Assembly: GCA_043803685.1 (NCBI GenBank)
Contig: JAZDJU010000075.1
Location: forward strand, 1-41,935
Length of the DNA stretch: 41,935 nucleotides
Direction of reading: 5' to 3'
DNA from: Candidatus Omnitrophota bacterium
GTDB taxonomy: Bacteria > Omnitrophota > Omnitrophia > Omnitrophales > Aquincolibacteriaceae
Shown here: positions 1 to 41,935 of the stretch, piece after piece
Numbering within the stretch: position 1 is the first letter of the stretch
How the letters are laid out: each line of letters starts with the position of its first letter
The notes under the pieces: model-generated
Seen by the model: the letters and a program-made list of their open reading frames with translations, nothing else
Told to the model about the DNA's origin: nothing
The model's database searches: none
Position numbers and translations under genes: made by a program

Positions 1-354
1 GTCGATCACAAGGTCCGGCTGACCTTCGACGATACTCGCCATCGTCTCCTCGTCCGCGAACGCGTTCACCACCTCGACTTTGCAATCGGGGTTGATCTGG
101 GCGATGCGTTCCCTGGCGGCTTCGGCCTTGAGTTTTCCGAGGTTAGGCGTGATCGCGAGAAGGTGACGGTTAAAATTGGTGGGTTTGATCGTATCAAAAT
201 CCACGAGCCGGAGATGACGAATGCCGGAACGCGCGAGGGCCTCGGTCGCGTAACCTCCCACGGCGCCGATCCCGATCACCACGACAAAAGCCTTTTCGAG
301 CCGCTCAACCTTTTCTTTACCGAGCAGGAGCTCCAGACAAAAAAGCCGTTCCAT
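1..354 (-). CDS. tcdA: ThiF/E1-family protein, tRNA threonylcarbamoyladenosine dehydratase-like (3' end runs off window)
   Basis: Not in the ORF track. Manual translation from ATG at 354: MERLFCLELLLGKEKVERLEKAFVVVIGIGAVGGYATEALARSGIRHLRLVDFDTIKPTNFNRHL...KAEAARERIAQINPDCKV...DLVID, with GxGxxG, DxD and NxNR ThiF motifs. Overlaps the tatD stop. Confidence 0.85.
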   Translation of the reverse strand, partial: MERLFCLELLLGKEKVERLEKAFVVVIGIGAVGGYATEALARSGIRHLRLVDFDTIKPTNFNRHLLAITPNLGKLKAEAARERIAQINPDCKVEVVNAFADEETMASIVEGQPDLVID

Positions 355-1099
355 TCGCCCACACCGCTTTCTCTAAGGTTCCTTCTTCGATCCCCTTCGC
401 GCGTCCCGCGAGGTTATAAACTCCCTGGAGACTTTCAAAATATTTCTCGTCATGCGCGTCGGGACCGACCTGTCCCAGTTCCGTATAAGGAAAATCAGTT
501 TCAAGAAGCAGACGGTCCTGGGGCACGCTCCGCATGAGCGCGATCGACTCCTCAGTATCCCGTTGAAGGCTTTTCCACGAAAAGGAAATATAGGCTCCGA
601 GGGTTAAAAGATCCCGCAACACCTGCTGGGAACCCTGAAAGGAATGGACCATAAAACGCGTCTTGGGCGGAAGGCTTCTTTTCAACATACTTGAAAGATC
701 GCTCCACGCCCGGACACAATGGATGGCAAGAGGCCGTCCCAAACGCCCCGCGATCTCCAACTGCCGGTGGAAAACCTCGGTCTGCCTCGCGAAATCGATA
801 TTCCGCGCTTTGTCGAGTCCCACCTCGCCCACGCCCGCGTCCGGACTTCTCTTGAGAAAACCTTCCAAGGTCTTGTACCAATCCGCGGGAAGCTTGTCCG
901 TGTACCAGGGATGGATCCCGAAGAACGGAATAACCCGGCGGTCCTGCCGCGAAAGGTCCTCCACGGCCTGCCAATCCTCCGGACGGGTGCCGTTCAACAC
1001 GAATCGCCCGGCCTTGAAATCCTGCGCCAGTTTCAGGATGCTCGCGCGAATCGGAAGCTCTTTGATATCTTGAAAATGAAGATGCATATCACTTAACAT
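317..1099 (-). CDS. tatD: TatD-family deoxyribonuclease
   Basis: DxHxH at the N-terminus plus GIHPW, GEVGLD, IHC, HS and ETDFP motifs; 260 aa. Confidence 0.93.
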   Translation of the reverse strand: MLSDMHLHFQDIKELPIRASILKLAQDFKAGRFVLNGTRPEDWQAVEDLSRQDRRVIPFFGIHPWYTDKLPADWYKTLEGFLKRSPDAGVGEVGLDKARNIDFARQTEVFHRQLEIAGRLGRPLAIHCVRAWSDLSSMLKRSLPPKTRFMVHSFQGSQQVLRDLLTLGAYISFSWKSLQRDTEESIALMRSVPQDRLLLETDFPYTELGQVGPDAHDEKYFESLQGVYNLAGRAKGIEEGTLEKAVWANGTAFLSGAPAR

Positions 1100-1242
1100 G
1101 AGAGGATTGTATCCTGCTTACACGACCGCGTCCACTTTCGAAACAAGTCGCCCGAAATTCGATTCAAAAACAACCGAAAAAGAGCCGATACTTTCAGGGT
1201 GAAAGAACCTCAAACCACGCCATGCCATTCGAAAGAGGTATT

Positions 1243-1734
1243 ATGAAACCGATAAGATCCAGTCTTCTCACCCTTTTCTGCGCACTGAGCCTTGTGCTCA
1301 CTCCCCGCTTATTGTTGGCAAGCACCAACGCGCAACCCTGGGGCGAACAGGAAGCCGAAAGGGATGCCCAGGAAGAAGTAACCTCTGAAGAGAAATCCGC
1401 ACAGGAGGAAATGAGCTCCAGCGTCTATGGACAGATCACGAACATCAGTCAGGATATGAGAACACTCTCTCTCCTTCCGACGGACCAGGTTGAAAACAAG
1501 GAGGAAGAGGACGACGACCAAGTCACCTCGCAGGACTATTATTTCAGATCCGAGACGCCGATCACAGGCATGGGGTCACTCAGTGAGCTTTCGGCGGGAG
1601 ATTATGTGAACCTTGAATACTACACGTTCCGGGACCAGAACAGGATCACCGAGATCAGTTTTGATAAGCACGGCGAGACCCAGAGGAGTAACACGGAAGG
1701 TAGCGGAACTTCAACCGGGGTTCTTGTAGGCTAA
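1243..1734 (+). CDS. Secreted acidic hypothetical protein with a possible small OB-like beta-barrel
   Basis: GAGG RBS before ATG 1243 (ORF track starts at 1222); signal peptide MKPIRSSLLTLFCALSLVL...; GQITNI...LSELSAGDYVNLEY...ITEI pattern. Confidence 0.7.
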   Translation: MKPIRSSLLTLFCALSLVLTPRLLLASTNAQPWGEQEAERDAQEEVTSEEKSAQEEMSSSVYGQITNISQDMRTLSLLPTDQVENKEEEDDDQVTSQDYYFRSETPITGMGSLSELSAGDYVNLEYYTFRDQNRITEISFDKHGETQRSNTEGSGTSTGVLVG

Positions 1735-1759
1735 GCAGGAACAGCAACAAAAAGATTGT

Positions 1760-1857
1760 CTAGCACCGTTGCAGGATTAAATTGACGGGTTAACGGTACA
1801 GGCAGAAAGCAGATTGAAATTGAACAACCCGCAATTTCAATCTTGGAGCTACGCTAG
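1760..1857. repeat. CTAG-bounded palindromic element, copy 1 (MITE/REP-like)
   Basis: CTAGCACCGTTGCAGGATT...AGATTGAAATTG-loop-CAATTTCAATCT...GCTACGCTAG; aligns end to end with 19158-19257; lies between convergent genes. Confidence 0.8.
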
Positions 1858-2534
1858 AACCAACCCTTTTTCTTCGTGGTCGCCTTCGTGGTCGTCGCCT
1901 TCACCGCAACGTTCTTCTGAGCCACCACAGGCGCCCCGCCAAGGACGGGAACTACCTCTTTGGGGGTGGTTTCTTGCAGAGGATTGATCTGGGTTTCTTC
2001 AGGTTTCTCTTCAGTCGTCTTGGGAATATCCTTACGCTCTGAGCTCGTAAAATAATACTCCTCAGACCCCTTCTCCAATTGGCGGCTAATGATCCCGGTC
2101 ATGACCTTGTCTTTCCACTCACCGCGCCAGAAACAGACTTCCCCTTTTTTGGAGGTCTGCATGGTTTCCCAAATGGTGGGCCCCTGCTCCTGAACGGTCA
2201 GAGTATAATTGGTCGAGTTATAACCTATTTTATCCGCCCGCTCGGAACGGAATTTGTCATTCTGGAAAAGCAGCGTATCCTCCCCGACAAGATCGCCTTT
2301 TTTGGACTGGGACTCGATCTTAACGGTCCACGAAGATCCATTCAGCTCGGCTTTTTTTTCCAGGATCAGCTTCCGGAACGCCGCGCGCGCGGCTTCGTCT
2401 TTCTTGGAATTCCCCTTTTGAGGAGCGAGTACTGCCAAAGGGTTCGATTCGGCAGAACACTTTTCCGCAACGCCGAACGTCAATGCTGCCGTGATAAGAA
2501 AACTAAAAATAGCGAGAGATAAGGGCTTTCTCAT
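1854..2534 (-). CDS. Secreted/periplasmic hypothetical protein
   Basis: Signal peptide, beta-rich core and a Lys/Thr-rich tail ending KKKGWF; GGAGG RBS; last gene of the secretin block. Confidence 0.75.
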   Translation of the reverse strand: MRKPLSLAIFSFLITAALTFGVAEKCSAESNPLAVLAPQKGNSKKDEAARAAFRKLILEKKAELNGSSWTVKIESQSKKGDLVGEDTLLFQNDKFRSERADKIGYNSTNYTLTVQEQGPTIWETMQTSKKGEVCFWRGEWKDKVMTGIISRQLEKGSEEYYFTSSERKDIPKTTEEKPEETQINPLQETTPKEVVPVLGGAPVVAQKNVAVKATTTKATTKKKGWF

Positions 2535-2576
2535 TTTTGGGATCCTCCGTTAGGCGGACAGGCTAACATGCACGCA

Positions 2577-3548
2577 TTATGTTTTCAATAGATTTGTAGT
2601 AAAGACGTCACGTTCGACCAAATAGCTCTTCACTTCATCGGCATGAGGATCATCAGGCGTCAGCCCCAGGTAGATCCGAAAATGCGATTCCGCTTTTTTT
2701 CGGTCCTGGCGCTGTTCCGCGTAGATATACCCGAGATTGTAATGGGCCTTCGCGTCGTTGGGATTGATCTCAACCGCTTTTTTAAACTCCTCAAGCGCGC
2801 GGTCATAATTCATTTCTCCCGCATAGAAGACGCCCAGATTGAAATGCATATCCCCCGTCTCCTTGACAAGGATCTGATTCTGACGGGCCATCTCCGAGAA
2901 CTTCGTCGGGAGATCCTCCAGCTTTTTTTCGAGAAATTTCCTTTCCTTCTGAAGAACATCGAAAGACTGGCTGAGACTCATAAAACTTTCCTGATAGCCT
3001 TTATAGTGGGCCACTTCCTGTGTAAGGCTCTGGATCTTTTCCGTGTTTTCCGAATGATCACGAACCATATCCTGACGTTCTTGCGTGATCTTGAGAGCTT
3101 CGGCCTGACGAGCTTCGCTTTCCGCCTGCGCCGTCTTGAGGGAGCGTGAGAGATCTTTCGCCTGGGCCTGGATCGCCGCAAACGACGCCTCAAGCTTTTT
3201 GTGATCCTCGAGAAGCTTTTCCCTCTCGGCATTCAGCGTTTTCAATTCGGCCTCCGCGGCGACGTAGGCGTCTTTTTCAATAAGCAATTGTTTCGCCTGA
3301 GCCAGGACATTATCACGATCGGACTCAAGCTTTTGGAATCTTCCTTTGAGGGTTTCGTAAAGCTTTTGGAGACTGGCTCGATCCGCTTCCTGCTCGTTCA
3401 GTCGCCGCTCAAGCGTATACGTTTGGGCTTTTGCGCCACGGAAAGGGAACCAGTAAAGTATCGTTCCCAGGAGGATCACGATACCGATCAAGATCACGAA
3501 AGCGATCGGCCATGCATGACGTCTAAGAAACAAAAGAAGTCTAATCAT
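2577..3548 (-). CDS. Membrane-anchored coiled-coil protein with C-terminal TPRs
   Basis: N-terminal TM (WPIAFVILIGIVILLGTILYWF), long heptad region, and TPRs HFNLGVFY...ALEEFKKAVEINPNDAKAHYNLGYIY. Confidence 0.85.
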   Translation of the reverse strand: MIRLLLFLRRHAWPIAFVILIGIVILLGTILYWFPFRGAKAQTYTLERRLNEQEADRASLQKLYETLKGRFQKLESDRDNVLAQAKQLLIEKDAYVAAEAELKTLNAEREKLLEDHKKLEASFAAIQAQAKDLSRSLKTAQAESEARQAEALKITQERQDMVRDHSENTEKIQSLTQEVAHYKGYQESFMSLSQSFDVLQKERKFLEKKLEDLPTKFSEMARQNQILVKETGDMHFNLGVFYAGEMNYDRALEEFKKAVEINPNDAKAHYNLGYIYAEQRQDRKKAESHFRIYLGLTPDDPHADEVKSYLVERDVFTTNLLKT

Positions 3549-3569
3549 GGGAACTCAATGGATTTTTTT

Positions 3570-5414
3570 TCATAATTTCGCCACAGAAGCGGAAGAATCC
3601 CCTGTTCGTATTTTCGTGTCCAACGTAAGCGAAGAATACCCGCGAAAACTGTTCATGGTATCCACGGGCCTCCCCACCTCACCGGTCATCATCTTTTCAC
3701 CCCCGGTAATGTAAGGCGTCAGAAGAACGATCACTTCCGTACGTTCCTTTTTCTTTGCGCCTGATTTAAATAAGGCCCCGAAGACCGGCACCTTGGAAAA
3801 ATAGGGCACCTCCTGACTCCCCTCCGTCCATTCATCCTTCCGAAGTCCTGCGATCATAATACCGGTCTTGTCCCTGACCATGACGGTCGTCTCAGCCTCA
3901 GAGGTATCAATGATCGGGATCTTGTTGCCTGAAGCCGTGACGAGTGTCGACTTAACGCTCGAGATCGAGGGTTTGATCTTCATGGTGATAAAGCCGTCAT
4001 CGTTAATGGTCGGTGTCACGGAAAGCTCGATACCGACGTCCACAAAGGTCACGCTCTCCGCAACGGTATTTTGCCCGGAACTCCCCGTGGTGCTCGTGGA
4101 AGTGATATAGGCCTGACGTTCGCCGACGTGGATCTTCGCTTCCTGGTTATTCACGACCGTAATGCGGGGGCTTGAAAGGACCCGGGCATTCCCGATCGTT
4201 TTCAAAAATTTGAAAAGAACCTCATAGGCGCCGTCTTCTCCCGATTGCCCCACGATAAAATTGGAGGTCGGATAGACTTTCGCACCTTGGTCGGGACGCG
4301 TCGTGGGGGTAATATTAATAAAATCGTCCACAAAACTTTTTCCCGCGCGCGCCAAGGAATTACTTTCATGACTCCCCATCCATCCCTGCTGAAAACCCGG
4401 AATAAGATTGATGTCCTTGAAAAGCGCTTCCCATTTGATCTCCGATTCGAAATTATCCGAAAGCGTAATACGGATGATCTTTGAAACGATGAGGACTTCT
4501 TTGGTCTTTTTGTCCAGAGACTTGATGAGCTCTTCGATCTGGATCATACGATCCGGATAGGCCTGAACGATCAATTGATTCGTACGATCATCCGCCTGAA
4601 CGTTCCCCGTCCCTTTTTCATTGAGCTGCGTCTTGAGCCGCTCCTCCACTTCCCTCGCCTTGGCGTATTGAAGGAAAAAAGATTTTATGACCCTTTTTCT
4701 GTCCAAGGTGTTGATGACCTTTTCGATCTCGGCCATGTTTTCAGGAGTTTCCATCACCAGGACCATCCCGGATTCCTTATCCACCAGAATTCTTCCGATC
4801 TCACTTTTAAAGACTTCGATGGCCGAAAAAACGTTGTCAGGAACGGCGTATTGGAGATGGAAGATCTTGACCTTGCGCGCGTCGGAAAAACTGCGCCCGT
4901 ACTTTGTTTTATACTCCCCTTCGGTCATGATCTGATAGATCTCACCCTGTTTATCGTACGCTAAACCGCTGCTCAAAATAATGATGTCGAGCACATCCTT
5001 GATCGGGACATTATTCAAAACAAGGAACAGGCGTCCCGCAACCAATTTGCTGATCACCATGTTCAGTTTGGCTCGCGTCGCGATGAACCGTAGAGCCTCC
5101 GAAACTTCAATGCTCCGGAGATCGAGCGATATCCGGTCCGAGGACAACATGGCGTCCGTGAATCCTTGGGCTTGCGTGTCTCCATCCTCGCCCGCAGCTG
5201 CCAAAGGACTGAACCCTTCGACCGTTTGCGACACATCCTTCGCTTCCCCCTGCGCTTCATTCGTGGCTTCCAACACATTCGAGGCAGGGTCTTCAGCCCA
5301 AGCCACGGAGGTAGCGCCGCCAAGGATCAGAAAGCCCCCCAAGATCAGCACCGGAATTTTCACAACCTGTTGTATTTTCATTTTCACGATCCTGCCCGAT
5401 TTAACGTAACTCAT
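3570..5414 (-). CDS. gspD: Secretin (GspD/PilQ family) with STN and N domains
   Basis: ISLDLRSIEVSEALRFIA (STN), repeated N-domain LQYA motifs, and the secretin core SSPRITVVNNQEAKIHVGE...VGIELSVTPTI...VPYFSKVPVFGALFKS...VLLTPYI. The start may be 5381. Confidence 0.93.
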   Translation of the reverse strand: MSYVKSGRIVKMKIQQVVKIPVLILGGFLILGGATSVAWAEDPASNVLEATNEAQGEAKDVSQTVEGFSPLAAAGEDGDTQAQGFTDAMLSSDRISLDLRSIEVSEALRFIATRAKLNMVISKLVAGRLFLVLNNVPIKDVLDIIILSSGLAYDKQGEIYQIMTEGEYKTKYGRSFSDARKVKIFHLQYAVPDNVFSAIEVFKSEIGRILVDKESGMVLVMETPENMAEIEKVINTLDRKRVIKSFFLQYAKAREVEERLKTQLNEKGTGNVQADDRTNQLIVQAYPDRMIQIEELIKSLDKKTKEVLIVSKIIRITLSDNFESEIKWEALFKDINLIPGFQQGWMGSHESNSLARAGKSFVDDFINITPTTRPDQGAKVYPTSNFIVGQSGEDGAYEVLFKFLKTIGNARVLSSPRITVVNNQEAKIHVGERQAYITSTSTTGSSGQNTVAESVTFVDVGIELSVTPTINDDGFITMKIKPSISSVKSTLVTASGNKIPIIDTSEAETTVMVRDKTGIMIAGLRKDEWTEGSQEVPYFSKVPVFGALFKSGAKKKERTEVIVLLTPYITGGEKMMTGEVGRPVDTMNSFRGYSSLTLDTKIRTGDSSASVAKL

Positions 5415-6078
5415 ATTCCTTACCCTTGTAACTCAAAATGACCTTATCTTTGAAGATGGTCACAACGCGTAACCCATTCGCCAGAAGCTGGCCCCGCCTG
5501 ACGAAGAACGTCCGTCCGAGCCCCTTGTCCTCAACCATGGCCTCAGGATTATCGGACCAGGCGATCCCTACCAAATTGCAAGTCTTGAAAGGGTTCTCTT
5601 CTTCAACGCCTTCAGCCGGCTTTGTTTCCTCTTGCGGCTTCTCAGGCACCACCGGAGTGAAAATATTCCGGCCCTTGGTCTTCCCCAAGTAATAGGAGAC
5701 ACTTTGCAAAGCTGTCACAGTCTCCGGGACTTCCACCGCCGTTTTTTGGGACGGCAGGATTAAGTTGGACGCCTTTTTGATCCCCGTAACCATCCCGTAA
5801 AGAGTGTAACCCGAGTAGATCACCATCACAAAGATCAGGAATTTCAGAACCCCGTTGATCCGCTTCATCGCGTGGGGACTCTGAGAGAACTGCTTCAGCG
5901 AAAACCACCGCTTCATCGAAGCGGCCTTCCAGAAATCCACGCGCCCTTTGAGCGCGGGGAGAGAAATCAATTTCTCCCCCTCCCGCTTCACGCTTTCGAC
6001 GCGTACGGAAGCCTGTGTCGGGTTTTCAATGAGCTTTAATAGCTGCTGTTCTGGTGTAAGTGACTCGTCCGCTGCCAT
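5401..6078 (-). CDS. GspC/PilP-like inner-membrane protein (HR domain, no PDZ)
   Basis: Likely start MAADES at 6078 (ORF track 6174); one TM, RNIF motif, C-terminal LVGIAWSDNPEAMVED...FFVRRGQ...RVVTIFKDKVIL; directly precedes the secretin. Confidence 0.7.
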   Translation of the reverse strand: MAADESLTPEQQLLKLIENPTQASVRVESVKREGEKLISLPALKGRVDFWKAASMKRWFSLKQFSQSPHAMKRINGVLKFLIFVMVIYSGYTLYGMVTGIKKASNLILPSQKTAVEVPETVTALQSVSYYLGKTKGRNIFTPVVPEKPQEETKPAEGVEEENPFKTCNLVGIAWSDNPEAMVEDKGLGRTFFVRRGQLLANGLRVVTIFKDKVILSYKGKEYELR

Positions 6079-6899
6079 CCTGTTTTCACATCCTCTTGAA
6101 TAAGTTCCTCGATGATCTGAGAGTCCACGACGAGCTTGTTCTTGAACAACAATGTTTTCAAAGCGCGATGGCAAAGCATGGTCACCTGCCGGGGATGTCC
6201 TCCCGTCGCATCATGGATACAATAGAGAGCGTCTTCCAGAAAAATATTCATATCGGAAACATATCCCGCCTGTTGGATCCGAAAGAAGATCATTTCTTTC
6301 ATTTCGCTGAAATCCAGCGCTTCCAGTTTGCCTTTGTAGCTGATCCGGTCAAAAAAATTGGGGATCTCCTTGATCTTCGACTGAAGCTCCAACTGCCCGA
6401 GTAACACCAACTGAAGCAATTTAAATTCGTTCGTTTCGTAATTCAAAAGAACCCGGAGGTTCTCGAGCGACGGATCGCTCAACTTCTGAGCCTCGTCCAC
6501 GATCAAGATCACAGTCTTCCCCTCGATCACCGCCTTTTGAAAAAGAAATCTCTCCAACGCTTCGCGTAAGGACAGGATCGAAGCGTTCTCTTCGATCGGG
6601 ATCCCAAAGTTCTTGGAGATACAGCTCAAAAACAAGGTCGGGTCGTCAAACGAAGGATCCAGGATCATGTGGAAGAGACAATCTTCCCGGCTTTTGAGTT
6701 CCTGGATGAGTTTCCGGGAAAGCGTCGTTTTCCCGGTTCCGACATCCCCTAAAATGACCCCGAGCCCGCGCTTGAGACGAAGCTCGATCAGAATGTTGGT
6801 CAGGGCCGCGTCATGCGCTTTGGACAGATAGAAAAAATCAGGGTCCGGACTTGTCGAAAACGGTTCTTTCTGGAATCCAAAAATTTTATAGTAGCTCAT
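6036..6899 (-). CDS. exeA: ExeA/GspA-family AAA+ ATPase (short form)
   Basis: YYKIFGFQKEPFSTSPDPDF start, Walker A GDVGTGKT, Walker B LIVDEAQ, LVLLGQ, GHPRQV. Confidence 0.9.
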   Translation of the reverse strand: MSYYKIFGFQKEPFSTSPDPDFFYLSKAHDAALTNILIELRLKRGLGVILGDVGTGKTTLSRKLIQELKSREDCLFHMILDPSFDDPTLFLSCISKNFGIPIEENASILSLREALERFLFQKAVIEGKTVILIVDEAQKLSDPSLENLRVLLNYETNEFKLLQLVLLGQLELQSKIKEIPNFFDRISYKGKLEALDFSEMKEMIFFRIQQAGYVSDMNIFLEDALYCIHDATGGHPRQVTMLCHRALKTLLFKNKLVVDSQIIEELIQEDVKTGWQRTSHLHQNSSY

Positions 6900-7140
6900 C
6901 CTGACTCCCTCCGGACAATTTCTTCCGGATCAGTGAAAGCGGATACCCTTCATTCACCAAACGCGAGATCGTCTGAAACCGGCGTTCGACCTGTTCCCCA
7001 TCATAGAACCGCTTATTTCCAACCTTGCGCACAATGTCAAACAACCCAAGACAGGTGTAATAGTTGACTTTGGAATAGGGGATCTCGAACTTTTCCCCGA
7101 TTTCCTGGGCACTCAAGCATTCTATGGTATTGTCGCTCAT
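6886..7140 (-). CDS. MerR-type HTH DNA-binding protein (stand-alone)
   Basis: LSAQEIGEKFEIPYSKVNYYTCLGL...RKVGNKRFY...EGYPLSLIRKKL; GAGGGGAG RBS; overlaps the exeA start. Confidence 0.8.
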   Translation of the reverse strand: MSDNTIECLSAQEIGEKFEIPYSKVNYYTCLGLFDIVRKVGNKRFYDGEQVERRFQTISRLVNEGYPLSLIRKKLSGGSQDELL

Positions 7141-7480
7141 AATCTCCCCTCTTGATTGACTTCCACCATATCTTCGACACTTGAAGTAACTACCTTAAGT
7201 GCTATAAATACTTCCCCGCCCTCACCGCTTGCTCCATGTTAATAGTGGCGACTTTCGGGAAAGAAGACATTCCGGAAATTGAAAAAAACCGTGAATTTAT
7301 CCCTCTCTCGGTTCGATAACTTATTATCGCCGCGTGACATTTAAATTACGGGGACGCGGCACAGCGCTTGATTTTCATTTATAAAATACAATTCGGAGAA
7401 CAGTATTTGCTGACAAAGCCCCCATTCGCCCATAAGATGAGCGCGTGAGATTCTCAGTCAGCAGAGGGAAATAGGCTTTT

Positions 7481-8938
7481 ATGGACCCCATCGTTACAGC
7501 TTTTCTTATCATCACGCTTTTCGCCGTCGTCTTCGCCCTTTTCCTGGCCCAGGGTCTGGCCAAGAAAAAAGCATCCGTCGTCATTGCCATGGCGGCTACC
7601 CAAGCTAGCTCCCAGAACCTTGAGCAAGAGCTGCGGAAACACCTCGGGGAGAATTCCCAGCAGGTTCAAGTCATCACGAAAAAGATCTCCCATTTTGTCG
7701 CTACTGAGATCGAGAAAAAGGTATTAGAAAAGACCACGGAGATCAACGAACGCTTCGATCATTTGATCCAGGAAAAGAACCAATCCATCGACTTCGTTGA
7801 AAAACAGTTCAAGACGGTCAGCGAACGCTATCAGAAGCTTGATTGTTCGTTCAAGGAATTGGGCGAGGAAAAGAAACAGACTGAGGAGGTCGTTCGCTCC
7901 ATGGCCGAGGGCGTGATCATGGTCAATAAAAAAGGCGAGATCATGCTAATGAATCCGGCCGCCGAAAAATTGTTAGGCGTGAAAAAAGAGGATAAGATCG
8001 GCCAATCGGTTTTGAAGGACCTCAAGGATGAGCAGCTTGTCAGTTTGGTGCAACAGCCAGCCGATTCGGGGAAAAGCAAGGAGATCGTGATCCAGAGTCA
8101 GAACGATCAAGTCAAAAAAGTGCTCCTGGCTAGCAACGCGGTCATCGAAAGCGAGGATGGTAAAACCGTCGGTTTCGTCTCCGTGATCTCCGACGTCACG
8201 AAGCAAAAGGAGTTGGAAACCCTCAAGAACACTTTCCTGACTAATATCTCCCATGATCTCAGGACCCCTATCACCTGCATCCATGGGTCGCTCCAGCTAC
8301 TCTGTGACAACACTATCAACAAACTGACTCCCAGCCAGGAAAAATTCGTCACGATCGCCTTGAATAATGTCAAACGGCTTTCCCGGCTCATCAATGACCT
8401 CCTGGACCTCTCCAAGCTCGAGGCGAAAAAGTTCACCATCAAACCCGCTCTCTTCCGCGTCGACGACCTCGTCCAAACCCTGGTCAACGAATTCGGGGCC
8501 TGGAGCAAAACAAAAGAGATCACGATCCGGGCCGACATCGAAAAACCCATGGAGGTCGAGGCCGACCAGGACAGGATGAGCCAGGTCCTGACCAACCTCA
8601 TCGGGAACGCTCTCAAATTCACTCCGAACGGAGGCACGGTCACGATCACGGGACGGCGTCTTAAGAATTCGGAAAAGATCGAACTCGGCGTGCGTGACAC
8701 CGGACCGGGGATCGCCAAAAAAGATTTTCAAAAACTTTTTGAGAAATTTTCGCGCATCGAATCCCCTTCGTTGCAAGGAGTGAGCGGTACGGGGTTGGGA
8801 CTTACCATCGCCAAGGAGATCGTGGAATTACACGGCGGCAGGATCTGGGTTGAAAGCCAGGAGGGAAAAGGCAGCTACTTCGCCTTTGAACTTCCCCTAA
8901 AACACACTCCGGTCAGCTCGCAGCCCGAAGAGCCTTAA
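7481..8938 (+). CDS. PAS-domain sensor histidine kinase
   Basis: Single N-terminal TM, coiled coil, PAS (SMAEGVIMVN...MNPAAEKLLG...DVT), H-box SHDLRTP, N-box NLIGNALKFT, DTGPGI, GTGLGL. Confidence 0.95.
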   Translation: MDPIVTAFLIITLFAVVFALFLAQGLAKKKASVVIAMAATQASSQNLEQELRKHLGENSQQVQVITKKISHFVATEIEKKVLEKTTEINERFDHLIQEKNQSIDFVEKQFKTVSERYQKLDCSFKELGEEKKQTEEVVRSMAEGVIMVNKKGEIMLMNPAAEKLLGVKKEDKIGQSVLKDLKDEQLVSLVQQPADSGKSKEIVIQSQNDQVKKVLLASNAVIESEDGKTVGFVSVISDVTKQKELETLKNTFLTNISHDLRTPITCIHGSLQLLCDNTINKLTPSQEKFVTIALNNVKRLSRLINDLLDLSKLEAKKFTIKPALFRVDDLVQTLVNEFGAWSKTKEITIRADIEKPMEVEADQDRMSQVLTNLIGNALKFTPNGGTVTITGRRLKNSEKIELGVRDTGPGIAKKDFQKLFEKFSRIESPSLQGVSGTGLGLTIAKEIVELHGGRIWVESQEGKGSYFAFELPLKHTPVSSQPEEP

Positions 8939-9309
8939 TTTTTCCCTTCGGGGGTCTTCCCCTCTTTCGCTTCAAGAGCTTCAACCCGTTGAGTGAGCGC
9001 GTCGATCCGCGCGTCCACCCGATCAATTTTCTTCAAACAATATTCTTCGGTGGATACCGGACCGATGATGCCATACTGTTTCACGAAAGTCATATCCTTC
9101 GGCGATCGAAAAGTAAGCCCGCCTTCCACCGTAATGATCTCGTAAGCCGGATTAGAAGGATCGGGCTTTCTCTCGACCACTTTGACGTCTTCCATATCCC
9201 CATCCGCGCGAACCGTCAAGACCTGCAGGAGCCAAAGAACACAAAGCCCGAGAGCCCATAGCGCGATTTTCCACGGCATATTTTTTTTGAGATTCATTTT
9301 TAGCCTCAA
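8935..9309 (-). CDS. Small secreted hypothetical protein with a C-terminal coiled coil
   Basis: Signal peptide ending VRA; C-terminal IDRVDARIDALTQRVEALE heptads. Confidence 0.65.
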   Translation of the reverse strand: MRLKMNLKKNMPWKIALWALGLCVLWLLQVLTVRADGDMEDVKVVERKPDPSNPAYEIITVEGGLTFRSPKDMTFVKQYGIIGPVSTEEYCLKKIDRVDARIDALTQRVEALEAKEGKTPEGKN

Positions 9310-9363
9310 CAGGATTTTTAATGTGTGGTATCATGTGCCAGTTACAAAACGAAAGGATTTTCC

Positions 9364-9999
9364 ATGAAAAAAGCGCTGTTCTGGATCGTCCCCACCCTCT
9401 TGATCGGTCTATCCTATCCCGGACACCTTTGCGCTGAAAACGCATACGATTATATCGCAAAGGGAAATCAACTTGCGAACACAAAAAAATTCACGGAAGC
9501 CCTCGAACAGTATCAAAAAGCCCTGAAGATCGACCCGAAGAACCCTCGAGCAACCCTCTTGATCGGTCTTTGCTACGCCCAAACCGGAGATCTGGATACC
9601 GCGCTCACCTTTGTCGAGCGAGCCTCAACGAACAATCCTTCTTACACCTCTTTCTATAACCTGGGGCTCATTCGTTCGGTCCGGGGAGAATTCAACGAAG
9701 CGGTCAAAGCCTTTGATCGCGCTATCGAGCTAGAACCCAAAAGTTTTGAGGCTTCCTATCAAAAAGGCCTCGCTTACGGCCAGCTCAAGAAATACGATCA
9801 GGCGATCCTTTCCTATCAAAAGGCCCTGGAGCTAAACCCTTCTTTCGATAACGCAAGGATCGCCTTATTCGCGGCCTATTTAATTCAAGAAAACCTCCAG
9901 GCGGCACAGGCCCAGATCGATGAGTTCCGTCAAATGAAAAAGACGGGGATCGTCCAGGCGTTAGAGGCCCGGATGAAAAAGAAGGCCCCGATTTCCTAG
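9364..9999 (+). CDS. Secreted TPR protein
   Basis: AAGGA RBS before ATG 9364 (ORF track 9325); signal peptide; 4-5 TPRs such as YQKALKIDP, FYNLGL...FDRAIELEP, YQKALELNP. Confidence 0.88.
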   Translation: MKKALFWIVPTLLIGLSYPGHLCAENAYDYIAKGNQLANTKKFTEALEQYQKALKIDPKNPRATLLIGLCYAQTGDLDTALTFVERASTNNPSYTSFYNLGLIRSVRGEFNEAVKAFDRAIELEPKSFEASYQKGLAYGQLKKYDQAILSYQKALELNPSFDNARIALFAAYLIQENLQAAQAQIDEFRQMKKTGIVQALEARMKKKAPIS

Positions 10000-10075
10000 T
10001 ACCGTGTCAATTTTGAAATTAGGGTACACGGTACAGTACTGTGAACCCATAGAATTTAATCTGACACAGTACTAG
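9996..10075. repeat. CTAG-bounded palindromic element, copy 2 (shorter variant)
   Basis: CTAGTACCGTGTCA...TGACACAGTACTAG terminal inverted repeat with 1 mismatch in 14; internal GGGT-x-ACGGTAC and AACCC motifs shared with the other copies; between convergent genes. Confidence 0.7.
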
Positions 10076-10098
10076 AACCGTTTCCGTTTGAATCGATC

Positions 10099-10659
10099 CT
10101 AGGAAAGACGGGACATCGAAACCGTTGCGGCACATTTGATCACGCTGGATCCCTTGGCCGTCGCTTGAAGCGCGTATTTTTCGATGCGGAAGAGCAACTT
10201 CGAATTTTCGATGGCATAGAAGAAATTGATGATCTGGTCGATCTGCCCCTCGCATTCGAGAGTAATGCGGAAGACGTTACGATCCTTGCTCTCACCTCCC
10301 GCGGGCTTTGAATAGAGCAGATTCACGGAAGCCTGGCTGGCGATCTGCTGGACGCTCTTCAGCAGCATCAGCACCCCATCATCCGCGGACTTCGAAGGCA
10401 CCGAATAGGCTGCATAATGCTCAGCTTCTTTCATCATCCTTGCTTTTTGATCGAGAAGACGGATGCTTTTCTTGATGTTCGTCTCTGTATCATGGATCTT
10501 CTGGTCCAGGGATTGGAAGTTCCTGTAGATAGGACTAAAGACAAGCTGGTCGCCGGCCACCAATACCACGGCCGCAACCGAAAAATAGAGGATGATCTTC
10601 TCCCGTTGCGACAGGCGTTGAAACAAGCCGATCAGCTTCGCCATATCTATAAATTGCAT
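10099..10659 (-). CDS. GspM/PilO-like inner-membrane platform protein
   Basis: LSQREKIIL plus TM, coiled coil and a ferredoxin-like C-terminus (ITLECEGQIDQIINFFYAIEN); follows the PilMN-like gene. Confidence 0.75.
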   Translation of the reverse strand: MQFIDMAKLIGLFQRLSQREKIILYFSVAAVVLVAGDQLVFSPIYRNFQSLDQKIHDTETNIKKSIRLLDQKARMMKEAEHYAAYSVPSKSADDGVLMLLKSVQQIASQASVNLLYSKPAGGESKDRNVFRITLECEGQIDQIINFFYAIENSKLLFRIEKYALQATAKGSSVIKCAATVSMSRLS

Positions 10660-10680
10660 ATCCGTATTCCTCTTCCTGTG

Positions 10681-12192
10681 TTATTTGGGGACAGCGATGA
10701 TCTCAAAATCGGAGAGCTCCGTACCATCCTCCGTCCGACCCGTAATGTATTTTGTTTCTACTTTTTTGAAAAGCGGCGAATTCCCCATCTCATCGACCAA
10801 CGAGAAAATAGAAGGTTTCTCGTAGGCGGACCCCTTGAGATCGATTTTTTTTCCCGCTTCAAACCTGAGATCGGACAGATAAAGACTGTTCTCGATCAAC
10901 GAAGATATCTCCGCGAGAGATTCAAGCGCCATGCCCCGGGTTGCTAGATACGCCTTCACGGCCCGGACTTTGGTGTAGGTGCCTTCGAGCGCATCCGCTT
11001 CCTTTTTGATGGGCTCGTAACGCGCGGTGAGCTGTTGGAGGCGGACCGTTTTAGAGTAAATATGACTTGCGACCGAAAAACACACCAACCCGAGAAGCAC
11101 CATCGCCAGGATCCCGGAGCTTATGACCTGTTTCGACCGTTCGATCATGACACGGCTGAATTTACTTTCATCGGAGCTCAGATCCACCTTCAGATCATCC
11201 ACCAGAAGCCCCGGAGCCGCCGAGGACAATAAAGCCACGTTCATTTCGCGGGAATGTTCCTTTAACGCCGGAGCCACGGGCAGGACATCCCAGTCCGAAA
11301 CTTGCTTCACCGACACGTTAAAAGTCTCGCGAATGGAGACCTCGAGATCATCGAGTCCCACCGTCGCCCCTCCAAAAATAATACTGGCCGGCATTAGATC
11401 GATATTTTCACTCTGATAGGTATCGAAGGATTTCTTAAGCTCTTCGATATAGCGAACCGAATACCCTTCCCGGGCCGCTTCGAAATGCTTCGCACCGATG
11501 GAAATGCTCCGCACAAAGAGGACCGCGCCGCGAAATACGATCAGGAATTCCGAAGTGTTGGAATCGACCTGAATGATACAAACTGGAAATCGTTCATTCA
11601 TCAGGCTTGTATCTTTCCAGAAATACCGCCCAATGGCCTCCGGAGCAAAAACGATCTTTTCAAGACGAAGATTCATCTGGGAGGCAAGATCATAGTACTT
11701 CATCACGATGTTCCGGGGCACAATGATAAAGAGGACCTTCGTATAGACACTTTTAAAAACACCCAGATCGAGATAATCGAGGATGATCTCCCCCCGGGAA
11801 TAAGGCGTGTGCCGCGATGCCTGCAAACTAAGGATTTCACTGATCTCGTCGGGATCACGGGAGGGAATCTCGATGTTTCGAGTCACGACCACATTGGAAG
11901 AGATAAGACCGATCACCTGGGGACGCTTGAAATGCAGACCCTCAATGATCGTGCGGAAACGGTTCCCCAGTTCTACTTCCGGCATCCCCTGGATATTGAT
12001 GCTATGGAACTGCTCGACGCGCCTGCCTCCAAGGGCCTGCGAGGTGAAGGCCGTTACTTTCACTTCCTGCTCTTGCAGATTAAAGCAGATACACTCCTCG
12101 GCACCTGCGCTTGCATGGGACTTTTTTCGCCCCGAAGCCCCGCCCTTTTTAAAAAGTGATCCTATCGGTCCAAGACTCAATTTCACATTCAC
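10681..12192 (-). CDS. PilM-PilN fusion (GspL-like architecture)
   Basis: Actin-like PilM domain (VVTRNIEIP, IILDY, LFVRSISIG, IFGGA), TM ILAMVLLGLVCFSVA, coiled coil and PilN-like end (LYLSDLRF...LKGSA...FKKVET). Confidence 0.8.
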   Translation of the reverse strand: MNVKLSLGPIGSLFKKGGASGRKKSHASAGAEECICFNLQEQEVKVTAFTSQALGGRRVEQFHSINIQGMPEVELGNRFRTIIEGLHFKRPQVIGLISSNVVVTRNIEIPSRDPDEISEILSLQASRHTPYSRGEIILDYLDLGVFKSVYTKVLFIIVPRNIVMKYYDLASQMNLRLEKIVFAPEAIGRYFWKDTSLMNERFPVCIIQVDSNTSEFLIVFRGAVLFVRSISIGAKHFEAAREGYSVRYIEELKKSFDTYQSENIDLMPASIIFGGATVGLDDLEVSIRETFNVSVKQVSDWDVLPVAPALKEHSREMNVALLSSAAPGLLVDDLKVDLSSDESKFSRVMIERSKQVISSGILAMVLLGLVCFSVASHIYSKTVRLQQLTARYEPIKKEADALEGTYTKVRAVKAYLATRGMALESLAEISSLIENSLYLSDLRFEAGKKIDLKGSAYEKPSIFSLVDEMGNSPLFKKVETKYITGRTEDGTELSDFEIIAVPK

Positions 12193-12195
12193 TCC

Positions 12196-13290
12196 TCATG
12201 CTTCGCTTCGCGCACTTTTTTGACCCGCCTCCTGTAACTCTAGCGGGGTCATCCGCCGCGGAACTCCCATCGCCCAGGAATAGATCTTTCCTTCAATATC
12301 GGCAATAGCCTCTATTTCGAGCGTCTGCCGCTTTCTGGGCGCCGTCCCACGACTTAAGATCCGGAAATACCGGGAATTGATCCCGATCTGCTTCGTTTTA
12401 GCGATCTGGTTCAAAACACCGATATCATTATCGGTCAATTTCACGCGCTTCCCAAGCTCCGCGTTCCAATCTCCGATCTGCTTAAAAACACCATCATCCG
12501 AGGTGTTCTGTTCATGATCGATCCCCACACGGAAAACCATGATCTTATCGGCAAGAGCATCGTCCATCCCAAGCCATACCAGGACTTCCCGGGGCGCCGT
12601 ATTGATATTCACCACCCCTTCCCCATAGACCGTGATGAAGGGTCTCACCTTCTCAAAAAGCTCCGGCGTTATTCCCCGGACGAGAAGAAGTTCCTCGATC
12701 GATTCAAATTTGTAGTCTTTGCATTCGTAAGGCGTCTCAAAATCTTCATAAAAATCATCTTCGGCCCCGTATTCAGGATGGGCCAGGGAATTATCGGTAT
12801 CCCTCCAATCGGCCACACTATAGCCTATTTGATCGGCAAGTTCAGGCTCGACCCCGCCTATTTTTTGAAAAAACTCACTAAGAGACTTGGCGTCGGCGAC
12901 ATTGAGGTTGACCTTCCCTTCCTCGTCATCCACGCCGTAGTGGACTTTAAGTTCCCCGTCCTGGGTCTCCCGGTAAAAATGCGAGACGGTGTAGGTCGTC
13001 TCCCCCCCTACCGCGACATTCGAAAAATCCGTTTTCCCGCTTGTATAGGTATCGTTCTGAGAATGATAACCTTCATCTGCTTCTTTTTTTTGCCGCAGCC
13101 TGTAAAGCGTCTGAGAGATCCCCGTTTCCGAAACACCGCAAAGCCAATTCCTCACCTCAATGCGGTCGGCCAAAGAGATCTTCTGCCGGACATGCTGCCC
13201 TATCGAGACAGAAAGGATGGCAAGGATCGATATCATCCAAAGCGCCACGATGAGCAAACTACCGCGTGATGTTTGCGATGGGTATCGCAA
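12196..13290 (-). CDS. gspK: Type II secretion minor pseudopilin GspK
   Basis: RG/SLLIVALW prepilin-like N-terminus, DEEGKVNLN, ADWRD, FESIEELLLVRGI, VNINTAPREVL. Probable TTG start at 13290 after AAGGA (ORF track extends to 13431). Confidence 0.88.
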   Translation of the reverse strand: MRYPSQTSRGSLLIVALWMISILAILSVSIGQHVRQKISLADRIEVRNWLCGVSETGISQTLYRLRQKKEADEGYHSQNDTYTSGKTDFSNVAVGGETTYTVSHFYRETQDGELKVHYGVDDEEGKVNLNVADAKSLSEFFQKIGGVEPELADQIGYSVADWRDTDNSLAHPEYGAEDDFYEDFETPYECKDYKFESIEELLLVRGITPELFEKVRPFITVYGEGVVNINTAPREVLVWLGMDDALADKIMVFRVGIDHEQNTSDDGVFKQIGDWNAELGKRVKLTDNDIGVLNQIAKTKQIGINSRYFRILSRGTAPRKRQTLEIEAIADIEGKIYSWAMGVPRRMTPLELQEAGQKSARSEA

Positions 13291-13858
13291 GGGTCCTTTC
13301 GAATACATGCCGTCCGTCTTCTCCGGAACATTCAAATTCGACTTTGACCGCAGAAGGGATTTGCCCCGCATTCTCTGAAGCGTTCCACGTCTCCACCCAT
13401 TCGAATGTCTGCTTGTTTTTGATATAAACAAAATACTGGAATTTTACACGGGCGACATTTCCGAGCATCGGAACGGCTCGAATCTCTTCCTTTTGCTGGA
13501 TCTGGCTCAAATTTTCCTGCCTGCGCGCAAAGGTCCGGTGCCACTCATCCCAAAAGTAGCTGACCCTGCCGATGCCCTTGTTCAACAGCGCTCTCTTGTC
13601 CAGACCCACACGGGACGGAAAACTCAGCGATGCCTCTTGTCCGTCAAAGGGGATCCCATGAAAAAGCACCTGACTGGAAACTTCACGGTCAAGTTTCTCA
13701 AGGAAAACGCTGACATCCTCAGCCACCTCAGAGTGACTGACCCGCCGCATCATCCCGATGCCACTTCCGAACATGGCGTACAAGGCCATGCCGATCAGGG
13801 CCATAAGCGAAATGACCACCAACAATTCCACCAGCGTAAAACCGGCCTTCCGTTTCAT
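13259..13858 (-). CDS. gspJ: Minor pseudopilin, GspJ-like
   Basis: Class III signal MKRKAG/FTLVELL; C-terminal W...IPSAVKVEF typical of GspJ; directly before gspK. Confidence 0.75.
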   Translation of the reverse strand: MKRKAGFTLVELLVVISLMALIGMALYAMFGSGIGMMRRVSHSEVAEDVSVFLEKLDREVSSQVLFHGIPFDGQEASLSFPSRVGLDKRALLNKGIGRVSYFWDEWHRTFARRQENLSQIQQKEEIRAVPMLGNVARVKFQYFVYIKNKQTFEWVETWNASENAGQIPSAVKVEFECSGEDGRHVFERTLAIPIANITR

Positions 13859-13859
13859 G

Positions 13860-14270
13860 TCACGGCCCTTTGACTTTCATGACGGCACCATACCGGTCCA
13901 AGCGGTTGTCCTGCCCGGCCTCTTTCCACAGGATCTCCAGATGGATCCCATAGAGCTCGGTTAGCTTTTCCTGTTGCTGCTCCAGTGTCACTTTCCACTG
14001 ATAGGGCCGCGTCTTTCCTTCGATGGTCCCTTCGGGCGGGTTCACGTCCGGGAAATCTTCGATCAGAATGGCTTCCTTCACTTCCCAAAGTTTCTGAGCG
14101 GCCCAGTTCTGGACATCCAACCTGTTGGCATAACGCCCGTACACGGCACCGCTAAGGAGATTCGCTTGAGTGATAAAAACCGTCGCCAATCCCAACAGGG
14201 AGACGGTGATCAACACTTCAATGAGGGAAAAACCCCGCGAACTTTTTTTAGTCCCAGTTAACAATGTCAT
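13860..14270 (-). CDS. gspI: Minor pseudopilin, GspI-like
   Basis: MTLLTGTKKSSRG/FSLIEVL; EG...YQW...IHLEILW pattern. True start probably 14270, overlapping the gspG stop (ORF track 14591). Confidence 0.7.
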   Translation of the reverse strand: MTLLTGTKKSSRGFSLIEVLITVSLLGLATVFITQANLLSGAVYGRYANRLDVQNWAAQKLWEVKEAILIEDFPDVNPPEGTIEGKTRPYQWKVTLEQQQEKLTELYGIHLEILWKEAGQDNRLDRYGAVMKVKGP

Positions 14271-14682
14271 CGGGCGTCCCGGGCTGACCGTCCTTGCCTG
14301 CTGAAGACAGATCATAGTCTTGTGTCCGATGTCCTCCTGGACTTTCGTACTTATAATCCCTTCCCCAAGGGTCCACAGGCTTTTTCTCCAGATAGGGTCC
14401 ATTCCAATTCCGTGCCTCGCCCGACTTCGCCAGAAGAACATTAAGTCCCTCGCTCGTTGACGGGAACGATCCGTTATCCAGTTCATACAGTTTAAGAGCT
14501 GTCGCGATATTGGACCGGATATCCGCCTGAGCCGCCTGGACTCGCGCCTGTTCCGTTCTCCCCGAAAGCCGCGGCAACACCATGGCGACAAGCGCTCCGA
14601 TGATGATCACGACGAGCATCAATTCGATAAGCGTAAATCCCTCTTTAGACTTCAAGCTCCCCTGCTGATATAGGCTTTCCAT
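14248..14682 (-). CDS. gspG: Type II secretion major pseudopilin GspG
   Basis: EG/FTLIELMLVVIIIG, ALKLYELDNGSFP, WNGPYL, DPWG, SAGKDGQPGTPDDI; GGAGGAG RBS. Confidence 0.95.
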   Translation of the reverse strand: MESLYQQGSLKSKEGFTLIELMLVVIIIGALVAMVLPRLSGRTEQARVQAAQADIRSNIATALKLYELDNGSFPSTSEGLNVLLAKSGEARNWNGPYLEKKPVDPWGRDYKYESPGGHRTQDYDLSSAGKDGQPGTPDDIVNWD

Positions 14683-15449
14683 TTCTCCTCCAGTTCTTTA
14701 ATGGTACGCATTTGAGTGGGATAAGCAAAAGGCAATGCCGCCTCAATGCTTTTTCCATCCCTTAGTTGACGACAGAAAAAAATGAAATTATCCGAGCCGT
14801 ACGCTGTGACCAGAAAATCGACAAGAGACGCCGCTTGGATATAGAAGATATCGACCGCCGGTCTGGCGCTGACATTCCGGATATCGATGGTGGTCAAATT
14901 ATCCAGGGAAAATCCTCTTGCGTTCTCCAGATAAAATTTCATGGTCGAGCGCACGATCTTCCGCTTGGCCGGTTCCTGCCATTGGGCAACTCCCTCGTCA
15001 AGCCAGGTAGGCACTTCTCCCTGAAATCCCACATAATCACGAAAAATCAAGTGCGTGATCTCATGCGGGAGAAGCGCTTCCAAGAAACCCTCCTTCCATT
15101 CGTAGCTGACAATAGTCTTTTTTGTGTAGTCGGCATAACCCTCCGACCACCCAGCTCTTCCGGAGTGTTTCCGGAATTCCTCTTTGTTCTTGTAGATGTA
15201 AATGCGGACTCTTTTATCCCATTGCCAGAAACCCGAGCGCCGTTCGTATCCGAGGTCCTCGCCGATCTTCGTATAATACTGCTCTGCCTTCCGCAGCACC
15301 TCACCGGCAAAGGAGTCATCCCCGCCATGATAAACAATAAAATGATCGCCTCGGACCTCTTTCCAAGGCTCTCCATCCGGGGCAATAGCTGCCGTCAAGA
15401 TCCACGCGCAAAGCACGATCCAGATCCTGAAAATATTTCCTGGGTTCAT
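14652..15449 (-). CDS. Secreted zinc metallopeptidase, clan MA (gluzincin-like)
   Basis: Signal peptide; LLPHEITH (HExxH) followed by PTWLDEGVA; FYxQAxSLVDFL. Confidence 0.8.
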   Translation of the reverse strand: MNPGNIFRIWIVLCAWILTAAIAPDGEPWKEVRGDHFIVYHGGDDSFAGEVLRKAEQYYTKIGEDLGYERRSGFWQWDKRVRIYIYKNKEEFRKHSGRAGWSEGYADYTKKTIVSYEWKEGFLEALLPHEITHLIFRDYVGFQGEVPTWLDEGVAQWQEPAKRKIVRSTMKFYLENARGFSLDNLTTIDIRNVSARPAVDIFYIQAASLVDFLVTAYGSDNFIFFCRQLRDGKSIEAALPFAYPTQMRTIKELEEKWKAYISRGA

Positions 15450-15457
15450 CGGGCCTT

Positions 15458-16720
15458 TTATTTCACCATCATGTTGATCTCGAACATGGGCAGCAACATG
15501 GCGATCACGATAAATCCAACCACCAACCCCATCCCCAAGATCATGAGAGGTTCCAAAAGCGATGTCACAATGCGGGTCGCTTCATCGGCCTCCCGTTCGT
15601 AAAAATTCGCGATCTCACCCAGAGCTTCATCGAGCTTCCCCGACTCTTCACCCACACTGATGAGATTGGTCATGAAATTCGGAAAACACTTCGACGCCCT
15701 CAAACTTTTCCCGAAGGACCCGCCCTCTTTGATGTCTTTGAGACACTTGATGAGCTCGTTCTTGAGGACCGGATTGCTCACCACCGGGGTGGCGCTTTGG
15801 ATCCCGTCAATGATCGCGATCCCGCTCTTGATCAAAAGCTCCAGCGTGCGTGTGAACCTCGCGATCTGGACCTTGAGCATGAACGAACCGAAGATGGGAA
15901 GCCCGAGTACGAATCGTCCCATCGCGATGCTTCTGCGGATCTTTTCTTTCCGGAACAGCAGGATCGCCGACACAACCCCTAGCACCGCGATCCCCCAGAC
16001 CCAGGGAGAGCGCGCCCCTTCGCTTACCTGGATCAATATTCTCGTGGGAAGCGGGAGCTCTCCGCCCAATCGCGAAAAGACACCTAAAAGACGGGGCATC
16101 ACGAAAGTGAGCATAAAAATAATGGTTCCGGTGCCTGTGAGAGCCATGAGCGCGGGATAGATCATGGAAGAACGCACGCGGGAAATGATCTCTTCCTGTT
16201 TCTGACGGTATTCTGTCACACGTAAAAGGGATTGGTCCAGATTCCCGCTGAATTCGCCGGCCGAAACCAGGGCCAGATACAAGGGCGGAAAAAAAGCGGG
16301 ATATTTACTCATGGCTTGTGAGAACGGCGCTCCATTCTTGACGTCCTCGTAGAGCTGGTTCAGCATCTTCTTGAAAGCGGGATTCTCGGACTGTTCGTTC
16401 ACGATCCCGATCGCTTTGAGGATCGGTACTCCGGAACGGATAAGACTCGCCAATTGTCTCCCAAAAGCCGTGATCTCTTTACCTTTGACGCCTCCCCCAA
16501 GAACGATATGGAATCCGGATTTGCCTTTTCCCGAAGAGAAACCTCCGTGGATGAAGGGAGCACTTTCTTTTTTGTTCGCGGCGCTCGTTTGTTCGATCCG
16601 CATCGGAATGTAACCGAGCCGGGTCACCTTTTCAATGGCTTCGCCGTCGGTCGAGGCCTCGATAAGCCCTTCGATCGTTTGACCATCTTTTTCCTTAGCA
16701 CGATATTTAAAAGTCGCCAT
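15458..16720 (-). CDS. gspF: GspF/PilC inner-membrane platform protein
   Basis: FKYRA start, RQLASLIRSGVPI, AGEFSGNLD, IYP, VGEESGKLD, LLEPLMI...AMLLPMF. Confidence 0.95.
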   Translation of the reverse strand: MATFKYRAKEKDGQTIEGLIEASTDGEAIEKVTRLGYIPMRIEQTSAANKKESAPFIHGGFSSGKGKSGFHIVLGGGVKGKEITAFGRQLASLIRSGVPILKAIGIVNEQSENPAFKKMLNQLYEDVKNGAPFSQAMSKYPAFFPPLYLALVSAGEFSGNLDQSLLRVTEYRQKQEEIISRVRSSMIYPALMALTGTGTIIFMLTFVMPRLLGVFSRLGGELPLPTRILIQVSEGARSPWVWGIAVLGVVSAILLFRKEKIRRSIAMGRFVLGLPIFGSFMLKVQIARFTRTLELLIKSGIAIIDGIQSATPVVSNPVLKNELIKCLKDIKEGGSFGKSLRASKCFPNFMTNLISVGEESGKLDEALGEIANFYEREADEATRIVTSLLEPLMILGMGLVVGFIVIAMLLPMFEINMMVK

Positions 16721-16789
16721 TTTTATTTCTCACTCTAGATTGAAACGTGTTCAATGCGCTTCACTCGAGGCCTCGGACAGGCCCCCTGT

Positions 16790-18973
16790 TCAAGAGATCT
16801 CTTCACGTATAAATTGGGCCAACCTCGCCCGGTCCGCTCCGGAAAGGTCCAGAAAACAAAGAGAGACATCATAAGACCCTTTTTCGGCGGATTCCATTAC
16901 GCGCACGGCCTTCGCATAACACCGGATGGTGCTTTGGTCCAAGGGAAGTTCGATCTCAAGCTCAATGACCGAGCCGATCTTCAGCTGTTCGGAAGAGGAA
17001 AAGACAAGCCCTCCGGCACTGAGATTTTTGGTGACGCCATACTGCTCCACATGAAAATTCCTTTTCTGAACTTCCGCGGCGGCCAAGACACGATGGCGAA
17101 TACTGACTTTCACATCGAGCCTCATAAAAGCCCGTTTCTCCTCAAAGCGCCGGTCCCTCTTCTCCAATCCAGAAGCCACAGAGGGTGCCACCACAGGAAT
17201 CTCGACTTCAGGTCTGGACGGTTGAGGAGCGACCTTTTCTCCGATCTCCGCGATCTCGTCAGGAGCCACTTCAATGATCTCTTCCGGGGTCGTGTACCCC
17301 GCAATAACTTTCTGCCAACCGCTTTGCCTGAGCGTACGCATGCCCTTGGAGATCGCGTACCGGGATATGTCACTGGAAGGCAACCTCTTCATGATCAAAT
17401 CGCGTATGTGTTCGTCCACCAGAAGGATCTCAAAAATGGCGATCCGACCCCAAAATCCAGTAAAATTGCATTTCTCGCAACCCTTTCCCCTGTATAGCTT
17501 TGCCGCATCCAACGAGGGCAGGCCGAGCTCTTTGACGATCTTCACTCTGATCTCGTCATGTTGGCCCTTGTCTTCCTCCTTGCAATGCTCGCAGATCGTA
17601 CGCACCAAACGCTGTGCTACAAAAGCTTCCACGCTCGAAGCCACCAGATAGGGCTCCACGCCAATGTCCACCAACCGGGTGACGCCACTAGCGGCATCAT
17701 TCGTGTGCAAGGTCGAAAAGACCAGATGTCCGGTCAGCGCGACACGCGCGGCGGTCTCGGCCGTTTCCAGGTCCCGGATCTCTCCCACCATGATCACATC
17801 AGGGTCATGCCTTAAAATACTTCTCAATCCCTTCGCGAAATCAAGACCGATCGACGACATCACCTGGATCTGCGTAACCCCTTCCATTTCATATTCGACA
17901 GGATCTTCGATCGTGATGATCTTACGCTCATCGGTGTTGATCATGCTAAGACAGGCGTAGAGCGTCGTCGACTTCCCGCTCCCGGTCGGACCGGTGATCA
18001 GAATGATCCCATACGGCTTTTCGATCAGCTTGGTGAAAAGCTCGATCTCCTCCTTGCTCAGTCCCAACTTTTCAAGACTGAAGAGCCGGGTCATCGGAAG
18101 GAGGCGGATCACGATACTTTCACCCGATGGCGTCGGGATCGAAGAAACGCGGAGATCGATGGTATTGCCCGCGATTTTCACGATCGCCCGTCCGTCCTGA
18201 GGAAGTCGCTTTTCAATGATGTTCAGATTGGCCATGATCTTGATACGGGACGCAATGGCGAGAATAAATTGTTTGATCTCGGGCGGCATATTGGTGTTAT
18301 AAAGAACACCATCAATGCGATAGCGAACTTTGACTTTGCCTCGATAGGGCTCGATATGGATGTCCGTGGCTCTTTTCTGGTTCGCGTCCATCAGGATCTG
18401 GTTGACCAATTTGATGACGGAAGCATCTTCGACCAGTTTTTCGATCTCTTCGACTTTTTCGGTCGCCTCCGCGGCGACTGCGGCCTGACCGTCTGAGGCA
18501 GGTGCCGCTTGAAGGATCTTCTCGATCGTCCCAGCTCCGAGGCCATACCACTTCTTGATCCCGTCGAGAATGTCCTTTTCCCGGACCAGAACCATGATGA
18601 TCTCGCAACCCACGACCGTTTGGACGGCGTCCTGGGTCCGGGTATCAAAAGGCATGGACACAGCCACAGTCATTTTCCGGTTTTCGATCTTGATAGGCAG
18701 GAAACGGTAATATTCCGCGATCTTTAGGGGGACTTTATCGATCGCGCTCTTTTCCGTCCCGAGTTGGGAGGCCTCGAGCTTCTCAAGCTTCAGCTTCGCG
18801 GCCAGGATCTTTAGAATAGCGTCTTCGGAGATAAGTCCCTGTTGGATCAAGTGCGCCGCGAGGCCGCCATGGTCCTGCCCTTCTTTTTTCAGGAGCGGGT
18901 CCATAACATTCCGCGTCATGACGCCCGATTCGACAAGCGCCTCTGCCAAGATGGTATCTATGTTCGAGATCAT
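16790..18973 (-). CDS. gspE: GspE/PilB assembly ATPase with a C-terminal PilZ domain
   Basis: ATDIHIEP, RLPQDGR, GPTGSGKST, TIEDPVEY, LRHDPDVIMVGEIRD, STLHTND, CxxC...CxxC. The extra ~120 aa has RAFMR and NLSAGG PilZ motifs. Confidence 0.95.
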   Translation of the reverse strand: MISNIDTILAEALVESGVMTRNVMDPLLKKEGQDHGGLAAHLIQQGLISEDAILKILAAKLKLEKLEASQLGTEKSAIDKVPLKIAEYYRFLPIKIENRKMTVAVSMPFDTRTQDAVQTVVGCEIIMVLVREKDILDGIKKWYGLGAGTIEKILQAAPASDGQAAVAAEATEKVEEIEKLVEDASVIKLVNQILMDANQKRATDIHIEPYRGKVKVRYRIDGVLYNTNMPPEIKQFILAIASRIKIMANLNIIEKRLPQDGRAIVKIAGNTIDLRVSSIPTPSGESIVIRLLPMTRLFSLEKLGLSKEEIELFTKLIEKPYGIILITGPTGSGKSTTLYACLSMINTDERKIITIEDPVEYEMEGVTQIQVMSSIGLDFAKGLRSILRHDPDVIMVGEIRDLETAETAARVALTGHLVFSTLHTNDAASGVTRLVDIGVEPYLVASSVEAFVAQRLVRTICEHCKEEDKGQHDEIRVKIVKELGLPSLDAAKLYRGKGCEKCNFTGFWGRIAIFEILLVDEHIRDLIMKRLPSSDISRYAISKGMRTLRQSGWQKVIAGYTTPEEIIEVAPDEIAEIGEKVAPQPSRPEVEIPVVAPSVASGLEKRDRRFEEKRAFMRLDVKVSIRHRVLAAAEVQKRNFHVEQYGVTKNLSAGGLVFSSSEQLKIGSVIELEIELPLDQSTIRCYAKAVRVMESAEKGSYDVSLCFLDLSGADRARLAQFIREEIS

Positions 18974-19009
18974 TCTTTATTCCCCTAATACGTATATTCA
19001 GACGGATAG

Positions 19010-19046
19010 CGATACTATTGTATCGGCATTCGCAGGCTCTTCTCAA
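19010..19046 (-). promoter_or_regulatory. Putative gspE promoter with an overlapping palindrome
   Basis: Minus-strand TTGAGA-N18-TACAAT (19046-19017); inverted repeat CGATAC-TATT-GTATCG (19010-19025) overlaps the -10 box. Confidence 0.4.
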
Positions 19047-19157
19047 GTCACATCCGACTGTAGGAACGCCGCAACACAGACACTGGGAATACAACTAGGG
19101 GGGGGGGCCAGCAACTCCCTGCCATATCAAACTAGAAAACTCGAGGAAAGAACCATC

Positions 19158-21501
<2,344 letters not shown>

Positions 21502-21519
21502 GGGCCCTTCGCAATGAGT

Positions 21520-23064
21520 TTAAACCTGGATCTGACTGAAATATTCTTTGAGCTTTTGTTCGATTTTTCCCTTCATTTCCCACGTCAGTTTTTTTTCTTT
21601 CCTCAGAGATTGAACGAGCTCCGGCGCCTTGGAAACGGCGAACGGAAAAAACTCCGTTTTGAATTTTTTGATCAGTTCCGGCGTCAGAGAATCCAGGAGC
21701 CCTCTATTCAACGCAAAGAGGATAAAGATCTCTCCCTCCACGGTTTGAGGCACATGCCGGTCTTGACTTAAAACCGACGTGAGAGCCGCCCCCCGCTTCA
21801 AACCGGCCTCCGCTTCCCTCGAAAGACCGGAAGTCCGGATCTGGGACATCTGAAGAAGTTCCTGATAATGGAGGTAGGAGATACGGAGGCTCTTGCTGAC
21901 TTCGCGCATGGCGGGCCATTGGGCCTTGCTGCCGATACGGGAAACGGAAAGACCGAAATCGACCGCGGGGCGGACCCCTTTATTGAACAGCCCCGCATTG
22001 AAATAGATCTGTCCGTCAGTCATAGAAATAAGATTCGTGGAAATATACCCGGTCACGTCCCCTTGAAGGATCTCGACGATAGGCAGAAAGGTCATCGATC
22101 CCCCTTTGAGCTCCGGTTTCATACAACCCGCACGTTCCACGAGCTGGGAGTGACTGTAGAAGATGTCCCCGGGATAAGCTTCACGTCCAGGAGCTCTTTC
22201 CAAAAGGAGCGAGATCTGCCGGTAGACCCAGGCGTGCTTGGAAAGATCGTCAAAAACGACCAACACATCGCGCCCCGCCTGCATGAAATATTCCCCCAAC
22301 ATGGCTGCCGTATAAGGCGCGAGATACTGTTCCGCCACAGGTGAGGGAGCGATCCCGCTCACGACGATCGTGTAAGGCAGCGCTCCTTGTTCGTTCAGAC
22401 GTTGAACCACGCGCAAAAGACTGGCATAAGGCTTCCCGATACAGCAATAAATGCAGATGACGCCCGTATTTTTTTGATTCAGGATCGCATCGACAGCAAC
22501 CGTTGTTTTTCCCGTCAACCGGTCACCGATCAGAAGCTGCCTTTGCCCCAACCCGACAGGAATACCTCCATCGATCGCCATGGTCCCGGTCTCAAGTGTT
22601 TTCTCGACCGGTGAACGGTCCATAATACCGGGGGCTTCGAAAAACACCGGGAACTGGGCGTCGGCCTTGATCGGCCCCTTCTCATCGACCGGTTCACAGA
22701 TCCCGTTGACGATCCGTCCCAAGAATCCCTCTCCCACAGGAAGGGAAAGCGGCTCCGCACGGTTGTAGATCTTGTCCCCGTTCCGTATTTCCCCGCCCAT
22801 ACTGATCACGAGGATCTGGACATAATCTTCCTTGAATCCCATCACGACGCCACGGGAACCGTTCTCAAAATCGACGATCTGTCCGTTGACACAGGAAGGG
22901 ATCCCACTCGCGAAGACAATAAACTTGCGCACGGATTCGACGATCCCGATCTCATGGATCTCGACCTGGGAATGCGCTGCAAGATCAGTGTTTTTCGCAG
23001 GATCAGTAATTTTTTCAGAATCAGTGATCTTTGAAGGATCAGTGATTTTTTCTGAATTTTTCAT
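21520..23064 (-). CDS. atpA: F1-type ATPase alpha subunit (atypical paralog)
   Basis: GQRQLLIGDRLTGKT, DDLSKHA, PGREAYPGDIFY, GGSMTFLP, TNLISMTDGQI, RPAVDFGLSVSRIG. Likely start MKNSEK at 23064 (ORF track 23094). Confidence 0.95.
   Translation of the reverse strand: MKNSEKITDPSKITDSEKITDPAKNTDLAAHSQVEIHEIGIVESVRKFIVFASGIPSCVNGQIVDFENGSRGVVMGFKEDYVQILVISMGGEIRNGDKIYNRAEPLSLPVGEGFLGRIVNGICEPVDEKGPIKADAQFPVFFEAPGIMDRSPVEKTLETGTMAIDGGIPVGLGQRQLLIGDRLTGKTTVAVDAILNQKNTGVICIYCCIGKPYASLLRVVQRLNEQGALPYTIVVSGIAPSPVAEQYLAPYTAAMLGEYFMQAGRDVLVVFDDLSKHAWVYRQISLLLERAPGREAYPGDIFYSHSQLVERAGCMKPELKGGSMTFLPIVEILQGDVTGYISTNLISMTDGQIYFNAGLFNKGVRPAVDFGLSVSRIGSKAQWPAMREVSKSLRISYLHYQELLQMSQIRTSGLSREAEAGLKRGAALTSVLSQDRHVPQTVEGEIFILFALNRGLLDSLTPELIKKFKTEFFPFAVSKAPELVQSLRKEKKLTWEMKGKIEQKLKEYFSQIQV
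22983..23054. repeat. 4 x 18 bp tandem repeat at the atpF/atpA overlap
   Basis: gatcagtgtttttcgcag / gatcagtaattttttcag / aatcagtgatctttgaag / gatcagtgattttttctg, encoding SEKITD-PSKITD-SEKITD-PAKNTD. Confidence 0.85.
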
Positions 23065-23773
23065 TTCGAAGTGTCTCTTTAAGTTTCCAGGCAAGACTGC
23101 TATCGATCACGACTGAGCCGAGGGACAAGTAAAAGCCCAGGATCAATGTCTCATCGACCTTTTCGCTGATCTCCACCGACCGGCCAATCTTTGCGTGAAG
23201 CTTTCCTATCAAAGTTCTTTTGTGAACCTCCGAAAGCGGTGCCGCTGAAACGATCTCAACCCGGTTCACATCCTCCGGAATATTGAGCTGGCTCAAACCA
23301 TTAAAGTCCGACTCCAAAGATTCCCGAACCCATTCCGACTGCAACGATTGATGGACCTTCTCCGGCAAACTAGTCTTCAAGACCTGAAAGGTGACTTCGC
23401 GCGCTTTGCCGGTCAGCTCCTGGTTCCAGTTCTCTTCAAGAAGTTTACTGGCCGACCGTGCCCGTTCCATGATCATCTCACTTTCCTTACGAGCGCGCTC
23501 GAGATGGCCTTGTTTTTCCTTCACCCCCTCATCGATCAGTTGTTGGCGGACCTTTTCGGCGTCGGACTTGACCTTGGCGAATGTTTCGTCGTAATAGGCG
23601 TCCGCCTCCTTAACCCTCTTCTTGGCCTCCGTGAGACGGTTCTCGGATTCCTTGGTCAACGTTTCCAGACGCGAAGAAGCCTCGCTAAAATGACGCCGAA
23701 TAACCCCTTTAAGGATCAGGATCAATACTCCAAAAATAGTGATCTGGATGGTGAGTAAAAGCAGAACAGTCAT
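23039..23773 (-). CDS. atpF: F0 subunit b fused to a delta/OSCP-like C-terminal domain
   Basis: N-terminal TM, b-type coiled coil, and C-terminal VEIVSAAPLS...IGRSVEISEKVDETLILG...GSVVIDSSL typical of delta. Confidence 0.82.
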   Translation of the reverse strand: MTVLLLLTIQITIFGVLILILKGVIRRHFSEASSRLETLTKESENRLTEAKKRVKEADAYYDETFAKVKSDAEKVRQQLIDEGVKEKQGHLERARKESEMIMERARSASKLLEENWNQELTGKAREVTFQVLKTSLPEKVHQSLQSEWVRESLESDFNGLSQLNIPEDVNRVEIVSAAPLSEVHKRTLIGKLHAKIGRSVEISEKVDETLILGFYLSLGSVVIDSSLAWKLKETLRNEKFRKNH

Positions 23774-23791
23774 TTGGCCTCTCTCAATCGG

Positions 23792-24019
23792 TTAAACAGG
23801 CGCATAAAGCTGGAAAAGCACCAACAAAGCGATCACGGAAATAGCGGCTCCGAATACGAGCAAAATGATCATCGCGGTAAAGATCTTGGGGGCTGCGGAG
23901 GGATTCCGGCCTAATGCCTGAATACTCGCATGCCCTCCGGCCGCAATGATCAGGGACGGTCCCAGAACAGCGATCGCAAAAATAAAAACCACCTCTAAGC
24001 CGTGTTCAATGCCGCCCAC
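23792..24019 (-). CDS. atpE: F0 subunit c-like proteolipid lacking the conserved carboxylate
   Basis: 75 aa helical hairpin with a GRNP loop; GTG start with GGAG RBS; Ala at the Asp61/Glu-equivalent position. Confidence 0.85.
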   Translation of the reverse strand: MGGIEHGLEVVFIFAIAVLGPSLIIAAGGHASIQALGRNPSAAPKIFTAMIILLVFGAAISVIALLVLFQLYAPV

Positions 24020-24266
24020 TTTTTCTCCGTTCGATAATGGCCAAGACCCGGTTAGAAAGCACCCGGACCACTCCCTGTGAAATGAGGATCTCTTGGTTGT
24101 CCACGATAATCGTACCAGAACGTAATCGACTAAGCAAAGGCTTGTGGTTCACAAGGATCTCAAAAGTGCCGCTCTTTCCTGGGAATATGACTCGCTGGGC
24201 CTTCCCTTCGAACACGACGCCCCCGGGACCGACGATGGAAAGATCAAAAGAATGCGCGAGAGCCAT
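24006..24266 (-). CDS. atpC: F1 epsilon subunit, N-terminal beta-sandwich only
   Basis: LSIVGPGGVVFEG...PGKSGTFEILVNHKPLLSRL...G...ISQGVVRV; 86 aa. Confidence 0.85.
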   Translation of the reverse strand: MALAHSFDLSIVGPGGVVFEGKAQRVIFPGKSGTFEILVNHKPLLSRLRSGTIIVDNQEILISQGVVRVLSNRVLAIIERRKSGRH

Positions 24267-27200
24267 TATTTCGCGTTAGGCGGTTTCTGTCCGGAGTCGC
24301 CATCAGACCCGGAAGGCTTTGTCCCGTCCTTGTCCTCTGGGAACTCATGTGTTTCTTTCACCTGGGACTGCCAAGTGAAAAAGAACACAACCCCCAAAAG
24401 ACCGATAAAGACCAGAATGGCAAAAATAATGAACCAAGTTGTTGCCCGGGAGGGTGTTTTGAGATTAAGTTTACTTTCAGCCAAAAGCTCAGGCGCCGGA
24501 GGTGCCCCGACCGCCACAAGCATTTTCTCAAGCTTGGCAATATCCGCCTTGACATTGTCGATCACAATGAGATTGGCCCTGTAAAGTCCGATATGGAGCT
24601 CTTTATTGACAGATTCATCCGCCTGCGACGTGGCCACGCGGTCGAGTCTGCCGAAGATCGTATCCGCGATGAGCTTCGCTTGGTCAAAATACGGCGTCCC
24701 CTCGATACGCTTCATGATCTTTTCCGTCTGAGTCCTCAACCCGTTAAGCGTTTCATCCGGGATAAACCAGATATCCTTCAATTCCACTTCGAACACCCGG
24801 GTCTCCTTGGGCGCCAACAGGACCTTGTCTTTATAGACGAAATACACGGCCTTCTTTTCGTCATATCCGAAATCGAGATCCCCCTTGTCCATCACATCGT
24901 CAGGTTTTGTTTCCTGAGGCAGATAAACCTTGACCGGAACTTCCTGAGTCTTCTTTTCGGAAGGATTCGCGACTATCACTCGAATGACCACGCTCCCCGA
25001 CGTATAAGACACGAGCACGAGCGGTTCCTCGGACCCGCCCAGTTTCGCCTCGATGGTCTTTTGAACGATATCCACCCCGTCGCGGATCGCATCTGATTTC
25101 TTTCTCAGATCCTTGATCGAAGGAGCACTACTAATAGCTTGCGACATGAGTTGCGAAATATCGTAACCTTGATCTCCCGCCAGAGTGGTCAGTTGAGTCG
25201 AGATCGCGTTCACCGAATTTTTCACATCGCCCATCGTCCCGTCTTTTTTCATCAGATCCACGAATTTACCTGGAAGGTCCTCGATGACGGTTTTGAGCTT
25301 ATAGATCTGGTCCTTGACCCCGTCCACATCAGCGCCGCCCTTGGCCATGGCAGCCTCGATCCCTTTGACGATATCCAGGGCCTTCTTGGCCGCCTCTTCT
25401 GCGCCAGGCGCCGAGGCCACCAAGCCCGCGATCGTGGTCAATGAAGTCGATTCCACGAAACCGGAACCCGCCACAAGACCTCCGGTCGTATCTTCACTGA
25501 CAATGAAGGTGTACGCCTTTCCTGCCTGAAAGGTGCCAGGATCCGCCTTGAAGGTAAAGGAGTAATTCCCGGGATTCGATTTAGTCTCCACTAGGGCACC
25601 GCTTGCCACGACGACCTTATTGGCGAAATTATAAATACTCAAGACGGGGAAAAGTCCAGGAAGACCCTGGGCCGCGATCGTCACGGTATCGCCTGCAAGG
25701 GCCGGATTAGGCGTAGAGCTTGTTTTCCAGGAAAATCTTTCAGCGGTCGCTTTCAGCTGTTCGCCGGCCTCTTGACTCGCTTTGGCGCCTTCCTCCAGGG
25801 CTACGAGTGATTCTTGAACGCTCTCCGTAAAATCGTTCACGGCCGTCTGAATCAGATTGGTCTGATTGGCCATTTCCTCTTGAATGGTCTCTGTTTGTTC
25901 CGCCAGAGTCTCCTGGATCACCTGGGTCTGATTCGCCAATGTCTGATTCAGTTCCTCAGCGACCTCCGACATCGGCTTATCTAGCACCCGGTGGACCTCA
26001 TCAAGCACCTCCTGAAGTTTCGACGGGGTCGTGATCTCAAACGAATTCGGAGTCTGATACCAGACATTGTTAGGCACCTGGCTCGCGATCTGCGTCTGAG
26101 CCTTCACCACATAGGTGAGCCCGGCCTGCAGTTTGTAGGCTCCGTTCGGATCGCTCACCGCGGTCAGCGTGGCGCCGAACATCCCCGTATCCGTCCCGAT
26201 CTTGGCAAGGTCGATCGGACCGCCTGTCACAAGGTCCACGCCTTTGTAGATATACATGCGGGCATTCACGGTACCGGTCATGAGACTTCCGTCGCGAGAC
26301 AACCACACGACGACATCCAACCGGTCACTCACAGGATCATAAGTGTACCGGCTTTCGGAAATATAAATGTGCACTGCCGTCGTTTCCATCAGGAGTAAAT
26401 AAGTCGGATCCAGTGCGAGCGGCGGATCTTGCAGCGGGTTATTCTTGCTCAGAGAAGCCAACTGGAGCATATCGCCGTAGCCCGTTTTAGACCATGTTGC
26501 GGCCCAAACGCCCGCCGGCGTCGGTTGAATGCGGGTGTAGCCATCCGGATCCGGTTGTGCGGCAGCAAGTCCCGACTCCTGCCAGATACCAAGGTTAGGA
26601 TCTGTCGATTTGACCTCGCTCACAGTCAGATCGCTCATGAGATTGTAAGTTCCAAGATCGCGGATGACCCATTTGACCTGATAATAATCGATCTTAAACG
26701 AGTTGTCCGAAACGTCCGTAACCTCAGCATCATTAATGTCACTGATACGAACCTTCATGAGATTCGGCCCCACATATTTCCCGCCTTGATCCTTCAACAC
26801 CGCATCAGGGATCTCCCAGTAATAGGACCCCGTACACGGAACCCCGGGACCGGAAGGCGTGCAATTCGGCGCACTCGCGTCGATCAGATGGATATCGCTT
26901 CCAAAGTCATCGCTGGAATATTCCAGCTTAACGTTCGGGATGGTCCCGTTCGCCGTCCATGTAATATTCTGACCCTCTCCTGTCGCAAAAATCGAAGTGA
27001 CCCAACGTTCGGCAAGATCAATGTTCGCGTTGCCATTCGGTGAAGTCACCACAAAATCGCCACGGATCTTGAACGTGGCATTCGAAACATCATACACACC
27101 AACGTTCGTGGCATCCGCGATCTTCACCCTCACTGTCGGAGAAATATCATCCGGAACACTCCAGGCATATTGACGTTGGATGGTATTGTTGGCGCCATTC

Positions 27201-30200
27201 TGTTGCAATCCATCACCGCTGTAATCCTTCACCGTCCCGGAATCGATCTCAGTCCAATTGACGGTTTCGGGGTCCCCAACTTCCTTGGTATAGTAGAGTT
27301 TGACCACGGGGATCGAACCGCCCCACGTCCAGACGATATTGCGGGATTCATTCACCCTCCAGTCCTGTCCTCCGTTCGGGGTCACGACCGTCAGGTTACC
27401 GACGATCTGGAAAGCGTCCGAGATCCCCAACACATCACTTTCCTCACTCCGGGCATCCGTGATACGAACCCGGGCCTGTGCTGCCGGAGTATCCGGAATA
27501 TTATTCCATACGAAAGAACCCACGCAAGTCAAGGCAGGAGCCGAAGGAGTGCAATTCGGAGTACTCGCCGAGATCTCGTTCGGGAATCCGCCTGTTCCGT
27601 TGGCCGTGTCGTAATGGAGCTTCACGTTCGGCATCGTACCGTATGAGGTCCACTGGAGCGTAAAACTCTGCCCGATGGGCAATTTATCAGTGCTACTGGG
27701 CAGGGTCGAAACCAGTTTGCCCCGCACCCTGAAACTGGTATCGGAAATATCAAAGCCCTCGTCGGTCGTGCTCCGGACACGAACACGAACATTCGTCCCG
27801 ATCGCGTTCGGGATCGTCCAGCTGTAAGTATTCCCGAAATCGCTCCCGTTGTCGTAAGCGTTGTCGATCACGACAGGACTTGCAAAATCAACGCCCGCGG
27901 TCCCATAAGATAATCCCACGGTCTCTACGCGCCCTTTATTGGTCCAGGCGATCGTGAAAGGATCTCCAACTTCGTAGGTGGCTCCCCCGTTCGGAGCGCT
28001 CACAACGAAATCGGAAACGATCTGCAGATTAAAATCAGAGCTATCCGTCGCCACGCTGTCTGAGGCATCCATCACACGGATCTTCACCTGGTTGGAAATG
28101 TCATCCGGAACACCCCCGTTCGCCGTCACCCAATTATAGGACCCGTCATTTTCCGTCGTCGTGATCGCCTTGTCATACGGCGCGCCGCCGGTAGTCGTAT
28201 AGGCAAGCATCACCTGGGGCGTCTTGAGCTGCGCCGAGGAGCTGGTCCAAGTGATCGTGTAAGGAGTTCCAACCTTAAGCTTGTCCGTTAAAGCGCTATT
28301 CGCGTTCCCGTTGGGGAACGTGATCCTGAACTTCGGAATGATACTGAACACATTGGAGATCGCTTCCGCGTCAAGATCATTCGGGTCGGCGACTTTAAGT
28401 TTCACGCCAACGTCTTTATTGTCTTCAATATCAGGCACGACCCAGGAGTAACAACCCATCGTCGGATTGCTGGTGCAGCTATCCGTATTCGGCACGATCC
28501 CATCGGCGGTCGGTTCGATCATGCGCGTATCAGAAAAGAAGTTGTCCGGTGAATACGTCAACTTGACGTTCGGGATGTTGCCCTGTTTGGTCCAGAAGAT
28601 GTTATAGGTTTCCCCGATCTCGACCGGCACGGAACCGATGTTGGGATCCATGGTGAATGTCGCGCGAATAATAAAGGACGTGGCCGACGTATTGGCTGTA
28701 TCGATATCATTCAGATCGGAGATCCGGATCTTCGCGGTCGGCGACACGTGATCCACGCTTACCGCCCAAGGGTGACTTCCGTCATTGGCCGTATTGGCCG
28801 CGATCAACTTGTCAAAGGTCGGCTCCGCGTCGTCCCCGTTCAGCGCAAGATCGATACGGACGTTATTGACGCCCGTCCCCCATTTGTTCCAGGTGATCGT
28901 GGTGGTCGGTCCCGCCATGACCGTTTCACCGCCATCCGGCGCGGTCACGTCGAAACGCGCCATGATCTTGAAATTTGCCGGCGAATTCCGCATCACGGAA
29001 GGTCCGTCCACGTTCTGGATCTGGATACGAGAATTCGGGCTGAGATTGTCGGGGATTGTCCAGGCAAAGAGCCCTGTATTGGAAACATAGTAATCCCCGC
29101 GCAAGGGATTCAGGATCGGCACCCAGGGACCAGTCGTTCCATCCGTAGAATAGAACAGATAGACCATGTTCTTCTTCACAAGATCGTTGGACCAATCGGT
29201 ACCGTTCTTCAACCAGGTGATGTTCTTGATCGAATTCACGCCCCATTTGTCAGCCGCTCCCGCAGGTGCGGTAATCTGGAAATCCCCCGCGATCGAGAAG
29301 GCTGGCGACGTCAGATTGGTCTCATTATCGGCGGAGTCTTCGATCAGGATCTTTACGGAAGAAGAGATCGCGTCAGGAACGGTCCAAGCGTACGAACCTC
29401 CGCTCCCTCCATCTGCGATCGGCCCTCCCGTATTGATCAGGGTCCAAGGGGCAGCGCCGGTCTTGGAGTAGCGCAGATTCACGCTTGGCACCAACCCCTG
29501 CGTCGCCCAAACAATGTTCCTCGTGGGATTGGCGATACCCCCCTCTGTCACATACCAGGTATCACCGTTGGCCGGCGCGGTGAACGAGAAACTACCCACG
29601 ATCTTGAACGCATCCGTCACGGCTGGCGTAGCTCCGCTATCGGTAATGAGATCGCTTATCCGGATCTTGGCGGTCGGCGTCACAAAAGCCGGGATCAGCC
29701 AGCTCTTCGTTCCGACCGAACCTACGATCGACGCGCTGATCGGCGGATCGATCCAGGTCGCCCCGTCATTGATCGAGTATTCGATCTTCAGATTCGAGAT
29801 CGAGCCGTCCATATGCCATGTAATGTTCTTGGTATCCCCCACACCCCATCGCTGAGTGCTGTCGGGTTGATCGATATAGATCTTCCCTGCGACCCTGACC
29901 TTCACGGTCCTGGTCACAGCATCCGGGTCCGTCGAATCCTTGATCTTCAGGAATACATTCTTGGAGATCGTATCCGGAACGATCCAGTTGAACGTATTCT
30001 CGTTCAGAACCGCGGTCGCCGGGGTCACCGGATTATTATTGACTAGCATCGGATTATAAGAGAAATCATTATTGGTCGAGTACTGAAGATCGATATTCGG
30101 GATCGTTCCGAATGTAGACCACCTCAAAACACCCGTGCTCCCGACTTCAAAAACCTGATCCGTCGTCACGGGGTCGATCCACGAAAAACCGCCGCGAACC

Positions 30201-33200
30201 GTGAAAAAGGGCGTCACCGTGAACACGTTCGTCGGATCGCTCAGATTCGTGATCTTGATACGTGTTTTGTTAAGCGATTTTCTGTCCGGAATGCGCCAAC
30301 TAAAACTTGTACCTGCAACGCTGGACGCGGAAGTGCCAGAGGCGTTCTTGATATAGTTCGGATCCCCCGTCGCAGGGTCCGTGAAATCAAAGGCATCCGC
30401 GGGATCGGAATCGTATTCGACCTTGACCGCCGGCATGGAGCCATGCTTCGTCCACTGAACGGTTTGATCGTCCGTGATCAGGAAGATCTCGCCCCCGACC
30501 GGGAAATCAATATCGATCGCGCCCCGGATCTCAAAAACGGCGTCCGAAACGTCACTGCTCGTGAATACCGTGGTGCCATTATAGAGCGGATCGGAAATGC
30601 GAATCTTGACGTTCTTTCCAATCGCGTTCGGAACAGGATCCCAGGAATAGCTACCATCGCTCCCGGGCACTGTAATAATCGGGAAAACTTCATCTTCGTT
30701 CGAAAATCCATTCGTGGAATACTCGAGCTTGGCGTTCGCGATCGCTCCGTGACGCTCCCAGGTGATCGGTGTCGACCCATCGACTTCGAAATACTGATTG
30801 GCCGCGCCGTTGGGCGTCAAAATTTTATAACCGCCCACGATTTTGAACACGGGTGAAGCCGTGACATCCGCTTGTCCCACGGTGTTCGTACTGATCCTGA
30901 TCTTGACGTTATTGCTGATATTGGTCGGGATCTTCCAGGTAAAGGACTGGGGAACTTCATGAACTCCGGCGGCAAGATTCGCGGCCGATTCTCCCCCGGG
31001 ACCTGTGACAGGCATAGGCGTCACGAAATCATCGGTGGAATACTCCAGTTTGATCGTCCCCATGGTTCCGTACGGCGTCCACTGGATCGCATGGGACGAG
31101 TCAACTTCCCATTGATCGGTCACGATGGGCGACGTGATCATGAATTGCCCGCGAAGATCGATCGGACCCGACACGGCCATAATGGTTGGCTTATCTGCGT
31201 TCATGTTCACCGCGCGGATCCAGACACTGGGGTCGATCGGATTCGTGCCAGAAAGGTCGCTCGGGATCACCCACGGATAAGTGGTCCCGCCAAGATTAGT
31301 ATCGATATCGATGAATCCCGTCGTATCACTGGTCTTGGAATATTGCAGTTTAATAAGTGGGACCGTACCCGTCTTTGCCCAAGTGATCGTCTTGGTCTCT
31401 CCGACATACCAGGTCCCGTCTCCGGCTTCAGGTAGCGCGGGGTTGAACGCCAACTGACCCTGGATCGTGAAATCATAATCGGAACTTTCATAATTAGTCG
31501 TGTCGGACTCGTAGACGACGCGAACACGAACTTCATCGGAAATACTGTCCGGAACCGCCCAGTCCCAGCTCTTCACAAGCGGCGTGTCGATATACCCGGA
31601 GGAATCAAGGCTGACGGCCCCCGGAATATCCGTGTAGGCTCCGCCATCGACCGAGTATTGCAATTTAACCGTGGTCACTGTTCCGGCGACTGACCAGCTG
31701 ATCGGCGTCTTGTTCGTACAGGGATCAGGACACACCGTTAACTTGTCTGTAAGCCCGGGGTCCGCATTCCCGTTGGGTGAGAGGATCCTGAAATTTGGCC
31801 GGATCTTGAAAGTCTCTGCAGACTCGTTCCAGTTATCCGTGTCGGCGATGTCGATCACGCGCACCTTCACGGTATTGGAAATAGAATTCGGGATCGTCCA
31901 TGCTTTCACACCCCCGTTCAAGATATTCTCGGCCCCAATCACGTCCTGCCAGTTCCCGGTCTCCCCGCCACCGTTGGTGGAATATTCCAGTTTAACGCGC
32001 AGCGTGGTCCCGTCCGTGGTCCACACCACGTCTTCGGATTCGCCAACGGCCCAGACCTCCCCATTATCAGGGCTGGTGATATTCAGGGTGGACTGGATCG
32101 CGATCGGTGCGGAGAAACTCACGGTTTCGGGATCCGTGTAATCCGAGATCCTCACGACGATGTTCGAAGACGTTGTGTTGGGAACATTGCTCCACAGAAA
32201 CTGTTTGTTCACGGCAGGCGTCTGGTCCTTGATCTGATTGTTGAAAGCGCCTCCGCCGATCGAATACCAGATCGTCACATCCGCGAACGACCCGGTCTTG
32301 TCCCACTGGATCAGGTAATTCTGTCCCTTCTTGAGCATGATCTTTTCGGCTGGCGGTGCCTCCGGAGGCGCCGTCAGGACAACAGAACCCACGATCTTGA
32401 AGGTGTCCGGCGACAGGCCAAAAACAACTTCGCCCGTACTGGCTTTATCCACCACCTTGATCTTGGCTGTCGGCGTAATGGTATCGGCCACGTCGTTCCA
32501 ATCGACCCCCGCAATACCCTCCGTGACCACGACATCGGAGGCGATCGTATGAGGATATCCATCTGTTCCGTTATTCTCGGAATAAACGATATCGACCAAC
32601 TGGGTCTTGGTACCCGTTACTGAGAACTTGATCAAATCCGGATTATCGGAGCCGACCTTCACACGGGTTCCGCTGACGGGAGTGGTCACCGTGATCTGGG
32701 GACGGATCTTGAAGGGCGCCGCCGAAACGTTCACGATCTCGGGGAACGCCACATCCTGGATACAAATATAGGCGGTTTCCGTCCGTTCATCGGCGATATT
32801 CGGCCAAACATAAGTGTTCGACCCACTTGCATGACCTGCGTCACCCGACACGATATTCGTATAATTACAAGCTCCGGCAAAGGAAGTTTTATAACCAATA
32901 TTCACATTCGTGATGGTCCCTGAAGCATCCCAGGTAATGTTCTTGTTCGTTTCTCCCACATACCAGATCTGTCCGGATTCAGGCGCCGTGATATCAAGAG
33001 CCCCAACGATCTTGAAGGGATTCGTCGAAACATATTGAACATCGGCCTGCGTACCCGTCCCACGGATCCTGACCTTGGCTGCGGCGCTGATCTGGTCTTC
33101 GATCTCAAAATTGGCTTCACCATTGCAGGTGATCTGACCTACCTGCGGAGTGCAGTTGGTGACGATCGTATCCGGTTTGACGACAAAAACGTCCCCCGCG

Positions 33201-36200
33201 CCGAAAGTGCCATTCCTTGAATAGTGAAGTTCGACCGGCGTGAAAGTCCCGGTCGAAGTCCATTGGATCTTTGGCGTCGACCCCACGGCCCAGCTGATGC
33301 CGGCGTTCTCAGGCTGAGTCAACGCGAGCTTCCCCTTGATCCGGAACGCCTTGACCAGACCCGGATCATTTTTAACGTTCGTGTTCTCCCGGTGCCGGAT
33401 GCGGATCATAACGTCATTGCCGATCCTGTCGGGCACATCCCACGGGAACGTGTAGTCAGCCCCCTGCGGATTGATATTGGAAGGACCGCTATAGATCCTG
33501 TTTCCGGTGGGATAATCACCATCGGGATAGCTCAGCCCGCCGTTCGTGGAAAAATGGATTTCCACATTATCGACCGCCCCGAACTTCTGCCAGCGGATCG
33601 TGTAAACATCCCCGACTTCCATGGCAAGGGTTCCCGGGTCTACTTCATGACCGGTCGGCGCAATGAGTGTTACGGTCCCCTTGACCTCAAAAACAGAACT
33701 GATCCCCTCGACCGCGGTCTGCGTATTGGGCGTCACAGCCTTAACCTTGACCCGGCCCGTAAACCCGCTTGTCAGCGCTGTCGTCGCGGGATTCAATGGC
33801 CAATCATAAAAGTAATCGGCGCCATCCTTGCAGCCCGGCTCACAACCATCCGCAATATTGACCGGCGTCCCCGTGATCTTCACGTAGTGGTTGGCCGCCC
33901 CGTCATAGGAATACCAAACGTCTGCCGCCTGGAGATCGCCCTTCTTCGTGAACTTGATCCGCTGCGGAACGTTCACCCCCCACGACTCATTGCCCACGCT
34001 CGGATTCGTCACGGTCAACGCACCCAGGATCGCGAAATCACCCTCGGATTCGATCGCCGTCCCGGCCTCATTCAAGGGATCGAATTGCGTGATCCGGATC
34101 TGGTTCGTATTATTAAGATCGGCCAATGCTCTCGGAACCGGGTTCCAAACGTAGGTGCCTGTATTCTGGGCATTGTCCGTGATCAGGTTCCATGTCGGAC
34201 TCGGGTCTCCGGAATTATTCGTGTAATAGAGCGCAACCTTTGTGACGCCGGTCACCAGGTAATTGTTCCAAAGGATCGTGTATTCCTCTTCGGAATAGGC
34301 GGTATGCCCGTTTTCGGGATCCGTGATGTCGAACGGAGCTCCGATCTTGAAAAGCTGCGCGGCCGCAAGCGGCAATGTCTTCTGTTGCGTTCCGCCGACC
34401 GAATACACATCGGTTTCATTGTTCGCGTCCGTAATCTTGATCACGCCTTTGTTCGTCACCTTCCCGGGCATCGGACTCCACCGGTAGGTCATGACGCCCG
34501 TAGGACCGGTCTGAGCGACAGTCGTGAGCGGCGTATTGGTATCCCATTCATCGCCCGAACCGGCAATGCCATCAACGCCCAAGCCTTCGTTCAGATCATA
34601 ATAGATCTTCACATTCGCGATCGTTCCGTTGAATGACCATTCAATATCATTCGTCGTTGATTTCGCCATCCAGGTCATCGGGCTCACGGGCTTTGTGAGC
34701 GTAAGACCGCCGATGATCTTGAAATTTCCGGAATCAACCTTCACGTTCGGGTTCGCCGTGTCGATCACCCGGATCTTCACGAACCCGTTAACATCGGGAA
34801 CGTCATCCCATTCGGTCGATCCAGCGTTGTTGGAAACTGAAAGCCCCGCATGGATCGTTCCGGCAAAGGTGTTCGCGTTATTGAGGTCATACAACACATT
34901 CACGGTCGTGAGATACGTCCCGGTATAGGTGAACGCAATCGGATTATTGTTCGAGAAGGCGATGATCCGGAGATCCGTATTGATCGAGGGATCCAACGTG
35001 ATCTGGGGACGGATCGCGAACGTTGCCGATTCCATGCTCGCGTTCGTGTCATTCGGATATTCATCGAAAAAGATCTTGATCTTGACTATTTCGCTGAATT
35101 CATCCGCAACGCCATCAGCCCAAAGGAAGTTATTGACCCCGTTCGCGCAATCGAATTTGACCGGCTGTCCCGCCTGGACATGCCCCGTCTCGTACACCAC
35201 ATCGGTCCAACTGCCGCCCTGCACCAGATACTGGAACCGAACTTTAGGTAATGATCCGTCGGGCTTCGTCGAGCTTGTGGCCGAAAATGTGATCGTCCGC
35301 TGTTCCCCGACATACCAGACCGAAAGCCCCGATAGCAACGGAGAGGTAATACCCGTAATCTTCGGCCGGAGCCCGAAGGTCGCAGTCGAAATGTCCGAAA
35401 GCTCGGTCCCGGCCGGAGCCCCGACATTGCTGACCTTGACCCGGTAATCTTCCGAAACCTTGAGTGCGGTCGAAGTGGTCCAGACCGGGTTCAACGAGTT
35501 GGTCCCGTCGTTACCGGGAGGGAACGACGGATCGAGGGTCACAAGATCGGAAGAATCCCCCTTGGCCGTATGCTGAATAAGCAGGTTCCCGATCGTCCCA
35601 AGCTTGGTCCACGAGATCGGGATCTGGTCACCGATATAGAAGGTCTGAGGCGAATCGTCCGGTGTCTGGAGATCCAGTGTTCCTTTAATAATGTTGGAAT
35701 GGGTCGGATTCACGTAATTTGAATCACGATAAGTGTTGAGGTTGTTGTAGTCTGAAATACGGAAAATAACTTTGTTGGAGATCGTATCAGGAATGATCAT
35801 GGGTGAGGCCGAGGGCCCCCAGGTCCAGGTCCTTCCGATACCATCCGCGATCCCGTCCACGCCTCCCGCGGGCGTGATCTCGATCCAGGACGGCGGTCCC
35901 GACATCACATAGCTGTATTCCACTTTGAATTTGAGGAAGCTACCGAGAGGCTCCCAACGGATCTGTTTGAACCCGCCGACCACAAGGTCCGTCGCGTTCG
36001 TGGGAGTCACATTGTTGATCGAACCGCTGACCTGAAATCCCCCCGTGGAGATGCCGACGGAGATACCGCGCTGCTGTTGTGGATCATCCGCCTTGACCTT
36101 CATTTTTCCGCTGAATCCCGCTGTCAAATTGGCATCCACGGGGATCATCGGCCACTGCCAGACAATGTTCGTGTCATCCGGCTGCGCCGATATATCCACC

Positions 36201-39200
36201 AATCCGCTGATATCTTCCTCGTCGGAAAAATCGCCCAGCGCCGAATACATGACAATGACATTTTTGATCGCACCGGTCTTTTTGAAGATGACCTCGCGGT
36301 TGATATCCGCAAGTCCCCACCGCTCCGCGTCCGACTGGTCGCCTTTCGGGAACACCACCGTGATCGGGGCCTTGATCACGAACGCAGTCCCGGCCCCTAA
36401 GGTTTGAACATCCGCGTTATCAGGATCTGCCTGGGTGATCCTTAAACGGAGATCGGCTTGAAGATCTTCATAGGTTTTCGGAACACGCCAGATAGCGGCG
36501 CCGGTGTTGCCGACCGCGTTCAGGGGAAGACCGGCAGAATCGAGCGCGGGATTCCATGTTCTGGCACCAGAGTAATTGTTGGAATATTCCAGTTTCATTT
36601 TGGTGTTAGACGAAGGTCCCTTATCTTTCACCCAGGTAATTTCATAGTCGGTCCCCGCGGTAATGGTCTGCCCATTCGACGGAAGGAGATTGCTTACCAG
36701 GGCACCGCGTTTGAATTCCGTGCCTTCGCTGGAAACGTAGGTCATGCTACTGGTCAATTCGTTATTATTGATCAGAATGCTTGCCGTATTCAGCACCATA
36801 TCATCGTTCGTTCCCCCGGCCGGCCATGTATAATTGCAAGCGCCTCCTCCGCAATATGTCGCGGCCGCCACGTTGTCCGCGATCAGCACATAGTCATCCG
36901 GAAATGTCGCCGCTCCGGCAACGATACTGTAATAAATGTCAAAATTAACGATCGACCCGGTATACTGCCAGCTGATATCCATATCCGTTTCAGCGGTTCT
37001 ATTGACTCCGCCTTGAGGAACCTGGAAGGTGATCCCGCCGCGGATCGTGAATTTATCGCTCACAGCGTTCACCAACTCATATCCCGCCTCCGCGTCCTGA
37101 ACCTTGATCTTCACAAGCGATCCGATCGAGTTCGGCACTGTCCACGTATATCCCGTTGTCCCCACTCCCACCGCCACAGGGACGCCCCCGTTGATCGGCG
37201 TCGGATCCCAATTCACGCCATCCTGCGCGTAATAGATGTTCACTTCATCCACGCCCGTCCCTTGAGTCTGGCTCCACTTGATCAGATTATTGTAAGTCGC
37301 TTGCACCGTAAATTGTTGATCCAGAGTCGGAGCGTCCATTCGCAGGATCGGCAGGATCTTGAAGGTGTAAGGCGTCGTAAAAGTCGTCTCAGGATAATTC
37401 ACATCCGTGATGCGGATCTGCACGCCGTTCGTTTTCACGTCCGCGGGGATCCCGCTCGTCCAGTCGTACGTGTTCGCGCCATTCACATGCCCGCCGGAAT
37501 CCGCCACGACGTCACGCCAACCCGTTCCGTCATAAAACTCAATGTGCACGTTTGTCACTGTTCCCGTCGCGCTCCACACGATCTGACGGTTCGTATCCCC
37601 CGCATTCCACGTCACACCGCTTGCCGGACTCGTGATCTGCGTAATCTGCCCCACGATCTTGAACGTGCCGCCCGTCATCGCGGCCACTTCCGTCGGGGAA
37701 TCCTTCACGCGAACACGGAACTTCACCTGTCCGCTGATCTCGTCAGGCACCAGCCAATCATAGGTCCCCTGAACTCCTTCCGCGGTATTACTCGCCGTGG
37801 GAGGAACCGTATCCAAAACATCCGGAGCGCCAAAGCTTCCGCTCCCGCTCTTGTCAAAATCGAAAGTCACAAGCTGCCGATAACTGCCCGGATAAGTGCC
37901 CGTCGGCGTCCACTTCACATTGTAATGCTGACCCACGAACACGTGCGTCACCGTATCGTTTGGCCAATCCAGAGCGAGTGAACCGTAGATCTCGATGTTA
38001 TCGCTCGACTCTGCCTCCACCGTATCATTGCCTGCGTCCTGGACACGGACACGCACCTGATTGCCGATCTTATCCGGGATCGACCACTGATAGCAGGGCA
38101 CCGGAACGCAACCGTTCTGGCCGTTCGTCGCACTCACCGTTGCGATCAGATTCTGCGGATCGGGATAGGTCCCGCCGCTTTCCTCCCCGCCGTTCGTCGA
38201 ATAATGGAGTTTCACGTCCTGGATCGCACCGTAGGGCGTCCACTGGATCTTGTACACTGGGCCCCCGTACCTCAGCGCCACACCCACTCCCGTCGGCGCA
38301 CCCAACGTGAGAGAGCCTTTCACCTCAACGCGCCCGGGGTTCTGCGTGCCAATCACCGTCGCCTGCGATCCGGGATCCACGGCCTTCACCCGGATGCGCC
38401 CCGCATATCCTGCCGTCAGAGGCGTCGAACCGATGATGCTCCAGTCAAAATAATAATCACTCCCGTCCTTGCACCCCGGCTCGCAACCATCCGCGATATT
38501 GACTGCCACCGTGTTGATCTTGTACCCGGTCCCGGCATTCTCGGAGAAATCCCCGAGCGGAGAATAATAAACATCCACCGAGTGAATATCGCCCGTCTTC
38601 GTCCACTTGATCCGCTCCGTCGTGTTCGCATCCCACGAAACGTTATTCGTCGGATACGTCACCGTCAGCTTTGAATTGATCTTGATCTGGCTCCCCGTCC
38701 CGATTGCGATCGCTCCCACCTCATCAGCCGTAAAATTGTCGAGGTCTGTCGCAGGAGTCGTTTCATAGAACTGAACGATCCTCACCCTCTGATCCGTCGA
38801 AACAAGGTCCGCATAACCCCGGGGGATCGGGTTCCAGTCAAAAGCCGTCAGCGCGCCGCCCACACCGTTCACGTCCGTCACTCGGATCCATGTCGGGGGC
38901 GCGGCTTCAGAATTATTCGTATAATAAACATGCCATTTGTAAAGACCCGTCCCCGCCGTCTTGTTCCACGTCACCTGCGTGTTCGGATCTTCCGAGTAGA
39001 TCACCGTCCCGTTGACAGGCGACGTCACGCTTGCCGCCGCGATCACCTTGAACAGGGGACTCACGGACGCCGTCCTCAACCCGGTGTCCGGATCCTGGAC
39101 CTCCAACCGGATCCGGTAACGAGCGCCCACCAGCGTCACCGCAGGATCCACGCTCAGATCCCAATTCAAAGTGGAAGACCCGCTCGCACCGTTCCCCGTC

Positions 39201-41794
39201 TGGTCCTTCGAGCCGATCAACGTCCAGCTATCCGAAGCGTCATCAGGATCGTAATACACGTTCACCGTACGGTTCGATCCCCAAAAATTCCACGAGATCG
39301 TGTTCGTCGCAGAACTCGCCACGAGCTTCTGGTTCAACACAGGGGCCGTGAGCACCACATTCCCGGCGATCTTGAACTGAGGAGATTCCCCCTGCGATGC
39401 GTTAAAATCCATATCGATCACCTTGACCGTCACGGTATTCCCGATCACATCCGGAACATTGGTCCATGTCACCCCAGTCGCGCCGTTACCCGCAGGAACA
39501 TCCGTCGCGATCAATCCATCCCCGGGATAATAGCGGACTTCGACTTTACGGTTCGTGGTGCTCCCCGAATAGGTCCACTTGATCAGGTTCGGATAGGTCT
39601 GACCTACCAAAAGACTTGTGCTCGCGTCCGGCGTCGGCGTCACCACAACCTTCGGGCGAACTGTGAATTGGGCAGGAGCCCCAAGAAGGTCGGTATTAAT
39701 CGAGGTGTAATCATTATAAGAGATCTTGATACGGACCGTACTGTTGCGAAGGTCGGCCATCGGGGTCCACAAAAGGCTATGCCCGCCCTGTCCGCAAGCT
39801 GCCGCATCACCACCGGGCACCGTAAAATAATCCGCTCCATTCGTCGAGTACTCAACAATGCAGGTCGGAACAACATTACCGGACTTCGTACCGCTCTTCG
39901 AAACCCATTCGATCGTCTGACCGGTATCCGTATCGGTTGCGTACCAAAGAGTTGAAACCGTCGGATTGTCCAGGGAGGTAAAATTGGGACGGATCTTGAA
40001 TAGAGCGCTCAATGCCTCGAGCTGTGTGCCCGCAGGAGCGCTCAAATTGGTCATCCGGATCCTGCTTGTGTCGGAGATCTTGCGATTGGCGCCAATGATC
40101 CCTGCCACCCAGGCGTAATTGCTGACACCATTACTGCCTGAAAAATACGCGTTCTCGATCGTATAAACGTTCCCGCCCGAGTAATCCCCCGCCGTGAATG
40201 TCCCGGTCGTCGAGTATTCGATCTTGAGGTCCCCGATCGATCCCGTCTTGTCCCACTGGATCGAAGGCGTCGGCGTATTCCCAACCGTCCAGATATCCGT
40301 CACGATCGGTGACGGGATCGAAAGTTTACCGCGGATATAGCTGGCGACAGGAGAAACGCTGTTCGCGTTCGAGTTGTTATAATCTGAAACTCTGAAAAGA
40401 ACATTATTGGAAATGGTATCCAACACCGGATTCCAGGTCCACTTCTTCGCGCCGCCGCCTGCGTCATCACCATCCACACCACCCGCCGGGGTGATCTCAA
40501 CCCATGTCGGCCCCCCGGTCATCACATGGCTGTATTCAACTTTATATTTCAGAATAGCGCCCGTAGGCACCCACCCGATATCCGTCTGGTCTCCGACCCG
40601 AATGTTCGTCAGATCTCCGGAAGGCGTCACACTGTTAACGGAACCGCGGATCTGGAAGCCTCCGCCCGAGATCCCCTGGGCATTATTCGTTTTCTGAGGC
40701 GTTGGCGTCTCCGCTTTCACTTTGATCCTGGAGTTGAACCCGGCCGTTGAAAGAGGCGTGTTGGCCGGAATACTGTTCCAGGTCCAGGTGTATTCTGCAT
40801 TATCCGCGAGCGCCGACACATCGATCGGTCCCGCCGTATTGATCGGGGCGGCTTCATAGTTGGTCCCATCCGGCGCGTAATAGATATTCACGGTCTGGAG
40901 AGCGCCCTGCTTTGTAAATTTGATGTCATGAGCTTCCAGGAGTCCCCACGACTCGCTCCCGGAGCCTGTGGGCGCTGTCACATTGATCGCCGCACGGATA
41001 CAAAAAGTTTCAGTGCTGATCAAAGTCACGGCGCTGTTGTCAGGATTGACCTGTGTGATACGAAGCTTTACGTCCGCATTCAGATCATTCAAAGTTCCCG
41101 GCACGGTCGGCCAGATAAAACTTCCGTCGTTATCGGTTCCCGCGATAAGTTCATTCCATGTCGGAGGACCGCCCTGCGCGTTGTTCGTATACTCAACCTT
41201 CATCTGGGTCGTCGTGACCAACCCTTTCAGTTTCGTCCACTGGATCTCGGATGTCGTGGACCCGACCGGGATGAAAGGACCGTTAAAAACCGTAAGATTG
41301 CTGACGGACGCGCCGCGTTTGAATTCCGTACCTTCGGCGGCCACATAAAGCAGGCTGCTGGTCGCCGTGTTGTTATTGACCAGAATGCTCGCTGTATTCA
41401 GCACCGCGTCGGTATTGCTCGTTTCATCCGCCGGCCACGTATAAGAGCAGCTACCGCCCGAACAGGCGGTCGCGGCAGCGACGTTGTCGGCGATCTGCAC
41501 ATAGTCGTCTGGGAATGTTCCCGCCCCTGGCACAATGCTGTAATAAATATCAAAATTCACCATGGAACCTGTATAGGTCCATGCGATATCCATCGCCGTA
41601 TCCGCCGCCCTGTTCTCTCCGTTATCAGGTGCATCGAACGTGATGCCGCCGCGGATCGTAAATTTGGACGACATCGCATTCACAGCTTCGAATCCAAGCG
41701 CTGCGTCCTGCACCTTGATCTTCACAAGGTCGCTGATCGCGTTCGGGATCGTCCAGGTATAACCCGTCGTTCCAACACCTACCGCCACAGGCAC
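24266..41794 (-). CDS. Giant repetitive membrane-anchored surface protein (adhesin-like; >5,842 aa, N-terminus outside the window)
   Basis: Dozens of ~120-aa modules with pattern (I/V)TxPxGxxxWxxG...IxW...V.L.YS.......W..P...S...(K/R)IRI; short Cys-Cys loops; C-terminal coiled coils; TM WFIIFAILVFIGLLGVVFFFTW and a ~35 aa tail. The GTG at 41794 is not a true start. Confidence 0.9.
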   Translation of the reverse strand: MPVAVGVGTTGYTWTIPNAISDLVKIKVQDAALGFEAVNAMSSKFTIRGGITFDAPDNGENRAADTAMDIAWTYTGSMVNFDIYYSIVPGAGTFPDDYVQIADNVAAATACSGGSCSYTWPADETSNTDAVLNTASILVNNNTATSSLLYVAAEGTEFKRGASVSNLTVFNGPFIPVGSTTSEIQWTKLKGLVTTTQMKVEYTNNAQGGPPTWNELIAGTDNDGSFIWPTVPGTLNDLNADVKLRITQVNPDNSAVTLISTETFCIRAAINVTAPTGSGSESWGLLEAHDIKFTKQGALQTVNIYYAPDGTNYEAAPINTAGPIDVSALADNAEYTWTWNSIPANTPLSTAGFNSRIKVKAETPTPQKTNNAQGISGGGFQIRGSVNSVTPSGDLTNIRVGDQTDIGWVPTGAILKYKVEYSHVMTGGPTWVEITPAGGVDGDDAGGGAKKWTWNPVLDTISNNVLFRVSDYNNSNANSVSPVASYIRGKLSIPSPIVTDIWTVGNTPTPSIQWDKTGSIGDLKIEYSTTGTFTAGDYSGGNVYTIENAYFSGSNGVSNYAWVAGIIGANRKISDTSRIRMTNLSAPAGTQLEALSALFKIRPNFTSLDNPTVSTLWYATDTDTGQTIEWVSKSGTKSGNVVPTCIVEYSTNGADYFTVPGGDAAACGQGGHSLLWTPMADLRNSTVRIKISYNDYTSINTDLLGAPAQFTVRPKVVVTPTPDASTSLLVGQTYPNLIKWTYSGSTTNRKVEVRYYPGDGLIATDVPAGNGATGVTWTNVPDVIGNTVTVKVIDMDFNASQGESPQFKIAGNVVLTAPVLNQKLVASSATNTISWNFWGSNRTVNVYYDPDDASDSWTLIGSKDQTGNGASGSSTLNWDLSVDPAVTLVGARYRIRLEVQDPDTGLRTASVSPLFKVIAAASVTSPVNGTVIYSEDPNTQVTWNKTAGTGLYKWHVYYTNNSEAAPPTWIRVTDVNGVGGALTAFDWNPIPRGYADLVSTDQRVRIVQFYETTPATDLDNFTADEVGAIAIGTGSQIKINSKLTVTYPTNNVSWDANTTERIKWTKTGDIHSVDVYYSPLGDFSENAGTGYKINTVAVNIADGCEPGCKDGSDYYFDWSIIGSTPLTAGYAGRIRVKAVDPGSQATVIGTQNPGRVEVKGSLTLGAPTGVGVALRYGGPVYKIQWTPYGAIQDVKLHYSTNGGEESGGTYPDPQNLIATVSATNGQNGCVPVPCYQWSIPDKIGNQVRVRVQDAGNDTVEAESSDNIEIYGSLALDWPNDTVTHVFVGQHYNVKWTPTGTYPGSYRQLVTFDFDKSGSGSFGAPDVLDTVPPTASNTAEGVQGTYDWLVPDEISGQVKFRVRVKDSPTEVAAMTGGTFKIVGQITQITSPASGVTWNAGDTNRQIVWSATGTVTNVHIEFYDGTGWRDVVADSGGHVNGANTYDWTSGIPADVKTNGVQIRITDVNYPETTFTTPYTFKILPILRMDAPTLDQQFTVQATYNNLIKWSQTQGTGVDEVNIYYAQDGVNWDPTPINGGVPVAVGVGTTGYTWTVPNSIGSLVKIKVQDAEAGYELVNAVSDKFTIRGGITFQVPQGGVNRTAETDMDISWQYTGSIVNFDIYYSIVAGAATFPDDYVLIADNVAAATYCGGGACNYTWPAGGTNDDMVLNTASILINNNELTSSMTYVSSEGTEFKRGALVSNLLPSNGQTITAGTDYEITWVKDKGPSSNTKMKLEYSNNYSGARTWNPALDSAGLPLNAVGNTGAAIWRVPKTYEDLQADLRLRITQADPDNADVQTLGAGTAFVIKAPITVVFPKGDQSDAERWGLADINREVIFKKTGAIKNVIVMYSALGDFSDEEDISGLVDISAQPDDTNIVWQWPMIPVDANLTAGFSGKMKVKADDPQQQRGISVGISTGGFQVSGSINNVTPTNATDLVVGGFKQIRWEPLGSFLKFKVEYSYVMSGPPSWIEITPAGGVDGIADGIGRTWTWGPSASPMIIPDTISNKVIFRISDYNNLNTYRDSNYVNPTHSNIIKGTLDLQTPDDSPQTFYIGDQIPISWTKLGTIGNLLIQHTAKGDSSDLVTLDPSFPPGNDGTNSLNPVWTTSTALKVSEDYRVKVSNVGAPAGTELSDISTATFGLRPKITGITSPLLSGLSVWYVGEQRTITFSATSSTKPDGSLPKVRFQYLVQGGSWTDVVYETGHVQAGQPVKFDCANGVNNFLWADGVADEFSEIVKIKIFFDEYPNDTNASMESATFAIRPQITLDPSINTDLRIIAFSNNNPIAFTYTGTYLTTVNVLYDLNNANTFAGTIHAGLSVSNNAGSTEWDDVPDVNGFVKIRVIDTANPNVKVDSGNFKIIGGLTLTKPVSPMTWMAKSTTNDIEWSFNGTIANVKIYYDLNEGLGVDGIAGSGDEWDTNTPLTTVAQTGPTGVMTYRWSPMPGKVTNKGVIKITDANNETDVYSVGGTQQKTLPLAAAQLFKIGAPFDITDPENGHTAYSEEEYTILWNNYLVTGVTKVALYYTNNSGDPSPTWNLITDNAQNTGTYVWNPVPRALADLNNTNQIRITQFDPLNEAGTAIESEGDFAILGALTVTNPSVGNESWGVNVPQRIKFTKKGDLQAADVWYSYDGAANHYVKITGTPVNIADGCEPGCKDGADYFYDWPLNPATTALTSGFTGRVKVKAVTPNTQTAVEGISSVFEVKGTVTLIAPTGHEVDPGTLAMEVGDVYTIRWQKFGAVDNVEIHFSTNGGLSYPDGDYPTGNRIYSGPSNINPQGADYTFPWDVPDRIGNDVMIRIRHRENTNVKNDPGLVKAFRIKGKLALTQPENAGISWAVGSTPKIQWTSTGTFTPVELHYSRNGTFGAGDVFVVKPDTIVTNCTPQVGQITCNGEANFEIEDQISAAAKVRIRGTGTQADVQYVSTNPFKIVGALDITAPESGQIWYVGETNKNITWDASGTITNVNIGYKTSFAGACNYTNIVSGDAGHASGSNTYVWPNIADERTETAYICIQDVAFPEIVNVSAAPFKIRPQITVTTPVSGTRVKVGSDNPDLIKFSVTGTKTQLVDIVYSENNGTDGYPHTIASDVVVTEGIAGVDWNDVADTITPTAKIKVVDKASTGEVVFGLSPDTFKIVGSVVLTAPPEAPPAEKIMLKKGQNYLIQWDKTGSFADVTIWYSIGGGAFNNQIKDQTPAVNKQFLWSNVPNTTSSNIVVRISDYTDPETVSFSAPIAIQSTLNITSPDNGEVWAVGESEDVVWTTDGTTLRVKLEYSTNGGGETGNWQDVIGAENILNGGVKAWTIPNSISNTVKVRVIDIADTDNWNESAETFKIRPNFRILSPNGNADPGLTDKLTVCPDPCTNKTPISWSVAGTVTTVKLQYSVDGGAYTDIPGAVSLDSSGYIDTPLVKSWDWAVPDSISDEVRVRVVYESDTTNYESSDYDFTIQGQLAFNPALPEAGDGTWYVGETKTITWAKTGTVPLIKLQYSKTSDTTGFIDIDTNLGGTTYPWVIPSDLSGTNPIDPSVWIRAVNMNADKPTIMAVSGPIDLRGQFMITSPIVTDQWEVDSSHAIQWTPYGTMGTIKLEYSTDDFVTPMPVTGPGGESAANLAAGVHEVPQSFTWKIPTNISNNVKIRISTNTVGQADVTASPVFKIVGGYKILTPNGAANQYFEVDGSTPITWERHGAIANAKLEYSTNGFSNEDEVFPIITVPGSDGSYSWDPVPNAIGKNVKIRISDPLYNGTTVFTSSDVSDAVFEIRGAIDIDFPVGGEIFLITDDQTVQWTKHGSMPAVKVEYDSDPADAFDFTDPATGDPNYIKNASGTSASSVAGTSFSWRIPDRKSLNKTRIKITNLSDPTNVFTVTPFFTVRGGFSWIDPVTTDQVFEVGSTGVLRWSTFGTIPNIDLQYSTNNDFSYNPMLVNNNPVTPATAVLNENTFNWIVPDTISKNVFLKIKDSTDPDAVTRTVKVRVAGKIYIDQPDSTQRWGVGDTKNITWHMDGSISNLKIEYSINDGATWIDPPISASIVGSVGTKSWLIPAFVTPTAKIRISDLITDSGATPAVTDAFKIVGSFSFTAPANGDTWYVTEGGIANPTRNIVWATQGLVPSVNLRYSKTGAAPWTLINTGGPIADGGSGGSYAWTVPDAISSSVKILIEDSADNETNLTSPAFSIAGDFQITAPAGAADKWGVNSIKNITWLKNGTDWSNDLVKKNMVYLFYSTDGTTGPWVPILNPLRGDYYVSNTGLFAWTIPDNLSPNSRIQIQNVDGPSVMRNSPANFKIMARFDVTAPDGGETVMAGPTTTITWNKWGTGVNNVRIDLALNGDDAEPTFDKLIAANTANDGSHPWAVSVDHVSPTAKIRISDLNDIDTANTSATSFIIRATFTMDPNIGSVPVEIGETYNIFWTKQGNIPNVKLTYSPDNFFSDTRMIEPTADGIVPNTDSCTSNPTMGCYSWVVPDIEDNKDVGVKLKVADPNDLDAEAISNVFSIIPKFRITFPNGNANSALTDKLKVGTPYTITWTSSSAQLKTPQVMLAYTTTGGAPYDKAITTTENDGSYNWVTANGGVPDDISNQVKIRVMDASDSVATDSSDFNLQIVSDFVVSAPNGGATYEVGDPFTIAWTNKGRVETVGLSYGTAGVDFASPVVIDNAYDNGSDFGNTYSWTIPNAIGTNVRVRVRSTTDEGFDISDTSFRVRGKLVSTLPSSTDKLPIGQSFTLQWTSYGTMPNVKLHYDTANGTGGFPNEISASTPNCTPSAPALTCVGSFVWNNIPDTPAAQARVRITDARSEESDVLGISDAFQIVGNLTVVTPNGGQDWRVNESRNIVWTWGGSIPVVKLYYTKEVGDPETVNWTEIDSGTVKDYSGDGLQQNGANNTIQRQYAWSVPDDISPTVRVKIADATNVGVYDVSNATFKIRGDFVVTSPNGNANIDLAERWVTSIFATGEGQNITWTANGTIPNVKLEYSSDDFGSDIHLIDASAPNCTPSGPGVPCTGSYYWEIPDAVLKDQGGKYVGPNLMKVRISDINDAEVTDVSDNSFKIDYYQVKWVIRDLGTYNLMSDLTVSEVKSTDPNLGIWQESGLAAAQPDPDGYTRIQPTPAGVWAATWSKTGYGDMLQLASLSKNNPLQDPPLALDPTYLLLMETTAVHIYISESRYTYDPVSDRLDVVVWLSRDGSLMTGTVNARMYIYKGVDLVTGGPIDLAKIGTDTGMFGATLTAVSDPNGAYKLQAGLTYVVKAQTQIASQVPNNVWYQTPNSFEITTPSKLQEVLDEVHRVLDKPMSEVAEELNQTLANQTQVIQETLAEQTETIQEEMANQTNLIQTAVNDFTESVQESLVALEEGAKASQEAGEQLKATAERFSWKTSSTPNPALAGDTVTIAAQGLPGLFPVLSIYNFANKVVVASGALVETKSNPGNYSFTFKADPGTFQAGKAYTFIVSEDTTGGLVAGSGFVESTSLTTIAGLVASAPGAEEAAKKALDIVKGIEAAMAKGGADVDGVKDQIYKLKTVIEDLPGKFVDLMKKDGTMGDVKNSVNAISTQLTTLAGDQGYDISQLMSQAISSAPSIKDLRKKSDAIRDGVDIVQKTIEAKLGGSEEPLVLVSYTSGSVVIRVIVANPSEKKTQEVPVKVYLPQETKPDDVMDKGDLDFGYDEKKAVYFVYKDKVLLAPKETRVFEVELKDIWFIPDETLNGLRTQTEKIMKRIEGTPYFDQAKLIADTIFGRLDRVATSQADESVNKELHIGLYRANLIVIDNVKADIAKLEKMLVAVGAPPAPELLAESKLNLKTPSRATTWFIIFAILVFIGLLGVVFFFTWQSQVKETHEFPEDKDGTKPSGSDGDSGQKPPNAK

Positions 41795-41801
41795 CCCCCC
41801 C

Positions 41802-41935
41802 GTTGATCGGCGTTGGATCCCAATTGACGCCGTCCTGGGCGTAATAAATGTTCACCTCATCAACACCCGTCCCCTGCGTCTGCGTCCACTTGATCAGGTT
41901 ATTGTAAGTCGTCCCGACCGAGAACTGCTGGTCCA
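41802..41935 (-). CDS. Upstream, frameshifted continuation of the giant protein gene
   Basis: Reads DQQFSVGTTYNNLIKWTQTQGTGVDEVNIYYAQDGVNWDPTPIN, nearly identical to the in-frame internal copy at ~37190-37323; separated from the main ORF by a G8 tract. Confidence 0.85.

What the first reader, a model, noticed from the sequence alone, without database searches (positions are those of the whole stretch)
10099..41935. Candidate new machine: ion-uncoupled F1/c-ring ATPase coupled to a giant surface protein and a T2SS-like apparatus
Seen: the giant gene stop overlaps the atpC start (TAATG at 24264-24268). atpC-atpE-atpF-atpA-atpG-atpD follow with overlaps or 18 bp gaps, and gspE-F-peptidase-G-I-J-K-PilMN-PilO come next on the same strand, with exeA/gspC/secretin nearby. 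The cassette keeps the ATP-hydrolysing parts, the rotor (gamma, epsilon, c) and a stator stalk (b-delta), but lacks both halves of the ion path: there is no subunit a and no carboxylate on c. Established: Mycoplasma has repurposed F1-like ATPases (type 2 powers M. mobile gliding with giant Gli proteins; type 3 accompanies the MIB-MIP protease system). Inference: this is a mechanical ATP-driven motor that exports, rotates or retracts the giant protein, for example in prey or host attachment, and not an ATP synthase. I recall, without being able to verify here, that giant ORFs near T2SS genes and unusual F-type ATPase clusters have been noted in Omnitrophota, so the co-location may be partly known while the mechanism is not.
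Basis: partly seen in the sequence, partly recalled or inferred. Interest (0 to 1): 0.93.

Follow-up and report, generated by a model that had tools for sequence, protein, structure and literature searches.

The report
Ion-blind rotary ATPase with giant fibre
This bacterium carries an ATP-synthase-like motor that has lost both parts needed to move ions yet is still kept intact, in one gene block with a secretion machine and a huge membrane-anchored adhesive fibre; the pairing with secretion genes is published, and the motor most likely does mechanical work, which nobody has tested.

Summary
Observation confirmed. The minus-strand train giant-atpC-E-F-A-G-D-gspE/F/G/I/J/K-pilMN-pilO is real. 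The F1 catalytic residues are intact, no subunit-a gene lies in the locus, and subunit c has Ala at the ion-binding Glu. The genome has a separate complete ATP synthase. The layout is conserved across Omnitrophota: 0 of 100 related loci hold subunit a, and 30 of 80 cassette-bearing genomes have no F-type a at all.

Corrections: (1) Glu loss is not general. 70 of 88 loci keep it, but a 12-locus clade including this one lost it while c stays under strong purifying selection. (2) The ATPase resembles N-ATPases (b-delta fusion, gene order minus atpQ-R-B, tree), not Mycoplasma clusters in composition. (3) The giant is cut by the contig end (about 8,400 aa in full). It ends in a conserved docking strand plus one-helix anchor module, fused here and split in many relatives.

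The ATPase/pilus pairing was published in 2023 (PMC10066038), and this scan found the system, including Glu-less c, before on other genomes. A mechanical, ion-uncoupled motor is the best reading (0.6); which part it moves is not shown.

The parts
24266..41935 (-). Giant surface fibre, C-terminal 5,842+ aa; open at the contig end. 47 tandem ~110-aa beta repeats (aa 2-5037), then helical/coiled segments, docking strand, anchor module, one TM helix
   Evidence: Kre9/KNH Ig-like hits; likely N-terminal 2,538 aa on G000:C106
24371..25021 (-). Anchor module fused to the giant: docking strand + beta-sandwich + three-helix bundle + TM helix (24371-24436). A separate signal-peptide gene in many relatives
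   Evidence: AlphaFold model pLDDT 87; junction comparison; no PDB match with E<=0.001
24006..24266 (-). atpC, epsilon, beta-sandwich only (86 aa, no C-terminal inhibitory helices)
   Evidence: PF02823; the housekeeping epsilon of this genome is also short
23792..24019 (-). atpE, subunit c; RNP loop kept; Ala58 at the ion-binding Glu; no Na+ ligands
   Evidence: PF00137; alignment; dN 0.04-0.08 vs dS 1.1-1.3
23039..23773 (-). atpF, b fused to the C-terminal half of delta (N-ATPase-type stator stalk)
   Evidence: OSCP 100-167/172; TIGR03321 weak full-length hit, 34 bits, cut-off 225
21520..23094 (-). atpA, alpha; Walker A and arginine finger kept; family consensus lacks the N-terminal delta-binding helix (ATG at 23067)
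20653..21501 (-). atpG, gamma
   Evidence: PF00231
19254..20684 (-). atpD, beta; P-loop, catalytic Glu-Arg and Walker B kept (ATG at 20666)
16790..18973 (-). GspE/PilB-type assembly ATPase with MshEN and C-terminal PilZ domains
15458..16720 (-). GspF platform protein
14652..15449 (-). Exported peptidase MA-like protein with HExxH; in 55 of 100 loci
12196..14682 (-). Pseudopilins GspG (14248-14682), GspI (13860-14270), GspJ (13259-13858), GspK (12196-13431)
   Evidence: GspG above the TIGR01710 cut-off
10099..12192 (-). PilM-PilN fusion (10681-12192) and PilO/GspM (10099-10659)
1854..7140 (-). Outer-membrane half: MerR-like, ExeA-like AAA, GspB/C-like, secretin, coiled-coil TPR protein, 226-aa exported protein. 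Lies directly upstream of the giant gene in three stitched relatives

Best explanation
An N-ATPase-derived F-type rotary ATPase has been re-used as an ATP-burning mechanical motor of a T2SS-like surface machine. SHOWN by sequence: intact F1, rotor (gamma, epsilon, c) and stator stalk (b-deltaC); no subunit a in the locus or, in many genomes, anywhere; in this clade no ion-binding acid on c, with c still under strong selection; fixed linkage to a pseudopilus/secretin set and to a giant repeat fibre with a lectin-like tip, held in the inner membrane by a one-helix anchor module. INFERRED: F1 hydrolyses ATP and turns the c-ring against b, which is held on the secretion platform; the ring acts as a gear or grip, not a turbine, and the work is spent on deploying, reeling or twisting the fibre through the secretin during attachment to host or prey cells, under c-di-GMP control. 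Whether the ring grips the anchor helix, the pseudopilus or the platform is open.
For: No a: 0 of 100 loci by BLAST, 0 of 80 further, partly overlapping loci, no hit better than E 0.04 with a five-sequence a profile over all ORFs of the fetched cassette loci, no conserved polytopic orphan. 30 of 80 cassette genomes lack PF00119; in 4 of 4 such genomes examined the only F-type alpha/beta pair is the cassette and a V/A-type pair is present. Glu lost in a 12-locus clade (SH 0.98) as G/S/A/T, at least 5 changes overall, with atpE dN 0.04-0.08 vs dS 1.1-1.3. Catalytic motifs conserved. Of 73 loci with 6 kb or more upstream: gspE 73, b 73, c 73, large upstream ORF 68, anchor module 69. 114 of 144 listed anchor loci lie within 8 kb of a listed gamma match. 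Tip domains resemble H-type lectins and phage/pyocin fibre tips, Z 7-8, rmsd 2.1-2.6 over 73-78 residues. Precedent: Mycoplasma type 2 F1 motor (10.64898/2025.12.04.692339, Discussion).
Against: Glu is ancestral and kept in 70 of 88 loci and in 11 of 11 further c sequences, including divergent c paralogues, which a purely mechanical ring does not explain. No residue-level link between c and the anchor was found. The machine can exist without the ATPase genes (G000:C105: giant-anchor-gspE with no atp genes), and giant-anchor pairs occur away from the machine. In one family the giant lies about 35 kb away, and no anchor was found in the single-contig genome G143. A 280-bp gap may separate atp and gsp transcripts. 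All evidence is genomic.
Confidence: 0.6

Rival explanations
1. It is still an ion pump or auxiliary synthase, using a subunit a made elsewhere or an unrecognised stator; the Glu-less clade is a degenerate offshoot.
For: Glu kept in 70 of 88 loci; N-ATPase ancestry; 50 of 80 genomes do have an a elsewhere.
Against: 30 of 80 genomes have no F-type a yet keep Glu; no second a copy in any of the 50; Na+ ligands are absent family-wide; no conserved mid-membrane Arg/Lys in b, anchor helix or GspF; the Glu-less c is under strong selection.
Confidence: 0.12
2. The c-ring is a conduit: an enlarged ring forms a membrane pore through which F1 threads or unfolds a polypeptide or polymer, as FliI/SctN-type export ATPases do.
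For: The inner-helix glycine motif is replaced by larger residues (GP-S-x-V-I-A); this motif sets ring size (PMC4564677, passage); b-deltaC enzymes are linked to large rings (10.64898/2026.10.01.756066, passages).
Against: gamma and epsilon are kept and would plug the ring; the giant and the anchor have Sec-type signal peptides; c stays fully hydrophobic.
Confidence: 0.12
3. c and b only tether F1 at the machine; F1 acts as a chaperone, unfoldase or second assembly/retraction ATPase (the locus has no PilT) without useful ring rotation.
For: No PilT in the locus; PilT genes lie on other contigs; ATPase-free copies of the machine exist.
Against: The RNP loop of c, gamma and epsilon, which couple rotor to ring, are strongly conserved; a tether would not need them.
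Confidence: 0.13
4. Chance neighbourhood or decaying ATP synthase operon.
For: Loss of a and of the Glu.
Against: Phylum-wide synteny with several rearrangements that keep the same set; purifying selection on all eight genes tested.
Confidence: 0.03

Closest known systems
Omnitrophota 'symbiotic' F-type ATPase / type-4a pilus loci (Seymour et al. 2023, PMC10066038)
   Same: Same phylum and, by inference, the same loci: a non-respiratory F-type ATPase next to type IV filament genes (57 of 66 contigs within 10 kb in that paper), proposed for attachment or motility on hosts.
   Different: The passages read do not describe the missing subunit a, the retained b and c, the Glu loss, or the tie to a giant gene and its anchor. 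The filament genes score as T2SS-like (GspG, GspK, no PilT). Supplementary Fig. 13 could not be read and may show gene maps.
N-ATPase (alternate F1F0, atpDCQRBEFAG)
   Same: b fused to the delta C-terminal part, no separate delta, C..E-F-A-G order, G-P motif in c helix 1, shared alpha/beta branch (SH 1.0).
   Different: atpQ, atpR and atpB are missing from the slot between atpC and atpE; atpD is last; the Na+ ligands of c are gone; scores are far below the N-ATPase cut-offs.
Mycoplasma type 2 (gliding) and type 3 (MIB-MIP) F1-like ATPases
   Same: F1 re-used beside large surface proteins; one type 3 sequence branches next to the cassette (SH 0.94, long branch).
   Different: Those clusters have no a, b or c and use three unrelated proteins, one with 12 TM helices; here b and c are kept and no such proteins occur.
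Type II secretion system / type IV filament superfamily
   Same: GspE, F, G, I, J, K, secretin, ExeA-like, GspB/C-like, PilM-N-O-type alignment proteins.
   Different: Embedded rotary ATPase; presumed client is a membrane-tethered fibre of 4,500-8,500 aa or more; MshEN, PilZ and GGDEF links.
Omnitrophota giant proteins near secretion loci (West-Roberts et al., 10.1101/2023.11.21.568195; 10.64898/2026.06.07.730766)
   Same: Giant ORFs next to T2SS-like genes, predation or adhesion proposed.
   Different: Those giants are 30,000 aa or more, multi-TM, with SecA and enzyme domains; this one is a single-TM repeat fibre; no F-ATPase link in the passages read.

Membership tests
Canonical F1Fo ATP synthase | Subunit a in the operon | tested here: not met
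   0 of 100 loci
Canonical F1Fo ATP synthase | Ion-binding carboxylate on c | tested here: not met
   Ala58 in this locus; kept in 70 of 88 related loci
Canonical F1Fo ATP synthase | Catalytic alpha3beta3-gamma-epsilon with intact motifs | tested here: met
Canonical F1Fo ATP synthase | alpha/beta nest among housekeeping enzymes | tested here: not met
   21 cassettes form one clade (SH 1.0) apart from 7 canonical enzymes, including G000:C37; small reference set
N-ATPase | b fused with delta C-terminal segment, no separate delta | tested here: met
   definition from passages
N-ATPase | atpQ, atpR and atpB between atpC and atpE | tested here: not met
   atpC overlaps atpE here; 60 of 79 atpC-atpE pairs lie within about 100 bp; reference operons
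N-ATPase | Na+-binding set on c (helix-1 Glu, E-S/T-T, Tyr) | tested here: not met
   comparison
N-ATPase | Family HMM cut-offs | tested here: not met
   beta 502 of 752, alpha 467 of 750 bits
Mycoplasma type 2/3 F1-like ATPase | Seven-gene cluster without b and c, with a 12-TM protein | tested here: not met
   b and c present, no 12-TM protein; definition
Mycoplasma type 2/3 F1-like ATPase | Shared ancestry of alpha/beta | tested here: inconclusive
   One type 3 sequence is sister (SH 0.97 alpha, 0.53 beta, 0.94 joined) on a branch of 1.3; no type 2 sequence in the tree; HMM scores below cut-offs
Omnitrophota symbiotic F-ATPase/T4aP locus | Non-respiratory alpha/beta within 10 kb of type IV filament genes in Omnitrophota | tested here: met
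   (most named relatives are Omnitrophota)
Type II secretion system | GspD, E, F, G, I, J, K and alignment proteins | tested here: met
   only GspG passes its curated cut-off; no GspH or prepilin peptidase gene seen in the locus
Type II secretion system | Secretes folded substrates through the secretin | not testable with these tools
   needs experiment
Type IVa pilus | PilA-type major pilin and PilT in the system | tested here: not met
   major subunit is GspG-type; PilT matches lie on other contigs; action in trans not excluded

The most novel reading that the evidence does not exclude
The c-ring is a direct mechanical clutch: ATP-driven rotation is passed from the ring to the anchor helix, and so to a cell-length adhesive fibre threaded through the secretin. 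This would be a fourth kind of prokaryotic rotary surface motor, built from an ATP synthase run without ions, that spins or reels interchangeable giant fibres docked by a C-terminal beta-strand.
Probability: 0.25. Interest if true: 0.95.

Novelty: new variant of a known kind. Interest (0 to 1): 0.7.

Why it matters
A c-ring kept under strong selection with neither subunit a nor the ion-binding acid contradicts the rule that the ring exists to carry ions. It would show a rotary ATP synthase turned into a pure mechanical motor, and it bears on the old question of how F-type ATPases relate to protein-export machines. It also gives a concrete, testable machine for how a widespread uncultured phylum of ultra-small host-dependent bacteria handles its giant surface proteins. 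The six small atp genes can be expressed and studied without culturing the organism, and natural Glu-keeping and Glu-less versions sit in one genome.

Tried and rejected
Complex prediction of four c copies with the anchor TM segment: score 0.00 in both runs, verdict 'no answer'; a partial ring is outside the tool's calibration, so it counts neither way. Paired-alignment covariation of c with the anchor, b, GspF, gamma and epsilon: 77-88 pairs, no signal above the controls. GspF Arg210 as a stand-in for the subunit-a arginine: rejected; it lies at the end of a helix, is often Lys, and GspF paralogues without the ATPase have it too. Fold searches of the anchor module: no Foldseek match at E<=0.001; the wide search gave only generic three-helix bundles; the beta-sandwich was not searched alone. 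Atlas searches gave unnamed Omnitrophota clusters for the anchor and weak phage hits for the tip. Sequencing runs: none was listed, no RNA holder listed, so co-transcription and the G-run were not checked against reads. The maximum-likelihood bootstrap tree timed out; supports quoted are FastTree SH values from the unrooted trees. 'MOD' counts included response-regulator GGDEF genes by mistake; corrected to 69 of 73. Promoter and terminator scans are near chance. PF01496 was weak in these genomes (1 of 5 over the cut-off), so V-type enzymes were judged from A/B pairs. Literature searches found no paper describing the a-less composition or the giant/anchor link.

Full report
1. The observation. 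The window is a whole 41,935-base contig of a 2.89-Mb genome. On the minus strand lie a 5,842-codon ORF, then epsilon, c, b-delta, alpha, gamma, beta, GspE, GspF, a peptidase, GspG/I/J/K, PilM-N and PilO. After a histidine kinase and a TPR gene on the other strand come MerR-like, ExeA-like, GspB/C-like and secretin genes. The TAATG overlap and tight spacing are as reported; the one wide gap is 280 bp between atpD and gspE. Subunit c reads F-G-A-A where relatives read F-A-E-A. The genome's single subunit a is in a complete canonical operon on C37. A second cassette on C130 has two c genes that both keep Glu, and a third giant-anchor-gspE locus on C105 has no atp genes. Named relatives are mostly Omnitrophota.

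2. The giant protein. It is cut by the contig end; the repeat continues in another frame across a run of 8 G about 140 bases from the end, where the internal repeat copy keeps the frame, most likely a sequence error. An ORF with a signal peptide that runs off the end of C106 matches both this repeat family and the N-termini of complete orthologues of 7,545-8,455 aa, so the full protein is probably about 8,400 aa (inferred; the contigs do not overlap). It holds at least 65 tandem ~110-aa beta repeats (47 here, 18 on C106) and a single C-terminal TM helix. The N-terminal domains (model pLDDT 69) resemble discoidin/H-type lectins and phage or pyocin fibre tips (Z 7-8): moderate scores, but a coherent set, which fits an adhesive tip. 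No atpB lies upstream on C106 or in 14 stitched relatives; in three of these the secretin block sits directly upstream of the giant.

3. The anchor module. The last 250 residues form a beta-sandwich, a three-helix bundle and the TM helix (pLDDT 87). In many relatives this is a separate gene with its own signal peptide, and the upstream large protein, whatever its repeat type, mostly ends in a helix plus a short terminal strand (often P-V-V-x-x-W-F-E). In fused forms that strand runs straight into the module and in the model is the first strand of the sandwich. Fusion and fission changed at least 9 times on the tree. Inference: the strand is a docking signal by which variable giant fibres clip onto a membrane anchor. 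The module was found in 128 of 251 phylum genomes; 114 of 144 listed loci are within 8 kb of a listed gamma match (both tables were cut). Of the other 30, 13 were inspected: 5 have the full cassette, 5 are giant-anchor pairs followed by unrelated genes, 3 end near a contig edge.

4. No subunit a. I took 100 loci from 94 genomes, the best gamma matches among 251 genomes. None has an a homologue, nor do 80 partly overlapping loci found with c; a profile of canonical and N-type a finds nothing better than E 0.04, and no polytopic orphan recurs. Of the 73 loci with enough upstream DNA, all have c, b and gspE, 69 the anchor and 68 a large upstream ORF. In 80 of the 94 genomes searched whole, 30 have no PF00119 match, among them a single-contig genome and others of 6-9 contigs (completeness 92-99%, so single absences are not proof, but whole families lack it). 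In 4 such genomes the cassette is the only F-type enzyme and a V/A-type pair is present. Borrowing an a is therefore not required.

5. The carboxylate. 80 of 102 c sequences and 70 of 88 loci keep Glu. On an alpha+beta tree Glu is ancestral and changes at least 5 times; this locus belongs to a clade of 12 (SH 0.98), spanning several families, with G, S, A or T there. Its atpE has dN 0.04-0.08 against dS 1.1-1.3, like alpha and beta. So the ring is needed, and in this clade not for ion binding. Why most lineages keep Glu without an a is unexplained and is the main fact against a purely mechanical reading. The inner-helix glycines are replaced by larger residues, which may mean a wider ring (PMC4564677 passage).

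6. Origin. Twenty-one cassettes form one clade (SH 1.0) that joins three N-ATPases and one Mycoplasma type 3 enzyme, apart from 7 canonical enzymes including this genome's own (SH 1.0, also without the Mycoplasma row). The b-deltaC fusion, the G-P motif of c and the order C-E-F-A-G match N-ATPase operons with atpQ-R-B removed from exactly the point where atpC now overlaps atpE. Family HMM scores are below the N-ATPase and Mycoplasma cut-offs. The reference set is small and the branches are long. The same layout, with two alpha genes, occurs on 65-76 kb contigs labelled Kiritimatiellia and Lentisphaerae (labels not verified).

7. Mechanism. Most likely (0.6) an ATP-driven, ion-uncoupled rotary motor working for the T2SS-like machine that displays the fibre. 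Intact catalysis and loss of the ion path are shown by sequence; rotation, the load and the biological role are inferred. c-di-GMP control is suggested by MshEN and PilZ on GspE and by GGDEF genes or fusions in many loci. Rivals: cryptic pump (0.12), translocation pore (0.12), tethered F1 without useful rotation (0.13), decay (0.03).

8. What is known. PMC10066038 (passages; supplements 1, 2 and 4 searched; the supplementary PDF with Fig. 13 could not be read) reports these 'symbiotic' F-ATPase/pilus loci and suggests attachment or motility. 10.1101/2023.11.21.568195 and 10.64898/2026.06.07.730766 (passages) link much larger giants to secretion genes. Mycoplasma clusters: PMC3369863 (abstract) and 10.64898/2025.12.04.692339 (passages and first part of the Discussion). 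N-ATPase features: 10.64898/2026.10.01.756066 (passages; no mention of Omnitrophota). Searches found no description of the a-less composition, the Glu loss or the anchor; subscription journals and preprint supplements were not covered. This scan's own notes hold the same system from at least eight other genomes, and Gln-substituted c from three; I reached my reading before seeing them.

9. Verdict. Real, conserved and mechanistically strange; a known locus type with an undescribed architecture. New variant of a known kind, interest 0.70.

Noticed in passing
window 41790-41800: Run of 8 G about 140 bases from the contig end shifts the frame of the giant gene relative to its internal repeat copy 4,612 bases downstream; probably a sequence error, possibly a slippage site.
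   Followed up: partly
window 22980-23067: The alpha N-terminus carries short imperfect repeats (K-I-T-D-P/S, three to four copies) not seen in the family consensus.
   Followed up: no
G000:C130 13615-14959 and 15194-17131: Paralogous cassette with two c genes flanking atpF, the second 3 residues shorter in helix 1; its anchor has two modules and a cytoplasmic GGDEF domain.
   Followed up: partly
L085-L099 (for example L088): One lineage has two or three divergent c paralogues per locus, most still with Glu, suggesting hetero-rings.
   Followed up: partly
L036, L155, L172, L190: Cassettes with two tandem alpha genes; two are on contigs labelled Kiritimatiellia and Lentisphaerae.
   Followed up: no
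L008-L042, between atpD and gspE: Many relatives have a stand-alone ~150-aa gene similar to part of GspE (probably the MshEN region) in the slot where this window has a 280-bp gap.
   Followed up: no
L235-L238, L240: Giant-plus-anchor pairs far from any ATPase or T2SS genes, possibly alternative fibres for one machine.
   Followed up: partly
G000 contigs C59, C57, C123, C67, C98, C114, C72: The genome has at least eight stop-free frames over 5,000 codons (up to 10,126), most unrelated to this fibre.
   Followed up: no
window 7481-9999: PAS histidine kinase and TPR gene on the plus strand split the two halves of the secretion cluster.
   Followed up: no
G000:C105 1-1989 and L096, L098: Other giants in this system carry long, short-period repeats before the docking strand that look like coiled-coil fibres.
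   Followed up: no

Follow-up and report, generated by a model that had tools for sequence, protein, structure and literature searches.

An F-type ATPase gene cluster without subunit a, adjoining genes for a fibre protein and a T2SS/T4aP-like apparatus in Omnitrophota

What work could be done by an F-type ATPase whose genes lie between the gene for a very long fibre protein and a set of secretion or pilus genes, and which lacks subunit a? The original prediction for this locus was a new machine, an ATP-driven motor and not an ATP synthase. We analysed the window, meaning the whole stretch of 41,935 nucleotides from a Candidatus Omnitrophota bacterium, together with 80 related loci that were fetched for comparison. 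Our reading, to which we assign a probability of roughly 0.55, is that the locus encodes a dedicated, hydrolysis-only, ion-uncoupled F-type rotary ATPase built into a fibre/pilus apparatus of the cell envelope.

All named genes of the fibre–ATPase–gsp block lie on the minus strand in the ORF inventory of the window, and all coordinates below refer to that strand. Behind the fibre gene come epsilon, c, b-delta, alpha, gamma and beta, followed by a T2SS/T4aP-like set. As predicted, the stop codon of the giant gene (TAA, 24268–24266) overlaps the start codon of atpC, the epsilon gene (ATG, 24266–24264), in the sequence TAATG (24268–24264). The ORF coordinates bear out the proposed run atpC-atpE-atpF-atpA-atpG-atpD with overlaps or 18-nt gaps: the c gene starts with GTG and overlaps the epsilon gene by 14 nt, gaps of 18 nt separate c from b-delta and alpha from gamma, and the pairs b-delta/alpha and gamma/beta overlap. 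The gspE gene starts 280 nt past beta. All six ATPase genes are intact in the window. A promoter scan stayed at background level (9 promoter-like sites, 9.0 expected), no clear terminator turned up between genes, and searches of the window for Rfam families and tRNAs gave 0 matches each.

Searching with gamma yielded 105 relatives at 37–86% identity, while the 106th and last match stood at 25%. Relatives with a lineage name belong to Omnitrophota/Omnitrophica, as do most of the 80 related loci. Counting for each gene those loci with enough flanking sequence, alpha and beta are each present in 68/68, b-delta in 60/60, c in 50/53 and epsilon in 49/51. Immediately upstream, the fibre/anchor gene was recognised in 44/47 loci, a count that an HMM check raised to 45/47, and gspE and gspF follow downstream in 60/61 and 51/54, respectively. 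The median gap is 16 nt between fibre and epsilon genes and 2 nt between epsilon and c. This synteny, anticipated in the original prediction, holds down to ~40% gamma identity. Because the same arrangement recurs in related loci, the association of fibre, ATPase and gsp genes is far beyond chance. Some loci depart from it: L012 and L026 carry b-delta, alpha, gamma and beta without epsilon, c or anchor at that place, and in L061 the upstream Ig-repeat ORF has no anchor. Selfish elements are inserted in some of the related clusters.

The catalytic core keeps the motifs of an active F1. Motifs and profile scores together identify canonical alpha3beta3 components with Walker A, catalytic glutamate and arginine finger. 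The alpha protein (21520–23094) scores 509.5 against the NCBIfam atpA cut-off of 484 and beta (19254–20684), with its catalytic motifs intact, 555.3 against 463 for atpD; structures of F1 betas and alphas in the PDB match the window proteins at 385–479 and 369–470 bits. Among relatives, Walker A and GERxREG of beta are kept in 73/73, and in alpha Walker A is kept in at least 67 and SVSR in at least 71 of the 72 rows listed. The N-terminus of alpha carries a lineage-specific insertion of SEKITDP-type repeats, and its true start may lie later than the listed one. Gamma follows at 20653–21501. It is scarcely credible that an ATP synthase operon is decaying here or has already lost its function. 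Decay would explain why subunit a and the c carboxylate are gone together with the N-domain of delta and the C-domain of epsilon, and would account for the selfish elements, but it fits poorly with six intact genes, conserved catalytic motifs, a gene order kept in dozens of species and a dN/dS of 0.09–0.19 in c (dS near saturation).

The ion path has been reduced on both sides. Subunit a, predicted to be absent, gave no Pfam ATP-synt_A match in the window proteins tested, a search that stops at the window end inside the fibre gene, nor any at the 80 related loci, where none of the unassigned ORFs of 100 aa or more (135 in all, 91 + 44) matched. Subunit c (75 aa; 23792–24019) has alanine at the column of E. 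coli D61, which is also the Glu column of solved c subunits, so the claim that the window's c has no carboxylate stands. Among 56 relatives this column holds E in 20, Q in 22, A in 6, T in 3, S and V in 2 each and F in 1; the carboxylate is thus missing in 36/56. Glu and Gln alternate between close relatives, and a 50-row alpha+beta tree implies at least 9 changes between E and non-E, at least 5 of them forced by well-supported branches. The loop LGRNPS, which includes the RNP segment and makes the gamma/epsilon contact, is invariant. Ratios of dN/dS are ~0.16 in small-residue, 0.09 in Q and 0.19 in E lineages (dS ~1.3, near saturation). Judged by these sequence comparisons, c is under purifying selection while its carboxylate is dispensable in the family. 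Epsilon (24006–24266; 86 aa) consists of the beta-sandwich domain and lacks the inhibitory C-terminal domain; it measures 74–103 aa in 51/52 ORFs, compared with 139 aa in E. coli. Neither a full-length epsilon nor a separate delta with an N-terminal domain is encoded in the window.

These data bear on whether the cluster might be a bona fide ion-translocating ATPase or synthase with subunit a encoded elsewhere, its proximity to fibre and gsp genes being operon history. Alpha and beta do exceed the atpA and atpD cut-offs, and 20/56 relatives keep the c-ring Glu, so that in those relatives ion coupling with a subunit a from another place in the genome may still occur. We nevertheless regard this explanation as very unlikely here. 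The window's own c has Ala, non-acidic residues prevail in 36 relatives, close relatives switch between E and Q, subunit a is missing at 80 loci, epsilon is short and the synteny persists to ~40% gamma identity. Published phylogeny points the same way: the text of PMC10066038 describes 'respiratory' and 'symbiotic' F-type ATPase clades of Omnitrophota as separate.

The peripheral stalk is a single fused protein, b-delta (23039–23773), with an N-terminal TM helix, a helix of ~135 residues and a delta-like C-terminal domain. In its predicted structure, the long helix is followed by a delta-like domain that superimposes on delta chains with an rmsd of 1.1–1.8 Å, and the overall likeness is to V-type stalk subunit E. 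Both delta and alternate-b models match in 38/38. Delta is represented by its C-domain only.

A delta-like C-terminus on b and the lack of a separate delta are also features of the N-ATPase, and the N-ATPase-type model TIGR03321 aligns over its full length in 38/38. The N-ATPase is an alternate F1Fo with the gene order atpDCQRBEFAG. As we read it, the window shows this order with Q, R and a dropped and beta shifted to last place. Unlike in the N-ATPase, AtpQ, AtpR and subunit a are missing from the ORF inventory of the window and loci, and all alternate-type models stay under their cut-offs (alpha 466.7 < 750.5, beta 501.9 < 752, gamma 27.8 < 282, b 34.4 < 224.7). With the canonical F1Fo synthase the cluster shares homologous alpha, beta, gamma, epsilon N-domain, c and b; it differs in having no subunit a, conserved carboxylate, delta N-domain or epsilon C-domain, and in sitting within a surface-apparatus operon.

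Phylogeny of beta sets the family apart. A proposed counter-indication, nesting of these proteins among housekeeping synthases, was not seen for beta: the Omnitrophota betas form a 100/100 clade outside the canonical F1 core. Together with Type 3 and further divergent betas, including its sister P0126, this clade makes up a group with 80/95 support. A single clade of Omnitrophota, Type 2 and Type 3 received a p-AU of 0.176 in the AU test, with deeper tree nodes below 50. The two betas that are most clearly N-like cluster with the canonical ones, apart from the Omnitrophota clade.

To our knowledge, mycoplasmas are so far the only organisms in which a repurposed F1 ATPase has been studied in detail, and its membrane sector there is unrelated to Fo. 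The F1-like X0 ATPases of Mycoplasma (PMC3369863) include Type 2, the G1-ATPase of M. mobile gliding, and Type 3, whose Walker A lysine is needed for the surface MIB-MIP system encoded just upstream, as the text of PMC12994834 describes. Going by those texts, several features are shared. In both the Mycoplasma X0 system and the Omnitrophota cluster a surface-protein system has recruited an F1 set of alpha, beta, gamma and epsilon, the ATPase genes directly follow those for surface proteins, and the N-terminal helix of alpha is reduced. We further count as likenesses that the surface function of Type 3 needs ATP hydrolysis and that Mycoplasma has a comparable partner, MMCAP2_0577, in which a signal peptide is combined with globular domains outside the cell and TM helices at the C-terminus. 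The membrane sectors differ. The Mycoplasma clusters described there have no c or b-delta and use 3-TM and 12-TM proteins without known homologues, whereas the Omnitrophota cluster keeps the Fo-derived c and b-delta and has lost subunit a alone. The ORF inventory contains no multi-TM ORF from fibre to beta, the Type 2/3 family models (MMOB1660/1670, MSC_0619/0618) in NCBIfam remain under their cut-offs (394.6 < 600, 419.5 < 850, 285.6 < 520, 384.8 < 570), and the G1-ATPase beta in the PDB matches at 333.8 bits as against 385–479 for canonical betas.

The fibre gene (24266–41935) is 5′-incomplete. Its listed ORF (24266–41794) encodes 5,842 aa, but the gene is not complete in the window: another frame continues upstream over a run of eight G residues (G8; 41794–41801) to the window end, giving a protein of at least 5,889 aa. 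Relative to an internal paralogous copy, which is in frame, the run introduces a +1 frameshift, and it represents either a sequencing error or a slippage tract. We also considered a separate gene upstream of the giant ORF start and ruled it out: that stretch aligns with the internal paralogous segment, from which it differs in frame by one G, at a mean column identity of 87% in a two-row DNA alignment. Residues 1–5036 (26687–41794) comprise 47 tandem Ig-like repeats of ~95 aa, one of which yields a Pfam match to Kre9_KNH. They are followed by a conserved, non-repeat base module (aa 5037–5842; 24269–26686). For the last 510 aa, structure prediction gives beta-sandwiches and helical bundles; with this segment, Foldseek returned generic Ig/MG-like matches only, and the ESM Atlas a single weak cluster of Omnitrophota hypothetical proteins (0.78) and no known family. 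Giant size is not universal: in some species proteins that bear the same anchor and no partial flag measure 1,226–1,827 aa.

At the C-terminus, the last ~250 aa form a conserved, predicted single-pass anchor module (aa ~5595–5842; 24269–25012) composed of a beta-sandwich, three helices, one TM helix and a cytoplasmic tail. The strongly conserved TM helix (aa ~5782–5810; 24365–24451) is the sole TM-like segment of the fibre protein, and it is kept across relatives together with a motif in the tail. In 7 related loci the anchor is a separate ORF whose N-terminus, judged by eye, resembles a signal peptide, which suggests ordinary Sec export. Mirror-tree partial correlations with the anchor, from 31 species, were 0.52 for GspE, 0.47 for c, 0.34 for b-delta, 0.27 for epsilon and 0.19 for gamma, values that are at most a lead. 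By eye, the alignment revealed no covariation of the E/Q state of c with the anchor TM helix or tail.

Downstream of beta, profile matches confirm the predicted series gspE-F-peptidase-G-I-J-K-PilMN-PilO on the same strand. It begins with a GspE/PilB-type ATPase that carries an MshEN domain at its N-terminus and PilZ at its C-terminus (16790–18973) and the GspF/PilC platform protein (15458–16720). The next gene (14652–15449) encodes a metalloprotease with the motif HEITH; its match is Peptidase_MA_2, and it is not a prepilin peptidase. A homologue is present in 44/53 related loci. No prepilin peptidase (GspO/PilD) was found in the window. There follow the major pseudopilin GspG (14248–14682), GspI-like (13860–14591; its listed ORF is over-extended, with the N-methylation motif at aa 116–139), GspJ-like (13259–13858) and GspK-like (12196–13431) minor pseudopilins, a PilM–PilN fusion (10681–12192) and a GspM/PilO-like protein (10099–10659). 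As also foreseen, exeA, gspC and secretin genes lie nearby, at 3570–6899: an ExeA-like AAA ATPase (6036–6899), a GspC/B-like protein (5401–6174) and a secretin (3570–5414). The window holds a T2SS component set with GspD, E, F, G, I, J, K, C and M/L-type parts. GspG clears its cut-off (139.8 against 88.85); the majority of the other parts remain under their equivalog cut-offs, and we accordingly call the system T2SS/T4aP-like.

With such neighbours, the ATPase might serve export and turn no load. F1-type ATPases on secretion machines have a precedent in the flagellar/T3SS export complex FliH–FliI–FliJ, in which the ATPase has gamma-like and b/delta-like partners and FliH is homologous to b plus delta. 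By analogy, b-delta would be a FliH-like tether and the c-ring a static scaffold in the membrane, with gamma working on a gate for export or assembly. The energy would go into inserting, unfolding or exporting the fibre protein, or into building the pseudopilus. Tight linkage to secretion-type genes and a very long exported substrate would suit such a role, as would a stalk made of one fused protein, the homology of FliH just mentioned and a dispensable c carboxylate. FliI itself, however, is a homohexamer of one subunit without a c-ring, and FliI/SctN models score 160–190 bits here, compared with more than 500 for atpA/atpD. The cluster keeps the full rotor set, gamma, epsilon and a c with an invariant gamma/epsilon-contact loop, which speaks for rotation; pilus assembly already has a GspE/GspF pair of its own; and the signal-peptide-like start of the separate anchors points to Sec. 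We therefore consider an export ATPase rather unlikely.

A motor for the surface apparatus, not an ATP synthase, is most likely because the ion channel has been lost and the genes form a conserved block with fibre and secretion genes. The negative half of the original prediction is supported: with no subunit a, a dispensable carboxylate, a short epsilon, conserved linkage and a separate beta clade, this is not an ordinary synthase. Its positive half, the motor, we retain at the probability given at the outset. The putative machine would combine alpha3beta3, gamma, the short epsilon, a c-ring and the b-delta peripheral stalk, without subunit a. Its partners would be the long Ig-repeat fibre, held in the inner membrane by the single-pass module at its C-terminus, and a T2SS/T4aP-like machine with a pseudopilus, which c-di-GMP would control through the MshEN and PilZ domains. 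ATP hydrolysis would turn gamma, epsilon and the c-ring against the b-delta stator without moving ions, and the work would pass within the membrane to the anchor module. The fibre might thereby be tensioned, retracted or turned, or its deployment through the secretin gated, perhaps during attachment to prey or host cells. We count against a motor that the c-ring has no stator-side membrane partner, as well as the divergent loci L012, L026 and L061 and the Glu in 20/56.

Parts of this association were already in print, which the original prediction had suspected and which makes 'new machine' an overstatement. According to the text of Seymour et al. 2023 (PMC10066038), T4aP genes lie within 10 kb of the 'symbiotic' (type-2/3-like) ATPase on 57/66 contigs, and a role in attachment to larger cells was proposed; giant ORFs were handled there as a separate trait. 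The same study reports an ATPase of this sort beside T4aP genes in V. archaeovorus LiM, for which PMC12583861 names a limonene culture and the proteome set PXD025008. The window belongs with these loci, sharing phylum, a non-respiratory F-type ATPase with divergent alpha and beta, and pilus/secretion genes within 10 kb. Relative to that text, the features reported here are the fibre/anchor–epsilon junction, the variable carboxylate and the anchor module. It contains 0 mentions of subunit a, subunit c, c-ring or atpB/atpE, and we found there neither the loss of subunit a nor a dispensable carboxylate nor the anchor module; the supplementary tables may list subunits.

Beyond the motor itself lies a bolder proposal, which we put forward as possible but doubtful: that this is a third independent re-use of an F-type ATPase, in which rotor and stator were kept, subunit a was replaced by the single-pass anchor of the fibre, and c-ring rotation works the fibre. 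If true, a fibre of Ig-like domains, between 1,200 and more than 5,900 aa long, would pass the envelope beside a secretin and pseudopilus, and the ATPase would serve as a winch or swivel with which prey cells are seized. The system would then also be a present-day parallel to the recruitment of F/V-type ATPases to secretion machines. Since c-ring and stalk are kept without an ion path, the family is a natural experiment on the role of a c-ring that no longer carries ions and on how torque can be handed to a surface structure. The toggling between E, Q and small residues at the otherwise essential carboxylate provides a sequence marker for other ion-uncoupled rotary ATPases. For the Omnitrophota, the locus brings 'symbiotic' ATPase/pilus loci together with very large surface proteins, two traits kept apart in the published text, and supplies a concrete parts list for prey attachment by ultra-small uncultured bacteria.

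All genes of the ATPase–secretion block lie on the minus strand of the window. The giant fibre ORF (24266–41794, 5,842 aa) ends in a TAA stop at 24268–24266 that overlaps the ATG of epsilon, which begins at 24266, so that the TAATG junction noted beforehand stands. Epsilon (24006–24266, 86 aa), matching Pfam ATP-synt_DE_N only, is followed by c (23792–24019, 75 aa; PF00137, 27.6 bits), a b–delta fusion (23039–23773), alpha (21520–23094), gamma (20653–21501) and beta (19254–20684), with overlaps or 18-nt gaps at the ATPase-gene junctions. A 280-nt gap separates beta from the secretion/pilus set, which encodes a GspE-type ATPase with MshEN and PilZ domains, GspF, a Peptidase_MA_2 metalloprotease with a HEITH motif (14652–15449), GspG, GspI/J/K-like pseudopilins, a PilM–PilN fusion and a GspM/PilO-like protein. 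Genes for ExeA, a GspC/B-like protein and a secretin occupy 3570–6899. Gene order and annotations thus confirm the arrangement of the original prediction, an epsilon-c-b-delta-alpha-gamma-beta cassette followed by gsp genes, with exeA, gspC and the secretin nearby. The metalloprotease is a Peptidase_MA_2 enzyme, not a prepilin peptidase, and either the fibre or the pseudopilins may be its substrate. The window also encodes a PAS histidine kinase on the opposite strand (7481–8938) and two ORFs without a Pfam match, at 1854–2534 (minus strand, 226 aa) and 1222–1734 (plus strand, 170 aa), the former with a signal-peptide-like start and a Thr/Lys-rich tail at its end.

The gamma family is sharply bounded, with 105 relatives at 37–86% identity and the next match only at 25%. 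Scanning a single genome for each species confirmed 103 relatives, from which 80 loci were kept (handles of the form L001, with locus-internal coordinates). Most are titled Omnitrophota and some Planctomycetia/Planctomycetales, uncultured bacterium, PVC group or Deltaproteobacteria; sampled betas from the latter loci sit within the same clade as Omnitrophota betas. Among loci with enough flank, we found alpha in 68/68, b–delta in 60/60, c in 50/53, epsilon in 49/51 and beta in 68/68, together with gspF in 51/54, gspG in 44/52, gspJ in 43/51, gspK in 41/48 and a homologue of the MA peptidase in 44/53. The co-occurrence with a giant gene and gspE that had been proposed extends across the family: gspE is present in 60/61 loci, and a homologue of the giant protein's C terminus sits immediately upstream of epsilon in 44/47, raised to 45/47 by an HMM check that recovered an anchor (the C-terminal module of the fibre) at the cut start of L066. 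Fibre and epsilon are separated by a median of 16 nt, epsilon and c by a median of 2 nt. Within the ATPase block, the only genes in the gaps are selfish elements (GIY-YIG, HepT/nucleotidyltransferase, IS200-type transposase and 23S IVS protein; L057:428-745, L068:9629-9952, L069:1622-1951, L066:1540-3002, L073:6874-7407 and L070:2218-2562), and gene order is intact despite these insertions. L061 has an Ig-repeat ORF without anchor, and in L003 epsilon is cut and c absent. In L026 and L012, b-delta-alpha-gamma-beta follows a TPR protein (in L026 preceded by exeA, gspC and the secretin), and epsilon, c and anchor are all absent from the locus. This joint absence hints that the three travel as a unit.

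Both halves of the ion path had been noted as missing, and the window bears this out: none of its proteins matches subunit a (Pfam ATP-synt_A), and c carries Ala at the position of E. coli D61, where solved c subunits carry Glu. In the related loci, 135 ORFs of 100 aa or more had no assignment, and ATP-synt_A matched none of them. Across 56 c sequences from the loci, the carboxylate column holds Q (22), E (20), A (6), T (3), S (2), V (2) or F (1), with exclusively small residues in the window's clade (11 rows). On a 50-row alpha+beta tree, the E/non-E state changes at least nine times, at least five of these changes being forced by well-supported branches. The LGRNPS loop of c, which faces gamma/epsilon, is invariant, and rough dN/dS values, with dS near saturation, are 0.16, 0.09 and 0.19 in small-residue, Q and E lineages, respectively. 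These comparative data show that the missing ion path is more than a single-genome oddity. A residue on which ion transport depended would not be expected to toggle in this way, and c, itself well conserved, is probably retained for another role. One locus carries a tandem pair of c genes (L075:988-1498), both with Gln at this column.

The catalytic parts are well preserved. Walker A and GERxREG are kept in beta of 73/73 relatives; all alpha variants listed keep the Walker A motif GDRxTGK(T/S), covering 67/72 sequences, and SVSR in the Arg-finger region, covering 71/72. Epsilon measures 74–103 aa in 51/52 ORFs, the remaining one being cut by the contig end, compared with 139 aa in E. coli, indicating that the C-terminal helical domain is absent family-wide. 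The b–delta model (pLDDT 81.9) consists of a single ~135-residue helix with a TM segment at its start, followed by an alpha/beta domain that in this predicted model superposes on delta subunits at 1.1–1.8 Å over 61–69 columns; as a whole, the model resembles V-type stalk subunit E. Delta, alternate-b and b/delta-fusion models were matched by 38/38 family members. This inventory indicates that rotor and stator are both present. In canonical enzymes the N terminus of alpha binds delta; across this family it is short and lacks conservation, and the window's alpha carries a lineage-specific SEKITDP-like repeat insertion before the beta-barrel (22950–23094, minus strand).

The window's alpha and beta exceed the NCBIfam atpA/atpD cut-offs and fall below those of the N-ATPase models and both Mycoplasma F1-like families. 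Against solved structures, beta scores 385–479 bits to canonical F1 betas and 333.8 to the M. mobile G1-ATPase beta. We built beta trees from 150 representatives of an exhaustive search, labelled by NCBIfam. Omnitrophota betas form a single clade in all three: 24/24 in a quick LG+G4 tree (92 rows), 12/12 in a quick LG+C20 tree (56 rows) and 12/12 in a careful LG+C20 tree (56 rows; support 100/100). Nesting inside housekeeping synthases would have spoken against a dedicated machine; the canonical core (95/88) does not include the beta clade. The clade groups with Type 3 (the Mycoplasma MIB–MIP-linked F1-like X0 family) and other divergent betas with weak support (80/95), deeper nodes being below 50. 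A clade uniting Omnitrophota with Type 3 and Type 2, the M. mobile gliding family, is neither rejected nor shown by the AU test (p = 0.176), with a risk of long-branch effects.

The giant ORF is incomplete: upstream of the listed GTG start, reading goes on in a different frame as far as the window end. The two frames meet at a G8 run (41794–41801, minus strand) with one G more (+1) than the in-frame paralogous internal copy, which reads GGGGGC at ~37184. An assembly error could explain this run, as could a phase-variable tract prone to slippage in a gene for a surface protein. The fibre gene encodes at least 5,889 aa, its 5′ part lying beyond the window end. Within it, a segmental duplication of ~1,450 aa (32804–41770) aligns aa 9–1445 with 1546–2997 at 39.6% identity over 1,519 columns.

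In the window, the fibre comprises 47 tandem Ig-like repeats of ~95 aa (aa 1–5036) and an 800-aa non-repeat base with a single TM-like segment near its end. Across 36 relatives, no gaps interrupt the alignment of the last ~480 aa. A model of the last 510 aa (pLDDT 73.8) shows a beta-sandwich, a helical bundle, a second beta-sandwich, three helices, the TM helix and a disordered tail; fold and Atlas searches with this region gave no matches beyond generic Ig/MG-like ones and an Omnitrophota hypothetical cluster. The TM helix, TTW..IF.I..F.GLL..V.FFTW, is conserved far above that of b, and the tail motif after it is commonly AK(K/R)(S/A)AFPE (HEFPE in the window). In seven loci the anchor is a separate ORF (the last 258–296 aa) directly before epsilon, indicating that the constant partner is the anchor, not fibre size. 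Module-bearing proteins of 1,226–1,827 aa not flagged partial, in some species, and 26 clusters of 217–324 aa resembling free-standing anchors or fragments are in line with this. By eye, separate anchors begin with a hydrophobic, signal-peptide-like segment, which predicts a periplasm-out, tail-in topology.

Between beta and gspE, 35 loci (L004–L078) encode 38 small MshEN-domain ORFs of ~150–190 aa (for example, L008:12268-12738), doubled in L012, L048 and L056. The window's clade lacks this gene: at that position it is absent from the window, L001 and L002, which have GspE-type proteins of 727–733 aa. Together with MshEN and PilZ on the window's GspE, these ORFs make the block look c-di-GMP-regulated throughout, judging from domain content. 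About 12 relatives (L005, L006, L008, L013–L015, L017, L023, L032, L035, L072 and L073) carry sensor histidine kinases (CHASE, PAS or Cache), response regulators or CheW/CheA-like genes after gspE/gspF, and most of these relatives lack pepMA and gspG or have them displaced.

Seymour et al. 2023 (PMC10066038) reported co-location of ATPase and pilus genes within 10 kb in 57/66 Omnitrophota contigs, clustered alpha with Mycoplasma types 2/3 and proposed a function in attachment and motility; their main text discusses giant ORFs apart from the ATPase and never mentions the c-ring, atpB or atpE. West-Roberts et al. 2023 (bioRxiv 10.1101/2023.11.21.568195) connected giant genes with T2SS-like loci and with pilZ; in its accessible text, the Omnitrophota F-type ATPase goes unmentioned, 'F-type' has 0 occurrences and the sole 'ATPase' belongs to the domain abbreviation HATPase_c. 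A 2026 preprint (10.64898/2026.06.07.730766) lists F1Fo alpha/beta in 125/176 genomes and gamma in 30/176 under strict thresholds, and this scarcity fits a divergent complex. Main texts yielded nothing further on an F1-like ATPase in Omnitrophota or on a-less or carboxylate-less F-ATPases.

Among worked examples, the Mycoplasma Type 3 F1-like X0 ATPase comes closest; it is described as encoded directly after MIB–MIP surface genes, as needed for MIB–MIP function through the Walker A lysine of beta, and as partnered by a protein that has a signal peptide, domains outside the cell and TM helices at its C terminus (PMC12994834; PMC3369863). By analogy, the Omnitrophota system would work like this ATPase; it is not a member of Type 3, because c and b–delta are retained. 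The anchor could occupy the former place of subunit a or, alternatively, ride on the rotor. The evidence best supports reading the complex as a rotary ATPase that works by hydrolysis only, is uncoupled from ions and is dedicated to the fibre/pseudopilus apparatus.

Follow-up and report, generated by a model that had tools for sequence, protein, structure and literature searches.

The question raised by this locus is what an F-type c subunit does once its ion-binding acid is gone. The acidic residue of the c subunit is normally needed for ion carriage, and few residues in bioenergetics are conserved more strictly than this carboxylate. The window analyzed here, a stretch of 41,935 nucleotides forming positions 1 to 41,935 of a contig from a Candidatus Omnitrophota bacterium (JAZDJU010000075.1, assembly GCA_043803685.1), encodes such a subunit together with the other parts of an F1-like ATPase, a giant protein, and a type II secretion-like system. 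Unless stated otherwise, all features described below lie on the minus strand.

The c subunit and its missing carboxylate

The c subunit is encoded by an open reading frame (ORF) of 75 amino acids (aa) at 23792..24019 on the minus strand, with a GTG start. A GGAG sequence sits a few bases 5' of the GTG, and the start residue is the same in the close homologs aligned. The product narrowly passed the gathering cutoff of the Pfam family ATP-synt_C (PF00137), with 27.6 bits against 24, and scored far below the NCBIfam c equivalog models (17.5 bits against a cutoff of 135). The AlphaFold model, based on 27 homologs, was a two-helix hairpin (H2-38 and H40-72) with a mean pLDDT of 89.6, and the PDB neighbors listed for it by Foldseek were all rotary-ATPase c subunits, F-type with the exception of one of V/A type. 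These matches had probabilities of up to 1.00 and TM-scores of 0.6 to 0.75, with no E value of ≤0.001 because the chain is short.

The initial annotation had described an RNP loop starting at residue 38, an Ala codon in place of the ion-binding Asp/Glu, helix cores devoid of acidic residues, and a helix-1 GxGxGxG packing motif replaced by LGPSLIIAAGG, and each of these points was borne out. The polar loop R38-N39-P40 is encoded by codons 23900-23908, and codon 58 (23846-23848; ggc on the forward strand) reads GCC. In all five of the alignments displayed, Ala58 was placed opposite the ion-binding Glu of solved c subunits. No Asp or Glu was found in residues 12-34 or 46-70, which leaves the second transmembrane (TM) helix without its acid; E5 and E9, both at the N-terminal end, are the sole acidic residues of the subunit. 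In helix 1, the segment lgpsliiaa (within G20-P-S-L-I-I-A-A-G-G) was aligned with the glycine motifs igpgvgigi and igpgvgqgt of the solved chains (core gpgvgig or gpgvgqg), and GxGxGxG itself is absent. The product of 23792..24019 is thus an F-type c subunit without its ion-binding acid.

The surrounding operon and its relatives

The c gene belongs to a tightly packed series in the order giant protein, epsilon, c, b/delta fusion, alpha, gamma, beta. The giant-epsilon and epsilon-c junctions have overlapping start and stop codons, with the epsilon gene overlapping the c start by 14 nt. Epsilon (24006..24266, minus; 86 aa) matched PF02823 over residues 7-75 and TIGR01216 over profile positions 2-75 of 130. 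It consists only of the N-terminal beta-sandwich domain, which binds the ring and gamma; the C-terminal helical domain, which inhibits ATP hydrolysis in canonical enzymes, is absent. The b/delta fusion (23039..23773, minus; 244 aa) matched both delta and b models, with OSCP at residues 167-233, and has the architecture of a peripheral stalk, in which a TM helix at the N terminus is followed by a coiled coil and an OSCP-like C-terminal part. Its match to alt_F1F0_F0_B, over residues 10-235, reached 34.4 bits, below the cutoff of 224.7. By eye, the middle of its TM helix carries a polar residue, usually Gln in Omnitrophota-type loci (LLLTIQITIFG in the window) and His in PVC-type loci, and in the alignment this Gln/His choice, also judged by eye, did not track the residue at position 58 of c.

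Alpha (21520..23094, minus; 524 aa) scored 509.5 bits with TIGR00962 (cutoff, 484.45) and beta (19254..20684, minus; 476 aa) 555 bits with TIGR01039 (cutoff, 462.85), both passing the respective NCBIfam atpA and atpD cutoffs, and gamma (20653..21501, minus; 282 aa) matched PF00231 with 125.7 bits. Alpha keeps the P-loop GDRLTGKT and the arginine of SVSRIG. Aligned to a solved beta subunit, beta displayed Walker A (GGAGLGKS), the catalytic Glu of GER, and Walker B (DVLLFVDN), with DELSPAD where DELSEED is canonical. All six ATPase ORFs of the window are intact, and judging from these motifs the F1 part looks active.

To place the operon among its relatives, one genome per GTDB species was scanned with the peptide patterns ALGRNPSAA and TA[ML][IV][IMV][LM]L[LIV]FG as seeds. 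Relatives were encoded in at least 236 genomes, from which the 80 loci most like the window were retained. They come from Omnitrophota, Kiritimatiellota, Lentisphaerota, and Verrucomicrobiota and from bins labeled Planctomycetia. Epsilon was present in 74 of these loci, b/delta in 76, alpha and gamma in 73 each, beta in 68, and gspE in 58, and the missing genes mostly coincided with contig ends. All six ATPase genes were found in 61 of the 80 loci, 51 of which also had gspE/pilB, and in every locus the ATPase and gspE matches were all on one strand.

A subunit a was not found at the locus. PF00119 (ATP-synt_A) was not among the Pfam matches of the 27 window proteins scanned, and the ORF list contained no extra small membrane gene within the ATPase operon of the window. 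In the 80 loci, 134 ORFs of ≥150 aa matched none of the eleven query proteins; 115 of these, of 150-700 aa, were scanned with Pfam, the remainder being 17 ORFs of >700 aa and 2 scanned already, and none contained ATP-synt_A. Three or more hydrophobic segments were present in only 4 of the 134, none of which is an a subunit: one is a TauE exporter, one a DUF7544 protein, and the other two matched no family. Thus, none of the 80 loci yielded an a subunit over the distance covered, up to 10 kb. Nor did the alignments reveal an arginine or other charged residue in the TM helices of b/delta or of the module described below that could replace the Arg of subunit a.

Two alpha paralogs stand side by side in 27 of the 80 loci, mostly upstream of epsilon. 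They comprise those recorded as Kiritimatiellota, Lentisphaerota, or Verrucomicrobiota plus a few recorded as Omnitrophota, among them L026, L028, L039-L041, L046, L053, L054, L056, L058-L062, L064-L067, L070, L072, L076, L077, L079, and L080. In L065, both alpha-like genes contain all three alpha/beta Pfam domains, and in L051 and L063 both are located downstream of b/delta. Most of the 27 two-alpha loci also have a tandem-duplicated form of the module within one protein of ~450 aa.

Variation and selection at position 58

A homolog search of 5.8 billion clustered proteins returned 654 relatives of c, of which the best 120 representatives were examined. Position 58 could be scored in 119 of these closest sequences and was Ala in 71, Thr in 30, Val in 8, Ser in 6, Phe in 2, Met in 1, and Gly in 1, with no Asp, Glu, or Gln among the 119. 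A search of representative sequences with c gave 45 clusters at an E value of ≤0.001, and the same series of residues recurred at position 58 in the more distant members. Among 149 Glu-less c sequences, a single one had an acidic residue elsewhere in a helix. This close homolog, P0043, is a singleton on a 674-base contig in which E57 replaces an otherwise invariant Gly, and E57 may be either an error or a rare shifted carboxylate. Two proteins of 138-140 aa, P0122 and P0128, are tandem-duplicated four-helix c proteins with Glu in both hairpins. P0159 (583 aa, seven stretches) was considered as a fused c-ring and rejected as a low-complexity repeat.

The syntenic loci gave a broader picture. 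Position 58 was Glu in 50 of the 80 loci, Gln in 14, Ala in 5, Thr and Met in 4 each, and Val, Ser, and Phe in 1 each, frequencies that come from a biased sample, the seeds being family-derived peptides and the loci being ranked by window likeness. Within these 80, nearly all PVC loci hold Glu58. Gln and Met are uncharged look-alikes of protonated Glu, and such replacements are to be expected if the side chain has been freed from cycling between charged and neutral states. Given the retention of Glu in 50 of the 80 loci, something, possibly ion binding, may still select for a carboxylate in most lineages.

On a tree of 62 beta subunits (quick IQ-TREE run, LG+G4, unrooted), the deep clades all had Glu at position 58 of c, and at least six switches between Glu and non-Glu were counted. 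Over all states, parsimony required 12 changes, which ranked position 58 at 14 of 63 columns by number of changes. L66, Q70, and the c loop had zero changes in the same analysis. Little or no variation was seen in the loop ALGRNPSAAPK, at L66, or at Q70 (for residues 35-43 in the 80 loci, the search pattern accounts for part of this), so that the rotor interface is maintained.

The initial annotation had also proposed that dN/dS be computed. With the NG86 (Nei-Gojobori) method on an ungapped core of 59 codons, the A/T/V/S group of c gave 0.106, an upper bound with 19 of 66 pairs usable because dS was mostly saturated. The Gln group gave a median of 0.109 and a pooled value of 0.095, and the Glu group a median of 0.158 and a pooled value of 0.150. 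Values in the Glu-less lines were therefore no higher than in the Glu-bearing lines, and the c gene without its carboxylate evolves under purifying selection, with dN/dS of ~0.1. Judged from the alignments and the tree, the Ala58 state is clade-wide, under selection, and one of several independent losses of a residue that is no longer fixed in the family. The initial annotation had held that Glu in syntenic homologs would make Ala58 a case of strain-specific decay; Glu is indeed present in 50 of the 80 loci, yet all 119 scorable close homologs lack it, and that explanation does not hold.

The giant protein, the secretion genes, and a possible mechanical role

Directly upstream of epsilon lies the giant protein ORF (24266..41794, minus), which specifies 5,842 aa and runs off the window in another frame. 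A run of eight G residues at ~41797-41804 on the minus strand breaks the frame, and the same repeat (…VDEVNIYYAQDGVNWDPTPINGG) reads on upstream in another frame; because the repeat continues past the run, the giant gene is longer than 5,842 aa. Either a homopolymer sequencing error or phase variation of the slipped-strand type accounts for the break.

The C-terminal 245 aa of the giant protein (24269..25003, minus) form a module composed of a beta-sandwich, three helices, and one TM helix. Its structural model (pLDDT 85.1) placed the beta-sandwich at residues 4-76, three long helices at 83-164, and the TM helix at 186-219, followed by a short disordered tail. Homologs encoded as separate genes (25 aligned; 258-335 aa) are found directly upstream of epsilon in most Omnitrophota loci and open with hydrophobic stretches resembling signal peptides. 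The PVC-type counterpart is the duplicated ~450-aa protein, located upstream of alpha. In all, the module was found in 55 of the 80 loci, directly upstream of the ATPase genes (epsilon or alpha). It matched no Pfam family, a PDB fold search gave no matches at an E value of ≤0.001, and in the protein atlas searched only unnamed Omnitrophota clusters were matched. In the alignment, the TM helix had invariant T189, W190, I193, F199, and W211 and no charged residue. With the modeled topology, the folded part would lie on the outer side of the cytoplasmic membrane and be anchored beside the ATPase, as would the entire giant protein in the window. In the predicted cytoplasmic tail (24269-24400), many module proteins share an (A/S)-F-(P/S) motif, noted by eye ~20 residues past the TM helix, in a stretch that is otherwise disordered and charged; we regard it as a candidate for docking at the cytoplasmic face. 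The possibility that the Glu loss stems from the fusion of module and giant protein was considered and rejected, as L003 and L006-L010 have a separate module yet no Glu.

On the other side of the ATPase genes, a gap of 280 nt separates beta from gspE and the type II secretion-like system. By Pfam, the first protein (16790..18973, minus) is a secretion ATPase of the GspE/PilB type that includes MshEN and, at its C terminus, PilZ, two domains known to bind cyclic di-GMP. Their presence on GspE/PilB points to control of the apparatus as a whole by a second messenger. Several related loci encode the MshEN part on its own, in a small ORF. Pfam also assigned a GspF/PilC platform protein (15458..16720, minus) and a Peptidase_MA_2 family protein (14652..15449, minus), which is not a usual component of type II secretion operons; its position between gspF and gspG was kept in 14 of the 80 loci, and in many of the others the contig ends before this point. 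The pseudopilin block (12196..14682, minus) comprises GspG (14248-14682), an N_methyl protein (13860-14591), a GspJ-like protein (13259-13858), and GspK (12196-13431). The position of the motif at residues 116-139 of the N_methyl ORF suggests that its true start is internal. Then follow, at 10099..12192 (minus), a PilM-PilN fusion (10681-12192) and a GspM-like protein (10099-10659) and, at 3570..6899 (minus), an AAA_22 ATPase (6036-6899), a GspC/B-like protein (5401-6174), and the secretin GspD (3570-5414). A PAS histidine kinase (7481-8938) and a TPR protein (9325-9999) are encoded on the plus strand amid the secretion genes.

The reading that we consider probable is that the locus encodes an ATP-driven rotary ATPase which does not translocate ions and has a mechanical or actuating role. 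The alpha3beta3 head would hydrolyze ATP and turn gamma/epsilon and the c-ring against the b/delta stalk. The ring would move no ions, and its carboxylate, here Ala, would be dispensable because there is no a subunit to provide the ion half-channels; the c-ring would have been kept as a membrane-embedded rotor. It would most likely pass force across the inner membrane to the single-pass module, which would form, or adjoin, the C-terminal anchor of the giant surface protein, and the type II secretion-like system would be the route of the giant protein through the outer membrane. A more specific version, in which the c-ring is a transmembrane drive shaft that turns or winds the giant surface protein by way of the periplasmic module, is possible but doubtful. 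For both versions we infer that the ring assembles and rotates, that it contacts the module, and that work is done on the giant protein. The "bearing or coupling hub" of the initial annotation is a reasonable reading of the same subunit and is sharpened here to a putative coupling with the periplasmic single-pass module. Its phrase "not an ion turbine" fits the clade of the window, given that neither the window nor the 80 loci yielded an a subunit and that position 58 is changeable.

Table S8 of Seymour et al. 2023 includes at least four genomes (IDs 11, 87, 152, and 157) that have a complete "respiratory" F1Fo operon, atpB included, as well as a "symbiotic" locus; two of the "symbiotic" contigs of these genomes are L036 and L037. 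Because the complete respiratory operon is present in the same four genomes, the enzyme of the symbiotic locus is, to that extent, a second and specialized one, and through the respiratory atpB a subunit a exists in those cells. This bears on the alternative that the enzyme is still an ion-translocating F-type ATPase, with its a subunit encoded elsewhere or replaced by an unrecognized partner and with the Ala58 form a derived one that has lost pumping and kept a residual role. The atpB-bearing canonical operons speak for it, as do the Glu of the 50 loci and of both halves of P0122 and P0128, but the lack of an a subunit from all 80 loci over distances of up to 10 kb, the at least six replacements of Glu, with dN/dS not raised relative to Glu-bearing lines, and the TM helices of b/delta and the module, which have no internal arginine, make it quite unlikely. 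It is also unlikely, to a slightly lesser degree, that the F1-like head acts as an unfoldase or gate activator of the FliI/FliJ type for export or insertion of the giant protein, with the c-like subunit and b/delta serving only as a membrane dock. In most loci the operon does stand between the giant gene and the secretion system, and alpha and beta match FliI/SctN models, though far below the cutoffs. However, the atpA/atpD cutoffs are passed and the FliI cutoffs are not, the full set of rotor and stator parts of a true F-type enzyme (gamma, epsilon, c, and b/delta) is retained, and the c loop that contacts gamma/epsilon is invariant.

The initial annotation had mentioned a wider pore, for which no support was found. 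The bulkier residues that replace the helix-1 glycine motif could loosen the packing of the inner helices, but Glu-bearing relatives have the same type of helix-1 sequence and neither c helix is lined by polar residues, so that a c-ring acting as a wide membrane pore or conduit is very improbable. That the c gene is a decaying remnant or a sequencing artifact can be given next to no weight. The homopolymer frameshift in the giant gene of the window does indicate an assembly that is not error-free, but the six ATPase ORFs are intact and the loss is common to all 119 scorable close homologs at a dN/dS of ~0.1, by which this explanation is already contradicted.

The non-translocating rotary ATPase favored here can be compared with several known systems. 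Canonical F1Fo c subunits (PF00137) are alike in fold, length, R-N-P loop, and operon partners, and the alpha, beta, gamma, and epsilon subunits with their catalytic motifs are also present here, whereas the TM2 carboxylate, GxGxGxG, and the a subunit are missing. In V-ATPases, the c-rings enclose single-pass accessory proteins (Voa1, Ac45/ATP6AP1). These offer a possible mechanical analogy, namely, a type I protein with an extracytoplasmic domain and a C-terminal TM helix at the rotor ring, where the module would make contact; the PDB fold search found no homology of the module to V-ATPase accessory proteins. The type 2/3 F1-like ATPases of Mycoplasma, including the gliding motor of M. mobile, are likewise derived from F1 and do not serve ATP synthesis. 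The M. mobile motor is said to work with very large surface proteins. Beta scored 333.8 bits with the solved G1-ATPase 9io5, and the models glide_MMOB1660/1670 and MSC_0618/0619 were matched below their cutoffs (394.6 against 600, 419.5 against 850, 285.6 against 520, and 384.8 against 570). The present system keeps c and b/delta, unlike the mycoplasma clusters, which according to what Beven et al. reportedly described in 2012 are without Fo homologs.

N-type ATPases resemble the present system in having no separate delta and a b subunit of ~245 aa with a long C-terminal extension. Their gene order is beta-epsilon-I-R-a-c-b-alpha-gamma (PMC4154653), and the order epsilon-c-b-alpha-gamma(-beta) found here corresponds to it minus I, R, and a. 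The present system differs in being without a, atpR, and atpQ, and the N-ATPase models (TIGR03305, 03321, 03323, and 03324) were matched below their cutoffs, with alpha at 466.7 against 750.5, beta at 501.9 against 752, and gamma at 27.8 against 282.35. The c-rings of N-ATPases bind ions, according to the part of PMC5376962 available.

As far as the main text and Table S8 of Seymour et al. 2023 (PMC10066038) go, the "symbiotic" F-type ATPase/type-4 pilus loci described there for Omnitrophota are the same system. The contigs of L015, L036, L037, and L068 are entered in that table as "Symbiotic F-type ATPase locus," and the present operon has divergent alpha/beta genes within 10 kb of type IV filament genes, as in the definition of such loci. 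In those loci, alpha and beta adjoin pilB/pilM, and the genomes concerned also contain giant ORFs. In 28 "symbiotic" rows of Table S8, only atpF/atpH, atpA, and atpD are annotated, with no c, a, gamma, or epsilon, and the terms "c subunit," "subunit c," and "c-ring" do not occur in the main text. That text and table also do not describe the loss of the carboxylate, the lack of a, or the periplasmic module, nor do they report the system in Kiritimatiellota, Lentisphaerota, and Verrucomicrobiota. In the part available of West-Roberts et al. 2023 (bioRxiv), secretion-system genes are reported beside giant genes and ATP synthase is not mentioned. According to the accessible part of a 2026 preprint, 125 of 176 complete Omnitrophota genomes have alpha and beta but only 30 have gamma. 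This is read there as an incomplete F1Fo, which the present locus may partly explain. No published description of a carboxylate-less c subunit in any F-type system was found in a search of the literature outside subscription journals and bioRxiv supplements. Relative to these sources, as far as they were available, the new elements are the retained c-ring, the lack of a, the drifting carboxylate, the periplasmic anchor module, and the PVC spread, the system itself having been sketched already.

A large natural family has thus retained an F1 head that appears active together with gamma, epsilon, the stalk, and the ring, while a is absent from its loci, and it shows to what uses a c-ring might be put once ion translocation is gone. 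It links the giant surface proteins, the adjacent secretion systems, and the second ATPase of Omnitrophota and PVC bacteria into one testable machine. Should the drive-shaft version be true, an ATP-powered rotor would deliver torque outside the cell in bacteria that are ultra-small and predatory or epibiotic, as well as in their PVC relatives. A Lentisphaerota MAG labeled Victivallis vadensis carries the locus (L066), and as this species has cultured strains, experiments are within reach if those strains carry it as well.
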